Shown here: in pieces, positions 1-53,388 of the stretch
Layout of the letters: every line of letters starts with the position of its first letter
How positions within the stretch are numbered: position 1 is the stretch's first letter
From: a virus
Taxonomy: Duplodnaviria > Caudoviricetes
IMG/VR virus record: IMGVR_UViG_3300015245_000011
Span: 1-53,388 of that record
Reading direction: 5' to 3' (one strand)
Length of the DNA stretch: 53,388 nucleotides
Notes under the pieces: generated by a model
What the model was told of the DNA's origin: nothing
Database searches by the model: none
What the model saw: the letters and a program-made list of their open reading frames with translations, nothing else
Translations under genes and position numbers: made by a program

Positions 1-77
1 CTGGCTGAAATCTGGCGCGCAGACCCTCAGGGCAAGTTTGAGCGCGGGGTGAACTCCCTGGACGCGATTAGTCAGGC
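1..77. repeat. 77-bp exact terminal overlap (copy 1); marks a circular contig
   Basis: 1-77 is identical to 53312-53388; an ORF continues in frame across the junction. Confidence 0.97.
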
Positions 78-294
78 AAATGGGCTGGGGACGAAAGCGT
101 TGACTGGAGTGATTGCCCCACGCCTGTGGGCCGAAGGCCGTTACGCGGAAGTGATCAACTATTGTGCCGCCGATGTTCATAAGACCAAAGCCCTCTTTGA
201 GATGGTCTGCCGTGGCCAACGTATCCTCCGTGGCAATAGCAAATCCCTTGTGTTACCGCCACCTCCAGGCCTGGAGACGTTGCAACCGATATAA
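1..294 (+). CDS. RNase H-like DEDD exonuclease, 3' part
   Basis: In frame with the 52862 ORF; NSLDAIS and ExoIII motif YCAADV. Confidence 0.8.
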   Translation: MAEIWRADPQGKFERGVNSLDAISQANGLGTKALTGVIAPRLWAEGRYAEVINYCAADVHKTKALFEMVCRGQRILRGNSKSLVLPPPPGLETLQPI

Positions 295-356
295 CACTAT
301 GTTATAGTTATGTGAGAGCTAGTAGTGATGTTCCCTTTTCTGTGAGGAAATTCCCC

Positions 357-1451
357 ATGGCTGAGATCGACAGCGCCAGAACACTGACCGTCGTGTCGAA
401 TGGGTTGCAAGTCCGTGACCAGACGTCCGCACTGCCGCAAGTAGCCGACGTCATGGCCCGCATGGCCTGGATGACGGAGATGCGGCCGGTTATGCGGCAG
501 TATATTGAGCAGCACATGGACCCGGCGAGACATATGTATAGCTTTGAAAACAATCGCTATACGCCCCTCTCTAGGGCCACGCTGGGCGAGATGCTCGCTG
601 AAGGCAAAAAGCCGGCCCTCAATCAAGATGGGGTGCACAATCTGCTCTCCCTCTTTGACTGCTACGCAGACGTGGCTGACGTACTGGAAGAACGGGATAC
701 GGAGCAGTTCTATCACTGCCGTGTCACCGTGCGCTTTATCTCGTTTAGCTCTGGCAAGTGTATTGGCGTTGGGACTGGCTCGTGCACCACACGAGAATCG
801 AAATACGCCTATCGCTGGCTCTACACCAGTGAAATACCGAAAGGGACTGACCGTTCGCTCCTCAAATCGCGCACGTTCACCGGTCGCAACGGCAATGAAT
901 ATACGCGCTACCGCATGGACAATGAGGATATCGCGGATCAGGAACCGAACGTGTTGCAGATGGCGATCAAGCGTGCCAAGTCCTCTGGCGTCAAAGCCTT
1001 ACCCCTCGTCTCAGAGATGTTTGCGACGTTAGGTGATCCTGATGAAGAGAAAGTTGAGGGTGACGAACGCCGGCAACATCTCCTCACGCAACTGGGGACC
1101 TGGCTCCGTGGCATGAAAGTCTCGACGCGTACCAAGGCGATTTTGGCCATCTTTAGTGAACCACTCCGGATGACGGAGCTCGGGAATCTTGATGAAGAAC
1201 GGCTGCGTGTGGCGCTGCAACTTATTGAGATTGCAACGAAGCAGAAGGTGTCGTGGGAGTCGCCAACACTGACGACTGATCTCAAAACGGCACTGGCGAC
1301 GTCTGCAAAAGCCGCGAGTGCTGATCTCTTTGGCGATCCCTTGCCGACCACGAATCGTCAGACAGGTGAGATTATCGATGTCAACGCGATGCCCTTTGAC
1401 CAGGATGCCAGTGCTGCGCTTGACCGGGAGCTGGCGGAGGAAGAAGGCTAG
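357..1451 (+). CDS. putative single-strand annealing/recombination protein
   Basis: GxGSCxxxESKY...NVLQMAIKRA motifs common in phage proteins next to exonucleases; acidic C-terminus; GAGG before ATG 357. Confidence 0.5.
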   Translation: MAEIDSARTLTVVSNGLQVRDQTSALPQVADVMARMAWMTEMRPVMRQYIEQHMDPARHMYSFENNRYTPLSRATLGEMLAEGKKPALNQDGVHNLLSLFDCYADVADVLEERDTEQFYHCRVTVRFISFSSGKCIGVGTGSCTTRESKYAYRWLYTSEIPKGTDRSLLKSRTFTGRNGNEYTRYRMDNEDIADQEPNVLQMAIKRAKSSGVKALPLVSEMFATLGDPDEEKVEGDERRQHLLTQLGTWLRGMKVSTRTKAILAIFSEPLRMTELGNLDEERLRVALQLIEIATKQKVSWESPTLTTDLKTALATSAKAASADLFGDPLPTTNRQTGEIIDVNAMPFDQDASAALDRELAEEEG

Positions 1452-1453
1452 TT

Positions 1454-1771
1454 ATGGCTTCTCCCTTCGCCAACCATACCTGCGGCTATTTCTGTGAGGG
1501 CAACCGGCATGCCGTTGAGGCGATTGCGAAACCCGAGATGTCTGCAGCGGCTATTCGTGAGGGGTATGACACGTATGTCCGGCAGCATGGCTGGCGCGTA
1601 GTCGCTCTCCGTGAGGCGCCTGAGGCGGATACCGAGGTGTGGAAAAAGATGATGGGCTGGCACTGGGACCCCGCCCTCGGACGTCCTGTCAGTGGGGGAG
1701 GGCTCATTCCTGGTGACGTGGTGTGCTGGCTCGTGACGATAGAACGGATAGAGCATGGCGAAGCGGTGTGA
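1454..1771 (+). CDS. hypothetical protein
   Basis: Tightly packed between neighbouring genes. Confidence 0.6.
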   Translation: MASPFANHTCGYFCEGNRHAVEAIAKPEMSAAAIREGYDTYVRQHGWRVVALREAPEADTEVWKKMMGWHWDPALGRPVSGGGLIPGDVVCWLVTIERIEHGEAV

Positions 1772-2183
1772 GTGCCCTGCCAGTGGTGCCTGGTATTGTG
1801 CGTTTTGTACAGCGCTCGCCGCACGTGCCGGGCTTGTCGTGCGTAGCTCGCCTCTTGAGCCAACTCCTCAAGCGATTGCGGCCGAGGCGACCGGAACTGC
1901 CTTTCAAAACACCCTCTACACCTACGCCCTGAACCACGGCTGGCTGTTCTACCATGCCTACAAAAGCCGCAAAAGCACGCCAGGATGGCCCGATGTGGCG
2001 TTGTGCCATCCAGAGGGTGGGCCGCTCTACCTCATCGAAATCAAGCGCGTTGATGAAGCCGTGAGTGCATTTCAACAACGCTGGTTGGAGGCGCTTGAGA
2101 AGGTAACCCACGTGGAAACTGGCGTCTGGCGCCCTGCCGACTGGCCACAGGTGCAGAGGTTGCTAGCGCAGCATAATCAATAA
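1755..2183 (+). CDS. VRR-NUC family PD-(D/E)xK nuclease
   Basis: PGWPD...LIEIKR...QQRWLEAL; N-terminal CxC...CxxC. Confidence 0.75.
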   Translation: MAKRCECPASGAWYCAFCTALAARAGLVVRSSPLEPTPQAIAAEATGTAFQNTLYTYALNHGWLFYHAYKSRKSTPGWPDVALCHPEGGPLYLIEIKRVDEAVSAFQQRWLEALEKVTHVETGVWRPADWPQVQRLLAQHNQ

Positions 2184-2240
2184 GTTACAATTAAGGTGAC
2201 AAATTTATTTATGGCAAGGGGAACAAAATAAAATCGGCCA

Positions 2241-2269
2241 TTGACAGCACATCTCGACTGCGTGAGAAT
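2241..2269 (+). promoter_or_regulatory. sigma70-type promoter for the antirepressor-like gene
   Basis: TTGACA-17 nt-GAGAAT with an AT-rich upstream tract; followed by hairpin TCAGGGGAT/ATCCCCTGA and SD AGGAGG. Confidence 0.65.
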
Positions 2270-2341
2270 GCGCCTCAGGGGATAGCTTGTGCTCCATCCC
2301 CTGACACGACTTCCACAACATTTACAGGAGGCGTAAACGCC

Positions 2342-3289
2342 ATGGCAGATGAGAATAGCATAAATTCTTTGTTTGCCCCGCTTGGTCCGCTTGGCCCACA
2401 GAGTCCGCTCATGCAAATGATTGAACTTTGGGGCAAGCGTTACTACAGTAGTTTCCGGCATCACTACGACTACTTAGAGCGTAGCGATGCGCATGCCAGA
2501 TATCGTCTACACAAAGATTTTATACGTTTACTACGATCTATCGATGCCTGGGACCTTTACCTTGAGCAAGGTGAAGCCCTTGAATTACGCTGGATGAAAG
2601 GTGGTAAAGTCAGTAGCGCAAAACCTGCGCTAGTAAACGATATCAATAACTTGCCGCCACTTCTCAGACTTATGTTTAAGGCAAATGGATATAGACCACT
2701 TATCTTTTTGACTGCAAGCGCTCAGCATGCACTTTTTGAACGACTTCCTGATACGCTTAGCAAGCAAGTCTCTGTGGCCAAGAATGTCTATGTAGCACGG
2801 GAGCAGCAACAAGACGCTCGCAAGCCCTCCGCGCTCTTTCCTGTCGAAGCTGCGGACAGGCAGCTCAAGTCCTATTTGTCGATTGCCGGCCAGTTAGGAA
2901 CGCCCTTGCATATCGCTCAGCAAATTGCCGCAAGAGAAATTAAGCGTGACACCGGCATTGATCTCACACCGATGCTCATCTCAGCGCCAGCACAGCAGGC
3001 GGTAATAGAAGAAGAGATGATGCTTGAGCCGAGCCTTCTCGCAAAGAAGTTTGGCTTTCGTGATGATGGTCGGCATGTCAACAGGCTCTTAGAAAGAGTT
3101 GGTTGGCAGATACGATTAGTCAGTGGTGAATGGGAAGCGACCCCAGTTGGCAAGCTCTACTCCATTCCTCACCCATGGGTTAAACCAGAGAAGACAGGTT
3201 ACAATCTGAAGTGGAAAGTAGAAGAAGTACGGAAGGTCTTTCGCGACCACGGCTTTCTACCTGGCCAGCAAGAGAGTGAGAATATCTAG
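2342..3289 (+). CDS. antirepressor-like DNA-binding protein
   Basis: C-terminal EPSLLAKKFG...VNRLLERVGWQ...WEATPVG...LKW resembles antirepressor (KilA-C-like) domains; own promoter; lower GC. Confidence 0.55.
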   Translation: MADENSINSLFAPLGPLGPQSPLMQMIELWGKRYYSSFRHHYDYLERSDAHARYRLHKDFIRLLRSIDAWDLYLEQGEALELRWMKGGKVSSAKPALVNDINNLPPLLRLMFKANGYRPLIFLTASAQHALFERLPDTLSKQVSVAKNVYVAREQQQDARKPSALFPVEAADRQLKSYLSIAGQLGTPLHIAQQIAAREIKRDTGIDLTPMLISAPAQQAVIEEEMMLEPSLLAKKFGFRDDGRHVNRLLERVGWQIRLVSGEWEATPVGKLYSIPHPWVKPEKTGYNLKWKVEEVRKVFRDHGFLPGQQESENI

Positions 3290-3290
3290 T

Positions 3291-4139
3291 ATGTCCATCA
3301 AACGTCTGCTCCTTGTCCTTGTCATCGGGCTCCTGATGCTCGTGGCCTTCGCCCACGCCGCCACCGTGCAACTCACCTGGGACGCTCCGGTGTGGCTGGC
3401 AGGCCAGACCCCTATCGCGCTCCTGAGCTATGTCCTGGAACGCGACACCGTTGAAATTGCCCGGCCTTTGGCCCCGCCCTATAGCGACACCGTCTCTCCA
3501 GGCACGTATACCTACGCCGTGCGTGCGCTCTACGCCGGCAATCAGCTCTCAGGCCCGTCCAATGCCGTGACCGCGACTGTTGCGGCTCCACTGCCGGTGC
3601 CAGCGCCTACGAACTTCGCGTGCGTGTTTGTGCCGGGGGCGCTCCCCACGTTTACCTGTCAGGCGCTCGTGAGTGGCCCACCGACCGGGCCGTATCCCTT
3701 GCGCCCTGCGGGGTCGATCACGGCGCAGGCCGATAGTGCCGAAGTACTCATGCAGGCCAGCGGGCCCGCCGCGCTCGCCGTGGATGGCCAACCCACCACC
3801 TTTTGGCATACGCAGTATGTCAGCATTGCGCCGCCGCTGCCGCACACACTGACGCTGGACCTGGGGGCAACGTTTTGGTGTGATGGCGTGCGGTACGTCC
3901 CTCGGCAAGATCCCGGCCAACTCAATGGCACGATCACGAGCTACCGCCTGGAAGGGTCCGCGGATCTGGTAACCTGGGGTCCACTCGCCGCTGGAACCTG
4001 GGCGCTGGATGCGAGCGAGAAGGTGGTGCGGTTTGCGGCAACCAGGGCCCGCGCCGTGCGCCTGGTCGCGCTACTGAGTAACGGCACCCCGTATGCCAGT
4101 GCCGCGGAGGTAGGCGTGTTTGCCACGCCAGCCCCGTAG
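3291..4139 (+). CDS. secreted protein with FN3-like and discoidin (F5/8 type C) domains
   Basis: Signal peptide MSIKRLLLVLVIGLLMLVAFAHA; LTWDAP...YTYAVRA (FN3); AVDGQPTTFWHT...LTLDLG...YVPRQD...SAAEV (discoidin). Confidence 0.8.
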   Translation: MSIKRLLLVLVIGLLMLVAFAHAATVQLTWDAPVWLAGQTPIALLSYVLERDTVEIARPLAPPYSDTVSPGTYTYAVRALYAGNQLSGPSNAVTATVAAPLPVPAPTNFACVFVPGALPTFTCQALVSGPPTGPYPLRPAGSITAQADSAEVLMQASGPAALAVDGQPTTFWHTQYVSIAPPLPHTLTLDLGATFWCDGVRYVPRQDPGQLNGTITSYRLEGSADLVTWGPLAAGTWALDASEKVVRFAATRARAVRLVALLSNGTPYASAAEVGVFATPAP

Positions 4140-4157
4140 AATGGCAGGGGTTACATC

Positions 4158-4529
4158 CTAGGGAATGATCCCCTGCACCTGCGTATTCATACTCGCAATA
4201 CTCGTCGCTAACACCCCGAGCCGTGCGACCGCATCCGCCGCGGCGGTCTGCAGCGCTTGATCGGTTGGTGCACCACTCAGGGCGTTGGCGATCTGCTGGA
4301 TCTCCGTCTGCAATGTCGTGTTCAAGGTATCAAAACCAGCCTGGACACTCTGGACAGCGGCGGTTAATTGATCAGCAGCTTCTGACACTTTGGCTCCTAA
4401 GCTCGCAAGAATGGTTATCAGTTGTCCCAATCCCTGATGCAGCTCACTCCGTAGCTCGTCAAGTTCAGGAATGCTTAACGTCAAGTGCATGTCGCTAGGA
4501 AAACGTAGGTGCACGTTAAAATCACTCAT
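4158..4529 (-). CDS. hypothetical helical protein
   Basis: Last gene of the late arm; Ala/Gln-rich amphipathic sequence. Confidence 0.55.
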   Translation of the reverse strand: MSDFNVHLRFPSDMHLTLSIPELDELRSELHQGLGQLITILASLGAKVSEAADQLTAAVQSVQAGFDTLNTTLQTEIQQIANALSGAPTDQALQTAAADAVARLGVLATSIASMNTQVQGIIP

Positions 4530-4542
4530 ACTTGAGAATACT

Positions 4543-5079
4543 CTATTTGTCCGGTAGATTCTCCACCGCCACATACTTCAGCACATACGCTTTGGCAATC
4601 ACACTTTGCAGTAACGCGCACTCGATTTTGGCCCGGCGCATAATCGCTGGCAAGATATAGGCCGCATCGCGCTCCGAATCACTAATCAGATCGCCCATAT
4701 CCTGCGTGCGTTCAAACAAGGCCACGGTGAGTTCCTCTTCCTCCGCATCGGTCAGTTGCGACGGGGGGCCAATACGTGCGAGCAAATCATCCATGCGGGG
4801 CGTGTGGAAGTGCGTCAGTTCCTTGACCAGAATCGTTTGTAAGGCGGTGGAAATAGGCATCACCTTCTGATCAATCACCGCCAGAGACGTTTCGATTTTG
4901 ACCAGCCGCATTAAAATATCTTCTCGCTCATGGCGGGCTTGTTCAACCCGGTGTGCGGTATCCTCTACGATACGCTCCTGCGCTTTGTCACGGCGGGCGA
5001 GACTGGTCCAGTAGGCCACCGACAGAAAACTGATCAAGGCACTTAAGAAAACTAATCCAACTTGCCACCATTGAAACAT
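4543..5079 (-). CDS. membrane-anchored protein (possible holin/lysis accessory)
   Basis: N-terminal TM segment followed by a coiled coil; end of the late operon. Confidence 0.5.
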   Translation of the reverse strand: MFQWWQVGLVFLSALISFLSVAYWTSLARRDKAQERIVEDTAHRVEQARHEREDILMRLVKIETSLAVIDQKVMPISTALQTILVKELTHFHTPRMDDLLARIGPPSQLTDAEEEELTVALFERTQDMGDLISDSERDAAYILPAIMRRAKIECALLQSVIAKAYVLKYVAVENLPDK

Positions 5080-5339
5080 ACGTTAATTCTTTCCGGGGAA
5101 TCTTCCGAGACTTCCTTAAAGTCTGAGTTGGCTTGGACAACGGTTTGCAGATGCGTCAGGCGGGATTCAAGATTCCGCACGTGCCCGTACAGAAACGTCT
5201 TTACTTCTCCTATTTGCTGATCACATTTGCGGTGATGGGCGGAGAATTTGCGTGTTTGGAACAGGAGCGCCATAACACTGCCAATGAGGACGCCATGCAC
5301 CACCATCGTGATGACGCTCAAGCTGAGTAATGATAGCAT
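5052..5339 (-). CDS. small membrane protein (possible holin)
   Basis: Hydrophobic N-terminus; strong G-rich SD upstream. Confidence 0.5.
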   Translation of the reverse strand: MLSLLSLSVITMVVHGVLIGSVMALLFQTRKFSAHHRKCDQQIGEVKTFLYGHVRNLESRLTHLQTVVQANSDFKEVSEDSPERINVCFNGGKLD

Positions 5340-5344
5340 AATTC

Positions 5345-5620
5345 GGTACCCTCCCCCCTCCTTATATGTGAGAGCTTTGCGCGTACATCTTTTTCTGTTG
5401 CAGAGGTCACAAATAAACCACTACAATCCAGGGCAATCCGTACAGGTCTCCCTCTACGGATATGGCTCAATACAGACGGAGCCACTGCCAGAAGTATCCT
5501 GGGTATACCCAGGTAGTCGAGCGGACACCTCGGAAATCGCTCGCACGATGCAAGCTTTTGCGGCCTGTCTCTGCGAGAAGCCCACGCTTTGAGGCGTGTG
5601 GAGTGTCATATTTGACAAAA
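5345..5620 (-). ncRNA. candidate structured RNA / leader
   Basis: At least six hairpins; a GAGA tetraloop and a G-U pair form only on the - strand. Confidence 0.4.
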
Positions 5621-5680
5621 TTGTATGCACATCCCCTGTAAATACTCCTCTATCATACAGTAGTTCGCAGTCTTGTGCGG

Positions 5681-5977
5681 TTAATCTTTCGGCATGGCTG
5701 GGACGGGAGGTTCTGGTAGAACGGTAGGCTGGGGTTTTTCCAGATCTTTCAAACGCGCTTCGGCCTTTTCAGCACGAGTCTGTAACTGTTCATTGGCGTC
5801 TAATAGCACGGCAATAGCTTGCCGTTTATTATCTACTTCGCCGCGTAACAGTAATAGCTCTTTATCACATCTGCTCGCATTGTCCTTGCACGTTTGGGGA
5901 GGTTGTTGAGCAACAACACTCATTACCAAGAGCAGTAATAAGAGCATGATAGACCATACGAGAATGAGTTGTCGCAT
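5681..5977 (-). CDS. signal-peptide/TM coiled-coil protein (spanin-like architecture)
   Basis: MRQLILVWSIMLLLLLLVMSVVA followed by a coiled coil and a Pro-rich tail. Confidence 0.5.
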   Translation of the reverse strand: MRQLILVWSIMLLLLLLVMSVVAQQPPQTCKDNASRCDKELLLLRGEVDNKRQAIAVLLDANEQLQTRAEKAEARLKDLEKPQPTVLPEPPVPAMPKD

Positions 5978-7734
5978 TATTTATAGCACTCCATGGCGAC
6001 AATGGTATTGGCCCCACTTGCCGGGGAGTTCGTGCCATGCGACTGGATCGTCCAGGCATTGCCGGCTGTTAGCGCCGCGGTGTGCGTGAGATCCGAACAG
6101 CTCAGGGCCGCGCTGGTAATCTGGCAGGTGAGGGCCGTTGCCGCTAACGCCCCGCGTGCGCCTGTCCGCAAGGTAATATCCCAGGTGCCGGTGCCCCCAG
6201 GGGCGGTACGGACGCCGACCCGCATATTGCGACAGGTGATCGCCATAGGCACCGTCGCCATATCCACGTTCGCTTCCGTGGTACTGGTAATCCCCGTCCC
6301 CCCGCCGATATAGGTATCGACGGTAAAACCGGCGGCCGAGGACATGACAGTCCAGGCCGGGCCCCCGTTGGCCACCGGGAGCACGCCGGTGACATCGGCG
6401 GTAAGGTCGACCGCCGCACAGGTTGCCGCCCCACTGGCGTTGAGACTCCGGGCAAACTGGTTGGTACAGGAAGTGCCGGCATAGGCCGAAGGGGTACTGA
6501 CACTGGCGGAGACGGTATTGAGGAGCAGTCCCGTCGTGAGCGCCCCCAGGGAGACTTCCGCCGACAGCCCGCTTTCCGCCTGTGTCGTGACGTAGTGCGC
6601 ATCGGTGGGGGCGCCACCGCCTGACCCGGTACATCCCGCGCCGCTATCGGAGAGATCGGCACAGGCCAGTCTGGCAACTGTCAGCGCACTCCCAGCGCCC
6701 GTTTGTTTGACGACCTGCGAGGTGCCGCCTGTCGCCGAGAAGTCCGTCGTGCCAGCTGGCAGCGTCAGCGTATTCGACCCGGCTGCAGCGGGCACGGCGA
6801 GCGTCACAGTGCCTGACGATGATCCGCCGACTTTGAGTTTGGTCGAGGCAAAGGTATGAATGCCCGTCCAGGTGGGCGCAATACTGACATCGAGCGCCGG
6901 GGCTCCGTCTGAGCGCATGGCCGTAATCGCCGACCCATTGACCGCCGTAAGCCCGAGTGAGGCCGAAGGATTAGCGAGAGCCGAAATGCCACTGAAGGAC
7001 AGCCCAGCGGTGCCGACTTTATCACTGAGAATGCCAGCAAGCTCTGCGGAGGTGGTTGAGGCAAACACGCTCAGCTTATTGGCCGTGTACGCGACCGTGC
7101 CACCCGTTCCTAGCGTAATGGTGGAGGCGTCTGTACCTGCCAGAGTCAGCGTGTTGCTGACCGTCAGCGTTTTGCCATCGGCGATAGTAAGTGTTGCACT
7201 CGTCGCTGGTGCGGTAATTGCGACTTTATTGAGGGACGTCGCTGTCGCAACCCCCAGTGTTGGGGTGACCAGTGCCGGGGACGTATTAAAGACGGCGGCC
7301 CCTGTGCCTGTTGGATTACTCAGTGTCGCCAAGAGTTGGGCTGAGGTTGTGGCGGCAAACTGTGATAGCGGCGAGCCTGTCACGCCGCAGGTAGGACAGG
7401 CAATCGTCCCTGTAGTGGTGATCGTGCCTCCGGTAATGGGCGTGGTGGTCGCTAGACTGGTGACGGTGCCGCTGCCGCCTCCCCCACCCGCACCGTTCAC
7501 GGTCAGGCACGGCACACCGGAACACGAGGCAAAGCTACTGAGAAACAAGTCATTGAGATTCATGCTTCCGGTCCAGGGACCGGTCGCCGCGACATTTTGA
7601 ATGGTGAGACACGGCACCCCACTACAGTTTTGAAACGAGTTGACCAGGACATCCTGCGCATTCGCTGCGTAACTGAGCGGGACGGGAACAGCCAGCGCGA
7701 GAAGCACGCACAGCACACCACAGAAGCGTTGCAT
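5977..7734 (-). CDS. Thr/Ala/Gly/Ser-rich fibre-like protein with signal peptide
   Basis: MQRFCGVLCVLLALAVPVPLSYA; duplicated SFxxCSGVPCLT and LSxFAxTTSAxL motifs; GVLPVANGG fibre motif; SD AAGGA. Confidence 0.7.
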   Translation of the reverse strand: MQRFCGVLCVLLALAVPVPLSYAANAQDVLVNSFQNCSGVPCLTIQNVAATGPWTGSMNLNDLFLSSFASCSGVPCLTVNGAGGGGGSGTVTSLATTTPITGGTITTTGTIACPTCGVTGSPLSQFAATTSAQLLATLSNPTGTGAAVFNTSPALVTPTLGVATATSLNKVAITAPATSATLTIADGKTLTVSNTLTLAGTDASTITLGTGGTVAYTANKLSVFASTTSAELAGILSDKVGTAGLSFSGISALANPSASLGLTAVNGSAITAMRSDGAPALDVSIAPTWTGIHTFASTKLKVGGSSSGTVTLAVPAAAGSNTLTLPAGTTDFSATGGTSQVVKQTGAGSALTVARLACADLSDSGAGCTGSGGGAPTDAHYVTTQAESGLSAEVSLGALTTGLLLNTVSASVSTPSAYAGTSCTNQFARSLNASGAATCAAVDLTADVTGVLPVANGGPAWTVMSSAAGFTVDTYIGGGTGITSTTEANVDMATVPMAITCRNMRVGVRTAPGGTGTWDITLRTGARGALAATALTCQITSAALSCSDLTHTAALTAGNAWTIQSHGTNSPASGANTIVAMECYK

Positions 7735-7745
7735 ACACATGTCCT

Positions 7746-10142
7746 TCAGTACGCCGTGGCCATACACGACAGAATATCGCTCGCCGTCCAGGCAGCCGCT
7801 GTCCCTGCTGCCGCAAAGTTCCCAATCGTGGCGGTCGTGGCGCTGGTGGCCGTTTGTTTGGTCGTAAAGACCGTAGCACTGGTAGTGGTATTATCGGTAC
7901 ATTGAACAGCCCAGCCGACGTTGGCGGTGGGCAGACCAATCACCCCGCTGGTAGCGCTTCCTCCTGTGCCAACGTTGATCGTAAAACTGCACGTGCCATT
8001 GTTGTTGGGAATCGAGGGCGAGCTGCCAAAGCCTGAGGAGATCGTGGGGGCGACGGCTGAGCACAGGGCCTTCCCCGCCATACGCAGCACACTCGTACTA
8101 CTCACGTTCAGATCCCCGACCAGATTGAGATGGTTCCCCAGATTCGCCAGGCCCACCACACTGATGTCGCCTGTCGCGGTCATATTGCCCGCACTATAGA
8201 GATCACCGGCATACAGCACACTACTGCTGCGGTCCCGGTTAGCGAGGTACTGGCCACTGAGCCCAATGAGATCGACGTCGCCCGCGACCCGTACCTTGGC
8301 CACATTGGCGTAGCGTACGGCCGTTGCGGCTGAGCCCGCAAAATAGGCGTAGCCATTGACATATGGCGCCATCCCATTGGCAAAACCCATCGAGGAGCCC
8401 GTCGTGAGATTGGACGCCGTCCAGGTCCCCAGCGTGCCGTCCGCATTGAGACTGGCGTATTCAATGGAGGCAATGACAGTGCCCGCCGTATTGTTGCCGC
8501 CGACCCGGTAGATAGTGCCATTGGCGACGTAGGCCGCAAACTCAGACGCCACCACCGTCATACTGGTTGAGGTCGCAAACACCCCAGGCGCCCCCGAGGT
8601 CCCAAGGAGACTTTTGCGGGTAGTGGCAATCTCATTGGTATAGGTATTGTCCACTTTGCCACCGATATAGTAGAGATAGCCATTGGCGCTAAAGGCCGCG
8701 CCATCGGCCACGGAGATATCCAGGGCATTGCTGGAGGTGGTCCAGGAGCTTAACGTGCCGTTGGCGTTCACCGTCGCATAGTAGACCGTCGCCACGGCAG
8801 CGCCGGCGGTGGTAAAGCCCCCGAGCACATAGATGGTGCCATTGGTATAGACTGCCTGGGCATCATAGAGCGCTACCGGCAAGGCCGTCGTCGTCGCCCA
8901 AGTCCCGACGGTGCCGTCCGCATTGGGCTTGCTGTAGTAAACCGTGGTGGCAGCCGTATTGATGTTACTGGTAAGATGCCCGCCGAGGATATACAGCATG
9001 CCGTTGGCCACCACGCCAGCACTCCCCGAGCGGGCCAGTGGCAGGGTATTCGTCCCTTCGACCGTCCACGACGCGATCGTGCCATTGGCAGCAATCTTGC
9101 CAATTTCAATGGCGGTGGTAGGCGTTACGCCATCAGAGCCTTTGCCACCAATGGAATAGAGATAGCCGGCGTGGGTGAGGACCCGGGCATGGCGCACGAC
9201 GGCATTGAGCACCGTCGTGGTGGTAAAGCTGGCCTGAAAATCGGCGTTCTGGGCGTTGTTAAACGTCGCACTGGGGCCAAAGAACCGGGCACTTTCAACG
9301 CTGGTATTATCGGTTGTTGACGTGGCGGCGGTGCCGGGATAACTAAAGATCGTGACCAGGCCCGTTCCCGTCCCCGTACTAATGCCCGGTCCTATCGCCA
9401 ACTGGCCCCCGTTCTTGTTGGTCGCCCCGCTGGTGGCACCGCCCGCTTGCAGCGTCAGGGCGCTGCCCGCCGTGTTACTCGTGGTAAAGCGCTCGAGGGC
9501 CACGGTGCGTGCCGCATCGCCGCCCAGACTGAAGGCCGAAGACGGAGCGGTAGTCAGAATGCCCACGCGGTGATTGGTGGCATCAACAATGAGCGTGCTG
9601 GTGTCGACTACGACGGTATTGCCGGAGGCGCCGGTGAGCGTCAGGCTGGTTAGTGACGGGGTGGCTGTGTACGCGGGAAGCGTGCCCGTACCTGCCGAGG
9701 CCAGCACCGACCCTGTGGCGACGGCGGCGACCTTACTCAGCGCCGTTGTGGTACTGGCGGCGAGCAGATCCCCAATGGCATACGACGCAAAGCCCGTACC
9801 GCCGCTGGTGGCTGGTAAGGGCGTGGTGAGGACGAGGGCACCCAATGTGGCGGTGTCCGTGGCTTTGACGTACGTGAAACCGGCATCGGCCCCTAAGACG
9901 CCGCTGTCATTAAAAATCACTTGCGTATTTGAGCCTGGCGATGGCACGCTTGCCCCTGAGACGCAGCCAAAACTATTGGTGGAGCGGGTGTACGTCAGGC
10001 CCTGCGTGGGGCAGTTACTGAGCGGCAGGTGATAGACGCCGCCCACGACATCAGTCACATCGACAAAGGTATCTTGGGCCAGGACGGGAACGGTAAGTAC
10101 GAGGAGACAGAACCACAGCAATACAACAACCCATCGTTTCAT
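7746..10142 (-). CDS. fibre/receptor-binding-like protein with signal peptide and six-blade Kelch propeller
   Basis: MKRWVVVLLWFCLLVLTVPVLA; GGTG..SYAIGDLL fibre motifs; blades YLYSIGG, MLYILGG, TIYVLGG, YLYYIGG, TIYRVGG, YAYFAG; SD GGAG. Confidence 0.75.
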   Translation of the reverse strand: MKRWVVVLLWFCLLVLTVPVLAQDTFVDVTDVVGGVYHLPLSNCPTQGLTYTRSTNSFGCVSGASVPSPGSNTQVIFNDSGVLGADAGFTYVKATDTATLGALVLTTPLPATSGGTGFASYAIGDLLAASTTTALSKVAAVATGSVLASAGTGTLPAYTATPSLTSLTLTGASGNTVVVDTSTLIVDATNHRVGILTTAPSSAFSLGGDAARTVALERFTTSNTAGSALTLQAGGATSGATNKNGGQLAIGPGISTGTGTGLVTIFSYPGTAATSTTDNTSVESARFFGPSATFNNAQNADFQASFTTTTVLNAVVRHARVLTHAGYLYSIGGKGSDGVTPTTAIEIGKIAANGTIASWTVEGTNTLPLARSGSAGVVANGMLYILGGHLTSNINTAATTVYYSKPNADGTVGTWATTTALPVALYDAQAVYTNGTIYVLGGFTTAGAAVATVYYATVNANGTLSSWTTSSNALDISVADGAAFSANGYLYYIGGKVDNTYTNEIATTRKSLLGTSGAPGVFATSTSMTVVASEFAAYVANGTIYRVGGNNTAGTVIASIEYASLNADGTLGTWTASNLTTGSSMGFANGMAPYVNGYAYFAGSAATAVRYANVAKVRVAGDVDLIGLSGQYLANRDRSSSVLYAGDLYSAGNMTATGDISVVGLANLGNHLNLVGDLNVSSTSVLRMAGKALCSAVAPTISSGFGSSPSIPNNNGTCSFTINVGTGGSATSGVIGLPTANVGWAVQCTDNTTTSATVFTTKQTATSATTATIGNFAAAGTAAAWTASDILSCMATAY

Positions 10143-10237
10143 GCTACACTCCATAAGTGGCACCGGGTTCGAAACCGGGGCAGGGTTCATCGCCTGCCAG
10201 CCACATCCTCTGATGCCTTTGTGATGTAAGGAAGACC

Positions 10238-10792
10238 ATGTACAAACGCGACCTAGAAGCCGCCAAAGTCTACAATAAGAAATATCACCAGAATCATTAC
10301 GAGGAACATCTAAAACAGGGCGCCATCTACCGCGAAAATAATAGGGCACTCCTTGCTCAAAAGCAGCGAAAGTATTACGCGCTTCATAGAAAGGAAAGGC
10401 TGCTTAATACTAAAACCTATTTTAATACTCATAAAGATTTATGTCACCATCTCTCGAAACGCTATAAATCTCGCAAAAGACATGCACTACACGTTGATCT
10501 TAGTCTTCAGCAATGGGAAGAAATCCAAGCTGCCTATCATTACCGCTGTGTCTACTGCGATAAGAAACCACGCAAGCTCGAAATGGATCACATTACCCCA
10601 TTATCGAAGAATGGCAATCATACTGCCACAAATATTGTCCCCGCCTGCCGAAGCTGTAATGCCAAAAAGAGAGATAAAAAACCACTTGTTCCTGTTCAAC
10701 CAATTCTCCTCACCGTTGCTCAACCAAAACCTAGTCTCCTGGTTGTGGCAAAGGAGGTTGCTCCTTTTTCCACTGATACCCTTCAGAAGTAA
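10238..10792 (+). CDS. HNH endonuclease
   Basis: CVYC...EMDHITPLSKNGNHTATNIVPACRSCNAKK; basic N-terminus; AT-rich; antisense to flanking genes. Confidence 0.9.
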   Translation: MYKRDLEAAKVYNKKYHQNHYEEHLKQGAIYRENNRALLAQKQRKYYALHRKERLLNTKTYFNTHKDLCHHLSKRYKSRKRHALHVDLSLQQWEEIQAAYHYRCVYCDKKPRKLEMDHITPLSKNGNHTATNIVPACRSCNAKKRDKKPLVPVQPILLTVAQPKPSLLVVAKEVAPFSTDTLQK

Positions 10793-13700
10793 GGGCACCG
10801 GCGAGTGCTCCAAAGACTTTACCGGCCTGCGGACTATTCACTGGAGTATGCATTGCCTGTGTCAGCCATCGCACGATACGGGGATTCGTCAGTATTTCGG
10901 TTGTCACCTTAGCGCCTCCAACAGCCGTACCGAGTCCAACTGTCAATGCCCCAGCAATTTTTGAACCAAAAATGCGGGTCGAACCATCCGCTTCAAAGGT
11001 GACAATAAACGGAAAGTGGCGTGCCGCATAGGGGACTTCTCTCCCATGCTGCGCGAGGACCATGGCCGTTTCCCCCAGATGGTGTAACTCATCAAGCATA
11101 CGCGGATCAGGGAAGAGTTCTTTGGCCACATCGGGATTGCGGCGCAGCATGTTGACATGGTCAACCAGGCGACGCCCATCAATCATTCTGGTTCCTGGAT
11201 CAATGTGGAAAGCCGGGGCCAACGCATCATGTTGGACTGCTTCCCAGGCAATGGGGTCGTTGACCACCTGGCGGTACTTTTTGAGTAGCACCGGGTTATC
11301 AAGCACCGTGAGGGCCTGTTCCATGGCATCGGCTTTACGCAGCGCCGCTTTGAGCGGTTGCAGACTATTGCCGTAGAGAACTTGCTCAGCTGGTCCACGG
11401 ATGGCATGAATCCCATCAAGCGCTTTGCCAATGTCCAGGTTCCCCTGACGATCAGTGGCGCTGCGAAAGATATCAGAGAGCCGGAGTTCCCCAGCGGTTT
11501 TCCAGTAGGGACCAGCCTGGCGCTCAAGTTCCTTCAGCACAACCGGATCGTCAGTAGTCAGGGAGCGTTGCAGCGCTGACGCCTGCCTAAGACTTTGCTG
11601 GATGTTGGGAACCTGATTCCCTGACCACAAGACTTGCGCCATGCCCGTACTTTGGAGTTCCTGCATCTCTGTGAGGGCGGCATCGAAGTTGGTGACCCCT
11701 GTAACTGGATCGCGGTTGCGCTCAAGGAGCTGACTGAGACGAATGTCGCCAACTTGTTTGGCATCGATGGGGGTCATCTGCCTGGTAAGATCCTGGTAGA
11801 TCAGGGGATCAGTCGTGGTCAGAGCCTTTTCCATAGCGGCAGTGCGGTCGAGTTGCACTTTGAGTCGGTTAATCTGTCCCTGCGGAAAGAGCTCTGCTTC
11901 AGCAATAGGCGTAAGCGCCTGTAAACGTTCCTGGACTTTCGTAGGCGAGAGGACTTTCGTCACGGTATCTGTGCTGATGTTCTCCATACGGCGTAACCAC
12001 ATAAAACCGACTCTATCCATGAGCGTGTCACCCAGCACAAAGCGCAGGGCCTTCAAATCCTCTGGGCGTTCATTTTGTACGATATGGGTTAGGACGTCAT
12101 CAGGACTGGCTTTGGAGAGTTGCATCATCAACGGTGAGTTATAGAGCCGTGCTCCACGCTCATAGAGCGCTTGAGCATCGCGCAAGGGACGTTCAATACT
12201 TGGGTCAAGGACTCTGGCGGTTTTGAACAGTTCCCCTTCAAGATTCTTTTGGGCATTGCCCCACAGAAGTTCACGCAACCGTTCACCAGCTTCTGCTGGC
12301 TGATTGCCAATGTTCATTCCTGGATGACGCCTGAGTGCGTTCAGTTCAGAGAGAATTTGCTGGGCTTCATCGAACTGGACGAAGTTTGGTTTTTCAAGCA
12401 GGTTGCGTGCGATAAGGATATGGGGATCTTCCATCGCTGGCACACGACCCATGCGACCCTGGCCTTCCATCATCGCTTGGGGTACCTGGAGACCTTGCTC
12501 GTAGCCACCAAGAATAGTACGGGCTTCCTCCTTGAGCGGCTGCAGATTGACCATCCGCCCTTCAAGCATCTGGTTCATCTGCGTGAGCGTTTGTCCCAAC
12601 TCCGGGACCAGTTGGCGGTCGACGTAGATTGCTAATGGTTGGGTAGCATCGCCTTTGAGCTTCTGCGCTTCGTCAAGAATGGTGGTCAGACGCGTACGAA
12701 TATCAAACGCCATATCGGCAGTAATGGTGTCCGGAAGCATCGCTAGAGACTTTTTGATGTCTTCCAAGTCGTGAAAGATACTGAGGTTCTGGGTACCTGG
12801 CGGCGCAGGAGTGCGCTGCAAACTGCTTTTGAGTGCTCTGGCATCGACAGGCGATTGATTCACGACGTCGCGCAGATGCGCAAACGCTTTATTGGTTGCT
12901 TGTTGTTGCTGCTCAATAGCCTCAGGAACACGCCTGAGCACTTCTCTGGGAACATACTGTAAATCTTGATCTGTCCCCATAGAGAGATGCGGACGTAGCC
13001 GCGCCTGAGCGTCAAGTGTTGTCTGACGCCTGTTTGGCAAGATGGGACGCAGCGGCGCTTCTAAATCAAGCATCGAGCGTTCAACTGGTTGTGCAATATT
13101 TTGTTCTGGACTTCCGGATACAGCCCCGCCTCGAAAATGGGTCTGGTACTGCTGGAGTTCATTGTCAATAAGTTGTCGGGCTTTTTCTTTGATCTGTCTA
13201 AAACGTCCACCGCCAGGGAGATGTTCGAGCAGTTCAGACGTGCTCCGTAAAAAGGGACTCTTGGTGGTTACGCTGACTGGCGCCTGCCCACCAACACTTT
13301 CAAGAGTTTGCCTTACGGTTGTTCCCTGAGGTGTTTCAGCGACAGCGCGCCGCATCGCATTCACCGTGCCGCCAGCGCCAACTCCGGAAAGTTCACCGGT
13401 CGCCGTGAGAATGCCATGAAGTTCGGGATCATTGTAATGCTCGCTATCCAGAAAATTGGCAGCGCGTGCCGCAACGTCAGCGCTGAGCCCTGTGACAATT
13501 GCCTTATACACCGTAGGGCCAACCTGCTGCACAAAGTTCCAGAGACGCGAGCGACCCAGTTGTGTTGCCACGGGAATCGCTGCTGAGCCTCCAGGAATGG
13601 CAAGTGATATGGCAGTTGGTACCCCTACTTCGAGTTGCGCTCGTGCGCCACGACGGACTCTATCACGCATTTGTTCATCAGACTCACCGGGTACTTGCTC

Positions 13701-13991
13701 TGGAATGTTTGTGCCGGCATAACTGCCCATCCCGCGCTTGAGTGCCCCAGGAATTTGCTTGAGTAGACGCTGATACCAGGGAGAAGTATCGCGTGGATCA
13801 TCAAGTGTTGCTCCTGTCAACCTTGGTCCCTGTAAAGTCTGCGGTGTTGCCTTCGGTGTTGTCTGCGGCGTTGTCTGTACGGATGGCGGAGGGCCAATAA
13901 GCTTATCGGTTTTTGCCCGGTCCCCTGGCGAATACGTTTCGTAGTCACGCCAGATGTCTGCTTTCTCTTCATCGGTATACGTACGCGGCAT
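10731..13991 (-). CDS. large internal virion / DNA-ejection protein
   Basis: 1086 aa, helical, third of three large genes after the tail genes as in podoviruses; C-terminal internal repeats. Confidence 0.6.
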   Translation of the reverse strand: MPRTYTDEEKADIWRDYETYSPGDRAKTDKLIGPPPSVQTTPQTTPKATPQTLQGPRLTGATLDDPRDTSPWYQRLLKQIPGALKRGMGSYAGTNIPEQVPGESDEQMRDRVRRGARAQLEVGVPTAISLAIPGGSAAIPVATQLGRSRLWNFVQQVGPTVYKAIVTGLSADVAARAANFLDSEHYNDPELHGILTATGELSGVGAGGTVNAMRRAVAETPQGTTVRQTLESVGGQAPVSVTTKSPFLRSTSELLEHLPGGGRFRQIKEKARQLIDNELQQYQTHFRGGAVSGSPEQNIAQPVERSMLDLEAPLRPILPNRRQTTLDAQARLRPHLSMGTDQDLQYVPREVLRRVPEAIEQQQQATNKAFAHLRDVVNQSPVDARALKSSLQRTPAPPGTQNLSIFHDLEDIKKSLAMLPDTITADMAFDIRTRLTTILDEAQKLKGDATQPLAIYVDRQLVPELGQTLTQMNQMLEGRMVNLQPLKEEARTILGGYEQGLQVPQAMMEGQGRMGRVPAMEDPHILIARNLLEKPNFVQFDEAQQILSELNALRRHPGMNIGNQPAEAGERLRELLWGNAQKNLEGELFKTARVLDPSIERPLRDAQALYERGARLYNSPLMMQLSKASPDDVLTHIVQNERPEDLKALRFVLGDTLMDRVGFMWLRRMENISTDTVTKVLSPTKVQERLQALTPIAEAELFPQGQINRLKVQLDRTAAMEKALTTTDPLIYQDLTRQMTPIDAKQVGDIRLSQLLERNRDPVTGVTNFDAALTEMQELQSTGMAQVLWSGNQVPNIQQSLRQASALQRSLTTDDPVVLKELERQAGPYWKTAGELRLSDIFRSATDRQGNLDIGKALDGIHAIRGPAEQVLYGNSLQPLKAALRKADAMEQALTVLDNPVLLKKYRQVVNDPIAWEAVQHDALAPAFHIDPGTRMIDGRRLVDHVNMLRRNPDVAKELFPDPRMLDELHHLGETAMVLAQHGREVPYAARHFPFIVTFEADGSTRIFGSKIAGALTVGLGTAVGGAKVTTEILTNPRIVRWLTQAMHTPVNSPQAGKVFGALAGALTSEGYQWKKEQPPLPQPGD

Positions 13992-15856
13992 TAGTTTGCC
14001 TCATCCGATTCATCGAGTAATTCCTTGCCCGTGCGCGGTTGCACATCTTCTCCTGGTTCACTGCCAAAATAAAAGTCTTTCTCGGGTTTACGGGTTTTGG
14101 GATTAATCCCTTTGAGCATGAGCGCTTTCTCAACAACGGCCTTTTCTGGTCGCAAATAGCTGGTTTGTAACGCCACCAGCTTTTCCCGCACGGCCGAAGG
14201 ACTGGTGGTCCAGGCGACCGGGTCAAAGAGTTCGTTGGCCAGTTTGATATCGGCAACTGCGACCGTTTTTGCGCCGGCTGAGGCGCCTTTTTTAATAGCG
14301 CTGGCATGCAGATAGGCGAGGACCGCTGCCAAGACACGCACCGTTGGGGCGCCAGGATTCATCATGTCCTGCGCGGCTTGTGGGTTTTCTGCCAGCACCT
14401 GGTTAATATCCCCGCGGGTTTTGGCCAGATCGATCACGCGTCTGGTGGCATCGACCGCTTGCGTCAGCGTCTTTTTATCGTTGGGGTCTTTGTAAGCGCC
14501 AATGGCTGACGCGGCGGTTTGCCAGGCATTGTTGAGAAAGCCGCCGATACCGACACTGCGCCAGTTGAGCAGCGGATAAATATCTCCAGACACCTTTTCC
14601 GCCATCTCAATCGCATCCAGGGCCGCAATCTGCGGTTCCGCTTCTTTGACGCGGCGCTGAAACAGCGGCTCTTGCTTCCTGGCATCCAGGTAGTCCTGGA
14701 TTTTCGTAAAGTTGGCATCGTCCATGGTCGCAAGATCGCTGGATGGAATAACCCCTCGCGTATGTAACCGCCTGGCCACGGCGACTTCGTCATGCGTAAA
14801 CGGCGGTAAGCCTTTGGCGCGACGTTCTGCGGCAATGGTATCAGCGATACGTTTCGGTGTCGGGCCGGAGCCAGGCTGGGTTGGCACCGCTGGCACCGCG
14901 CCAGCATTCCTGTTACGGTACGCCTGATCGTGCTGTGGCGTTGAGGTGGCCGTGGGAGGGGCTGGACTTGCTGGCGGCGGCGCGTCAACCGCTTCTGCCT
15001 GGTTGGGATACGCTCGCAGGAAACCACGCAGCGCTGCCATCGTTTTGAGTTGGAGCGCTTGCGGATCATCCGTGAGCATCCCATCCATGACCTGTTTGCC
15101 GTAGACTTCGCCTGTTTTGGTAAAGTAGTCTTGATACGAGCGCTCAAGGGCTGGCACGGGTGCCGCCTGTCCTGGAGGCCCGCTAGCGGCCCGTGGTGCC
15201 ACGCGCTGCGGTGCGGGTTGTGCAGGGGCTGTACTCCCTGGTGCAGGCTGTGGCGGAGCCACAGGAGGGGTTTGCGGTGGTGTCTGGCCTGTGGCGCCTG
15301 GCAGCGGCGCATTGAAGGGGTAATAGCCACCCTCGGCACTGCCACGGACCGAACGGTTGACGATAATCTGCATCAACTGCGTATCTTCCGGTGCGGGATC
15401 TTCGCCACGTTCTAGTGCCCCAAAGTAGCGCCGCATGGATTGCAGTTGTGCGGTATCTTTGATGCCCGCCGTTTTCTTGAGTTCACCCTCGGCCGCAGCG
15501 GCCAACATGGGATTGCTCTTATCAGCGGCCATGACTGAGAGACTGCGCAGCTTGCGGATATAGGCGGTTTCTCCCATACCGCCAAGCGTCGCCGACTGCG
15601 CATCGTACTCGTACTTCCTGGTCTGAGGATTGAAGATATACGAGCCGTGCGCGCCAGCAGAAATAGGCTTGGGCCGCTCCAACTCTTCGCGGGTTTTCTG
15701 AATACGCAGCCGCGCCTCTTCCAATGTCAGGGGCCGCATGGCCCGCCGCTGCTGCAACTCCTCGTCTTTGTCGATCAGCTCGGGGACAGCTTGCAAACCT
15801 TCGGCCGTGGCGGTAAGGGCTGGCCCAAGGACTTTGAGAGCAGTGGGGAAAGCCAC
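13991..15856 (-). CDS. internal virion / DNA-ejection protein
   Basis: 621 aa, Pro/Ala-rich linkers; synteny. Confidence 0.55.
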   Translation of the reverse strand: MAFPTALKVLGPALTATAEGLQAVPELIDKDEELQQRRAMRPLTLEEARLRIQKTREELERPKPISAGAHGSYIFNPQTRKYEYDAQSATLGGMGETAYIRKLRSLSVMAADKSNPMLAAAAEGELKKTAGIKDTAQLQSMRRYFGALERGEDPAPEDTQLMQIIVNRSVRGSAEGGYYPFNAPLPGATGQTPPQTPPVAPPQPAPGSTAPAQPAPQRVAPRAASGPPGQAAPVPALERSYQDYFTKTGEVYGKQVMDGMLTDDPQALQLKTMAALRGFLRAYPNQAEAVDAPPPASPAPPTATSTPQHDQAYRNRNAGAVPAVPTQPGSGPTPKRIADTIAAERRAKGLPPFTHDEVAVARRLHTRGVIPSSDLATMDDANFTKIQDYLDARKQEPLFQRRVKEAEPQIAALDAIEMAEKVSGDIYPLLNWRSVGIGGFLNNAWQTAASAIGAYKDPNDKKTLTQAVDATRRVIDLAKTRGDINQVLAENPQAAQDMMNPGAPTVRVLAAVLAYLHASAIKKGASAGAKTVAVADIKLANELFDPVAWTTSPSAVREKLVALQTSYLRPEKAVVEKALMLKGINPKTRKPEKDFYFGSEPGEDVQPRTGKELLDESDEAN

Positions 15857-16089
15857 TAGTCCTCTCCTCTCTTTTCGAGGATGACCGCCTCGCCGCCATC
15901 CTCATGCCAGGGAAACAGCGGAAAACGCGTGGCATCGTCAGGCGGGCGATACTCCGGAAGAAAGCGCTGCGTTACTTCGAGGAAGGCTTCCGGGGTCACA
16001 GCGCACACCCCCAGAAAACTCCGCGCGTGGCAGTAGTGATAGATTTCCCGCAGCGTCAGGGGCGTAATCTCTTGAGTCGTGATACGCAT
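15856..16089 (-). CDS. hypothetical protein
   Basis: Stop overlaps the start of the next gene. Confidence 0.5.
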   Translation of the reverse strand: MRITTQEITPLTLREIYHYCHARSFLGVCAVTPEAFLEVTQRFLPEYRPPDDATRFPLFPWHEDGGEAVILEKRGED

Positions 16090-16125
16090 ATGTCCTGAAA
16101 CCCATAGAGTGATTAGATGACATTT

Positions 16126-17826
16126 TTACTCTAAGCCATAATCATACGCGTAAGCGGCTGCGGGGGGCCCTCCGCCAGTATCGCCGCCTCCAAACGATTT
16201 GATAAAGTCGGTGTTGTATTGCTGCCCCAGGGCATCGGTCGACGTCCCTACGTCAGGATTTTGTCCTCCCCCTCCGCCCCCAAAGAGTTTGCTCAGCAGT
16301 CCCACGGCCCCTGGACTCGTCGCCGCGCCGCCAAACAGCAGTTTGCCCAGTTGGGCGACCTGGTCAGAGAGACCTTTGTAGGCGCCAGACTGATCCGCCT
16401 GCGGACCACCTGAAGCGCCAGGCACGTACTGGTCAGGTTTGGGGAGTTGGGCGGGAAACGGCGGCTGTGGCGGATCGGGACTATACGGGCCTCTGAGCGG
16501 ATTATAGGCACTCAGTGCTTGTCCCTGGCTACTTAAGAAATGCTGCATCGCCTGTTGCTGCAACTGGTTATAGTACGGCGCCATGGCATCGGCCGTGGCT
16601 CTGGACGCGGCGCCGCCGTCTGACTGTCCGCGCATCGCCAGATCACGTTGCACGCCACGGAGCAGGTTATCGGTCATGCCCTGACTCATCGGCTGGTAGA
16701 GTTGCTGGGCGCCAGCGGCGACCTGTGCCGGGTCACTGAGGCGCCCGGCCACGCCGGCCCGGCCTTCATTCGCCGTAGCGGCATTGGCTCTATCCGTGGC
16801 TGTTTGCCCCGTTTGTTCCTGAAACGCTTGCTGCTGCTGCTGCTGGTAGTGTTGGAGCAGGGCTTGATACATCTGGGCGTACTGCGTTTGCTGCTGAAAG
16901 TTGCCCTGGGACTGGTTATAGAGCGTCTCGAGACGCTTCAGGACTTCAGGCATGGCGGCGAGACTCAAGGCAGACCCGGTCAGACCGACACCGCTGGTCA
17001 GCAGTGGGCCAAGCGTATTGATCCAATCCATGGTGCCGGTGCCGCCTGTATCTGTACCGCCTGTACTTTCCGCCATACCCCGTCCTCCACTGTCTTGTAA
17101 GGTATCACCGCCCGTGCTGCCTCCCAGTGCCTCTTCCCCCGCCCCACCGGCAAACGAGCCCGCCGTCCCGAGCCCTGGAATCCCCGTATAGGCGCTTGCC
17201 ACGGAGCCAAGGAATCCCCCTGCCGAAGCACCACCAGGATTTTGCGCCAGGTTGCGGGCACTGTTGAGCAGCGAGGCCCCCTGCAAGGCCTGCTGTCCGG
17301 TAATGCCGGTGCCAAAGAGGCCTTCGCCGGTCGAAAAGGTACTGGCGGGCAAGGCCCCAAACGTGCCGCCTTCCAGTTCTGGCGCCAGGGCTGCCCCGGT
17401 AGCAGCACCCGTTTCTCCGACGCCGGCGCCCGCCCCAGCCGCCGCGGCTCCCGGCGCCAGAGCGACACCGCCGGCAAAGGCAGCGGCTGCCAGCGCCGCA
17501 AAGAGATACGGATCGTTTTCCACAAAGCCAAAGAACCCGCCCGTGCGATCATCGTGCACGTTCCACTTGCCACTTGCCGGGTCATAGTTTTGGTACACGC
17601 CGGACGGCACCAGGGAGGGCGGCGCTGGGGTGGGACGTGTCTGCCCGCTCTGCGGGTCCTGGTAGGTCCCAAAAAACCCCGGTTGGCCTTTGCCCCAGTT
17701 ATACCAGTCCTCAGGGGTGAGCAGCGTCGGCGCACGGTTGGCGATGTCAAACCAGTCTTTGCCCAGCGCGCCATAGGGATCGCCGTAGGTGCCACTGTCG
17801 CCGCCGTCATCCCCCATCGTAGTCAC
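16126..17826 (-). CDS. internal virion / pilot-like protein
   Basis: Gly/Ala-rich hydrophobic stretches and a Gln-rich coil, typical of ejection proteins. Confidence 0.55.
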   Translation of the reverse strand: MTTMGDDGGDSGTYGDPYGALGKDWFDIANRAPTLLTPEDWYNWGKGQPGFFGTYQDPQSGQTRPTPAPPSLVPSGVYQNYDPASGKWNVHDDRTGGFFGFVENDPYLFAALAAAAFAGGVALAPGAAAAGAGAGVGETGAATGAALAPELEGGTFGALPASTFSTGEGLFGTGITGQQALQGASLLNSARNLAQNPGGASAGGFLGSVASAYTGIPGLGTAGSFAGGAGEEALGGSTGGDTLQDSGGRGMAESTGGTDTGGTGTMDWINTLGPLLTSGVGLTGSALSLAAMPEVLKRLETLYNQSQGNFQQQTQYAQMYQALLQHYQQQQQQAFQEQTGQTATDRANAATANEGRAGVAGRLSDPAQVAAGAQQLYQPMSQGMTDNLLRGVQRDLAMRGQSDGGAASRATADAMAPYYNQLQQQAMQHFLSSQGQALSAYNPLRGPYSPDPPQPPFPAQLPKPDQYVPGASGGPQADQSGAYKGLSDQVAQLGKLLFGGAATSPGAVGLLSKLFGGGGGGQNPDVGTSTDALGQQYNTDFIKSFGGGDTGGGPPAAAYAYDYGLE

Positions 17827-17831
17827 CCGCC

Positions 17832-18455
17832 TCAGAGAGCCGCGTCAAGAGCATACACCACCTCAATCCGCGCCTCGCCGGTCGCCGCAAACACGCCACC
17901 AATCGCAGAGAGCACGACGGCCGTCGCTGCCGCATAGATCGGCTGGTTGCCGGAGTGAAACGCACTCTGGCCCGTAACCGCATTTAGGGCCACGCCATTG
18001 GTGCCCCACAGATCAATCGTGCTGCCGTCGCCGATGGTGTACCCCGTCAGTCCAGAACCCGTGCCAAAGGCGATCGTGTTGGTGACGAAGACCCCACTGA
18101 CGCGAGCCCCAGCGGGAATGGCATCCGTCGCACTGAGGATAGCGGCCGCATTGATTGACGACACCACCACCGTATGCCTGAGCAGTGGTGCCCCAATGGT
18201 CCAGTTGTTGAGGTCCTGGAAGGTGTACCCATCCTTGTCAAAATCCAGGTCGTAGGTGCCTTCTTCCACGTAGAAGTCCGCCGTGCCGTAGGTCGCGTTG
18301 TTCACAAAGGGATTGGCTTTCGGGACGGCGCCGGCCGCGTCATCAAATAACAGTGCGAGGGTGGCCGTGCCGGCAATCGTGACGGTGACGGTGACTCCCG
18401 TCACAATAGCCCCTGCGGTGGTTTGCAGGACGCGATTAAAATGCCGAATGGACAT
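17832..18455 (-). CDS. virion structural protein with tailspike head-binding-like N-terminus
   Basis: GVTVTVTIAGT...LFDD...ANPF...GTADFYVEEGTYDL resembles fibre/spike attachment domains. Confidence 0.5.
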   Translation of the reverse strand: MSIRHFNRVLQTTAGAIVTGVTVTVTIAGTATLALLFDDAAGAVPKANPFVNNATYGTADFYVEEGTYDLDFDKDGYTFQDLNNWTIGAPLLRHTVVVSSINAAAILSATDAIPAGARVSGVFVTNTIAFGTGSGLTGYTIGDGSTIDLWGTNGVALNAVTGQSAFHSGNQPIYAAATAVVLSAIGGVFAATGEARIEVVYALDAAL

Positions 18456-18464
18456 GGCGTGTTC

Positions 18465-20930
18465 CTAGCGTGGCGTCACATCAAAGCGCAGCACCCCGCA
18501 GGCAGGGGTGATGGCGCCCGAGGCCGAATTATTAATCATGCGGGCGCGCACCGCATTGCCCCCGGTAATTTCCGCCGTCAGCACCAGGTCTTGTACCAGG
18601 GCACTGGCACACGACGCGGTGACAAAACTATTGGCCGCGGTGGTCGGATAGGGAGGTGTCGTAAAGACCGTGGTATTGGAATAGATCGCATCACTGATGG
18701 CAATTTTACAATTGGCATCGAGATTGTTCCACCCAGACCCGGTACACGACCCGCCAGCGACGCCCGCCGGAATCGCCGTCGTGCAATCATTATTGAAACA
18801 CACCATAAACGAGGTCGTCAGACGGGTATTGAGGGGCGACAACTCGGGACGTCCAATCGATGCATTGGCGCCGCTGCGCACATCCGCCGTAATGTAACCC
18901 GTATCGGGATTGGGAATCCACAGCGTGGAGGTAAAACTATCGGGGATAATGCTATCGAGGATGCGTAAGCCTTTGTTGACCTGCGCACAGGTCCCACCAC
19001 CACCGCACACGGTGGCGGTACAAACCCCGGCCCCAAACCCTAAATTCCCCCCACTCATGAGAAAATCGCAGTCGCTACTCGTGTAGCAGGTGCGCCCATT
19101 CCAGGCCCCGCCGACACAGAAACTGCCGCAGGCCGCGCCGTTATTGGTACACTGCGCTTCCGCCCAGACTTCCCGGGTGTCTTGCGGCATACAAATGGCA
19201 TCGCCGCCAGCGCAGGTGAGGCCTCCGGAGGTATTGGAGCACGGCGGATCGGTCGTTGTGCACAGCGCGCCGGCGTTCGCACCACTGGCACAGAGGCAGT
19301 GTTGCACGCCGGCAAAATAGGCCGGGGTCTGCCGCGTGCCGCGCAGATGCTCAATGGTCAGATTGCGCGTATTAATCAGGTTGAGCTTCGTGCGGGCGAG
19401 CGGGGTATTCGTGGCTGCGCCGTAGACCGGACGAATGGAGCCAATGTTGAAATCTTGCAGCTTCATATCATCGCTGGACTCAACATGGACGGTGGGACTG
19501 CGCGTCCCGCCTTCGGCCTGAAACATCGAAATGGTACAGCCGCCCGAGTTGAACAAATAGATTTCGTTATCTCTATTCGCCCCAAGCCCCATGTTGATAT
19601 CATTGAAGGACGTTTGCCCGCAGCGCCCCTGGTAAAAGGTAATGGGGCCACTGCGCTGCTGTCCCACCATCACATGCTCCACCCGGCTATATTCCAGGCC
19701 AAGCCCGTCAATGGTTTTAATATCGAGGCCCGTTGGTTCGGTGGTGGCGGTACGAAAGAGCACCGGGTTATACGGCGCATCACTCACCTGATTACTGTTG
19801 CGTACATCGACCCGCAGAAAGCTAAAATTGCACCCCCAACAGGTGGCGTTGTAATACATAATCCCGGCACTTTGGTAATTCGCATCGACCAGGAAATGCA
19901 CATGATCCATACTGAGCTGGAGGCGTGAGGACGTCCAGCCACTGCCACTGCCCGCCGTGAGCTGGTAGGCCGTCGCCTGGAACTTCAGCGCTTGCGTCCC
20001 GAGGACCTGGGGGAGTTCAAAACCCAGATTGCTGATACGCTGATTCCAGGCCGGCTGCGGATTAAAGGTCGTATAGCTCGCATCGCTAAAATGGGGCGCG
20101 TCTTCCGACCAGGTAATTTGACTGGTCCCCAGGGCGGTATCAAAGCTCGTGCCGCAGCCCATGAGCAGACTGGCGGTATCACTTTCGCCGACAAGCCAGA
20201 TGACGTTGTACTCATCTTTGCCGCCATAGGTGCGGGGCATGACAATCGAACTACAGCTTTTATAGAGCCCGCGCGGAAAATAGACGATGCCTCCCCGTGG
20301 GCTGAGACTGTCGGCTTGATCGGTACTGGCGCCGTAGGCGAGCCCGGTGCGTAAGCCATCGACGGCGGCCTGAATAGCCGCCCGATCATCATTGGTGTTA
20401 TTGCCAAAGGCGCCGTAGAGTGGATCGCGCACGCTGTAGCGTTGACTGAGCACCCAGGAGCGTGGGACGCGCAGATCATCGACGAGCGTAATGACCCCAG
20501 CGCTGACAAGAACGCGGGCAAAAATGACTGTGGAGGTTTGGGCGGCGGGTCTGGTCGCCGCTTTCTGCCAGAGATAGTGCGTGCCACGCTGCCGCGTCCA
20601 GGTACTGACGGCGGTACTGGTATCGCGGTGCAGGCCGAGCCAGTAAATCCCGTCACCTCCCGTCAGTGGCCCAAGGGTGGCGGCACTCTGCGTGACGTAG
20701 ATCAGGCTCAGCGTGCTGCCCTGCACGTAGCCCTGACAGGCAAAGGCGGCGAAGGTGGCTGACGAGGACGGCACAGGGGGTAAGCATCCTGACGTCTGAA
20801 ACGGCGCCAGGGCATCGCCAAAAAAGGCTTCAAGCTCGCGCTGCGGGTTGGGATCCCCATGCGTATTTCCTGCAAATGAACTATTGGAAAGTACAAAAAG
20901 AAGCATAGCCAGAATGACTAATCGTTTCAC
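18465..20930 (-). CDS. tailspike-like pectin-lyase-fold protein with signal peptide and Cys-rich insert
   Basis: VRDPLYGAFGNNTNDDRAAIQAAVD...GGIVYFPRGLY (Pectate_lyase_3-type N-terminus); GTG start; MKRLVILAMLLFVLSNSSFA. Confidence 0.75.
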   Translation of the reverse strand: MKRLVILAMLLFVLSNSSFAGNTHGDPNPQRELEAFFGDALAPFQTSGCLPPVPSSSATFAAFACQGYVQGSTLSLIYVTQSAATLGPLTGGDGIYWLGLHRDTSTAVSTWTRQRGTHYLWQKAATRPAAQTSTVIFARVLVSAGVITLVDDLRVPRSWVLSQRYSVRDPLYGAFGNNTNDDRAAIQAAVDGLRTGLAYGASTDQADSLSPRGGIVYFPRGLYKSCSSIVMPRTYGGKDEYNVIWLVGESDTASLLMGCGTSFDTALGTSQITWSEDAPHFSDASYTTFNPQPAWNQRISNLGFELPQVLGTQALKFQATAYQLTAGSGSGWTSSRLQLSMDHVHFLVDANYQSAGIMYYNATCWGCNFSFLRVDVRNSNQVSDAPYNPVLFRTATTEPTGLDIKTIDGLGLEYSRVEHVMVGQQRSGPITFYQGRCGQTSFNDINMGLGANRDNEIYLFNSGGCTISMFQAEGGTRSPTVHVESSDDMKLQDFNIGSIRPVYGAATNTPLARTKLNLINTRNLTIEHLRGTRQTPAYFAGVQHCLCASGANAGALCTTTDPPCSNTSGGLTCAGGDAICMPQDTREVWAEAQCTNNGAACGSFCVGGAWNGRTCYTSSDCDFLMSGGNLGFGAGVCTATVCGGGGTCAQVNKGLRILDSIIPDSFTSTLWIPNPDTGYITADVRSGANASIGRPELSPLNTRLTTSFMVCFNNDCTTAIPAGVAGGSCTGSGWNNLDANCKIAISDAIYSNTTVFTTPPYPTTAANSFVTASCASALVQDLVLTAEITGGNAVRARMINNSASGAITPACGVLRFDVTPR

Positions 20931-20959
20931 TAGACACCTAGAATAGACTGTGTTAAAGT
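20931..20959 (+). promoter_or_regulatory. sigma70-type promoter for small RNA 1
   Basis: TAGACA-17 nt-TAAAGT with extended -10 TGn. Confidence 0.6.
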
Positions 20960-20965
20960 ACCAAC

Positions 20966-21062
20966 GGCTCTGAAGTAGCTCCCTGGAAGGGATTGAAACG
21001 AAGATGAGCTCTTCTGTGATATCGGCCGTACAGGCAAAACGATATCCAGTTACTTCAGAGCT
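20966..21062 (+). ncRNA. solitary CRISPR-repeat-derived small RNA 1 (candidate)
   Basis: CCCTGGAAGGGATTGAAACGA at 20981-21001; 14-bp closing stem 20967-20980/21048-21061; two internal hairpins. Confidence 0.65.
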
Positions 21063-22629
21063 AAATCCTCATCGGTCGCGTCAAAGATTTCTGTGACAAT
21101 TGCCACTCGACGCCTCTGAGCGTCAGCGATCCTGCGCCGGTCAACTCCGTCCACAACACTTCGCCTGTGCGTCCAATATCCCAGAAGAGTTCGTCTTCGA
21201 TCTGCGCTTCCACTCCTGATCCTGGATACGCCTGGGCGGTAAGTGTGACGCGCTTGGTTTGCCTGACGTGTTGTGGCATCCGGGCTGGTCCCAAAACAAA
21301 ATCTCCCACCACTTGTTGCCCAGCGTAGATGGCAAAGAACTCCGCCAGAAACCGGCGCAGGTAGGCCCGACGCATCGGTTGCGGCAGCGGCGGAAAGCGC
21401 ACCTGCCAAGGAATCGGTACGCCGTCATCGCGCAGGTCCCCCGTAAAGATGCGTTGCACGGCGGGTTGGGCCGCGAGCCCGGCCTGCGTATAGGGCAGGG
21501 CGCCAGGTTCGAGGAGCAGGTTGCAGGTCGCCCAGGGCGTTGGAAAGGTACAGATGGTCCAGGCTTTCTTGGTCACATCGAACACGAACACTCGGTCAAG
21601 CCCGGTACTTTGCGGCGTCGACGGACAGGCGCAGATATAGAGCGGCGGATTTTGGGATTGCGTGGCGACCGAGAGATGCGCCGCAGTATAGTTGAGCCCG
21701 GTAATGTCGTCATGGCCAAAAATATAGGGCCGAATGTTGTCCGAAATGACCTGATCGTTGAGACCATTAAAAAGTGCAAAGCCGCGGTGCGTCAGACGGA
21801 TCATCCCGAAGTTCGGAATGAACTGCACGGTGCGCCCGGCAATACAACCCATATCCGTTTTCACCTGCGTAATCGTGGGCGCCGCGCTGCCGCCAAAGGC
21901 CCCTGAGGCTTGATAGGTTGAGAAGTCTTTAAAGAGCACTAGGACGTTATCCGGGGAAATCCCTGATTCTGCGATCGTAAAGACCCCGATGCCTGTGCCC
22001 GATTGCCCGTCATCCTTGGCTACAAAGAGCTGGTTACCCACGGGCCACGAATGAAAGTTTTCCACGTCACTCTGGCGTATCGACGAGGGGCCATCATAGG
22101 TCGACGTCGTTTGGGCCGTATTCCAGGCCCATACGGCGTTCTGGTGGATGACCATCCACTTGGCGCCAGGGATCATGTCTGCTGCTGGATCGGTCGGAAA
22201 GATGCTGAAGCTCGCGCCGTTGGTCACGTAAGGCACGGTATAGCCATCCGTCATGAGCGTCTGGTCCAGAAAATTCAGCATCGTGGGCGTGTCGTACTGG
22301 AGTGCAAACGTCCCCAGCAGCGTCCAGGGCGTCTCGCTGCGGTAGAGTTTCTGCGTGCCGTCCACTTCACTGGTAATACGCAGGCGAAAGATCGACCCAT
22401 TATTGAGAGAGAGCGAGTTGAGGTCCAGCACACTTACCACAGTCGCCGGGATCGTCGGTGGGGCTTCCACCGTGACCACCCCATCGCGGACCCGCAGTGC
22501 GCCCGTCTGATCGAGCAAAAAGTTCTCGCAGCGCAGCAGCTCAGTCGGCTTCAGCGTCCAGGGTGAGGCGACGGTGTTCAGGCCTCCACTGAAATCTGCT
22601 TTGGTGACTGGTTTCAGATTCTCAGGCAT
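21061..22629 (-). CDS. tail tubular B / P22 gp10-like stabilisation protein
   Basis: DFSGGLN N-terminus, MGCIAGRTV motif, beta-rich; synteny. Confidence 0.7.
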   Translation of the reverse strand: MPENLKPVTKADFSGGLNTVASPWTLKPTELLRCENFLLDQTGALRVRDGVVTVEAPPTIPATVVSVLDLNSLSLNNGSIFRLRITSEVDGTQKLYRSETPWTLLGTFALQYDTPTMLNFLDQTLMTDGYTVPYVTNGASFSIFPTDPAADMIPGAKWMVIHQNAVWAWNTAQTTSTYDGPSSIRQSDVENFHSWPVGNQLFVAKDDGQSGTGIGVFTIAESGISPDNVLVLFKDFSTYQASGAFGGSAAPTITQVKTDMGCIAGRTVQFIPNFGMIRLTHRGFALFNGLNDQVISDNIRPYIFGHDDITGLNYTAAHLSVATQSQNPPLYICACPSTPQSTGLDRVFVFDVTKKAWTICTFPTPWATCNLLLEPGALPYTQAGLAAQPAVQRIFTGDLRDDGVPIPWQVRFPPLPQPMRRAYLRRFLAEFFAIYAGQQVVGDFVLGPARMPQHVRQTKRVTLTAQAYPGSGVEAQIEDELFWDIGRTGEVLWTELTGAGSLTLRGVEWQLSQKSLTRPMRI

Positions 22630-22638
22630 GCTGTGCTC

Positions 22639-23628
22639 TCATGGCACAATGGTGCCAAATCCACTACCATAAATAGGCCCACCAATATATGAACCGTAAG
22701 CCCTAACACTAAATGTACCATCAAGTTGCTGCCAAACAGGATCACCACAGATGTCTTTACAGGCTTCCAGAAAATCCTGCATCAAACTCTTGGCTTCTGC
22801 CCGGCTCTGCTCCGCCTCGCGCACCTTACTTAACACATACAGTTCCAATGGCGCCAGGAAGGCCGAGGGCAGCTCGACCGCATCCGTACTGAGACCCACG
22901 GGCAGTGGCCGACGCAAGCCCTTTAACCACACGCTACAGTGAGTCACCGGCGCGCCAATCTCATGCGTGCCAGGCCGCGTGCCCGCCCGGCCTCGCCTCA
23001 GCACCGAGACAACCTTGGTGGTCGCATTCACCAGGCGATACTCAATCAATTCACCTTCAATCCGTACCCACCCATAGGAGAGAAAATTGGTGGTATCGCT
23101 CACGGTAAACGACGTAACATTGGCTTGCGACAGCGCGACTGTCAGAGCAGTAACGGGATCAGTCTGGTTTGGGGCGCCGTAGAGCGACAGGTCCAGAGCC
23201 CCAGCCCGGCGATTCATGGAGTACGTCAGGGGCTGACCGACGTAGGCACTGGGGTAGATCCGCCACATCTCGTCCAGATACACGCACCGTAGTTGATTCA
23301 CCCACAGGGCTTCGACACTCACCCATTTTGAGTCGAGCGTGTATGACTCAGCCATATTGGTCGACGGAAAGACAAACCAGTCGGGGACGAGCCAGTTACA
23401 GCGCCTCGACATCTCCAGAATCCCATTCGTCAGCCAGCGATAGAGCGTCTGGGCTCTGAGGAACGACCCATCCAGATCAGGCTCAGGCTCGCCGGCGTCG
23501 TTGTACACCGGGTCCGGGATCTGGTCGCGGACACTGTTGATAATGGACGCGGCAGTCTCCACGGGTGTAAACGGATCGTAGACGCCAACAACTGCTTCGG
23601 CACTTAATACTGGAGGGATGTCAGCCAT
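22639..23628 (-). CDS. head-tail adaptor / tail tubular A-like protein
   Basis: IINSVRDQI...LYRWLTNG...ELPSAFLAPLELYVLSK pattern; upstream of the tube B gene. Confidence 0.6.
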   Translation of the reverse strand: MADIPPVLSAEAVVGVYDPFTPVETAASIINSVRDQIPDPVYNDAGEPEPDLDGSFLRAQTLYRWLTNGILEMSRRCNWLVPDWFVFPSTNMAESYTLDSKWVSVEALWVNQLRCVYLDEMWRIYPSAYVGQPLTYSMNRRAGALDLSLYGAPNQTDPVTALTVALSQANVTSFTVSDTTNFLSYGWVRIEGELIEYRLVNATTKVVSVLRRGRAGTRPGTHEIGAPVTHCSVWLKGLRRPLPVGLSTDAVELPSAFLAPLELYVLSKVREAEQSRAEAKSLMQDFLEACKDICGDPVWQQLDGTFSVRAYGSYIGGPIYGSGFGTIVP

Positions 23629-24320
23629 TAGCGCACCGCCTTTGTCTTAACCTCTTGAGACTCCCACCACGAACTAATATAGTCGTCATCCGTAATACCC
23701 TTGGTCATCAAGTGTATCGTCTCTGCAAGAGCCGTCGCGTAGACCGGGATGTGTGCCCGCTTACAGCGGAGAAAAAAGCTCAGGTCTTCGCCCCATTTGC
23801 CGATATGATCAAACATTTCTTCTGGTGGCTGACACAAACGCTCAAGCTTTTCTATCGCCATGCGGTGGATGAGCAAACACCCACCCCCAGCGGCATCCAC
23901 CTGGAAGCACGGCACCGTGGTGTCGTACTCCATGAACGGCATAAAGCCCTGGTCTGCCTCATCCCACACCCAGAGCATCGGGTGATGGGGTAAGGCCTTG
24001 TGGCGATAGATCGCGGTCAGCACAGGTAACTGATACTGTTGCTGTAACTTCACCATCTTGAACACGATATCTGGCTCCATCATGTGGTCGGTATCGGTCA
24101 TCCAGATCCAGTCCCCGCGCATCTCACTCACCAGAAAGTTCCTGGCACTGCTGTGCAGAGAGAATGTAGCGCGAGTATAGTGGATGGTCTCACCCTGGCC
24201 ACAGAGGAACTCCGTGTTAAACTCCCGCATCGCGCCCCAAGACCAACAGAAAGGCTCTGGCACTGAAGGAACTCCGCCAAGGTAGCCACACGAACCTAAG
24301 CATCTAAGTCGATCGAGCAT
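23628..24320 (-). CDS. glycosyltransferase family 2 (GT-A fold)
   Basis: ARN, WIWMTDTDH (DxD), GGGCLLIHR, GEDLSFF; SD AAGGAGG before ATG 24320. Confidence 0.85.
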   Translation of the reverse strand: MLDRLRCLGSCGYLGGVPSVPEPFCWSWGAMREFNTEFLCGQGETIHYTRATFSLHSSARNFLVSEMRGDWIWMTDTDHMMEPDIVFKMVKLQQQYQLPVLTAIYRHKALPHHPMLWVWDEADQGFMPFMEYDTTVPCFQVDAAGGGCLLIHRMAIEKLERLCQPPEEMFDHIGKWGEDLSFFLRCKRAHIPVYATALAETIHLMTKGITDDDYISSWWESQEVKTKAVR

Positions 24321-25402
24321 GCGCCCTCCTTGTGCCTGAGCACTTGCCCCACGACACTGAGAAACTCTCGCGTTGTCTGGAGAAACGTATGCTGCTTCGC
24401 CCACATCTTGCCGCGCCTTCCCAGGTCATGGCGCCATTTATAGTCGGTCAGCACATGCACGACATGCTCAGCAAAGGCTTCTAAGTGCTGGGATGGCGGT
24501 GAGGGACAGACATCAATAGCTTTGTCAAAGGCCAGCTCAAAACTATCACTAGGCGCGGTCACCACGGGCACGCCCAGCGCACAGGCTTCCATGACGGAGA
24601 GGGGCATTACTTCACACGGCATGTTGGGCTCTGAGGGATAGGCCAGGACTTGGGCGCGTGACAGGGCCTCAAGTACGACGTTGCGTGAAGCACCCTCGGG
24701 ATGCAGTTCGAGGGACATACCTGGTTGATACATCTCATCTTCCATCGCATGCCAGAGCCCTGGATGATGCTGTTTCACCGTGTCGAGACGGGTATACACC
24801 ACCACATGGGCCTTGTGAAACCGCCGCCGAATGAGCGGATAGGCTTTGAGGAGGAGGGACAGGCCCCGCTCAGCAGAGGTATGGTAAAAAATACGCCCCT
24901 CCACGGGCCGTGGCAGGGGATAGACGCCGTAGTCCCATCCATTCGTCACCGTGTACCAGGGAATATCCGGCGTGAGTGTTGAGAGATGCTGCGCGCTAAT
25001 GTCGGTCGAGGCAATGTAGGCATCGACGGGCTCCTGCGCCATACGCTCACTATGCGGTGGGGTGATGGTCTGGTGCCAGGCCAGACGAATAGCCGCCGGC
25101 CAACCGGTGAGGGGCGAGGCATCGTGGAAGGCTAGGGCGACGTCAGCAATCTCATCAAGCAGAGGGCCACCGGCCATCGGATGGGCTGAGAGTCCCGGGA
25201 GAATGTGTCCATCAACTCGCCAACAGGTATAGAACCGCACGGTATGACTTTGCCGGGCAAGCATACGCGCGAGACCAAAGGCTGTCACCTCTGTGCCTGT
25301 CAGACCACGAGGATCCAGGCAGAGGGCGCTGGCGTCCAGGGCGCGCACCTGTCCCTGCGCGTGTCCAAGGCTGTCGGCGGAAAGGAGGAAGTCGAATAAC
25401 AT
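24296..25402 (-). CDS. glycosyltransferase family 4 (GT-B fold)
   Basis: GLTGTE, FYHTSAERGL, EVMPLSVMEACALGVPVVT (Ex7E). Confidence 0.85.
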   Translation of the reverse strand: MLFDFLLSADSLGHAQGQVRALDASALCLDPRGLTGTEVTAFGLARMLARQSHTVRFYTCWRVDGHILPGLSAHPMAGGPLLDEIADVALAFHDASPLTGWPAAIRLAWHQTITPPHSERMAQEPVDAYIASTDISAQHLSTLTPDIPWYTVTNGWDYGVYPLPRPVEGRIFYHTSAERGLSLLLKAYPLIRRRFHKAHVVVYTRLDTVKQHHPGLWHAMEDEMYQPGMSLELHPEGASRNVVLEALSRAQVLAYPSEPNMPCEVMPLSVMEACALGVPVVTAPSDSFELAFDKAIDVCPSPPSQHLEAFAEHVVHVLTDYKWRHDLGRRGKMWAKQHTFLQTTREFLSVVGQVLRHKEGACSIDLDA

Positions 25403-25596
25403 TAGAGGGTTTCCAAGTTTTTCAAGACCACTTTAAAGGCATCAAGACTGTTGCGTATCGTCGGATCACTAATATCAATTCTGGCAGCGACAAGGCACAT
25501 CTGTTCCACCATCTCCATTAGTAACACTTTCAACTCTTTAGGAATTGGGCCGATGATGATGGGGTCAACTGGCGCCGGATCAACAGCGATGGCCAT
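25402..25596 (-). CDS. hypothetical protein
   Basis: Fills the gap between two GT genes. Confidence 0.5.
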   Translation of the reverse strand: MAIAVDPAPVDPIIIGPIPKELKVLLMEMVEQMCLVAARIDISDPTIRNSLDAFKVVLKNLETL

Positions 25597-25598
25597 AG

Positions 25599-26753
25599 CT
25601 AGAGTCCTTCTTCTGCGATCCAATCGCAGTACTGATCCACAACGTGTGCCCAGTCAAAGCGTTTCCGTGCCTCAGCCATCATGGGACCACGTATCTCTTC
25701 CTGCCCTTCCGGATGCACCATGAGATGCACCGCTGCCATGGCGTATCTCCGCAAAGTTAACGCATCTCTTTCCGCATCACCTTCAATAGCAATACCCGCA
25801 ACTTGGTACTCACTCGCTGCCCAGAGGGGATTCACAATTGGGATAGCCCCTAATGCTTGAGATTCAAGCAGTGAGATATAGCCCGTCTCAAGAAAGTTCG
25901 TAGGCGCGCACATAATCCCCGTCTGCAACCACTCCCTATACAACGCCGGTTGTCCCAGGCGTCCGCGTAGAAACACCCCTGGTTGCTGGGCGAGCTTTAC
26001 CGTACGCGCATGCTGCCAGCGCACTGATGCTCGGTGCGTGAGCTTGTCGAGATTATCCCAGCCGTAAAACACATGCAGCTCCGCATCGGGCACCAGGAAC
26101 CGTATCAGTCGAAACGCCTGTAGCAACCCCATGAGTCCACGATCCGGCGAGGAGGCGTACATGAGGCGGTGTGGATGACGCTCCGGCAGTCCCAAAACGC
26201 CAAGATCAAGTTCATCAATGAGATCAGCGCTTTCTATCGGCCACTCTTGATACGCGCAGGTATACTCGGCTTCAAGCAAAGTAATCAGATCGCCACGAAT
26301 GCCGTTCCGGGACTGCTCTACCAGATCAGCAAAGAGGGGATGCGTCTCCCGGAGATACTGGCAGTGTGTGGCACAGAGGCCGATAATGCGGTCAAGCTTG
26401 TCCGCCCACTCGTCTTTCCAGGGCTCAAGGGTGTCGACGTCCTGAAAGACGGCCCAGACAGACTGCTGCGGGTTGCAGCCAAATTGGTCAAGGAGTTCGA
26501 TCCCGCGTACCAAAATATAGATCCCTGCATGCGTAGGATTAAACCTGGCGAGGTCTTCCCAGATCACCCCACGGTGCAGACGTGTGACAGCGGCAGGGAG
26601 TGGGGCATAGACCGTCACACTATGCCCTCGCGCTGCCAGACGCCAGGCCATCTCACACACAAAGGTCTCAGAGCCGCCGATGCCAGGATCGTCGGGGGAC
26701 TGCCAATACCACGGCTCGTAGTGGCGAGGATTACAAATAAAAATGGTAGCCAC
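25599..26753 (-). CDS. glycosyltransferase family 4 (GT-B fold)
   Basis: GIGGSE...LAARGHSVTVY, YASSPDRGL, ETGYISLLESQALGAIPIV. Confidence 0.87.
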   Translation of the reverse strand: MATIFICNPRHYEPWYWQSPDDPGIGGSETFVCEMAWRLAARGHSVTVYAPLPAAVTRLHRGVIWEDLARFNPTHAGIYILVRGIELLDQFGCNPQQSVWAVFQDVDTLEPWKDEWADKLDRIIGLCATHCQYLRETHPLFADLVEQSRNGIRGDLITLLEAEYTCAYQEWPIESADLIDELDLGVLGLPERHPHRLMYASSPDRGLMGLLQAFRLIRFLVPDAELHVFYGWDNLDKLTHRASVRWQHARTVKLAQQPGVFLRGRLGQPALYREWLQTGIMCAPTNFLETGYISLLESQALGAIPIVNPLWAASEYQVAGIAIEGDAERDALTLRRYAMAAVHLMVHPEGQEEIRGPMMAEARKRFDWAHVVDQYCDWIAEEGL

Positions 26754-26790
26754 TTAGGATGCATCCTCTCGTTGGCGTAGGATAAAGATC

Positions 26791-27234
26791 CTAAATGCCC
26801 GGGATCGTATCGAGCACATAGTCAAACGTCACGACGTCTGTACCGCTGAGCGTCACAGCTACGCGTCCGAACGTGTACGTCTGCGCATCAGGAACCGGCC
26901 CTTCTAACAAGAACGTTTGATCCGTCCCTGTCCGCAGCACGATCTTGCTTCCAATGGTGCGGACCTGTGACGTGAACCCTGAGTCGTACGCAATCTGCAA
27001 CTCGTAGGTAGGGCCAACGGTGCCGTTGCCCGAGCCCCAGCCTTTCTGCCGCACAACGCAACGGCCGTAGGACACACCAGTTGGAAACTGCGCGACTGGC
27101 GTGGTGGTCACGGCCTGATCGGCGAGTTCAAAGTGATAGGCAATGGTAGGCGGCTGGTTGGAAGCCTGCCCGCCAGGAGCCACGGTAAAGGGATGGACGT
27201 GGGATTTGGTCCAGGCGCCAAGAGTGAATGCCAT
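26791..27234 (-). CDS. probable capsid decoration / minor structural protein
   Basis: Beta-rich 147 aa protein downstream of the capsid gene. Confidence 0.5.
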   Translation of the reverse strand: MAFTLGAWTKSHVHPFTVAPGGQASNQPPTIAYHFELADQAVTTTPVAQFPTGVSYGRCVVRQKGWGSGNGTVGPTYELQIAYDSGFTSQVRTIGSKIVLRTGTDQTFLLEGPVPDAQTYTFGRVAVTLSGTDVVTFDYVLDTIPGI

Positions 27235-27238
27235 GTAT

Positions 27239-27850
27239 TTAGCCTTTCAGAGCTTTGAGAGCGTGACGCGCTTCCTTAAGTTTCTGCTTCCGCGCTCTCA
27301 TACAGATGCGACAGTGTTTAGAACCACGAATCCAGAGCGTATTATCCTCGCTATAATCATGGCCTTGCGGGCAATGAATAGTGCGAGTAATGCTAGCCTG
27401 TGCATGCGCATCCTTTTTCTGCTTCCAACGCTTCTGCGCTGCAGAAAGACAGATACGGCATCGACGTTCTGTCTTGAGCCACCAGGTATTCTCTTCGTTG
27501 TATGGATGGCCCTGCGGACAATGTGTGCGATTGATAGTTGAGGATGGCGACCTAAGCTGGTTTTCCCGCGGCGTAACGGCTTCGAGATGGTCAATGTTGA
27601 CGCAACGTGTGTTGCGACAGGTATGGTCAATCTGCAAGCCCTTAGCGATAGAACCATGCACAAGCTCATAGGCGTATCGATGCGCATAGATCTTCTTGCT
27701 TTTGACCTGAAATAGACCGTAGGGAAGCTTCCCATTCGACCACGATAAAGCACCTTGCCACTCCCAGCATCCGTCTTGACGCTTACTTACTTTTGCCCAA
27801 AACCGCGCTTCGATTACTTCTGGGCTTGGATCGACTGGCCATCCTGCCAT
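27239..27850 (-). CDS. HNH homing endonuclease with duplicated C-terminal Zn-binding repeats
   Basis: RFWAKV...CWEWQG...AHRYAYE...IDHTCRNTRCVNIDHLEAVTPREN; two HCPQGH...NT...CRIC repeats. Confidence 0.9.
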   Translation of the reverse strand: MAGWPVDPSPEVIEARFWAKVSKRQDGCWEWQGALSWSNGKLPYGLFQVKSKKIYAHRYAYELVHGSIAKGLQIDHTCRNTRCVNIDHLEAVTPRENQLRSPSSTINRTHCPQGHPYNEENTWWLKTERRCRICLSAAQKRWKQKKDAHAQASITRTIHCPQGHDYSEDNTLWIRGSKHCRICMRARKQKLKEARHALKALKG

Positions 27851-27888
27851 GCTTGCCTCCTTGTAGAAGAATAGTCTGTACAAGGAGC

Positions 27889-27917
27889 ACCATAGCGTAT
27901 ATACTATCTTTAGTCAA
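27889..27917 (-). promoter_or_regulatory. sigma70-type promoter of the HNH gene
   Basis: TTGACT-17 nt-TATGGT on the - strand. Confidence 0.65.
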
Positions 27918-27963
27918 TCACTATCTATACACCCATCCATACGAGAGTGCATTGAATACCTAT

Positions 27964-28986
27964 CTACGCATTGCTTATCGTGGTTATACGAGCATGATTC
28001 CTTAAACTCAAGAACTGCAACTGTAACATCACGTAAACCCTGGTAATGGCCACATACTGGTTGCTTGGCTGGATGTATGGGTCCATGCGGAAGTGCATAT
28101 TAGGGTGAAAAATGGGCCGCACGTACTTTTCGGTGTACATCTGCATCTCACCACTCGGCACGAACTGGTCATGCAGGACAACCATCCGGTTAAACATCAG
28201 GTTCCGAAACCCGCCCCTGGTCGTCTCTTCATCTTCAATAAAACGCTGGTTATTGACCAGGAGTCCCCAGTAGCTATTCCACCCGGCCTGCGTGGTAATC
28301 CCCAGCGTCGGTTCTTCGTTGCCGAAGCTGCACTCGCCGTAGGCATACTGCATACCCGCCAGCGACAGGGCGGTACCTGCGGCAGAGCCCGCCAGGGTGT
28401 TGAGTGCGGCCATGGTTTGCGGACCAGCCCCACCGTTACACTCCCAGACAAAACCGGTCGTCGCGTTGTTCTGAATCGTCACGCCGGCGTAGGTCCCAGA
28501 CGCCGCAAGAGCAATAGGGACCCCGTCAATATCGATGGCGGTATTCTGGGGACTGGTACGCTGGGCGGCGCGGTTGAGCTTAATCAGCAAGGACGCGAAG
28601 GCAATCTCTTCCTTGATGCGCACCAGGTTGACGACGCCAGGAGGGCCCTGGTTCAAGATGGCGTCAATGATGGGAATGGCGCAGAGCTGGTTGTAGGCCC
28701 GCCACTGCAGTTCAGCTGGTTGGGCCGAATCGGTCACGTCCGTTGACAGGAGTTGCGTGCCCCAGAAAGCCCCGCCGGTTAATTCTTCCTGGTTAATGAG
28801 CGTCCAGACGATCGCTCCACCCTGAAACTTGCGGCCAAGACGCGTGAGGCGCCACCAGAAGGGGGAGGGCTTAAAGACGGCATCGACCAGTTGGGGCTGG
28901 AAGTACTTTTGGGTGACTCCGTTCGCCGTATTGATAAGGCTAATCGGTGGCTGAGAGAGTTGAGAACCTATCCCGCCAGCGGCCAT
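27964..28986 (-). CDS. major capsid protein
   Basis: 340 aa; follows a scaffold-like gene; strong SD AAAGGAGG; LVDAVFKPSPF and GFRNLMFN motifs seen in this class of coat proteins. Confidence 0.8.
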   Translation of the reverse strand: MAAGGIGSQLSQPPISLINTANGVTQKYFQPQLVDAVFKPSPFWWRLTRLGRKFQGGAIVWTLINQEELTGGAFWGTQLLSTDVTDSAQPAELQWRAYNQLCAIPIIDAILNQGPPGVVNLVRIKEEIAFASLLIKLNRAAQRTSPQNTAIDIDGVPIALAASGTYAGVTIQNNATTGFVWECNGGAGPQTMAALNTLAGSAAGTALSLAGMQYAYGECSFGNEEPTLGITTQAGWNSYWGLLVNNQRFIEDEETTRGGFRNLMFNRMVVLHDQFVPSGEMQMYTEKYVRPIFHPNMHFRMDPYIQPSNQYVAITRVYVMLQLQFLSLRNHARITTISNA

Positions 28987-29067
28987 AGTGGCCTCCTTTC
29001 AGAGTACCGCTCTGGCTCAGACCTTATGGGGGAAAGGAGCCAATAGGCGTGAAGCGAATACGCAGCA

Positions 29068-29817
29068 TCACGTATTCGGGTAGAGAAGTCCGATAATCTC
29101 TGGATCACTCATGGCCGCACTTTCCGCTTGCTCTATCGTGGTAAACTGCGGTTGCGGTAAGGGAATCGACTGCGGAGGCCCGTAGGGTGCATAGGGCACC
29201 TGCGGATGCATCATCAAGTCTTTCTGCGCTTGTTCCAGGCCGTCAGCTTTGCCAGCTTCTCTGGCAGTCGCCACGGCGCGGTCATAGGTCATCAGGCGAT
29301 ACGCATCCGCCAGATCGGGCTGGCGGAGCTTTTGCTGTTGGAACTCCAGCAGACGGGCGGGATCAAGGTTGGGATCCTGTTGTTTTAACTGTTCGATCCT
29401 CATAACCTGCGGAATCTGCGCCAGGCCCTGCAAAAGTTGCTGTTGCATGCGCATGATGTCATCGAGGCGCTTGTCGTTGGCCGTAGCCATCTCGAGTGCT
29501 TTGACGCCATTTTGATGCAGCGGGCCAAGCAGCGGATCAGTGTTGTAATCGATAGGATAGGCAGGGCGAGCGTTTGGATCAGACACAACAGGGTCAGGGG
29601 CAGCGGCAAGGGCCTGGGCGAGCCGATATTCGAGGGCCCTCTTTTCTTCCGCAAGGACTTCGGCACGCTGAGCAAAGCGAGCCGCTGTGTCTCTTGGGAC
29701 GACTGATTTACGAAGGTCGACCAATCGCTGGCCATACTCGCCCATATCCCTCAGTAACATCTCGTCAGGATACGCCTGAGGGTTTTGAATAACATCAGTC
29801 CAGTTGAGATCGGCCAT
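29068..29817 (-). CDS. scaffolding protein (putative)
   Basis: Helical, acidic, Gln-rich; directly upstream of the capsid gene. Confidence 0.6.
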   Translation of the reverse strand: MADLNWTDVIQNPQAYPDEMLLRDMGEYGQRLVDLRKSVVPRDTAARFAQRAEVLAEEKRALEYRLAQALAAAPDPVVSDPNARPAYPIDYNTDPLLGPLHQNGVKALEMATANDKRLDDIMRMQQQLLQGLAQIPQVMRIEQLKQQDPNLDPARLLEFQQQKLRQPDLADAYRLMTYDRAVATAREAGKADGLEQAQKDLMMHPQVPYAPYGPPQSIPLPQPQFTTIEQAESAAMSDPEIIGLLYPNT

Positions 29818-29995
29818 ACTGCTTTCTTTCTACCTGAATGTTTTCTTCGGATATAGCAATATCAGCATGCCCTCGTTGCCAATGTTCCCTGACTGCCTGT
29901 ACTGATTGAAGAATATCACCACAGGAACACGCGACGTAGCCTCCAGCAACACTCTTCGCATAGCTCTGCCACTCTGGTCGTGTGGTCATCGTCAT
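29795..29995 (-). CDS. small Zn-finger-like protein
   Basis: CSC...HWQRGH. Confidence 0.45.
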   Translation of the reverse strand: MTMTTRPEWQSYAKSVAGGYVACSCGDILQSVQAVREHWQRGHADIAISEENIQVERKQYGRSQLD

Positions 29996-29996
29996 A

Positions 29997-30398
29997 CTAT
30001 CCGCCTAACTGCGGCATGCCTGGTGCGCCAATATCGCCCCCACCCATCATTCCACCACCGGACGGCATTCCAGGCGGCGGCGCCGCAACAGGTTCAGCCG
30101 GTAGTGTCGCCGACTGTTCCTCAGCGGCTTTCAAGTGTACAAGCGCTGTCGCTAACTCTTTCGCTAGCTTTGGAGACCTGAGCGCATACCTCTGCATCAG
30201 TGTGCCAATCGCATCCTTCGCCTGGTTGAATAACGGCCCTTCCTGGCCTGGTGGGGCCGAAGACATCTTCTGGATGCCTCCCAGGTCAGGCGGCGGCGGT
30301 CCACCCATTCCTGGAGGGCCACCAGCGCCAGGAGGACCGCCCTTGCCCATACCTTGCAGGAGCTGAGCGAGCATATGTGGCGGTGGCATTGGGGCCAT
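29997..30398 (-). CDS. Gly/Pro/Met-rich head-module protein
   Basis: Low-complexity ends around a central helix pair; located between portal and scaffold. Confidence 0.6.
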   Translation of the reverse strand: MAPMPPPHMLAQLLQGMGKGGPPGAGGPPGMGGPPPPDLGGIQKMSSAPPGQEGPLFNQAKDAIGTLMQRYALRSPKLAKELATALVHLKAAEEQSATLPAEPVAAPPPGMPSGGGMMGGGDIGAPGMPQLGG

Positions 30399-30400
30399 GG

Positions 30401-30607
30401 CTAGCTCTTTCCCCCGCCAGGGAACTCTGGCTTCCAGTGATTGCCATGGCCTTCATCCCCACCACCAGCCGTAATCTGCGGCACGGTATGGCCTACCGGG
30501 TCCATAATGCCCAGTGGGTCAGGGGGAGTGCCAGCCATTGGGGAACGCACGGTTGCGTGATGGACGCCAGTTTCATAGAGCGGACTCACGATTTCGACTT
30601 CAGCCAC
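30401..30607 (-). CDS. small head-module protein
   Basis: SD AAGGAG before GTG; VAEVEIVSP... Confidence 0.5.
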   Translation of the reverse strand: MAEVEIVSPLYETGVHHATVRSPMAGTPPDPLGIMDPVGHTVPQITAGGGDEGHGNHWKPEFPGGGKS

Positions 30608-30703
30608 GGTGTTCTCCTTGTTATGTTTGTGGCGAGGCCAGCCCATATTCTGGGGGAAGATAGCTGGCCTCACCCCTAAAGCCGCGGGCTCCCGCAGCTC
30701 CAG

Positions 30704-30778
30704 CTACATCCGACGCCCTTTGCGACCTTTCTTCCGGCCACGACGCTCCAGTACAGTATGCTCTGGTTGGTTAGACAT
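30704..30778 (-). CDS. 24-aa Arg/Lys-rich peptide
   Basis: MSNQPEHTVLERRGRKKGRKGRRM; G-rich SD upstream. Confidence 0.5.
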   Translation of the reverse strand: MSNQPEHTVLERRGRKKGRKGRRM

Positions 30779-30863
30779 TGCTTCATCCCCCCTCTCAGGT
30801 GTCTCGGGCTAGAGAAAAATAGGACACAGATTAATGGTGCCTATAAGAGATTTTAATGTCAAG

Positions 30864-31100
30864 CTAATTGTTGTGCTCAGCGTCTTGCTTACGGCTTTCG
30901 ATAGACGCCTCTATGCTACGTTTCAACATCTCCTGAAACTCTTTCTTTCCGTGCTGCCTCTCGTAGTCATGTAGGGAGTATTTGGGGATGAAAAACGACG
31001 CTTCCCCTTCCCCATGCTTCCCACCACTGACTTCATAGGCTACTGAACCATCTTTGCCGCGCACTTCCCTGATATTGCTAACGCCGGTATCGTCTGGCAT
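30864..31100 (-). CDS. hypothetical protein
   Basis: SD AAGGA; abuts the upstream gene. Confidence 0.6.
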   Translation of the reverse strand: MPDDTGVSNIREVRGKDGSVAYEVSGGKHGEGEASFFIPKYSLHDYERQHGKKEFQEMLKRSIEASIESRKQDAEHNN

Positions 31101-31313
31101 TCACAATTCCTTCTTTGCTATATAGGCTTTAAGTATCCTTACAAGATGAAGACGCATGCGTTTTAATCTACGTTTTTCTTCCGAACCCTTACCGCTGCGT
31201 CCAGGTCGATATGGCGGTGGGTGAGGATTATAGTATCTACTCTCACGGCGGGATACCCATCCTGAACCATACTCAACCTTGACACGATGAATCTGTTCAT
31301 AGATGGTACTCAT
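31101..31313 (-). CDS. basic hypothetical protein
   Basis: SD AAGGAG. Confidence 0.55.
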   Translation of the reverse strand: MSTIYEQIHRVKVEYGSGWVSRRESRYYNPHPPPYRPGRSGKGSEEKRRLKRMRLHLVRILKAYIAKKEL

Positions 31314-31343
31314 AGCGGCTCTCCTTCGCCTACGCCTTCACAT

Positions 31344-31505
31344 TTAGACTTCTGGATGCTGCTCAGCAAGTGTACGTACTACAGCGGCATGCTCCGGTGG
31401 CAGCTGTACTGTGGCGGTTGCTTCCTTCGTATGCCCTGCCGCAAATGCTTGCAACGCCTGCCCAAGCAGCGTTGTTGCGAGTTGAAGAATCATAAGCCAG
31501 CTCAT
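31344..31505 (-). CDS. 53-aa hypothetical protein
   Basis: ATGA overlap with the portal stop; MSWLMILQLATTLLGQALQAF... Confidence 0.5.
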   Translation of the reverse strand: MSWLMILQLATTLLGQALQAFAAGHTKEATATVQLPPEHAAVVRTLAEQHPEV

Positions 31506-33265
31506 TTTCTACTCCTACTACTACTGCCCTGTTTCGCTTTCGCAGCAGCCTGCAACTCCAGGGCTTTCTGGTTCCGTTGTGCAATCGCCTTTCCACCAGG
31601 AAATTCTAAGATAGCAAGCAAATCTTCATCGGAAGACATTCTCCCCATCTTGGCCAGGGCCATGGCCAGGCGTTTCACCATCGTTTTGCTGTTAATACTA
31701 AAACTTGCTGGATCAACCACCGCCGCATACTGCTTCCAGTCACGCAGCGGTTCCCACAAGACCGGCTCCCACTGCTCGCCTTGCGCAAAGGGCAAGACAC
31801 GAGGCACGGTATAGAACTGTCCCATGCGGGCGACGATCTTGGAGACGAGTTTATGGACGGCCATAAAGAGATAACGAGCTCGTAAGCGCGTGAGACCCAT
31901 CGACTGACTTATTTCTGTTTCGGTAAGCTCAGCAGACACGTTGCCGCGACCTTGTTGGCCAGCGCGAGAAGGTTGGTGGCCAAGCTGCTCACGCATGATA
32001 CTCCGCAGACGTCCACCGTGTTGGATGAGGTCGGCTGGCATCGGGGGTGGGCGCTCGGCCCGAACTTCTGAGCCAGCGCGCTTAAAAATGACCTGGCCAG
32101 GGATATCAGCAAAGGTGCGAGAATTGATGCCAGAATTAGCATCAGCAATCCAAAAAGCTTTCTGCATACGCAGGGCATTTTCCACCACCAGGGATTCGAG
32201 TTTATCGCTGGCTCGTTGTAACTCAAGGAGTTCCCCGACGATTGATTTCTCTGGCCAGAACCTGTGGACCGTCGGTTGCAGCGTCACACGGATGACATCA
32301 AAGCCGTCACCGTAGGGCATCGGCCCATCGTAGAGAATGACATTGGAGGTCGCCTGGATAAAGCGGCCCTGCGGGTATTTGTAGCGCACGGTGCGACGGA
32401 GACGGTCGACGCCCTCGGGATCTTTCAGCATCTCTGGAATGACTTCGAGCGTGGCGTCTTTGACACGCGCCGTAATGACGGAGACTCTCGTATCCATGCC
32501 GTGCGTCGGCACCGGCGCATTGACGGGATAGAGGGGCGTCAGCAGCCCAACACCCGACGGGCGATCCATCGGCATCGTCATAGGCATGGGGTCTGAAGGC
32601 CTGGCAGCATCAGGCTTCACACGCCAGCCCTGGTCAGGCCAGCGTTGACGTACCTCGTTAATGTCCAGGACGTCCTGTGTAATGCAGTAGCGCCAATCCT
32701 CATCATCCGTAGCGTAGGGGTCTGGGAAGACCGTTTGCGGTGGGCGGACACGGACGATGACTTCGCCCTGGCCCTGAAGACGCAGCGGGTCCCACGGCAC
32801 CTCAAAGAACCCGCAGGGCCAGATGGCCGCATCAGCACAGGCTTCCAGGATGGTAATATCGAGAAAGTAGCGCTGCCAGTAAGCGCGAATAGCTTTCTCC
32901 ACCTGTTCTTCCCGCGTACCGGTCACAGGATTCGAGGTGACATAGACCGTGGGAGAATTATCGGTGAGATCGGAGAGTTCGGTAAGAATGAGCCGCTTCA
33001 TCTCGTTAATCTGGATGGGGGATTTCCAGGACGGTAACACATCTGGCCAATAATCTCCCCAGTAGCCGCGCTCCCAGTCTCTCCAAATGTTTGTAGGCAA
33101 AGTCTTTTGTCGAGCGTTTAGGGCATCTAGATACAAACCATTAACCCACTGACTGAGTAACTCTTCCCCTTGCCGCTGTTCGCCGACAGCTCGGTCAACG
33201 CGAGCATTTTCACTGTTATAGTCATGGCGACCGTTAACCGTAACGCGGGGAGAAGCAGTAGCCAC
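31502..33265 (-). CDS. portal protein (P22-like)
   Basis: 587 aa; position after terminase; DAAIWPCGFFEVPWDP, VFPDP, ILYDGPMPY, ELQRASDKL motifs. Confidence 0.8.
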   Translation of the reverse strand: MATASPRVTVNGRHDYNSENARVDRAVGEQRQGEELLSQWVNGLYLDALNARQKTLPTNIWRDWERGYWGDYWPDVLPSWKSPIQINEMKRLILTELSDLTDNSPTVYVTSNPVTGTREEQVEKAIRAYWQRYFLDITILEACADAAIWPCGFFEVPWDPLRLQGQGEVIVRVRPPQTVFPDPYATDDEDWRYCITQDVLDINEVRQRWPDQGWRVKPDAARPSDPMPMTMPMDRPSGVGLLTPLYPVNAPVPTHGMDTRVSVITARVKDATLEVIPEMLKDPEGVDRLRRTVRYKYPQGRFIQATSNVILYDGPMPYGDGFDVIRVTLQPTVHRFWPEKSIVGELLELQRASDKLESLVVENALRMQKAFWIADANSGINSRTFADIPGQVIFKRAGSEVRAERPPPMPADLIQHGGRLRSIMREQLGHQPSRAGQQGRGNVSAELTETEISQSMGLTRLRARYLFMAVHKLVSKIVARMGQFYTVPRVLPFAQGEQWEPVLWEPLRDWKQYAAVVDPASFSINSKTMVKRLAMALAKMGRMSSDEDLLAILEFPGGKAIAQRNQKALELQAAAKAKQGSSSRSRK

Positions 33266-33274
33266 TAGAAACTC

Positions 33275-34288
33275 CTACAAGGGAATATCGCCCATAAGAT
33301 GGGCAAGCTGCTCACTCAGGGCGCGCAAGTGATCAAGCCATGTTTGCGAAACATCTTGGCCAGCAGGACGCTCGATATAGCGTTGTAAAATATCGCCATG
33401 CTCTCTCGAGATGCGAGCAATATCAATACCGGAATGCTGGGCTTCTTGCAGATCACGATTGATCTCCTGCGACAAGCCCCAGAATTGGTCATCAAGCTCC
33501 TCTGACGCCGCAGGAGGCGGGATCGATCTCGTTCTCAAAGCCTGTTCGGCGGCACCACTGCGATACGAGCTCGCCATAGCCCTACTCAATTGACGATGCA
33601 ATTCAGTCAGCTCCTGAGCCTCGCCATAATTCTCCATTGTTGCCGCTGCATGTTGGATATCGCCGTAGATGTGCTCAAAGCCACTGGTGTCTATGCCCTG
33701 GCTGCGTAAATGCGCCAGGCGTTCACGAATCCCGCTGTGGAGGAGTCCGGTGCTGCTGGTATCGGGCATATTAGGTGGCATGTCTATGAGGCCGCTACGA
33801 TACTCCGAGGGCATCATAGTCTGCCGGACGTCATCGTCAACGTTGAACTCGAACGGTTCTTGGCCTATCGGCGCATCAGCGCGGTACAGTTGCTCTCTTG
33901 GCCTGGGTGTTGTGAGACGCGTACCTGGAAGGCCACCTTCCTGGAGTGCCCGCATGCGTGCTACCGCTGCGTCGGTGCTCCGTCCGGCAGTCTCTGTCAG
34001 CGCCGGCAGGCCAGGCGTTGGCAGCGTGCGGCGAGCCGGCATCCCTAGTTCCTGTACTGGCGCCTGGATACCGCGGTACTGGCTAAGGAACGGCGCCAGA
34101 ATCATGGCAATCTGACTGATCGGATCAGCGGGATCCCCGAGCGGTAACGCCTCAACACCACCCTGCTCGGCCCGCTCCGTGCGCGAGAATGGGCCGCTAA
34201 AGGGGCTCCCAGCATACAACGCGGTATCCTCAGGCAGTCCTCGACTTGTGAGTCGCGTGAGTGCACTGATCCAGTCATTGTCGGCCAT
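33275..34288 (-). CDS. hypothetical protein
   Basis: Long ORF in the late operon. Confidence 0.65.
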   Translation of the reverse strand: MADNDWISALTRLTSRGLPEDTALYAGSPFSGPFSRTERAEQGGVEALPLGDPADPISQIAMILAPFLSQYRGIQAPVQELGMPARRTLPTPGLPALTETAGRSTDAAVARMRALQEGGLPGTRLTTPRPREQLYRADAPIGQEPFEFNVDDDVRQTMMPSEYRSGLIDMPPNMPDTSSTGLLHSGIRERLAHLRSQGIDTSGFEHIYGDIQHAAATMENYGEAQELTELHRQLSRAMASSYRSGAAEQALRTRSIPPPAASEELDDQFWGLSQEINRDLQEAQHSGIDIARISREHGDILQRYIERPAGQDVSQTWLDHLRALSEQLAHLMGDIPL

Positions 34289-34339
34289 GAACACCCACCC
34301 CTGAACAACTTAAAGAGGGTACATATTCAACACAGTCAT

Positions 34340-34513
34340 TCATGTACAGCAAACGCATGCATGCAAAAGATCCATGCATAAACACTCGCATGAAACTCTT
34401 GCATGCAAAAGATTTACATACACACATGCGCATGCATTGAGATAACTCATATTCTATGAGCCTACAGAGAAAAAACAGTACGAGTCATTTTTTCTATGCA
34501 TGTGCATGCATGT
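34340..34513. repeat. CATG/ATGCAT-rich tract with a 14-bp direct repeat
   Basis: 11 CATG counted in about 175 bp; TGCATGCAAAAGAT at 34358-34371 and 34400-34413. Confidence 0.8.
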
Positions 34514-35097
34514 CACCGCGTTTGAAAGAAACCGTAGGGATCATCGTCGCCACCGGCCACAGGAATCGGCCGCTCCTGTCCTGGCACCATCGCGACACCC
34601 TCGCCAAGGCCCATGCGTCGGCGATATTCGAGGGCGCATTCGTTACTATCGACTAAATGCACATAACCGGCCACGCCGCCCTGTCCGAGTCGGGTCTGCA
34701 TCGTGCGCGGGCGATCCGTCACGAGCACCCACTCATGCGAGGTGCCGCACACCATACAGAGCCAGTGGCGCTGATTATGTGGCGTACAGGAGGGGCAGGC
34801 GCAGGCTGAGCCCACAAGTAACCGGGCTTCCCACGCAGCATCCTTTTGTCCTGGCAACATGAAGGAGCCATCGGCGCGCTGCTGAATCATCCCGGCATCG
34901 CGGTAGGTATGCATGAGCTGGAGGAGCTGGGCAAGTTGGGCTTGCGGATCAAAGGGCGGCGGGGGCTGTCGGTCGACAATCAGGGGCTGACTTTCCGCTG
35001 ACGAGGTGACCACATCCTCAAGGATATCCTCGTCCGTCTCGCTGTCCGCTGGTTCGTCCTCTGGCGGATCATATTTAGGCGCATTGTATTTTGGCAT
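34513..35097 (-). CDS. hypothetical Zn-binding protein
   Basis: CACPSC...CMVC...H; acidic N-terminus. Confidence 0.6.
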   Translation of the reverse strand: MPKYNAPKYDPPEDEPADSETDEDILEDVVTSSAESQPLIVDRQPPPPFDPQAQLAQLLQLMHTYRDAGMIQQRADGSFMLPGQKDAAWEARLLVGSACACPSCTPHNQRHWLCMVCGTSHEWVLVTDRPRTMQTRLGQGGVAGYVHLVDSNECALEYRRRMGLGEGVAMVPGQERPIPVAGGDDDPYGFFQTR

Positions 35098-35125
35098 GAT
35101 GTTTGCAACCTATAACATTATAGCA

Positions 35126-35155
35126 TTGTGCCATCTTTACAAAGGATGCTATGCT
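35126..35155 (+). promoter_or_regulatory. putative promoter for small RNA 2
   Basis: TTGTGC-18 nt-TATGCT with extended -10 TGn. Confidence 0.5.
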
Positions 35156-35160
35156 CCTTC

Positions 35161-35253
35161 TGGGCGTGGCTACGGTACCCTGGAAGGGATTGAAACGATC
35201 TTAGCGTACGACGGTACGGTACGTTCCCGTACCGTTGCCGTACCCACCGCCCA
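35161..35253 (+). ncRNA. solitary CRISPR-repeat-derived small RNA 2 (candidate)
   Basis: CCCTGGAAGGGATTGAAACGA at 35178-35198; closing stem 35161-35177/35236-35253; internal 9-bp hairpin. Confidence 0.6.
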
Positions 35254-35440
35254 CGGCGTTAGCGCGGCCATCATCTCGTGCACCAGCGCCCATGGTCCCG
35301 CCGGTTTTGCTCTTGGTGACAAAGCGCAGCGTGCCGCAGGTTGGGCACTCGAAGGAATTCCCCGTTTCAAACTCTTTACGGAACACCATCTGGTGACGGC
35401 CGCGGGAATGCTCGATGCAGGATGGACAGACGATCGTCAT
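35201..35440 (-). CDS. small Zn-ribbon protein
   Basis: CPSC...CPTC; SD GGAGG. Confidence 0.6.
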   Translation of the reverse strand: MTIVCPSCIEHSRGRHQMVFRKEFETGNSFECPTCGTLRFVTKSKTGGTMGAGARDDGRANAVGGGYGNGTGTYRTVVR

Positions 35441-35911
35441 AGGGTGAAACCTCCCCAAGAAGTAGGGAGGGAGGGCTCGACCACCGCATGGTGTGGATCA
35501 CAGGGCAGGAGCCGATATCCCAGTGGAGGGCGTACATCTCAGGCGTGCGACTGAGAGAGCCGGTGTCCAGCGCTAGGATAGTAGCATACGGATGCGGTAT
35601 TCTACAACAAACGCGCCAAGACTGCCGGCCCTTCGTCTTCCATGGCCCGTAGGAACGCTTCAACGCTGAGGCTACACGCTGCCGCCACATCGTCCATGGC
35701 CACGGCGGCGATCTGACAACTCGCCTCGATAGGAAACATATACCCCAGGGCATTGGTGCTAAAGACGGCTCCACGCAACTGCGCGGTCACACCGCCTGGT
35801 CACAGCCCTTTATTCCTGTGTCCCCAGGAGGAGGTCCGCCACCAGTTGGCGGTTTCGAGAACGGCCCGTTTTTCGGTGGTGGTCAGCATGCATTGTCCTT
35901 GCGTCAGGAGG

Positions 35912-36304
35912 TCAGAGCGCCTGGGTACCTTCGACCCCGCGCCCCAGACGGTCTTCCGTGCGCTTGCGCAGCATCTGCTGGGCCATAATCACATACGTGA
36001 GCGCGTCATGATTCTCTTTGCAGGCATAGGCCCCGGACTGAAAGCCTTCCAGCCGGTCGCGCACAATCGCCAGCAGCGCCTCATTACTCACCCCATTGAC
36101 CCCCACCTCCTGCACCGGCCCCTCCTGGAAGTGCGTGTCCCAGGTCCAGCGGTCCAGATACTCAATCCGGTAGTGGTGACAGGCGCCGCCGTAGCCCGGC
36201 TCATCCATCACCCGAATGCGGAGCTGGTCATTGAGGGACGGAACTTTCTGGGGAGGGACATTGGGATGCTCCACTTTGTGCGTCTCAATCTCACGAAACA
36301 TCAT
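35912..36304 (-). CDS. tad1: Tad1-family anti-Thoeris/anti-CBASS signal-sequestering protein
   Basis: GGACHHY...FQEGP...NGVSNEALLAIVRDRLEGFQSG...ENHDALT...RKRTEDR..RGVEGT follows the Tad1 motif series (GGAxHxY, FQxG, LLxIVxDRLxxFQxG, ENxxAL, RxEDR); SD GGAG. Confidence 0.88.
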   Translation of the reverse strand: MMFREIETHKVEHPNVPPQKVPSLNDQLRIRVMDEPGYGGACHHYRIEYLDRWTWDTHFQEGPVQEVGVNGVSNEALLAIVRDRLEGFQSGAYACKENHDALTYVIMAQQMLRKRTEDRLGRGVEGTQAL

Positions 36305-36305
36305 T

Positions 36306-38015
36306 TCACCACTCCAGAAACGTTGCAGGTTGTTGCATGCCGTCCAGTGTTTCTCCCAGGGTTGCACCCATAACACGTGAAAGCATCGCCGCATCCCGGT
36401 CATGAATCTCTTCCTGATGCTGTAAGTGTAAAGCATCAAAGGGGAACTGCAGGGCTATCTGCGCGTGCGACGTCTGCGGGATATGGTTCTGAAACCGGCC
36501 CATCAGCGCAATGCCCCAGGCCATGAGCAAATCGTCATGCCCGCTTAACGCTTCAATCGCCCCACTGTCCTTCTCGCCAAACGTCCGGAGCTGCGTGAGG
36601 AGGGCCCGTGAATGAATCAGGGCGGAGCGCTCATCGATCACTTCCCGCATCCTGGCAATCATCTGGGGTTTGGTCCTGGAATTGGTTTCCCACCCATATA
36701 GGACTGGATTATACGCCCGTATTCTATCGTTAGCGCCTTTCCAGCCGCCAATAGACGGGTAGTTATAGGAGTCACGGAGGTAGACAATGAGTTCGCGGCC
36801 GCCGCCCCCGCCACTACTCTGGACTTCTGGAAAGAGGAGGGCCTCATTATACGCCCGACCCAGCATGGCCAGGTCTCTGGCAAACGTATGCGGCGGTGCT
36901 GGCGCTTCGTACTCGGCCACTTGCTCGAGCGTATCCATGTCCACCACTTCTGCGGCACTCCGTGAATGGGATGCATCATCATGCCCCATGGCGCTATCAG
37001 CCCCAATTACATACTCGTGCCCAGGAGAGGGAGGTTTGAAGATCACAAATCTTCCCTCTGTATCGTCTTGAAAACGCACGTGTTCTCGTACTTCAAGAAG
37101 TTTGCCACGGCGCCCCCGTTCAACCCAGGGCTCCAGCCACAGCAGGTCCCTGGCGGAGAAATAGGGCGTTCCTGACATAATGAACGCCATCTCGGGGGTC
37201 GCCGGGTACTCCTGGTTAAATTTCTCGGGATCGTCCTGACACTCGTCCACAATGACACGCCGCCGCCAGCGTAACTGTCCCCAGGTGAGTCCCAGGTCTT
37301 TTTTGAGCTGCGCCTCATCACTCTCCATATCGTCGAGCGGCTTGTTATTCAAAGACGTATACTGCGGAAAGGTATGCCACGGCAGGAAGATCGGCACAAA
37401 GGACCCCTCGCCCTTGACTGCCTTGAGCCATTCTTCGTAAAACAGTGCCCCGTCATCGACCATGCCGTTGGCCGTGGACTCAATAAACGCCGCGCTAAAG
37501 ACATCTTCTTCCCGTGGCAAACACTGGAGAATGGCCAGCATGGCCAACGGATCTTTCCAGAACGCGACTTCGGAGAGATGGCAGGCGGTCAGATCGCTGC
37601 CGCGTGTGGCATTGGGGCTTCCGGCCGTCGCCAGTTCCATCGTCGAATGGCGAAACTGAATCTTGTGCCCGGTAATAGTGCCAATAGCCTTGAGCGGCGA
37701 GGCTTCTACAAAGCGTTTGGACATATCCCAGATACGCTCGGTCGGCTTGGCCTCATGCGCGACGACCATGACCTGCGAATAATCCTGCATGACACAGAGG
37801 CAGGTGAGAAAGTTCTCAATCCAGGAGGACATCCCCAACCGGCGCGCTTTGAGGACAATGCGGCGAATCGGGCGGCCGGCGTCGAGGTCCGGCGCAATCG
37901 AGCGGTGGATATAGTCTTGCGCCTGGTTAAACCGCATCGGCACAATCGCGCGCCGGGGCGTCCGGACCGGGAGACGTTCCATGAGGCGGCGGTAGACCTG
38001 GCTAGGGAGCGGCAT
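36306..38015 (-). CDS. terL: terminase large subunit
   Basis: IVLKARRLGMSS (Walker A), HLSEVAFW (Walker B), ESTANG, IGADSA, HDDLLMA. Confidence 0.93.
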   Translation of the reverse strand: MPLPSQVYRRLMERLPVRTPRRAIVPMRFNQAQDYIHRSIAPDLDAGRPIRRIVLKARRLGMSSWIENFLTCLCVMQDYSQVMVVAHEAKPTERIWDMSKRFVEASPLKAIGTITGHKIQFRHSTMELATAGSPNATRGSDLTACHLSEVAFWKDPLAMLAILQCLPREEDVFSAAFIESTANGMVDDGALFYEEWLKAVKGEGSFVPIFLPWHTFPQYTSLNNKPLDDMESDEAQLKKDLGLTWGQLRWRRRVIVDECQDDPEKFNQEYPATPEMAFIMSGTPYFSARDLLWLEPWVERGRRGKLLEVREHVRFQDDTEGRFVIFKPPSPGHEYVIGADSAMGHDDASHSRSAAEVVDMDTLEQVAEYEAPAPPHTFARDLAMLGRAYNEALLFPEVQSSGGGGGRELIVYLRDSYNYPSIGGWKGANDRIRAYNPVLYGWETNSRTKPQMIARMREVIDERSALIHSRALLTQLRTFGEKDSGAIEALSGHDDLLMAWGIALMGRFQNHIPQTSHAQIALQFPFDALHLQHQEEIHDRDAAMLSRVMGATLGETLDGMQQPATFLEW

Positions 38016-38280
38016 AACTCACCATGGTTTCCGGGAGTCCCGCCACGGCGGCGTGCAGCTGCGCCGCCAGTCGTGCCTCGGTTGGCCAACTGAGCACGTG
38101 CACATGGCCATAGGTAAGCCTGGCAATCTGCTCGGCCTGCTCTACATACTGATAGTCGGGATTGGCGCGCACCGCCTGGCGCCACACGTCAAACGCCTCG
38201 TGGTCACGGGCAATGCACCAGAAAGAAAACACTGGTTCCCAGGGGAAAGGGTCGCGGAGTCGCCAGCGAGGCAGCGGCAT
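38002..38280 (-). CDS. hypothetical protein
   Basis: Overlaps the terL start. Confidence 0.5.
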   Translation of the reverse strand: MPLPRWRLRDPFPWEPVFSFWCIARDHEAFDVWRQAVRANPDYQYVEQAEQIARLTYGHVHVLSWPTEARLAAQLHAAVAGLPETMVSYAAP

Positions 38281-38308
38281 GGCTTAGGAACGTACGGAGG
38301 AGGGAAGG

Positions 38309-38563
38309 TTAGCTACAGGAGACCCGGTCGTACTCATGATACGCTACTCCAGGAAAGGCCTGCGCATTGAGCGCGGTCAGCACCGCCTGCTCCTGCGCCC
38401 GCAGCGCCGCCGTGGCGATGTCCAGTGCGTCACATGCCACCACCAGCGCATGGCGCCATTCCTCGTCGGTCATGGTCCCATAGCGCAGACGCCAGCGCAG
38501 ATGCGCCGTCCACACGTCTTGCGGCTGCCAGCTCAGGATATCGGTCATGGTTTTAACTGCCAT
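38309..38563 (-). CDS. hypothetical protein
   Basis: Operon packing. Confidence 0.5.
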   Translation of the reverse strand: MAVKTMTDILSWQPQDVWTAHLRWRLRYGTMTDEEWRHALVVACDALDIATAALRAQEQAVLTALNAQAFPGVAYHEYDRVSCS

Positions 38564-39290
38564 AACGCGTCCCCCGCGTCTGGGCGTCGAGCACCGCCCG
38601 CTCAATCTCCGCACTGCGCTGGTCACTCAGCACAAACGTGCCCAAGAATTCGGGCTGAGGTTCGTCCTGGCCTGCCTGCCCCGCGTCTTCGAGCCTGGAG
38701 AGCCGGGTGTCAAACGTCAGCAGCGTGTCGGCCACTCTGGCGACCAGGCGCTCGAGCGCTTGCACCTGCCGTGTTTCTGGTGCCACCCGGCGGCCTTCCA
38801 CCGGACGCCGCAGCGTCTGCGCCTCAGCCTGCACCTGCGCTACCGTTTGCGACAGCGTTGCCAGTGTGCTGAGTGCCTGCGGAATCATCTCCGCAAACGG
38901 CACCTCGAGATGATTCTGGCGATAGTACTCCGCCAGCGGCTGCATCATCTGCTGCACGCCAGTCACAAACGTCTGGCGCTGGTCTTCAAGACGGCTGGTG
39001 AGTTGCCCCACCCGCTCCCGCAGCACCTGTACTTCCGCCTGCAGGGCCGATTCGGCTTCGAGCGAGCGGCGCAATGTCGCTGCCTGGTGCGCCGGCTCAG
39101 CCTGCCTGACGTGCCCACCACCCTCCAGCTCCGGCGCCGTGAGCTCCACCGGCCACGGCTGGCTTTGCGGCTGCACGGGGACACCGTATCCACAGTCGAC
39201 ACAGTACTGTCTTCCACTGTGCCACACCGCCTTGCAGTGCGGACACGTCCAGGGTTGCATCGCCAGGGGACCGTTGACGTCAGCCATCAT
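38553..39290 (-). CDS. Zn-ribbon plus coiled-coil protein
   Basis: CPHC...CVDC followed by heptad repeats. Confidence 0.6.
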   Translation of the reverse strand: MMADVNGPLAMQPWTCPHCKAVWHSGRQYCVDCGYGVPVQPQSQPWPVELTAPELEGGGHVRQAEPAHQAATLRRSLEAESALQAEVQVLRERVGQLTSRLEDQRQTFVTGVQQMMQPLAEYYRQNHLEVPFAEMIPQALSTLATLSQTVAQVQAEAQTLRRPVEGRRVAPETRQVQALERLVARVADTLLTFDTRLSRLEDAGQAGQDEPQPEFLGTFVLSDQRSAEIERAVLDAQTRGTRYGS

Positions 39291-39459
39291 GCGTCTCCAC
39301 CGGTAGCGCCGCGAGCCGCGCCTCGGCCTCGTCCCTGGTCATGCCCTGCTCCATGAGCCAGGCCACCAACACCCCAGCCCCCACCCAGGCGCCCGCCACC
39401 GCTTCAGCGCCTTTCGCGCACGCCTCATACTGCGCGTTTAAGACGTCAGTCCTGTCCAT
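39280..39459 (-). CDS. hypothetical protein
   Basis: SD AGGAGG; operon packing. Confidence 0.5.
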   Translation of the reverse strand: MDRTDVLNAQYEACAKGAEAVAGAWVGAGVLVAWLMEQGMTRDEAEARLAALPVETHDG

Positions 39460-39817
39460 CCGTCCCCTCCTGCGCGTCACTGCCCCCGACCCAAATCTCC
39501 GCCATGAGCCCCTGAAACTCCTCTAACCGCCGCGCTTCCTCTTCCCCACCACCACGGCGAGACGCCAGTCTGATTTTCAGGACCGTCTCCGCCGCCCGGC
39601 TAATCATCCCCATCGTCGATAAGGGCGACTGGTACTGGGTAAAGGACCCCCATTGGCGAGCAATCAGGCGCGGAATCTCCTGCCATACCCGCTCTGACGC
39701 TATATCCTGGGCGTCGTCTAACAGGGTGAGAAGGGCCGACCCAAACGGATCGGACGGTATGGCCGGAGGCGGGGAGGCGTGCGACTGCGAACGCTGCTGG
39801 GCATAGGATACCGGCAT
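39446..39817 (-). CDS. hypothetical protein (terminase small subunit candidate)
   Basis: Small helical protein upstream of terL; function inferred from position only. Confidence 0.35.
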   Translation of the reverse strand: MPVSYAQQRSQSHASPPPAIPSDPFGSALLTLLDDAQDIASERVWQEIPRLIARQWGSFTQYQSPLSTMGMISRAAETVLKIRLASRRGGGEEEARRLEEFQGLMAEIWVGGSDAQEGTDGQD

Positions 39818-39822
39818 GGGCC

Positions 39823-40152
39823 TTACTCCCCTCGCTTCCACGCCTGTGCTTCTAACGCCGCCGCCGATACCTCACGCGGCGCTTGCAGCCGAAGCCGGCC
39901 ATGCGCATCTGTGACTAACACCTCGCCACAGTACCAACACACCGATTCGTCCCCAGGGCGGGGAGGACCCTGCGAACCCTCGCCAGGCAGTACCACCTCC
40001 CGCGCTGCATCTAACACATAGCCACAGGACGGACACAACTGCGCAGGCACCAGAAACACACCGCCAGGGGCCTTCGACACGCAAATGCCCTCCAGGGTGA
40101 CAAGGGCGATACAAACCAGCAAGGGGAGGAACGCTCTATGGATCAAGGGCAT
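39823..40152 (-). CDS. Zn-ribbon protein (start uncertain)
   Basis: CPSC...PRPGDESVCWYCG. Confidence 0.55.
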   Translation of the reverse strand: MPLIHRAFLPLLVCIALVTLEGICVSKAPGGVFLVPAQLCPSCGYVLDAAREVVLPGEGSQGPPRPGDESVCWYCGEVLVTDAHGRLRLQAPREVSAAALEAQAWKRGE

Positions 40153-40291
40153 AGGAGATACCCTGTAGGTGACTGGGTAATAATTTAAAAAGGACTATGG
40201 GGTGATGGGGACCTGGGGGTGGTGGGGCTAGGGGGCGTTTGCGTCTCTATTTCTGCGACCCCCTGCTTGCCCGTGCCTCCCCCGCCGTCCC

Positions 40292-40744
40292 TCAGCCCTG
40301 CGTCTGTGGCCCATTATCCCACGTCTGGGCGAGGTGTGCAAGCTCAGCTTCCGCATCCCAGTTCTTTTGCGCAATCCGCGCCTTCCACGGCCGCCCGCGC
40401 CAGCACAGGTGGGGCGAGAGCCTCCACCTGAGCGGCACTCCCCCAGCATCATACTCCAGCCGCACCAGGTCATGACTCAGCAACAGCTGCCAGGCCCGCC
40501 GCGTCACGCCATACGACATCCCCGTCCGCCGTGCCCCCTCCGCCATCGAGTAGTACACATAGTTCGCCGGCTCCATCGTCCCTGCGAGTGCCCAGAACAG
40601 GCGCCAGGACGGCGGCGTCATCCACAGCGCGCCGCCTAACTCTGTCATCGCCCGCTGAAAGACACAGATCGTGCCCTCCTCCGCGAGCAGACGTTTGCCC
40701 TGGCGTGTCAGATCATCAATCCCTGATCCATGGTCCGTTTCCAC
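40292..40744 (-). CDS. RepL-like winged-helix protein, copy 2 (start uncertain)
   Basis: HTH SMAEGARRTGMSYGVTRRAWQLL followed by WRLSPHLCWRG, resembling the RepL YRLNPxxxWKG motif. Confidence 0.55.
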   Translation of the reverse strand: METDHGSGIDDLTRQGKRLLAEEGTICVFQRAMTELGGALWMTPPSWRLFWALAGTMEPANYVYYSMAEGARRTGMSYGVTRRAWQLLLSHDLVRLEYDAGGVPLRWRLSPHLCWRGRPWKARIAQKNWDAEAELAHLAQTWDNGPQTQG

Positions 40745-41076
40745 ATGAGATCCGCCGTGTCGCCCATGTGTGCGAGGTTTGCGTTGAAGCGATACCGCCA
40801 CTGGTTTCCTTTCGGGGCATGCTCCCGTACCAACACGCCAGCAATGAGGAGATGCCCAAGATTGCGCGAGAGTTGCGCTTCGGAGATGTATGCCTTCGCG
40901 GCAAGCTGCTTTTGACTATACTGTATAAAACCTCCGTAAATCATCCCACCCATGCACACCGCCATGACGCGCCAGTCGGATGCCGTCAGCCCTACATTCC
41001 CCCCGAGTTGCTCCATCACTGCCTTGAACACCTGGACAAACAACTCATGCTCGCGTAGCTTCCGCCTGGAGGGCAT
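40708..41076 (-). CDS. RepL-like winged-helix protein, copy 1
   Basis: SQKQLAAKAYISEAQLSRNLGHLL...YRFNANLAHMG. Confidence 0.6.
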   Translation of the reverse strand: MPSRRKLREHELFVQVFKAVMEQLGGNVGLTASDWRVMAVCMGGMIYGGFIQYSQKQLAAKAYISEAQLSRNLGHLLIAGVLVREHAPKGNQWRYRFNANLAHMGDTADLMWKRTMDQGLMI

Positions 41077-41860
41077 GTCCAACCGCCTTTCTTGTGGCAT
41101 AACCCTTGCATGCAATATACACACATTGCATAGCTGATGCAATAGACCATTGCGCAGACTATGCAATGTAACCCCTGATGTCAAGCAGTAAAATAGCGGG
41201 TGTCAGAGAGCCTCTTCTATGATCTTTTATCTTAGGGAAGGGACCAGCTTATTGCTGGTAGGCCATTTTCCTCGCTTTCCTCGCATTTTCCCAGTTTTGC
41301 GGCCCCACACCAACAAATGGAACATTAAGACCTAAAAAACAGCTGAACAGCCGAGAGAAGAGTGAATTTGTCCCCTTTCCCAAGTCTTACAGTAAGATCC
41401 AAAGACTTTTTTTGTCCTCGACTGGGTGGGTGAAACAAAGACACCCGAAGAAAAAGAAGGGTGGGGGGACTGATCCCCCCAGACCCCCCTAATGTCGCTA
41501 ACGCTCCGTAAGGTAAAAAAACACTCTTTCTTTACCGTCGCGGCACCATCGCGACGGAACGCGTTCGTCCGCGAACGTCGTTCATTCCGAACTGGAGCGC
41601 GCGACAAAGTCGTAGCGCGGAGCCGGCAGAGGGACGACACGCACAGTCGCGGTGGTTTAGGCGTTGTCGCGCTTCAGACGTGGCGAGGCGAAGATCTGAG
41701 ACGCGCTCGTTGGCGCGCACCACGGGCCATCCGCCACGAAGAAAACCCGTGGAGCGACGCAAAAACGATCATTCCTGGTCGAAAGAGCCGCACCAGCAGA
41801 TCCGAACCGCGGAGCGGGTTGCGAGGAGTTGGGGGGCTTTAGCCCTCCAAAGCTCGCAAC

Positions 41861-41892
41861 AAAACCTCTCCGCAGATCCGAGGGGTTTTTCT
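41861..41892 (+). terminator. intrinsic terminator-like hairpin
   Basis: AAAACCTCTC...GAGGGGTTTTTT. Confidence 0.55.
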
Positions 41893-42157
41893 CTCTACTC
41901 TCTATCTCTTCGTACTATGGATGCTGGTGGGCGCGAAACTGTCAATGACTCCAGCCTTAATAGCCCTACGCATGCATGTACATGCGGTTGCATAAAGGGA
42001 CAGGCATGTACATACGGCTACATGTCTAAGTTGGCCTAATGTAACCTTTTCTAGTACATTATCTTTCCTACTAGGATGACCTGTTACATAATAGTTTATA
42101 ATCATATAACCACTATCTTATCAACAACTTGTACTTGCTACCTGCCTGTAAACTGGA

Positions 42158-42186
42158 TTGACGATAGAGCTAGGCGAACGTATATT
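42158..42186 (+). promoter_or_regulatory. near-consensus sigma70 promoter of the early arm
   Basis: TTGACG-17 nt-TATATT. Confidence 0.8.
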
Positions 42187-42192
42187 AAGGGG

Positions 42193-42660
42193 TATTGGAT
42201 ATTGTTACACATAGCCCAGGCAAAGGCGGAACACATCCGTGTGAGGTACACGCCTCTTGGACGTGGCATCGAGGAACTCTCTCAACTCCTTGAGTAAGCC
42301 CATAGTCAGGTATGCAAGAGCAGCCGGCTTCAGAGTCGGAGCGTGCGAAGACGTGAAAATCTCCAGTGGTCCTGATACCTGGAGAGAGCCTTAGACCTTA
42401 TAGGTCAATACTGACCCGACCAGGGACACGCCCAGTGTAGGACACGGCAGGCCTCACCAGAGGCAGTGTGTCGTCTCGTGAGAGATCTGGGCGAGGGGAG
42501 AGCGAAGGGCGTGTTTACCGGTCGATCACTGAGGACGTTTGGAACTATAGAGACAGACGTGACGTGAGTAGGACCACCGAACCGTTGCCGCACGCGCGCA
42601 AGCTCTCCTTATCCTGTCGTAGGGAAATTGGCCCTACTTGAACAAGCGTAACCGCGAAAC
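42193..42660 (+). ncRNA. candidate large structured RNA / early leader
   Basis: No credible ORF; many nested stems, a GNRA loop and a long-range loop pairing. Confidence 0.6.
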
Positions 42661-42672
42661 AGGAGACCCCGT

Positions 42673-42843
42673 ATGACGAACGTCACTGATTGGAGCGACG
42701 CGTTTGACACCGCCTGTGCTGACCAGACGCCTGTCGACTGGTGGGACGATGGTATGCAGGAGCCGTGTGACTGTGACGAGTGTAGACCAGAACAGGATGC
42801 AGTGACCCTGGAGTTTTACCACCACAACGACGATAACACGTAA
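42673..42843 (+). CDS. 56-aa acidic microprotein
   Basis: SD AGGAG; MTNVTDWSDAFDTACADQTPVDWWDDGMQEPCDCDECRPEQ... Confidence 0.6.
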   Translation: MTNVTDWSDAFDTACADQTPVDWWDDGMQEPCDCDECRPEQDAVTLEFYHHNDDNT

Positions 42844-42863
42844 AGCCCTGAAAGGAAGCCCCC

Positions 42864-43070
42864 ATGCCCACGTACCGCATCCGTGAATACTTTCTCTTTG
42901 CTGATACCTATGTGATCGATGCTGAAGACGAAGACAGCGCCGAAGCACTGCTCGCCGCCTACACGTCACAGACGATCCCTCTCACAGGGATAGCCCCGGA
43001 ACGCCTGCACGAAGGCTGTGGCTATAGTGGCCGCGATCTCATGAATGACCACGGTGATATTCTCTACTAA
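42864..43070 (+). CDS. small acidic protein
   Basis: SD AAGGA; YVIDAEDEDSAE. Confidence 0.65.
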   Translation: MPTYRIREYFLFADTYVIDAEDEDSAEALLAAYTSQTIPLTGIAPERLHEGCGYSGRDLMNDHGDILY

Positions 43071-43081
43071 GGAGCCCCCCC

Positions 43082-43480
43082 ATGCCGATACTCGAAACCC
43101 GCACTGGCACCAACCTTCCCGCCTGGACCACCATGCACCTCGACTACACCAGACGCGATGATCGACCGCAAGTCAAGCACTACCGTAACCGCTCTGCGTA
43201 TGACACCACGTTGTATGTCGGCAGAAATAACGGCTCGCCTCTGGGCAATCCCTTTCGGCCCATAGGAGGCGAAGCCGGCAGGCAGACCGCCATCCGGCAG
43301 TATCGCCACTGGTTGTGGAAGCAACTGTGCACCAGGAATGCTGCTGTCCTGGCAGAACTGGACAAGGTGACCGCCGATACCGTTTTGCTGTGCCACTGCG
43401 CTCCCAAAGATTGCCACGCCGACGTGATTAGCAAAGCCTGGAAATGGCTACAACACGCCAGAGCGCACGGCCTGTACTAA
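43082..43480 (+). CDS. DUF4326 family protein
   Basis: YVGR...SPLGNPF...YRHWL...LLCHCAPKDCHADVI. Confidence 0.85.
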   Translation: MPILETRTGTNLPAWTTMHLDYTRRDDRPQVKHYRNRSAYDTTLYVGRNNGSPLGNPFRPIGGEAGRQTAIRQYRHWLWKQLCTRNAAVLAELDKVTADTVLLCHCAPKDCHADVISKAWKWLQHARAHGLY

Positions 43481-43487
43481 CCCGAAC

Positions 43488-43515
43488 AAGGGAGAGAGCC
43501 CCCTCTCTCCCTTTC
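43488..43515 (+). terminator. 11-bp hairpin, terminator-like
   Basis: AAGGGAGAGAG-CCCC-CTCTCTCCCTT directly after the stop codon. Confidence 0.55.
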
Positions 43516-43624
43516 CATCCACGTGATTCTGGGATACTATGATCCTGTATACTAGTTCACAGTGTCAAATGTTTGACAGGTGCCAAAAAAACGGTTCGGA
43601 AACCCCGTGTCTGTGGAGGAACCC

Positions 43625-43810
43625 ATGACCCCGATTCTGCTGCTAGCGGCGTTTTTTCCTGGTGTACTGATGACCATCGTCGGTATTGGCGTCGCGGTTA
43701 TGGCGCTAGGTGCCTGTGTCTCACTGCTCGCGTGGGTGTGCAGCCACCCCGTGCGGTTGCTCGTGTTCGGTGTGCTGTGCGCCATTGGCGTAGCGGCCGT
43801 GATGCCCTAA
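43625..43810 (+). CDS. small two-TM membrane protein
   Basis: SD GGAGG; almost entirely hydrophobic. Confidence 0.6.
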   Translation: MTPILLLAAFFPGVLMTIVGIGVAVMALGACVSLLAWVCSHPVRLLVFGVLCAIGVAAVMP

Positions 43811-43897
43811 AAACGCACAACGGGCCAGCCCCCACCGCAAGGAGACTGGCCCATCTACAACAGAAGCCCCCATGACTTCTTCCAGGAGTATAGTCGC

Positions 43898-44791
43898 ATG
43901 AAAACCGTAACGCAAGTCCGCATCCAGTTCGTTGACGACCATGCCGGAGAGTTTCTCGCCCGCCTGGACGATCGTGTTGCCACCAACCAGTTAGGCCCCC
44001 AGGAAGCCAACGCCTACCGCGCCCGCATGGCACGGGCGCATCTCATCGCCAACGCCGCTGGCATGATGCAGGAAGTCAGCCCGGGCGTGTGGGATGTCTG
44101 GAGTACGGGCAAAGATATGGCGAAAGTCTGGACCGTCGACACCACCTGTAACTGTCCCGATGCGGACGTAAAAAATGGCGGCAAAGCCCCGCAAGGCCAC
44201 TGCAAACACCGCTTAGCCGTGTGGCTCAGGCGCAGTGCCAACAAAGACCTGCACATTCTGGAGGCCCGCATGGAAGGCCTGAAACTCCCGCACACGCATA
44301 CCTACGAATGCGGCCACGACGCCCTCGAGGCGTGTTATGACCACACCTGCACCACCGTACAAGACGACAGTCTATGCGAGACCTGCACCGCCACTGAGCA
44401 CGTGGGCACCCTTGAGGAAGCACAGCAGCGGCGGGAAGACGCCATCTTTGGCCCTGAGGTCCCCCCTGTCGTGTACCCACAAGTCATCCTGGACCAGGGG
44501 GACCCACCAGAGCACCGCTCGACAGACAACGGCTGTGAAGAAGGATGCGAGGCGTGCGCCCTGGACGCTCCGCTTGCCCCACCCGCGCAGTATGAACTAC
44601 CACCTGTGCTGACGTCCAAACTGGCACCCCTACCGGAAGCCCCGGCGTCCCTCAACCTCAAGTTTAAGAAGGGGCAATGCGAGTTCATGGTCACCATGCG
44701 GGCCCACACCGATCAGGAAATTCTCGAGCGGCTGCCCGCGATGCTCAAGGGCTTACGCGATCAGTTAGGCATTACCTTCACTAGCGAGTAA
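43898..44791 (+). CDS. SWIM zinc-finger protein
   Basis: CNCPD...HCKH; further Cys clusters; SD AGGAG. Confidence 0.75.
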   Translation: MKTVTQVRIQFVDDHAGEFLARLDDRVATNQLGPQEANAYRARMARAHLIANAAGMMQEVSPGVWDVWSTGKDMAKVWTVDTTCNCPDADVKNGGKAPQGHCKHRLAVWLRRSANKDLHILEARMEGLKLPHTHTYECGHDALEACYDHTCTTVQDDSLCETCTATEHVGTLEEAQQRREDAIFGPEVPPVVYPQVILDQGDPPEHRSTDNGCEEGCEACALDAPLAPPAQYELPPVLTSKLAPLPEAPASLNLKFKKGQCEFMVTMRAHTDQEILERLPAMLKGLRDQLGITFTSE

Positions 44792-44886
44792 GCGTGCGTG
44801 CCTTGGGACGAGCACCAGGGCAGCCCGATAAAACGGGAGTCGTGGCTTCCACGGCTGGCGTAGCTCTCCCAAGCAAGGAACCCCCC

Positions 44887-45171
44887 ATGTTTCGTTGTCC
44901 AGAGCCCGAGTGCGACGGCACCACGTTTCGCCTCGAAGGCGCCGTAGTGATTGACGTTATCTGTAGCGTTGACGTGATGCCAGACGGCTCTGTCATCTTT
45001 GAGCCGACCTACACTGGCGCTCTCCCTGATGACCCTGACCAGTACGACGACCCCATCACCTGCCTGACATGCCAGACACCCTGCACACAAGGTCAGGCCA
45101 TGGATGCCTACGACGAGTGGTATGACGGGCAGCCCGTCATTGATCCCAAACAGTTACCACTCCTGACCTGA
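44887..45171 (+). CDS. acidic Zn-ribbon protein
   Basis: CPEPEC...CLTC; SD AAGGA. Confidence 0.6.
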   Translation: MFRCPEPECDGTTFRLEGAVVIDVICSVDVMPDGSVIFEPTYTGALPDDPDQYDDPITCLTCQTPCTQGQAMDAYDEWYDGQPVIDPKQLPLLT

Positions 45172-45183
45172 AAGGGAACCCCC

Positions 45184-45381
45184 ATGACCACGTATAAGAT
45201 CGTCCGCCTCTTTGCCAACAGCGGCAAGCGACTGACGCTGCTGACCGGCCTCACACTCCGCGAAGCCCAGCAGTATTGTCGTGACCCTGAGACCTTAAGT
45301 AGTACCGCCACGCGACCGACGCTCGTCCAGCTTACACAGGAGGCGGGCCCGTGGTTTGATGCGTATTACGAAGAAGGATAA
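45184..45381 (+). CDS. small hypothetical phage protein
   Basis: YKIVR...TGLTLREAQQYC.DPET.S...WFDAY. Confidence 0.65.
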   Translation: MTTYKIVRLFANSGKRLTLLTGLTLREAQQYCRDPETLSSTATRPTLVQLTQEAGPWFDAYYEEG

Positions 45382-45479
45382 ACGTGGACGTCGCCCTGCA
45401 GGGTTGCCACAAGCCCTCCTGCAGGGCGACCAGCTCGAACAACGGGCGAGGAACCCGTAGACCTAAAGGATACAAGAGT

Positions 45480-46781
45480 ATGCCACGACTTTCAAGTCCC
45501 GATCCGCAGATTGACGCGCTGCTCGCCACCAGCGCCCTGGTGGAAGTGGCCTTGCAAGCCTTTATCGATGAAGGGAAATTTACCACCCGGCGTATTTTGC
45601 CAGGCTTCTGGCAAAAGTTCCTGGCCTCGCCGCATGGAGCACCGTGGCAAGACGGAAAGCTGGAAAAGGAGCATATACCGGAGCCGGGCACACCTATCAA
45701 ACTCACCTGTAACAACGGCCTATGTTTAGAAGTCGCCTACTGTCCAGAATGCGGCAAGTGTCATCACCATTGTCCCGGGCATCGTCTCGTCACACCTCCA
45801 AGCCTTTCCCCTACCCCTCCGCAAGACGATCTCTTTGACCTTCTGGCGCGGGGCCTGCAAGATCGGCTCAAGCCTGGCGCCACGGCGTTGGACGAAGATC
45901 GCGTCCAGGCGCTCATTCACCAGGCATTGGCGGACGAACGCGCCAAGCACCGCTACACCATCGTCACGCGTTCTATTGACGAGAAACAGATACGTGTCAC
46001 GCCTACCGATCTCCCGATGCCCCGCTGGTTCCCCCGCGTCTACAAACAAGCCCTATGCCGGGTCCACACGTTGCTTGTGGGGCCACGGGGCTGCGGGAAA
46101 ACGGTGACGGGCGAGTTGCTGGCACAGGCGTTAGCGCTGCCCCTGTACACCATTTCGCTCTCAGCGGGAGTGAGCGAAGGCGTCCTGCAGGGCTGGTTGC
46201 ATCCGTCCAAAGCGGGGTTGCTCTTTGAATATAATCGTTCGTCTTTTGTGCGGGCCTACGAAGAAGGCGGTGTCGTATTGCTGGATGAACTCGACGCGGC
46301 GGATCCCAATATGTTGATGATTCTCAACGCGGCACTCAGTAATAGCCACTGGGAGATTCCGCTCAGGGGCGAGCATGCCGCACCGCTGGTCAGACACCAG
46401 GATTTTGTGTGTCTCGCCGCTGCCAACACCAAAGGACACGGGGCTGACCGCGTCTATGTTGGCCGCAACCAGTTGGACGGGGCGACCCTCGATCGTTTTG
46501 CGATGGGCCGCCTGACAGTGGATTACGATGAGGCGATGGAAATAAGCGCCTACGACAAGGCTACTGTCACGTTTGGGCAGCGTCTACGCGCCAGATGCCG
46601 CGCCCAGCAAGGATGGACGCGGGATGTCTCAACTCGCAACATTGCGGACGCCTGCAAGTTACAGCAACAACTGAGCTTAGAGGAAAGTTGGTACAACTAT
46701 TTTGAAGATTGGGAAGACACGCACTGTGAGCAAGTTGGTGCGGTGCGAGACCGTGACCGCATGCGTGTCACGTTGGAATGA
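45480..46781 (+). CDS. MoxR/CobS-like AAA+ ATPase
   Basis: GPRGCGKT, LLDELDAA, AAANT.G.GAD..YVGRNQLDGATLDRF. Confidence 0.9.
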   Translation: MPRLSSPDPQIDALLATSALVEVALQAFIDEGKFTTRRILPGFWQKFLASPHGAPWQDGKLEKEHIPEPGTPIKLTCNNGLCLEVAYCPECGKCHHHCPGHRLVTPPSLSPTPPQDDLFDLLARGLQDRLKPGATALDEDRVQALIHQALADERAKHRYTIVTRSIDEKQIRVTPTDLPMPRWFPRVYKQALCRVHTLLVGPRGCGKTVTGELLAQALALPLYTISLSAGVSEGVLQGWLHPSKAGLLFEYNRSSFVRAYEEGGVVLLDELDAADPNMLMILNAALSNSHWEIPLRGEHAAPLVRHQDFVCLAAANTKGHGADRVYVGRNQLDGATLDRFAMGRLTVDYDEAMEISAYDKATVTFGQRLRARCRAQQGWTRDVSTRNIADACKLQQQLSLEESWYNYFEDWEDTHCEQVGAVRDRDRMRVTLE

Positions 46782-46826
46782 CACGAGTGGGGGAGCCACG
46801 TCTTCCCCATAAGGAGCCCCCCCCCC

Positions 46827-47045
46827 ATGCCGAAAGTACACATGCGCGTTGAGTATTTGCAAGTGTCCTTTGGAGGCGTCGTGGCCCTGTACTACACCGC
46901 CTGTGGTCGATTACTCAAGAACAAGCCACACGGGCGAACGATCGCTGACGTCACCTGTCTCTCTTGTAAACGCACCAGTTACGCCGCTCGGTGGCGTCAC
47001 TACCACAAGGAGCCCCCATGCTCACCTTCTACTACGCAAGTCTAG
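46827..47045 (+). CDS. small Cys-containing protein
   Basis: SD AAGGAG; TACG...VTCLSC. Confidence 0.55.
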   Translation: MPKVHMRVEYLQVSFGGVVALYYTACGRLLKNKPHGRTIADVTCLSCKRTSYAARWRHYHKEPPCSPSTTQV

Positions 47046-47887
47046 GCGCCATGATAGACGCGGTGGAAGCCACGCCGCGAGACTCGAGTACTGGCGTCTA
47101 TCTCCACCAGGGCGCCAGTGGCTCGACCAGCACAAATAACAATACCTTCTACGGCCGTCCCCTGGCCTCGATGGTGGCGGACTGCCGCGCTATGCTGCCG
47201 TTTAGTGGAGCGATCAATGATATTGAAGCGATGGCCAAAGAGCTTACCGCCCGCCTACCACCGCCGCGCAGCGTCAAACGCCGGCGTGTCCGCGCGGAAG
47301 TCGGAGACCATCCGGACACTGATAGGATGCTCCGCGGCGATCTCGCCCATGCCTGGGTGACCACGCGGAAGCTTCTCCACGATGATCCGACCGCTCTCAC
47401 CACCATTATCCTTCCCGTCGCCTATGCCAGTACCACGCCGCACACCACGATCTACTGGACTATGGCGGCAACACTCGCGCTCGCCTGGCTCCTGGAAGAC
47501 TCGGGACGGCGAACCTGTCTTGTCTCGCTGGAGTACTGTGTGCTGACGGGTGTGAGCCCCACCACGGAGTTCTCGTCCGTCACTGTTCTGAAGGCCCACG
47601 AGGCGCCCTGGAGTCTCCAGGAAGCCATCATCACCACCGACAGAGCCTATCTCCGTCGCCTGGTCTTTCGTCTCCAGGATTGTCTGCCGACGCCGCCAGA
47701 CCTAGGGTATGGCTACGTGCCCAGTCGGGGAGCATTGCAAGAGCATATTGCGTGGTGTTCGCAAGAATATGACTGGAGACACGTCATCACCGGAGCGCAT
47801 CCGCAACACGATCACATCAGGGACAGAAGCAATGCACTCGCCTGGATACAGGCGCAGCTGACGAGTCTCGAAGCCGTCGCACTCTAA
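47018..47887 (+). CDS. VWA-like partner of the AAA ATPase (CobT-like)
   Basis: GDHPDTDRMLRG...ALAWLLEDSGRR...VLK...LRRLVFR...GYG; adjacent to the MoxR ATPase. Confidence 0.6.
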   Translation: MLTFYYASLGAMIDAVEATPRDSSTGVYLHQGASGSTSTNNNTFYGRPLASMVADCRAMLPFSGAINDIEAMAKELTARLPPPRSVKRRRVRAEVGDHPDTDRMLRGDLAHAWVTTRKLLHDDPTALTTIILPVAYASTTPHTTIYWTMAATLALAWLLEDSGRRTCLVSLEYCVLTGVSPTTEFSSVTVLKAHEAPWSLQEAIITTDRAYLRRLVFRLQDCLPTPPDLGYGYVPSRGALQEHIAWCSQEYDWRHVITGAHPQHDHIRDRSNALAWIQAQLTSLEAVAL

Positions 47888-47977
47888 CCAGAGTCCCCGC
47901 AGTTACTAGTAGCTGGCAACCGCGTATGCGCAACGCTAGTGGCTGTGGGGCATACAGAACAACGAGGAAAGATTCCC

Positions 47978-48166
47978 ATGGCTACACCGCTGTCGAAAAC
48001 AGAGATACACCGTACCGTTGATACACTGATTGTTCTCGTCTCCGCTGCAAGGCATACAACAGGCGTCGACCAGCAAGAAACATTTAACGTCATCTTCGAG
48101 ACCTTAGCACGCCTACAGGGCCATCTCTACGACGATATCAGCCACGAACTGCCACATCACGAGTAA
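47978..48166 (+). CDS. hypothetical protein
   Basis: SD GAGG. Confidence 0.5.
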   Translation: MATPLSKTEIHRTVDTLIVLVSAARHTTGVDQQETFNVIFETLARLQGHLYDDISHELPHHE

Positions 48167-48177
48167 AGGAGCCATTC

Positions 48178-49008
48178 ATGCATCCACGACTCATCAAAAT
48201 AGCCGTCCCAAAGGTCACACTCGCCGATCGTGACCGCGTCTCCAACTGGCTGCGCTGCCTTGAAAAAGAGGCACTGCTGCCCAAGGAACGGGGCACCCCC
48301 GATGCCATGCGAGTAGCAATCGCGTATGTCCTGAGAGACTGGAGTAGCTGGAAAGGCGACGATGGCACCGTCTACCGCGCTATTGCCGCGGCGCCTACCG
48401 AACAGAAGGGCTTGATGCTCAACATTAACGTGCAAGTCCGCAAGCCTGACGGTGTGCAGTATAGCGAGACGGTGTGCACGCTCAGTGGCGATGAAGGCGA
48501 CGCACCACAGCGGACTGGCCACTACCCGCTGCCAGAGTTTCGCGCCTTGTATGAAGACCTGGAACCCTGGAAGCTCAAAGACTTAGGCACCAACTGTCTC
48601 TTTGATCACGACCTGCGCAATATCGCGGAAGACCTCCTCGAAGGGTCTGTGGATAAATTGTGGAAAGGCGTGTGGCTCTGCCTTGGCAACGCCCCGGCCC
48701 TGGAAGAGGTCGCCACCCTGGGCACACTTGTGAGTAGCGGCAGTGTGACTCTTTCGACCCTTACCCTGGATCAAAGTGAGGCAAATCGCCTGATGCTCGC
48801 GGACGAACTGGCGAAGGAGTATCTGGGCAAGTTGGAACGACTCACGAAGCGCCTGGCACTGCCCAGGCCCAACCTGGAGGCGATTGAGCGGGACTACATG
48901 GCGATATGTGTCCGTATTCGCCAGGCTGAAGAGATGTTAGGGGTCAAAATCCCGTGTCTCAATGAGCAGATTGCGTTTGAAGAAGTGCTGGCCACTACGC
49001 CGGCGTGA
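48178..49008 (+). CDS. hypothetical protein
   Basis: SD AAGGAG; 276 aa. Confidence 0.7.
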   Translation: MHPRLIKIAVPKVTLADRDRVSNWLRCLEKEALLPKERGTPDAMRVAIAYVLRDWSSWKGDDGTVYRAIAAAPTEQKGLMLNINVQVRKPDGVQYSETVCTLSGDEGDAPQRTGHYPLPEFRALYEDLEPWKLKDLGTNCLFDHDLRNIAEDLLEGSVDKLWKGVWLCLGNAPALEEVATLGTLVSSGSVTLSTLTLDQSEANRLMLADELAKEYLGKLERLTKRLALPRPNLEAIERDYMAICVRIRQAEEMLGVKIPCLNEQIAFEEVLATTPA

Positions 49009-49126
49009 GGCAAGGAAACCTCTGTGGAATCATCCCCCTGCGCGTTACCTCAGGGGGATAATCCACTCTAAACGCAGTTCAGCTTCAATCTGAGGAGAGC
49101 GCCTAGTATACAGAAAGGAGAAGTGC

Positions 49127-49306
49127 GTGGCAACACCAATAAGTGCCGTCGAAGCAGAATGCCGCTTGAGTATCGGCGTGGCCTACGCCGCATGGCTCTG
49201 GGGCCCAGACAGCGACGGGTTTTTTAGCGCGCAGGCCTACGACGAGATACTCGGATTTCACCTCGTGGACTACGAGCGGGCCATGGGGCTCGATCTCCCA
49301 TGCTAA
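49127..49306 (+). CDS. paralogous microprotein 1 (59 aa)
   Basis: SD AAGGAG, GTG start; MATPISAVEAECRLSIGVAYAAW...DYERAMGLDLPC. Confidence 0.75.
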   Translation: MATPISAVEAECRLSIGVAYAAWLWGPDSDGFFSAQAYDEILGFHLVDYERAMGLDLPC

Positions 49307-49321
49307 GAGAGGGCCACGATC

Positions 49322-49489
49322 ATGAGCCACATCGAAGAAGAATGCCGCTACGCTATTGCCGTGGCGTATGCCGAGTGGTGCTGGGCGCACGGGAGTAAAG
49401 GGCTGTTCAGTGTCTATGCAGCGGATAGTGATGTCGGCCTCAACTTGCTGGAGTATGAACGGGCCCTGGGGCTCGATCCACCGCTCTAA
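49322..49489 (+). CDS. paralogous microprotein 2 (55 aa)
   Basis: SD GAGG; MSHIEEECRYAIAVAYAEW...EYERALGLDPPL. Confidence 0.75.
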   Translation: MSHIEEECRYAIAVAYAEWCWAHGSKGLFSVYAADSDVGLNLLEYERALGLDPPL

Positions 49490-49502
49490 AAAGGGGACAC
49501 CT

Positions 49503-49652
49503 ATGGCAGCACCAATGAGTCTGGTCGAACACGCCTGCCGCCTGAGTATCGTGATTGCCTATGCCGAATGGTTTCTGGCACGCCATAAGGGCATTGTGAC
49601 GGAAGACTTTGTGGCCTACGAACGGGCGCTTGGGTTAGAACCGCCGTTTTAG
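49503..49652 (+). CDS. paralogous microprotein 3 (49 aa)
   Basis: SD AAGGGG; MAAPMSLVEHACRLSIVIAYAEW...AYERALGLEPPF. Confidence 0.75.
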   Translation: MAAPMSLVEHACRLSIVIAYAEWFLARHKGIVTEDFVAYERALGLEPPF

Positions 49653-49677
49653 AAAGGGGACAAGAACAACAAAGTCC

Positions 49678-49706
49678 TAGACACAAGGGGACTAGGGTGG
49701 TAGAGT
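49678..49706 (+). promoter_or_regulatory. promoter of the replication module
   Basis: TAGACA-17 nt-TAGAGT with extended -10 TGn. Confidence 0.55.
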
Positions 49707-49812
49707 AGAGGCTCTTGCGTTACCAAGGCGCGGCTAGGTTGATCACCGAACGCTGGAATTTCCCGCCAGCTGCCGCGCCTCTATCATCAGGGAAACGTGA
49801 AGGGAACACGTC

Positions 49813-50403
49813 ATGCCAGCTTCTCCCTATGCTGCTATCTGGGAACACTCTCGTTGTAGAAATAGTGAACTACTGCTCTTGCTTGCCATTGCTGATGACG
49901 CTGATGCTGATGGGATAGCCCGTTGTTCTGTCGCATCGCTCTCCCGTAAATCTAGACTGAGTTCTCGCCAGGTACAACGCCTGCTCCGCGTGCTCGAAAA
50001 AAAAGGCGAGATCTTCACTACCGCCGATGGCCGCCCCGGGAAACCCAACATCTACACGGTGACGTTTACGGTGTCAGGGGTGACATCTGAGGTGTCAGGG
50101 GTGACACCGAGGGCAAAGGCCTCTTCTCTTAGTGATGAAACCTGGCCTGGACTACGTGACTTGATCCTCAGTTTTGGACTACCTCTTGAGTATCTGGACG
50201 ATGACAACTGGTGGAACGCAACCAGTCATGCCGTCGGTGGTATCAATATGCAGGTTCTGGATAAAGAGTTTGGTAAGATCGAGGCGTATCTCATCGAACA
50301 CCCGCGCAAACGTCCGCAGCCACGCGGCTGGAAACGTTTTGTCCGCACGTGGCTGCAACGCGCTTACGAATACGAAAGGAAATATCATGGCCGCTCCGCT
50401 TAG
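49813..50403 (+). CDS. HTH replication initiator-like protein
   Basis: LLLLAIADDA...SVASLSRKSRLSSRQVQRLLRVLEKKG...NIY; DNA repeat GGTGTCAGGGGTGACA twice in mid-gene; C-terminal WKRFVRTWL. Confidence 0.75.
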   Translation: MPASPYAAIWEHSRCRNSELLLLLAIADDADADGIARCSVASLSRKSRLSSRQVQRLLRVLEKKGEIFTTADGRPGKPNIYTVTFTVSGVTSEVSGVTPRAKASSLSDETWPGLRDLILSFGLPLEYLDDDNWWNATSHAVGGINMQVLDKEFGKIEAYLIEHPRKRPQPRGWKRFVRTWLQRAYEYERKYHGRSA

Positions 50404-51031
50404 AGACCGCACTGGCGACCCGCTAGACGATCAACGCCACCCTCAAACTGGCCACTCATCCTCAGGTCCCCCACGCTGTGCTGATTGCCTCCTTGCCGAC
50501 CCGCAAGAACGCACTAGGCATCATCTACGCTGGCTTATGGAGCATGGACTTCAGTCGTTTGGGAACCACGTTACTATGCAGTTCGTCACCTTACGAGAGC
50601 CTGGCAAAAAGCGCCAAGATAGCGCCGACACGCTCATAGTCTGGGCGAACAACCTCTTGCAGCAGTATAGCGGTATGGCGCATCCTGACGATGGGCACCA
50701 GATGCTCTGGTGGGAAGCCCGTCAGTGGATGATGGAGCACCGTCACGGCGCAGATCCCCGTGTGCGGAACGAACGAAAACTTGTGCATCTCGAACACAAG
50801 CGTCTCTTAGGCGCCAGGTATCGTCCGCCGTGTATCCACGGGGCCCAGGAAGATCCTCGTTGGCCCAATAGTGCGTGCGATCCAGAGCTCTGTGATGGCG
50901 TGTTTGTTGGCGTAGCTACGGCTGTAGCACCGCATGTTACGCCACCGCTTGAACATCTGCAGCCTATGATCCACCGCGTCACGGCGCATCTCGCCACCGA
51001 GCCGGGTGACGATGACCCGCTGGCGATATAA
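50387..51031 (+). CDS. hypothetical protein
   Basis: SD AAGGA; overlaps the initiator gene. Confidence 0.6.
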   Translation: MAAPLRDRTGDPLDDQRHPQTGHSSSGPPRCADCLLADPQERTRHHLRWLMEHGLQSFGNHVTMQFVTLREPGKKRQDSADTLIVWANNLLQQYSGMAHPDDGHQMLWWEARQWMMEHRHGADPRVRNERKLVHLEHKRLLGARYRPPCIHGAQEDPRWPNSACDPELCDGVFVGVATAVAPHVTPPLEHLQPMIHRVTAHLATEPGDDDPLAI

Positions 51032-51032
51032 G

Positions 51033-51377
51033 ATGAGCCCAACGCAGCTGCGCATGGCCCGTGCCGCACTTGCCCTCAGCGCGCGGGCCCTTGGCAAGGC
51101 GGTGGGCGTCTCCGCTATGGCGATTAGCCGCTATGAACACGGGGATACGGCTGTCATGTCTATGGCGACGGTCATCCGTCTCACGGCCTGGTTTGAGGCG
51201 CAGCGCGTGTATTGCGGTCCCAAGGACGGGGTGTGTTGTCGGGCGAACGTGTTTGCGAGCGAGCGCTGGCTAGGACTGGCGTGCTATCAACTCCTCCTGG
51301 AGCACGGCATACAGCCCAGTAGCGCGGACTTGCTTGCGGCTGGCGACCGGGCGAAAGGAGCGCGCGATGTTCAATGA
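51033..51377 (+). CDS. Xre-family HTH regulator
   Basis: QLRMARAALALSARALGKAVGVSAMAISRYEHG. Confidence 0.85.
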   Translation: MSPTQLRMARAALALSARALGKAVGVSAMAISRYEHGDTAVMSMATVIRLTAWFEAQRVYCGPKDGVCCRANVFASERWLGLACYQLLLEHGIQPSSADLLAAGDRAKGARDVQ

Positions 51378-51774
51378 TCGGCCCGTCGAGGATCCGCGCC
51401 TGCAAGAAGCGCTGCAGGCGATGCAGCTCCTGTGCCGGGAATACGATCTTGCCGGCGCTATTATGCTGGTGAGCGAGCACGAGGCCGCGTTTACCTATCC
51501 GATCTATACGACCTGGAATGCGGTGGTTGAGGACGAGACCCTGCCGCTGGGGTTTCGCTTTCGTCTCAAAACCGCCGAGCAAGGCCCCGAGCGTGCCAAA
51601 GACCTCGCACTTGGGACGGGCCATATGCTGCATCAGCTCAAAGACTTTGGGGCCCAGACCCAACTGTGGATGGGCGATTTATTGCGTCTGTTGCGGCAAG
51701 CCGGGATGCGTTTTACCCATGTCCCCTTTAACGGCCGTAAGCTGCCCAGACTGACCAATGAACCTCCACACTGA
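51367..51774 (+). CDS. hypothetical protein
   Basis: SD AAGGAG. Confidence 0.7.
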   Translation: MFNDRPVEDPRLQEALQAMQLLCREYDLAGAIMLVSEHEAAFTYPIYTTWNAVVEDETLPLGFRFRLKTAEQGPERAKDLALGTGHMLHQLKDFGAQTQLWMGDLLRLLRQAGMRFTHVPFNGRKLPRLTNEPPH

Positions 51775-51800
51775 TCCGCTCGCCATCTGAGGTATAGGCA

Positions 51801-52004
51801 ATGAAACGCTATCCCAACCATGACTGTGCATGTGATGATACGGACCTTAGCCTGGCGCAGGCGATCGGCGACTGGCGTGATGGTTCCAAGGTACTGATTA
51901 CCTGTGGCAAAGGACACCGCAGGGCGATTAGCCGCGCGCTCTGGGAAACGGAGCTTGAGCGGCGGTATCAGGTTTTTCGTGCAACCGATCCCCTCACGCA
52001 CTAA
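51801..52004 (+). CDS. hypothetical protein
   Basis: SD GAGG. Confidence 0.55.
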   Translation: MKRYPNHDCACDDTDLSLAQAIGDWRDGSKVLITCGKGHRRAISRALWETELERRYQVFRATDPLTH

Positions 52005-52014
52005 GGAACTCTCT

Positions 52015-52206
52015 ATGTCTATCGTCCGTGGTACCCGTCATCCAATCGGCACCTGGCGCGTCTGCCCGCAGTGCCGCGAATTCTACTCACACGCCAAGCC
52101 CTGCTCTTGTCGTTGGCAGGAGAGTCTCCAGCGAAGCGAAAGACTCTTGCCGGCTTTACAAGCGCTCCTGGTGTCTGTACGGAGGTGGTGGCATGGCGAC
52201 ACCTAA
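52015..52206 (+). CDS. small Cys-rich protein
   Basis: SD AAGGA; CPQC...CSC. Confidence 0.5.
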   Translation: MSIVRGTRHPIGTWRVCPQCREFYSHAKPCSCRWQESLQRSERLLPALQALLVSVRRWWHGDT

Positions 52207-52426
52207 ACCGCGTATCAAAGTGAAACCGCTCGTCCTCCAACCAGGGCACTGTCCCACGTGTGGCCATCTCCTGGTCGAAGTCGTGACGAGCGCTGGCGAA
52301 GTGCTGTTACTCGACACAATCGCCCCGGCAGTCTGGGTGCTCTCAGGTCGAGAAACCCCGGAAGGAAGACCGCTGGCTGTCCCGAGCAGAGGCTATGTTG
52401 TCCACCAGGAGCCGTGCCGTGGCTGA
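52193..52426 (+). CDS. small Zn-ribbon protein
   Basis: SD GGAGG; CPTC...HQEPC. Confidence 0.55.
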   Translation: MATPKPRIKVKPLVLQPGHCPTCGHLLVEVVTSAGEVLLLDTIAPAVWVLSGRETPEGRPLAVPSRGYVVHQEPCRG

Positions 52427-52862
52427 GATACACTTCCAGGGCCGCACGTATAAAGTGGGCGGTGATGCTCGCCACGAGGATGTAACGCTTCCCGACTGGT
52501 TCCCGGCCTCTGTGCATACGAGCTGGCGCGAGAGCCTCGAAGCGTGGGGACCCTCCAGAACTTACGGCCGGGTATACCGTAATCAGGGCGAAGGCTTGCT
52601 ATTACTGGTTTCCTGTGCACGCTACAGTGACGCGCAGCGCTGGCTGCATCTTTCCGTCACCAGACGTGATGGGAAGATACCGACCTGGGAACAGATGAGT
52701 CAGGTGAAGCGCGTCTTTATCGGCGATGAACGTACTGCCTATCAGGTGATGCCACCGAAGAGTAAACATGTCAATATGCACAAAGCGTGTTTGCATCTGT
52801 ATAGCTGTGTGGATCTCGATAGCTACCTGCCAGACTTTACAGCGGGAGGAGAAACCATCTGA
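52419..52862 (+). CDS. conserved phage protein of unknown function
   Basis: WLHLSV...PTWEQMSQVK...HVNMHKACLHLY; SD AGGAG before GTG. Confidence 0.7.
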   Translation: MAEIHFQGRTYKVGGDARHEDVTLPDWFPASVHTSWRESLEAWGPSRTYGRVYRNQGEGLLLLVSCARYSDAQRWLHLSVTRRDGKIPTWEQMSQVKRVFIGDERTAYQVMPPKSKHVNMHKACLHLYSCVDLDSYLPDFTAGGETI

Positions 52863-53388
52863 TGGAACTCGACGGACTCAATATCATCTGCCTTGATTTG
52901 GAATGCCTCCGCAGTCCAGACGATTGCCGCTACTGTGGCAAACCACCTGAACAGTGCCAAGGGCCCCTGCGTATTCCGCCGGTACTTCCCCATGGTTTTG
53001 TCAAGATTGGCTGGGAGAACAAGCCGGCCCTGGGACTCTCCATCGGCTGTTACTACGCCTACGGGGATAGTCGTCTGCACTTTTTTGACCGCCACACCCT
53101 GGAAGACACCATAACCTCCTTCGTAGAAATGGCTTGTCTGCTCGTGAGTTTCAACGGGATAAGCTTCGACTTCTCGCTGATGCGTGGACTCCTCAGGCAA
53201 GAAGCGGACGCGCTCCGGCTCTCAGAGTCCGACGCGGATCTCTTTCGGAGTGGGGTGCTGGTCGAGTTGTGCGATCGGTTCAAGGATCTCTGCGCGGTGT
53301 CCTACGATATCCTGGCTGAAATCTGGCGCGCAGACCCTCAGGGCAAGTTTGAGCGCGGGGTGAACTCCCTGGACGCGATTAGTCAGGC
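52862..53388 (+). CDS. RNase H-like DEDD 3'-5' exonuclease, 5' part (continues across the junction to 294)
   Basis: ATG at 52862 overlaps the upstream stop (TGATG); reads MELDGLNIICLDLECLR...VSFNGISFDF...YDILAEIW, containing ExoI DxE and ExoII N-x3-FD motifs. Confidence 0.8.
   Translation, partial: MELDGLNIICLDLECLRSPDDCRYCGKPPEQCQGPLRIPPVLPHGFVKIGWENKPALGLSIGCYYAYGDSRLHFFDRHTLEDTITSFVEMACLLVSFNGISFDFSLMRGLLRQEADALRLSESDADLFRSGVLVELCDRFKDLCAVSYDILAEIWRADPQGKFERGVNSLDAISQ
53312..53388. repeat. 77-bp exact terminal overlap (copy 2)
   Basis: Identical to 1-77; 77 is a common assembler k-mer size. Confidence 0.97.

Follow-up and report, generated by a model that had tools for sequence, protein, structure and literature searches.

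[quoted passage not shown] They have been described in the Sulfolobus portogloboviruses SPV1 and SPV2 (Medvedeva et al. 2019; PMC6858448) and in phages and prophages (Faure et al. 2019, as cited in PMC6858448 and PMC11656645). RNA anti-CRISPRs (Racrs) arise from a single repeat-like element that lies between phage genes and has its own promoter, and these small structured RNAs rely on recognition of their stem-loop by host Cas6 (Camara-Wilpert et al. 2023; PMC10651486). Finally, phages (Cracr; Liu et al., 10.1101/2024.10.29.618823) and the CreA and CreR mini-arrays of hosts (Shmakov et al., 10.1101/2023.03.03.530964) produce crRNA-like RNAs whose repeats are degenerate and which give host Cas proteins new targets. 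Here we describe two loci in a 53,388-nucleotide stretch of viral DNA (the window) that, on balance, we take to be phage-borne single-spacer crRNA genes arming the type I-D Cascade of the host against sibling phages. The carrier is a soil-type, podovirus-like bacterial phage for which no cultured relative was found.

The loci share a 21-nucleotide sequence, CCCTGGAAGGGATTGAAACGA, present in exact copies on the + strand at positions 20981–21001 and 35178–35198. This pair, 14 kb apart, had been picked out in an earlier sequence-only reading and was confirmed: the window holds no further match even at up to three mismatches, two matches were reached in none of 100 dinucleotide shuffles (none being expected by chance), and, the 77-nucleotide terminal repeat aside, it is the sole dispersed pair of 100% identity among the pairs listed. 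Both copies are flanked by − strand open reading frames (in the gap 20931–21060 and in the gap after 35097), and the flanks of the two loci are unrelated to each other. The intergenic position claimed for both copies holds at locus 1; locus 2 runs past the motif into a − strand zinc-ribbon-like open reading frame that begins at 35201.

The first 19 nucleotides of the motif are the exact 3′ end, a short hairpin followed by ATTGAAAC, of CRISPR repeats of 36–37 nucleotides, which bears out the earlier supposition of a class 1 repeat. The proposed search against CRISPR arrays yielded 30 matches in genome_contigs, among them 13 array-bearing stretches with the 19-mer as repeat end; such arrays occur in at least ten public genomes and hold 3 to 110 copies at a spacing of about 72–76 nucleotides. 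Because taxa differ in the 5′ half of the repeat, the hairpin and handle are the shared part. Type I-D cas genes adjoin the arrays in two of the three flanks examined, the neighbors being Csc2/Cas7d, Csc1/Cas5d, Cas4 and Cas1d (above the I-D cut-off) in one (L024) and Cas4 and Cas1d in the other (L030). None of 294 spacers from the retrieved arrays matched the phage. The 53-kb record has no match to the Cas6 profile PF01881, and it is for this one family, the only one searched, that the earlier statement that no cas gene is visible stands.

Both repeat halves are embedded in predicted RNAs that are closed by a stem and whose predicted starts fall on the first stem base (Table 1); for unit 1 we infer a start at 20966, some 7 nucleotides past the promoter-like site. 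The closing stem of unit 1 has 14 base pairs, including two G-U pairs (the 106-nucleotide fold has z = −6.0), and that of unit 2 has 13, none of them G-U, and exceeds shuffles by only a small margin (z = −2.5 to −2.6; −2.6 for a 111-nucleotide fold). Minimum free energies are −42.8 kcal/mol for the sense versus −38.6 kcal/mol for the antisense strand of unit 1, and −42.0 versus −41.1 kcal/mol for unit 2. The proposed stems are thus real, and G-U pairs that work only on the + strand, also proposed, are found at locus 1 and not at locus 2. Similarly, an extended −10 promoter was predicted at locus 1, whereas the one at locus 2 is visible by eye and the promoter search listed another, weak site there (35091–35118). 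Predicted folds and promoter sites nonetheless agree with the view that these are small + strand RNA genes with promoters of their own and a terminal stem.

Table 1. Coordinates of the two units, their targets and neighboring genes in the window
Feature	Position	Strand	Basis or remark
Unit 1 promoter-like site (TAGACA, 17-nt spacer, TG-extended TAAAGT)	20931–20959	+	1 site; 0.4 expected in shuffles
Unit 1, predicted RNA of ~97 nt	20966–21062	+	motif match and fold
Unit 1, 5′ arm	20966–20980	+	
Unit 1, repeat hairpin CCCTGGAAGGG	20981–20991	+	
Unit 1, 8-nt handle ATTGAAAC	20992–20999	+	
Unit 1, 36-nt spacer, coding EDELFCDIGRTG in target gene's frame	21000–21035	+	sequence comparison
Unit 1, linker with small hairpin	21036–21047	+	
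Unit 1, 3′ arm	about 21048–21062	+	final 2 nt overlap stop codon of 522-aa gene
522-aa late (structural-region) gene, target of spacer 1	21061–22629	−	no Pfam or PHROG family
Own protospacer copy plus 3 PAM-position nt	21163–21201	−	protospacer 21198 down to 21163; codons E478–G489
Protospacer for L035 spacer, peptide HHATVRSPMAGT	30527–30565	−	30562 down to 30527; GTC at 30565–30563
Insertion of ~75 nt (extended −10, 5′ arm and repeat half of unit 2)	35122–35197	+	alignments with L035, L038, L162
Unit 2, extended −10 TGCTATGCT (TG-C-TATGCT)	35147–35155	+	read by eye, no tool prediction
Unit 2, predicted RNA of ~91 nt	35162–35252	+	motif match and fold
Unit 2, 5′ arm	35162–35175	+	
Unit 2, hairpin	35178–35188	+	
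Unit 2, handle	35189–35196	+	
Unit 2, 36 nt in spacer position	35197–35232	+	native sequence, antisense to zinc-ribbon gene end
Unit 2, 3′ arm	35236–35252	+	inside zinc-ribbon gene; conserved coding sequence
79-aa zinc-ribbon-like ORF, two CxxC pairs	35201–35440	−	read from sequence

Unit 1 is absent from the one relative that covers its site (1/1), in which the genes abut, and the insertion at locus 2 is absent from all three relatives (L035, L038 and L162). The units are thus insertions specific to a lineage, which accords with the guide reading. Conceivably, the units are functionless scars, that is, fragments of host arrays gained by spacer-protospacer recombination and under no selection as RNAs. 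Phage protospacers are known to recombine with array spacers (Varble 2019, as cited in PMC7099407), a recombinational origin of phage mini-arrays is discussed in PMC7099407, the units are sporadic among relatives, and the precise junction of repeat and native phage sequence at locus 2 is what such a crossover would produce. We nevertheless consider scars highly improbable. The same functional 19-nucleotide half is kept at two loci with unrelated flanks, and the promoters are positioned for transcription to start at the stem. Over four units the closing stems hold 9 G-U pairs among 73, usable on the repeat-sense strand only in three of the four, and folding favors the sense over the antisense strand in every one. 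Moreover, unrelated viral contigs (L034/L037) show the same architecture, as do, with a different repeat variant and one compensatory change, seven further contigs. Another contig, L036, has no nearby homologue (21/36) and no convincing stem, which counts against the guide reading.

The spacer of unit 1 is an inverted, diverged copy of part of the adjacent 522-aa gene, matching it at 30 of 36 positions (maximum 24 in 300 shuffles), and the homology fades past about 36 nucleotides. All six mismatches, at positions 6, 9, 18, 24, 27 and 30, fall on third codon positions. When every sixth base is ignored the phage's own copy differs from the spacer at two positions only, so self-protection at locus 1 would rest on the PAM alone. 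For type I-D the PAM is 5′-GTN/GTH at −3 to −1 on the non-target strand, and spacers measure 35–36 nucleotides (PMC10212523). The PAM position of the phage's own copy (21201–21199) reads ATC (Ile477). The corresponding codon specifies valine, and hence is GTN, in all nine of the closest homologues (at least 76% identity), valine codons always being GTN. In one relative, L162, the spacer matches at 28 of 36 positions (maximum 24 in 200 shuffles), including positions 1–9, with GTA in the PAM position; this is the best non-self match, and no perfect target was found. Equally, the ATC change could have let the phage evade an array of the host itself, and the unit might later have been captured from that array.

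An independent second case is the related phage L035, which has a unit of the same kind at a different site; the 36 nucleotides past its handle encode HHATVRSPMAGT, a peptide found identically in a downstream gene of the window. This spacer matches the window gene at 27 of 36 positions with a flanking GTC (maximum 25 in 200 shuffles), L160 at 28 of 36 with GTC (shuffle maximum 24) and L157 at 27 of 36 with GTG (shuffle maximum 23). Thus, relatives carry spacers against each other. The L034/L037 unit is a weaker, borderline case, with 25 of 36 positions matching a segment about 100 nucleotides downstream that is flanked by GTC. A related virus, L033, which has a 53-nucleotide near-identical segment in common with the window, carries the full form, a degenerate mini-array of four repeats of the same family.

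These observations bear on the function that the sequence-only reading had assigned to the units, that of Racr-type decoys. Stem-closed RNAs with a Cas6 hairpin and handle would titrate Cas6d, Cas5d and Cas7d, and the aberrant complexes would weaken host immunity of type I-D (or of a co-resident type III system), the spacer-like parts being remnants of repeat capture. Phage solitary repeat units do act in this manner, the stem-loop being the essential part (PMC10651486), and an RNA route is plausible given that just one protein anti-CRISPR is known for type I-D (PMC10212523). The hairpin and handle are the only part common to the two window units, each copy has its own early-type promoter, and locus 2 has no acquired spacer. 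Also, hairpins are predicted to hide the spacers in part (in L035, positions 22–36 of the spacer would be covered by the 3′ arm), which makes a guide role awkward and would suit a stable decoy. We regard decoys as unlikely, however. A decoy has no need of 36 nucleotides in which the reading-frame pattern of a phage gene is preserved, and it leaves unexplained both the loss of GTN in the carrier alone and the reciprocal spacers between relatives. Described Racrs match full-length repeats, candidates having been defined at 90% coverage or more of a known repeat (SRUFinder), whereas the window units have 19 of about 37 nucleotides, and a closing stem does not figure in the available description of Racrs (PMC10651486). 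The decoy function is thus not supported as stated, because the signature is that of a guide against sibling phages instead of a solitary repeat lacking a spacer: recognizable spacers with PAM logic are present in unit 1 and in the L035 unit, the homologues of phage genes are of spacer length, their differences are synonymous, and GTN is found in relatives and not in the phage's own copy. The fit of this pattern to published viral mini-arrays (PMC6858448; PMC11656645) strengthens the guide reading.

No acquired spacer was found at locus 2, and GTN with a matching seed occurs there in none of the three relatives available. The spacer position covers the last ten or so codons and the stop codon of the zinc-ribbon open reading frame, which had no match in Pfam or PHROG and has homologous tails in L035, L038 and L162. 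Since unit 2 could pair without a mismatch with the end of this gene, it might be a cis-antisense RNA to that end and to the late transcript; alternatively, both units might be crRNA-like RNAs that bring a non-cutting Cascade close to genes of the phage itself, in the way that CreA, CreR and Cracr act at promoters. Such self-regulation would tune late expression or, in sense-oriented units, process late mRNA. The L035 and L034/L037 units lie on the strand of their flanking genes, where Cas6 cutting would split a polycistronic RNA. In the L033 mini-array, spacer 2 is similar to the start and ribosome-binding site of a gene lying 260 nucleotides downstream, and there is ample documentation of crRNA-like regulators that have partial matches (10.1101/2023.03.03.530964; 10.1101/2024.10.29.618823). 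We think self-regulation improbable, given that the carrier's site at locus 1 is without the PAM required for Cascade binding and lies inside the 3′ end of a gene rather than at a promoter, that orientation to the genes is not conserved (two units antisense, in the window, and two sense), and that the units are missing from close relatives having the same genes. CreA, CreR and, for systems given as V-A, I-F, I-E, I-C and I-B (I-D not among them in the available text), Cracr target host cas or toxin promoters through partial matches, whereas in the window the match to a phage structural-region gene extends along the entire spacer.

The best reading is therefore a truncated-repeat, stem-closed variant of the viral mini-array. 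Like mini-arrays, the units occupy an intergenic location in a virus without the cas family searched, have a repeat (its 3′ 19 nucleotides) identical to those of hosts, and include one spacer of normal length that matches a gene near the unit in related viruses, with the carrier's own copy altered. Unlike mini-arrays, they have a single repeat cut to its 3′ end, with neither a leader nor a second repeat downstream, a stem formed over a long range closes the RNA in place of that second repeat, and the "spacer" of unit 2 is native flanking sequence. They also differ from the Sulfolobus virus arrays in being of type I-D and in a bacterial podovirus-like phage.

In the gene layout that we propose, a sigma-70 type promoter precedes the 5′ arm, the 3′ end of a host type I-D repeat (Cas6 hairpin plus 8-nucleotide AUUGAAAC handle), the 36-nucleotide spacer and a 3′ arm that would pair back to the 5′ arm. 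Host RNA polymerase would make a + strand RNA of about 90–97 nucleotides early, antisense to the late operon; host Cas6d would cleave past the hairpin; and the type I-D Cascade would be loaded with the handle and spacer RNA, its 3′ end trimmed like that of native I-D crRNAs. The complex would then attack co-infecting or superinfecting relatives with GTN beside a matching sequence, the carrier being spared at locus 1 by ATC in its own PAM position and at locus 2 by the repeat itself, which fills that position. The closing stem would stand in for the missing second repeat, most likely by giving a compact, exonuclease-resistant primary transcript with a correctly folded repeat hairpin, and it may keep the 5′ fragment, with its bound Cas6, attached to the guide's 3′ end. 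With a single repeat there would be no repeat-repeat recombination, which deletes mini-array spacers; a single upstream repeat is not known to suffice for type I-D.

In phage free-standing homing endonuclease genes and in synthetic CRISPR gene drives a cassette lies at or near the cleavage site and the carrier allele is immune. The units would be similar, as cassettes at or within about 200 nucleotides of a site cleaved in genomes that lack them, with the difference that the nuclease would be the host Cascade; the comparison is an analogy only, repair-driven copying of the cassette being hypothetical. Most likely, the CRISPR machinery of the host is borrowed by the phage to attack its relatives rather than jammed.

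The 21-mer CCCTGGAAGGGATTGAAACGA occurs twice in the window, both times on the + strand as the sequence-only reading had reported, and a motif scan found no further match at three or fewer mismatches, with none expected by chance. The record is a complete virus genome of 53,388 bp with 77-nt direct terminal repeats, and both copies are housed in gaps in a long block of – strand genes. At locus 2, the claim that the element lies between genes holds for the motif, which sits in an intergenic gap, but not for what follows it: the remainder of the unit runs inside a 79-aa zinc-ribbon-like ORF, and its 3′ arm is thus coding sequence. No match to Cas6 (PF01881) was found in the complete 53-kb record, and a Pfam search of 20 larger ORFs of the window detected no Cas family.

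Coordinates of the units, their parts and neighboring features (window positions unless a contig is named)
Feature	Sequence	Position	Strand
Unit 1	Window	20966-21062	+
Unit 2	Window	35162-35252	+
21-mer, locus 1	Window	20981-21001	+
21-mer, locus 2	Window	35178-35198	+
TG-C-TATGCT, locus 2	Window	35147-35155	+
Predicted start, locus 1	Window	20966	+
Predicted start, locus 2	Window	35162	+
Predicted Cas6d cleavage point, units 1 and 2	Window	GGG/AUUGAAAC	+
ATG of 30-codon ORF, locus 1	Window	21004	+
Spacer 1	Window	21000-21035	+
Segment of the 522-aa gene matching spacer 1	Window	21198-21163	-
522-aa gene	Window	21061-22629	-
Extra bases, locus 2	Window	35122-35197	
Zinc-ribbon-like ORF, overlap with unit 2	Window	from 35201	-
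Pectate-lyase-like tailspike	Window	18465-20930	-
P22-like portal	Window	31502-33265	-
Large terminase	Window	36306-38015	-
Site equivalent to that of the L035 unit	Window	30621-30679	
tRNA-Ser(GCU)-like gene	L160	~3640-3725	reverse complement
Degenerate mini-CRISPR array	L033	11150-11400	-
Solitary repeats abutting tRNA 3′-half copies	L052	1408-1462, 2653-2700	
53-nt stretch	Window	10156-10208	
Counterpart of the 53-nt stretch	L033	2606-2658	
HNH endonuclease ORF	Window	10238-10792	+
Tandem 42-nt repeat	Window	34351-34434	
Region with 67-nt direct repeat pair	Window	49251-49500	
int-alpA RNA	Window	49727-49792	+

Several other features of the window were noted. An int-alpA RNA was its sole Rfam match at gathering score (40.6 bits against 35.8), and no integrase was found among 10 ORFs searched. 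The – strand late genes are interrupted by an AT-rich HNH endonuclease ORF (Pfam HNH, 1.8e-11) on the + strand; a 53-nt stretch upstream of this ORF is 96% identical to a stretch of L033, an otherwise unrelated viral contig, that likewise precedes a small ORF. By eye this stretch can be folded as a stem closing two hairpins; possibly it represents a conserved element associated with mobile HNH genes. A GCATGCA-rich tandem repeat of 42 nt (74% identical) lies just upstream of a 194-aa gene near locus 2, and a pair of 67-nt direct repeats (70%) flanks the 49.3–49.5-kb region.

An exact scan of prokaryotic genomes, one per species, returned the first 19 nt of the motif in 30 stretches: 13 arrays (3 to 110 copies at a spacing of ~72–76 nt), three stretches with two copies and 14 with one. 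The expected link to CRISPR repeats was borne out, the 19-mer being identical to the 3′ end of a 36- to 37-nt repeat in all 13 arrays. The 5′ half of the repeat varies between taxa (Desulfacinum, Desulfobacteraceae, Desulfococcaceae, Moorella, a Planctomycetia MAG, Moduliflexus and others), and the part carried by the phage is therefore the conserved hairpin and the last 8 nt. Both ATTGAAAC and the hairpin CCC-TGGAA-GGG are identical to their counterparts in the array repeats. The hairpin is present in the MFE structures of both units, where a U-A pair lengthens it. The units are not full repeats: they lack ~18 nt of the 5′ part, and that the repeat is a host's is what we infer from a match of 19 of 36–37 nt. 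Single copies of the 19-mer followed by CTGG were seen in one cyanobacterial and two Melainabacteria MAGs (L004, L028 and L031), the two Melainabacteria copies sharing a conserved context of ~55 nt; these may be host crRNA-like regulators or last array repeats.

In two of the three flanks examined, the arrays adjoin type I-D cas genes. One flank (L024) encodes Csc2 (3.9e-80), Csc1 (4.6e-57), Cas4 and Cas1d (399.7 bits, cut-off 385), a second (L030) encodes Cas4 and Cas1d (395.3 bits, cut-off 385), and the third (L008) has no cas gene within the 6.6 kb examined. The array spacers are 35–41 nt long, and all 294 of them match the window over 18 nt at most. According to the accessible text of an account of type I-D systems (PMC10212523), Cas6d cleaves 3′ of the stem-loop to give an 8-nt 5′ handle, spacers are 35–36 nt, 3′ trimming brings native crRNAs to 39–45 nt, and the PAM on the non-target strand is 5′-GTN, or GTH in one species. 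In the same text a single anti-CRISPR is known for type I-D, and the retention of Cas6d in the complex is an open question.

Each unit appears to have its own promoter. At locus 1 a promoter scan identified a promoter-like site with a TG-extended –10; at locus 2 such a –10 was read by eye, and the scan listed another, weaker site. The start predicted 7 nt past the –10 is at both loci the first base of the 5′ arm, which in the predicted folds pairs with a 3′ arm ~80–90 nt downstream (14 bp at locus 1, 13 bp at locus 2). Compared with shuffled sequences, the fold is strong at locus 1 (z = –6.0) and modest at locus 2 (z = –2.6). Four units taken together have only the 19-mer in common. That the start falls on the first base of the stem, that nine of the 73 closing-stem pairs of these four are G-U and that the sense strand folds better than the antisense strand in each of them support the view that the closing stem may be under RNA-level selection on the repeat-sense strand. 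The spacers themselves are predicted to be partly paired; in the unit of L035, a related phage contig, the 3′ arm would span spacer positions 22–36.

Other explanations of the shared sequence were considered and rejected. A ribosome-binding site was suggested by GGAAGGGA within the motif followed by an ATG at locus 1, and an ATG is also found in the unit of L036, another viral contig; locus 2 lacks a start codon and has a stop within five codons. A DNA operator or late-promoter element would be represented by two copies only, and such a reading is unnecessary because the first 19 nt of the 21-mer match the ends of CRISPR repeats in many genomes exactly. An intrinsic terminator was set aside, neither locus having a terminator-like site. 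No tRNA was found, and the only known RNA family returned for the units, by a relaxed Rfam search, was CRISPR-DR9 at sub-threshold scores (17.3 and 15.6 bits, the gathering score being 45; last 10 nt only). A MITE or transposon with terminal inverted repeats was discarded since the arms do not coincide with insertion boundaries and the 3′ arm of locus 2 is ancestral coding sequence.

Comparison with related phage contigs indicates that both elements are additions. The locus 2 element is absent from two close relatives (L035 and L038, 74–83% nucleotide identity) and from the more distant L162; ~75 extra bases in the window hold the –10, the 5′ arm and the repeat half, and the sequence 3′ of the motif aligns with the tail of the zinc-ribbon gene of the relatives. 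At locus 1, L162 is the sole relative that spans the site, L155 ending before it and L156 being only 41% identical in the tailspike N-terminus. In L162 the upstream stop and the next start are one base apart, and because the genes abut there, all of the 130-nt spacer region at locus 1 of the window is extra. L035 carries the 19-mer at a third site, on the late-gene strand and within a 26-bp closing stem, where the window has only a hairpin and a further relative, L160, has a gene resembling tRNA-Ser(GCU), recognized by eye and running opposite to the late genes (window equivalent 30621–30664); these intergenic sites therefore seem to accept small RNA genes. Only eight weak sites emerged when the relatives were scanned for other handle-like motifs, a degenerate scan of the viral contigs found no DNA coding EDELFWDIG, and searches with the portal protein and with locus 1 DNA recovered no cultured phage relative.

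What follows the handle at locus 1 is informative. Spacer 1 matches, in inverted orientation, the coding strand of the 522-aa gene at 30 of 36 positions (shuffle maximum 24, n = 300). It reads EDELFCDIGRTG, as against EDELFWDIGRTG in the gene, and the differences (positions 6, 9, 18, 24, 27 and 30) all fall on third codon positions; by eye, the similarity fades past ~36 nt. As judged from these substitutions, spacer 1 looks like a spacer taken from the orthologous gene of a related phage. In the window's own copy the PAM position is ATC (Ile477). In an alignment of 93 homologues, the nine that are at least 76% identical all have Val, and hence GTN, at this codon, and among these ten proteins Ile is found in the window's only. 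L162 has GTA followed by a 28/36 match, above the shuffle maximum and perfect over the first nine positions. No perfect target was found for the spacers. The ATC change could also have arisen as an escape from the array of a host, with that repeat-spacer unit being captured afterward.

The L035 unit provides a second case. The 36 nt past its handle code HHATVRSPMAGT, the peptide encoded by the gene just downstream of the L035-unit site in the window, in L160 and in L157, another relative. The spacer matches the window at 27 of 36 positions (flank GTC), L160 at 28 (GTC) and L157 at 27 (GTG), all above the shuffle maxima, and the mismatches leave the peptide unchanged, as in an AGT/TCC serine switch. 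A sibling phage therefore carries a spacer against the window's lineage; its own protospacer copy lies past the end of the contig. Locus 2 has no acquired spacer: its spacer position is the native antisense of the gene it abuts, there is no second copy (18/36), and neither GTN nor a seed match was found at the site in the available relatives.

Units in other viral contigs give a mixed picture. Two unrelated contigs (L034 and L037) share an identical element with a 20-bp stem (three G-U pairs), whose spacer matches a GTC-flanked segment ~100 nt downstream at 25 of 36 positions, a match that beats shuffles in a 3-kb search interval and ties with them in a 6-kb one. The L036 spacer has no nearby homologue (21/36). 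L033 contains a degenerate mini-CRISPR array of four repeats of the same family, ending in ...GAAAC, ...GAAAT, ...GAAAG and ...GAAAC; its spacer 2 is similar to the region of the ribosome-binding site and start of a gene lying ~260 nt downstream. A second class, in at least seven viral contigs (L051, L052, L065, L071, L099, L109 and L112), differs in the loop of the repeat half: CCCTACTAGGGATTGAAAC lies inside a perfect 27-bp stem with one compensatory G-C/A-T change, the loop past the handle is 20 or 41 nt, and no spacer homology was found in these contigs. A scan for CCCN5GGGATTGAAAC returned at least 82 distinct single-motif sites, most of which would be expected by chance for a pattern of 14 bases. 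The only site whose nearby homologue scored above all 100 shuffles was in L052; it was rejected as a spacer case, being a copy of a tRNA 3′ half with homology beyond 36 nt. Full-length solitary repeats of the cyanobacterial ATTGAAAC type abut such tRNA 3′-half copies in L052, L045, L072 and L143; the L052 match (32/36, flank GTC) runs past 36 nt, and the arrangement is more suggestive of att-site or tRNA-fragment biology than of a spacer.

Both viral mini-arrays and solitary repeats have been described before. In the accessible parts of two reports (PMC6858448; PMC11656645), mini-arrays target, through their spacers, nearby genes in close relatives, the copy in the carrier is mutated, and targeting is mutual; by sequence, unit 1 and the L035 unit would fit this pattern point for point. 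Shared with mini-arrays are, in unit 1 and the L035 unit, a spacer as long as those of arrays that matches related viruses (the spacer position of unit 2 holds native sequence) and, in unit 1, an altered site in the carrier (ATC instead of GTN). Unlike mini-arrays, in which two or three repeats flank one or two spacers, each locus here has one repeat half, cut to the 19 nt for Cas6 and the handle, with a closing stem in place of a second repeat, none being present in the sequence past the spacers at either locus. In Cracr and CreA-CreR, a spacer is partly complementary (PAM-proximal, at least 9 nt) to the promoter of a host cas or toxin gene, whereas here the match is to a phage gene over 36 nt, and the spacer regions have no match of 13 nt or more beyond chance level in the I-D loci examined. 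The available portion of a Cracr survey (10.1101/2024.10.29.618823) lists types V-A, I-F, I-E, I-C and I-B. Our literature search, based on the accessible text of articles, turned up no description of a stem-closed half repeat with a spacer and no type I-D viral units.

On balance, we consider it probable that the units are single-spacer crRNA genes with which the phage arms the type I-D Cascade of its host against sibling phages. The sequence-only reading had instead proposed decoy crRNAs (Racrs). That proposal survives in part: the hairpin and cleavage site are retained, and Cas6 could bind. Racrs and solitary repeat units match a full-length repeat and lack a spacer; here the match is to 19 of 36–37 nt, and unit 1 and the L035 unit have a spacer with a PAM pattern. 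A decoy, which would inhibit CRISPR interference through aberrant Cas complexes, requires the hairpin only, according to the part of PMC10651486 available, and locus 2 lacks an acquired spacer. Because there is in addition no perfect target, the ATC is ambiguous and the spacers are predicted to be partly paired, we retain a decoy role, which could coexist with that of a guide, as an unlikely but serious alternative.

If the units are guides, a single upstream half repeat could suffice for a crRNA, since native I-D crRNAs lose the 3′ repeat part by trimming. The closing stem would most likely stabilize the primary transcript and keep the repeat hairpin folded. It could also tether the Cas6-bound 5′ fragment to the 3′ end of the guide after cleavage, restoring with one repeat the topology that a full crRNA has, an idea that we disfavor because the 3′ arm of the L035 unit covers spacer positions 22–36. 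Having one repeat would avoid loss of the spacer through repeat-repeat recombination, a cost discussed in PMC7099407.

A bolder and, in our judgment, improbable extension is that the units act as natural gene drives in phage populations, powered by the host. The cassette of promoter and half repeat would have been inserted exactly at its target (locus 2) or less than ~200 nt away (locus 1, L035 and L034). During mixed infection the type I-D Cascade of the host would cut sibling genomes lacking the cassette, and recombinational repair from the carrier genome would copy cassette and immune allele into the cut siblings. Free-standing homing endonuclease genes spread in this manner, and synthetic CRISPR drives share the layout. 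The likeness to a homing element rests on the position of the cassette at or near its own target and on the immunity of the carrier allele. In the accessible text of Medvedeva et al. (PMC6858448), the proximity of spacer and target was noted as unexplained; drive, if true, would explain why the spacers of viral mini-arrays target sites next to the array.

Finally, a half repeat, one spacer and a closing stem may be all that a phage needs to exploit the type I CRISPR system of a host, in a unit smaller than any viral mini-array in the literature consulted. Surveys would miss such halves because, as far as the accessible descriptions go, SRUFinder requires at least 90% repeat identity and coverage and the mini-array pipeline a coverage of 0.8. 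Concrete sets of guide, target and escape are supplied here for type I-D, and if a half repeat and a stem yield a functional crRNA, tools for type I-D could adopt this compact design. Among the solitary repeats currently interpreted as RNA anti-CRISPR decoys, some may instead be guides in conflicts between phages.

Follow-up and report, generated by a model that had tools for sequence, protein, structure and literature searches.

RNA anti-CRISPRs (Racrs), which derive from solitary repeat units carried by viruses together with promoters, are an established mechanism of CRISPR inhibition (Camara-Wilpert et al., Nature 2023, PMC10651486). According to that study, Racrs were verified for types I-F, I-E, I-C and V-A, and candidates drawn from IMG/VR span nearly all CRISPR types. 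For RacrIF1, it describes that Cas6f binds and cuts the RNA, that the hairpin is required, and that an aberrant Cas6f-Cas7f complex forms along the 5' flank, the inhibitory part being the long 5' flank and the hairpin coated with Cas7f (PMC10651486). In type I-G, cleavage of the repeat by Csb2 gives an 8-nt handle, and the enzyme then remains attached to the hairpin (K_D 43 nM) and does not bind the handle (bioRxiv 10.1101/2022.08.08.503147). Two further groups of viral elements draw on CRISPR repeats, namely the Cracrs, phage repeat-derived small RNAs that hijack host Cas proteins for counter-defence (Liu et al., bioRxiv 10.1101/2024.10.29.618823), and the viral CRISPR mini-arrays, which serve virus-virus competition (PMC11656645). 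Here we compare with these systems a small RNA locus of a soil phage. In the work on CreA and CreR, Cracrs are reportedly mini-array units, with a spacer-like part between degenerate repeats. The locus can also be likened to phage morons, promoter-bearing accessory cassettes that sit between late genes.

The locus lies in IMG/VR record IMGVR_UViG_3300015245_000011, a complete viral record (Duplodnaviria; Caudoviricetes) that was analysed over its whole length of 53,388 nt, here called the window. An exact 77-nt terminal direct repeat (1-77 = 53312-53388) could mean that the genome is circular or terminally redundant, or could reflect an assembly overlap. The record encodes a P22-like portal (PF16510), for whose homologs (108 + 7 clusters) the only named match was a distant protein of a candidate division WOR-3 MAG, the atlas clusters being mostly viral. 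No isolated relative was matched by tblastn among 50,697 GenBank phages. There is no tRNA in the 53,388-nt window, and a scan that covered two cas families, cas6 and cas1, found neither in the phage record. At gathering thresholds the sole Rfam match of the window was an int-alpA motif (RF02996, 40.6 bits, above the gathering score) at 49727-49792 (+). This motif directly precedes the gene of an HTH_36 protein (49813-50403) and itself follows, at a distance of a few hundred bases, an imperfect direct repeat of 67 nt (49251-49317 and 49434-49500, 70% identity). Four copies of a 50-nt repeat (8415-9109, 60-74% identity, spacing 156-321 nt) within the 867-aa ORF 7746-10349 suggest a repeated domain of a tail-fibre-like protein.

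A reading made from the sequence alone had placed a small RNA in a 130-bp gap between tail tube and tailspike genes. The ORF bounds confirm the gap, which spans 20931-21060 and is filled by the cassette, between ORF 18465-20930 and ORF 21061-22629, both on the minus strand. The downstream neighbour (18465-20930), whose start codon abuts the cassette, encodes an 821-aa protein with a pectate-lyase-like domain (PF12708, E 1.9e-7), and the tailspike label fits this domain. The upstream neighbour (21061-22629) encodes a 522-aa protein of no known family; it matched 0 families in Pfam or PHROGs, and the name tail tube is therefore unsupported.

Small RNA 1 occupies 20966-21062 on the plus strand, 97 nt built around one CRISPR repeat unit. 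RNAfold returned a four-way junction both as the minimum free energy (MFE) structure and as the centroid, at -42.8 kcal/mol, compared with -23.4 +/- 3.3 for 200 dinucleotide shuffles (z -5.94, 0/200 as stable), in agreement with the compact junction proposed before. The closing helix, referred to here as the clamp, has the 14 bp and the one G-U that had been claimed for it. Its 5' arm (20967-20980, GCTCTGAAGTAGCT) stands where a CRISPR repeat has its variable 5' half; its 3' arm (21048-21061, AGTTACTTCAGAGC) overlaps at its end the stop of the 522-aa gene (TAG, minus strand, 21063-21061), and the arm duplex amounts to -24.3 kcal/mol. Enclosed by the clamp are a Cas6-type repeat hairpin, CCC-TGGAA-GGG (20981-20991), the same as in the repeats of arrays in genome loci, an 8-nt crRNA 5' handle, ATTGAAAC (20992-20999), which is unpaired in the fold, and a 48-nt structured insert in the place of a spacer (21000-21047). 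A second hairpin, GAAGA-TGAGC-TCTTC (21000-21014), directly follows the handle, and a third, bulged one (21018-21046) pairs GATATCG (21018-21024) with CGATATC (21040-21046) around GCC-GTACA-GGC; all three hairpins thus stand where the earlier reading had put them. The exceptional stability of the whole RNA is mainly due to the clamp. The antisense strand is less stable (-38.6 kcal/mol, z -4.9).

A predicted sigma-70-type promoter (20931-20959, +; TAGACA, 17-nt spacer, TAAAGT, TG before the -10) ends 7 nt 5' of small RNA 1, and the start would be expected near G20966. Scanning of 20700-21300 gave one promoter site against 0.4 expected, and the promoter is hence a consensus match only. In the same interval terminator-like sites numbered 0 on both strands; the closing stem is followed by TAAATCC, and no intrinsic terminator is formed.

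The 19-nt core of the unit, CCCTGGAAGGGATTGAAAC (20981-20999), has a second copy at 35178-35196, on the same strand and 14.2 kb apart. Two copies compare with 0.01 expected by chance, and no further copy was found in the window at up to 3 mismatches. The core is made up of the short hairpin CCC-UGGAA-GGG and the 8-nt handle AUUGAAAC. We found the identical 19-mer in 30 bacterial genome loci, mostly CRISPR arrays with periods of 71-77 nt, in which the repeats, 36-37 nt long, all have this sequence as their 3' end and differ between taxa in their 5' halves; a Cas6-type hairpin was also predicted in most of the host repeats folded. In line with these matches, Rfam CRISPR-DR9 hits below threshold ended exactly at 20999 and 35196 on the plus strand, while neither unit matched any family at gathering thresholds. 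Scanning of 20 flanking ORFs from 10 array loci gave cas matches at four loci, belonging to type I-D (L024, with Csc1/Cas5d, Cas4, Cas1d and a weak Cas6; L030, with Cas1d) and type I-G (L027 and L019, with a Cas4g/Cas1g fusion and a Cas6-like protein, and a Cas3g-like helicase in L019). No cas match was seen among the ORFs scanned at the other six loci. When 35 array, chromosomal and viral loci (L003-L037) were compared with the phage by blastn-short, no match longer than 16 nt was found outside the repeat, and therefore those genomes provide no host link. The idea that the clamp mimics a 5' hairpin of the host repeats was dropped, because only about half of the repeats have such a hairpin, and then as a weak stem of 3-4 bp. 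Single 19-mers with conserved flanks were also seen in two Melainabacteria-type genomes and one cyanobacterial MAG (L028:6927-6945, L031:7249-7267, also L004), with no array in the stretches compared and no clamp helix; these could be orphan repeats or chromosomal crRNA-like genes.

To describe the history of the cassette, we turned to relatives of the 522-aa protein, which were present on eight metagenome contigs, seven of them spanning the gene end. In five of the seven (L040, L041, L044, L046, L047) the junction is cassette-free, and the stop codon overlaps the tailspike ATG with no spacer in between; the cassette is present in one (L045). The remaining junction, L043:1785-2045 (corresponding to window 20931-21060), carries a different and unrelated AT-rich insert of about 230 nt, which includes a short ORF with a helix-turn-helix-like sequence. 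The tailspike junction seems to be a hot spot at which accessory cassettes insert. Among IMG/VR relatives of the 522-aa and 821-aa genes, the L038 contig ends before the junction and the distant L039 is without the unit. With up to 3 mismatches allowed, none of the 21 IMG/VR records that encode a related portal (37-93% identity) contained the motif. An accessory insertion by its distribution, the cassette looks, with its own predicted promoter, like an RNA-carrying moron oriented against the tail operon. Like a moron, it is a compact cassette placed exactly between the stop and start of two tail genes and missing from most relatives, with another insert at the L043 junction. Unlike a moron, it carries a non-coding RNA in place of a protein gene, and no terminator-like site was found.

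The unit in L045 is also 97 nt long and has the same fold, with 14 substitutions relative to the window. The repeat core and the next two bases (21 nt) are unchanged. Substitutions affect 9 of the 48 insert positions, and 5 of the first 18, with the helices kept. One pair changed in a compensatory manner, from A-U to G-C in the 21018-21046 helix, and five one-sided changes lead to or from G-U. When the MFE structure of the window was laid on L045, 94% of cells were standard pairs, as against 31-42% with the partners slid by 1-3 columns; four cells were unpaired. Two of these belong to the first hairpin, whose stem is re-formed in L045 with a larger loop and falls out of register in the ungapped alignment. 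Wobble pairs (G-U and U-G) in the clamp work only on the plus strand, and the sense strand therefore folds better than the antisense strand in L045 (-34.0 versus -26.4 kcal/mol). The sequence-only reading had made its junction depend on conservation in relatives, and the fold is indeed kept, with a compensatory change, in this one ortholog. As only two sequences are compared, the covariation shuffle control (254/500) is uninformative, and the conservation is suggestive rather than proof. In the L045 promoter the -35 is TGGACA, the TG is kept, and the -10 is weaker (AAAGGT).

The second solitary unit of the window, small RNA 2 (35156-35257, +; core 35178-35196), shares the same 21-nt core. Its closing helix has a 5' arm at about 35161-35177 and a 3' arm at about 35236-35254, within the neighbouring gene, and taken alone is not significant (p 0.09 and 0.08). 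The body of small RNA 2 runs antisense to a conserved ORF for a 79-aa zinc-ribbon-like protein (CxxC...CxxC; 35201-35440, minus strand), whose 3' end it covers. A viral contig with 82% nucleotide identity to window 30588-37249 (L035) is without the segment corresponding to 35125-35197, which in the window comprises a promoter-like stretch, the 5' arm and the hairpin with its handle; the 79-aa protein is conserved there end to end, with no repeat unit at that place. Since L035 keeps the gene without the repeat segment, what would be the spacer of unit 2 is a native phage gene in antisense. L035 has a unit of its own elsewhere, which reads in the same direction as the small gene that it directly precedes. 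A terminator scan near small RNA 2 gave 0 sites. About 750 nt from this unit, between ORFs 33275-34294 and 34513-35097, lies a tandem pair of 42-nt copies (34351-34434, 74% identity) rich in ATGCATGC motifs, which look like iterons or operators.

We then asked how widely the clamp occurs. The exact 19-mer was present in five viral contigs, as a mini-array of four repeats in L033 and as solitary units in L034 and L037 (mutually identical), L035 and L036. In all of these solitary units the 22 nt 5' of the hairpin pair with a downstream stretch, whose distance from the handle varies widely. For unit 1 of the window this pairing had z -4.1, with p 0.007 against dinucleotide shuffles and p 0.002 against natural windows of the same record. 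The corresponding values were z -3.1, p 0.010 and p 0.013 for its ortholog in L045, z -7.6, p 0.003 and p 0.001 for L034 (= L037), and z -4.4, p 0.003 and p 0.013 for L035. The helix was marginal in L036 (z -2.3, p 0.027 and p 0.058) and not significant in window unit 2 (z -1.3, p 0.093 and p 0.081) and in L090 (z -0.9, p 0.179 and p 0.29). Fisher's combined p was 3e-6 over six units, L045 being left out as the ortholog of unit 1. Among chromosomal single hits, no clamp was found in the 13 tested (z -0.6 to +2.0; the 14th was too near the contig end). The terminal repeat of the L033 mini-array had none (z -0.6), and the mini-array units of L033, L087/L092/L097, L091 and L095 have no clamp helix. 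Relaxing the search to a 17-mer brought in 13 more loci, comprising mini-arrays, hits that appear to lie in coding sequence, and L090; none has a significant clamp. The arm sequences are unrelated between units, save for a weak likeness of L034 and L036 (13/25), and a miniature transposon with terminal inverted repeats was ruled out because the arms differ in this way. Unit 1 would give a 71-nt product, close to a 73-nt array period; we regard this crRNA-like length as a coincidence, because the corresponding length in the other clamped units is anything from about 47 to 140 nt.

Other members of the repeat family in viruses were noted alongside. The mini-arrays hold 2-4 repeats (L033, at G022:13467-13688; L087/L092/L097; L091; L095), and some end in degenerate handles, ATTGAAAG or ATTGAAAT. 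In L089, L091 and L036 an ATG lies 0-1 nt after the last handle, and the GGAAGGGA of the repeat thus stands where a ribosome-binding site would be. A 49-nt stretch of the window (10156-10204, in ORF 7746-10349, minus strand) is 98% identical to L033:2606-2654, the contigs being otherwise dissimilar.

Weighing these observations, we think that small RNA 1 is probably, though far from certainly, a Racr-type RNA anti-CRISPR aimed at the Cas6 of type I-D/I-G systems and equipped with a clamp helix. In favour of this reading are the identity of the core to CRISPR repeats, the junction fold with its conservation in one ortholog, the polymorphic presence of the insertion, and the finding of the clamp in other phages. 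Like a Racr, small RNA 1 is a single intergenic repeat mimic with a predicted promoter just upstream (the distance allowed for such viral solitary units being 250 bp), with no cas6 or cas1 gene in the record and no partner repeat, and its hairpin and handle are the same as in real repeats; titration of Cas6 and other Cas subunits would be expected. Unlike the verified Racrs of types I-F, I-E, I-C and V-A, its repeat goes with I-D and I-G arrays. Compared with the long, Cas7f-coated 5' flank of RacrIF1, its flank is about 15 nt, paired with the 3' arm and part of a four-way junction, and so the details of the mechanism must differ. As Racr candidates have already been drawn from IMG/VR (PMC10651486), this record may be among those in the supplementary tables of that study.

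In the mechanism that we propose, small RNA 1 would be transcribed on the plus strand from its own promoter, antisense to the tail operon, and the transcript would present the Cas6 hairpin and the 8-nt handle of the host repeat on a very stable scaffold. Host Cas6 (Csb2 in I-G) would bind the hairpin and cut between G20991 and A20992. Cas6 enzymes stay on their product, and Cas6 would likewise remain on the cleaved RNA, while the 14-bp closing helix would hold both halves together and protect the ends from exonucleases. Such a long-lived RNA could occupy Cas6, and possibly handle-binding subunits (I-D), in a complex without a usable guide, and the supply of real crRNA complexes would fall. Loading of Cas7 from the hairpin in the style of RacrIF1 seems unlikely because the 5' flank is short and double-stranded. 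Several points count against the Racr reading. The promoter is a consensus match whose -10 is weaker in L045, the stability of the insert hairpins is matched by 14% of real spacers, and the fold conservation is based on a single ortholog. In addition, the clamp is not significant in unit 2 and L090 and marginal in L036, and the cassette lies inside a tail operon, away from known anti-defence genes.

A bolder form of this proposal, which we consider possible but doubtful, is that the clamp helix marks a separate structural class of RNA anti-CRISPR, a pure Cas6 sponge rather than a Cas6-Cas7 filament. Such a class would consist of a module of promoter, arm, hairpin and handle, whose 5' arm would pair with whatever lies downstream, namely its own 3' arm in unit 1 and the neighbouring gene in unit 2, L034 and L036. 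After the cut by Cas6 or Csb2, a nicked, exonuclease-resistant junction would keep the enzyme on its product, and the double-stranded 5' flank would bar the extension of Cas7 from the hairpin. We found no description of this clamp architecture in the main text and legends of PMC10651486 or in the parts consulted of bioRxiv 10.1101/2024.10.29.618823 and PMC11656645.

Of the other explanations, a one-repeat guide survives best, although we think it unlikely. The handle cut by Cas6, together with the insert, would then be loaded as a crRNA or as a Cracr-type regulatory RNA, and would be directed at a competing phage or at a host cas promoter, which would be repressed via partial pairing. The intact and unpaired handle fits a guide, as do the mini-arrays with repeats of the same family in other phages (four repeats in L033; also L087/L092/L097, L091 and L095), and Cracrs are described to need only about 9 PAM-proximal matches (bioRxiv 10.1101/2024.10.29.618823), a number below detection in our searches without the host genome. 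Against a guide stands the absence of a second repeat, even a degenerate one: the best downstream match was 9/19 for unit 1, where the typical genome-wide best is 10/19, and a partial repeat search at both units gave 9/19 or 11/19, which is the background level. Small RNA 1 is therefore not flanked by two repeats, and its insert is not of array-spacer length: it measures 48 nt, whereas 294 real spacers taken from arrays with this repeat family measure 34-40 nt (median 36). In other clamped units the insert is anywhere between about 21 and 111 nt long. Viral mini-arrays, with which the window units share the repeat family (2-4 repeats in L033, L087, L091 and L095), have at least two repeats, array-length spacers and related-virus targets, none of which is found in the window units. 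Small RNA 1 is likewise unlike a Cracr in having one repeat, a 48-nt structured insert and no target in our searches.

These searches also bear on the near-perfect target with a PAM that the sequence-only reading had named as the evidence against itself. No such target emerged: exact 20-mers and 21-mers of the insert are absent from IMG/VR, blastn against GenBank phages gave only noise (E~3), the rest of the window holds no target at up to 3 mismatches, and a 10-12-nt seed match, such as partial pairing of a Cracr with a host cas or creT promoter would involve, is absent from 30 array or cas loci (218 kb), none of them known as host; the searches used exact words or named collections and would miss imperfect targets and the host genome. 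The ortholog in L045 changes 5 of the first 18 insert positions and keeps the helices, and the would-be spacer of unit 2 belongs to the phage itself. The earlier preference for a decoy over a guide hence stands as the better-supported reading, but the argument given for it, the self-pairing of the insert, is weak. The insert has an MFE per nt of -0.308, and 14% of the 294 real spacers are at least as structured; self-pairing alone is not exceptional.

Somewhat less likely again is a Cas6-dependent processing or sensing site, at which host Cas6 would cut phage transcripts at the repeat. For example, a downstream message would be released or activated only in CRISPR-bearing hosts, and the clamp would fix the site or the ribosome-binding region. 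This accords with the units of L034/L037, L035 and L036, which lie in sense directly upstream of a small ORF, with the ATG found immediately behind the handle in L036, L089 and L091, and with the clamp of L034, which encloses the start of a predicted ORF; moreover, one bicistronic RNA carries RacrIC1 and AcrIC5 (PMC10651486). Both window units, however, are antisense to every neighbour, and no plausible plus-strand ORF follows them, and therefore this explanation misfits small RNA 1. The small ORFs behind the sense units match no family.

We consider it improbable that the cassette is a functionless leftover, derived from an earlier phage mini-array or from a recombination event with a host array. 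Its sporadic distribution (0/21 portal relatives, 1/7 junction relatives) is what such a remnant could leave, but 21 nt are unchanged in L045 against 14 substitutions across 97 nt, the helices there have one compensatory change and wobble-compatible changes, a promoter-like site lies at the right distance, and the clamp recurs in unrelated units. Least probable of all is that the element works within the minus-strand mRNA of the tail operon, as an intercistronic stabiliser or processing site, or else acts as a cis-antisense regulator, its CRISPR likeness being irrelevant: the antisense strand also folds well, the cassette contributes the sequence that immediately precedes the tailspike start codon and any plus-strand transcript would be antisense to the operon, but the CRISPR repeat is matched exactly over 19 nt twice in the same orientation, the wobble pairs of the clamp are possible on the plus strand only, the sense fold is better by 4-8 kcal/mol (window and L045) and is the better one in 5 of 6 units, terminator-like sites are absent on both strands, and five relatives do with overlapping stop and start codons.

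In summary, we return to small RNA 1 as a probable RNA anti-CRISPR of the Racr type. RNA anti-CRISPRs are a recent discovery, verified for four subtypes only, and to our knowledge few inhibitors of I-D and I-G systems have been described. The cassette is a compact, well-delimited candidate anti-CRISPR against both, and natural controls are at hand in the cassette-free relatives and in the ortholog with compensatory changes. The recurrent clamp suggests a design rule that turns a single repeat into a stable Cas6 trap, and such a rule could help to switch off I-D or I-G editing tools. If true, the clamp class would be, as far as we know, the first class of RNA inhibitors for type I-D/I-G systems.
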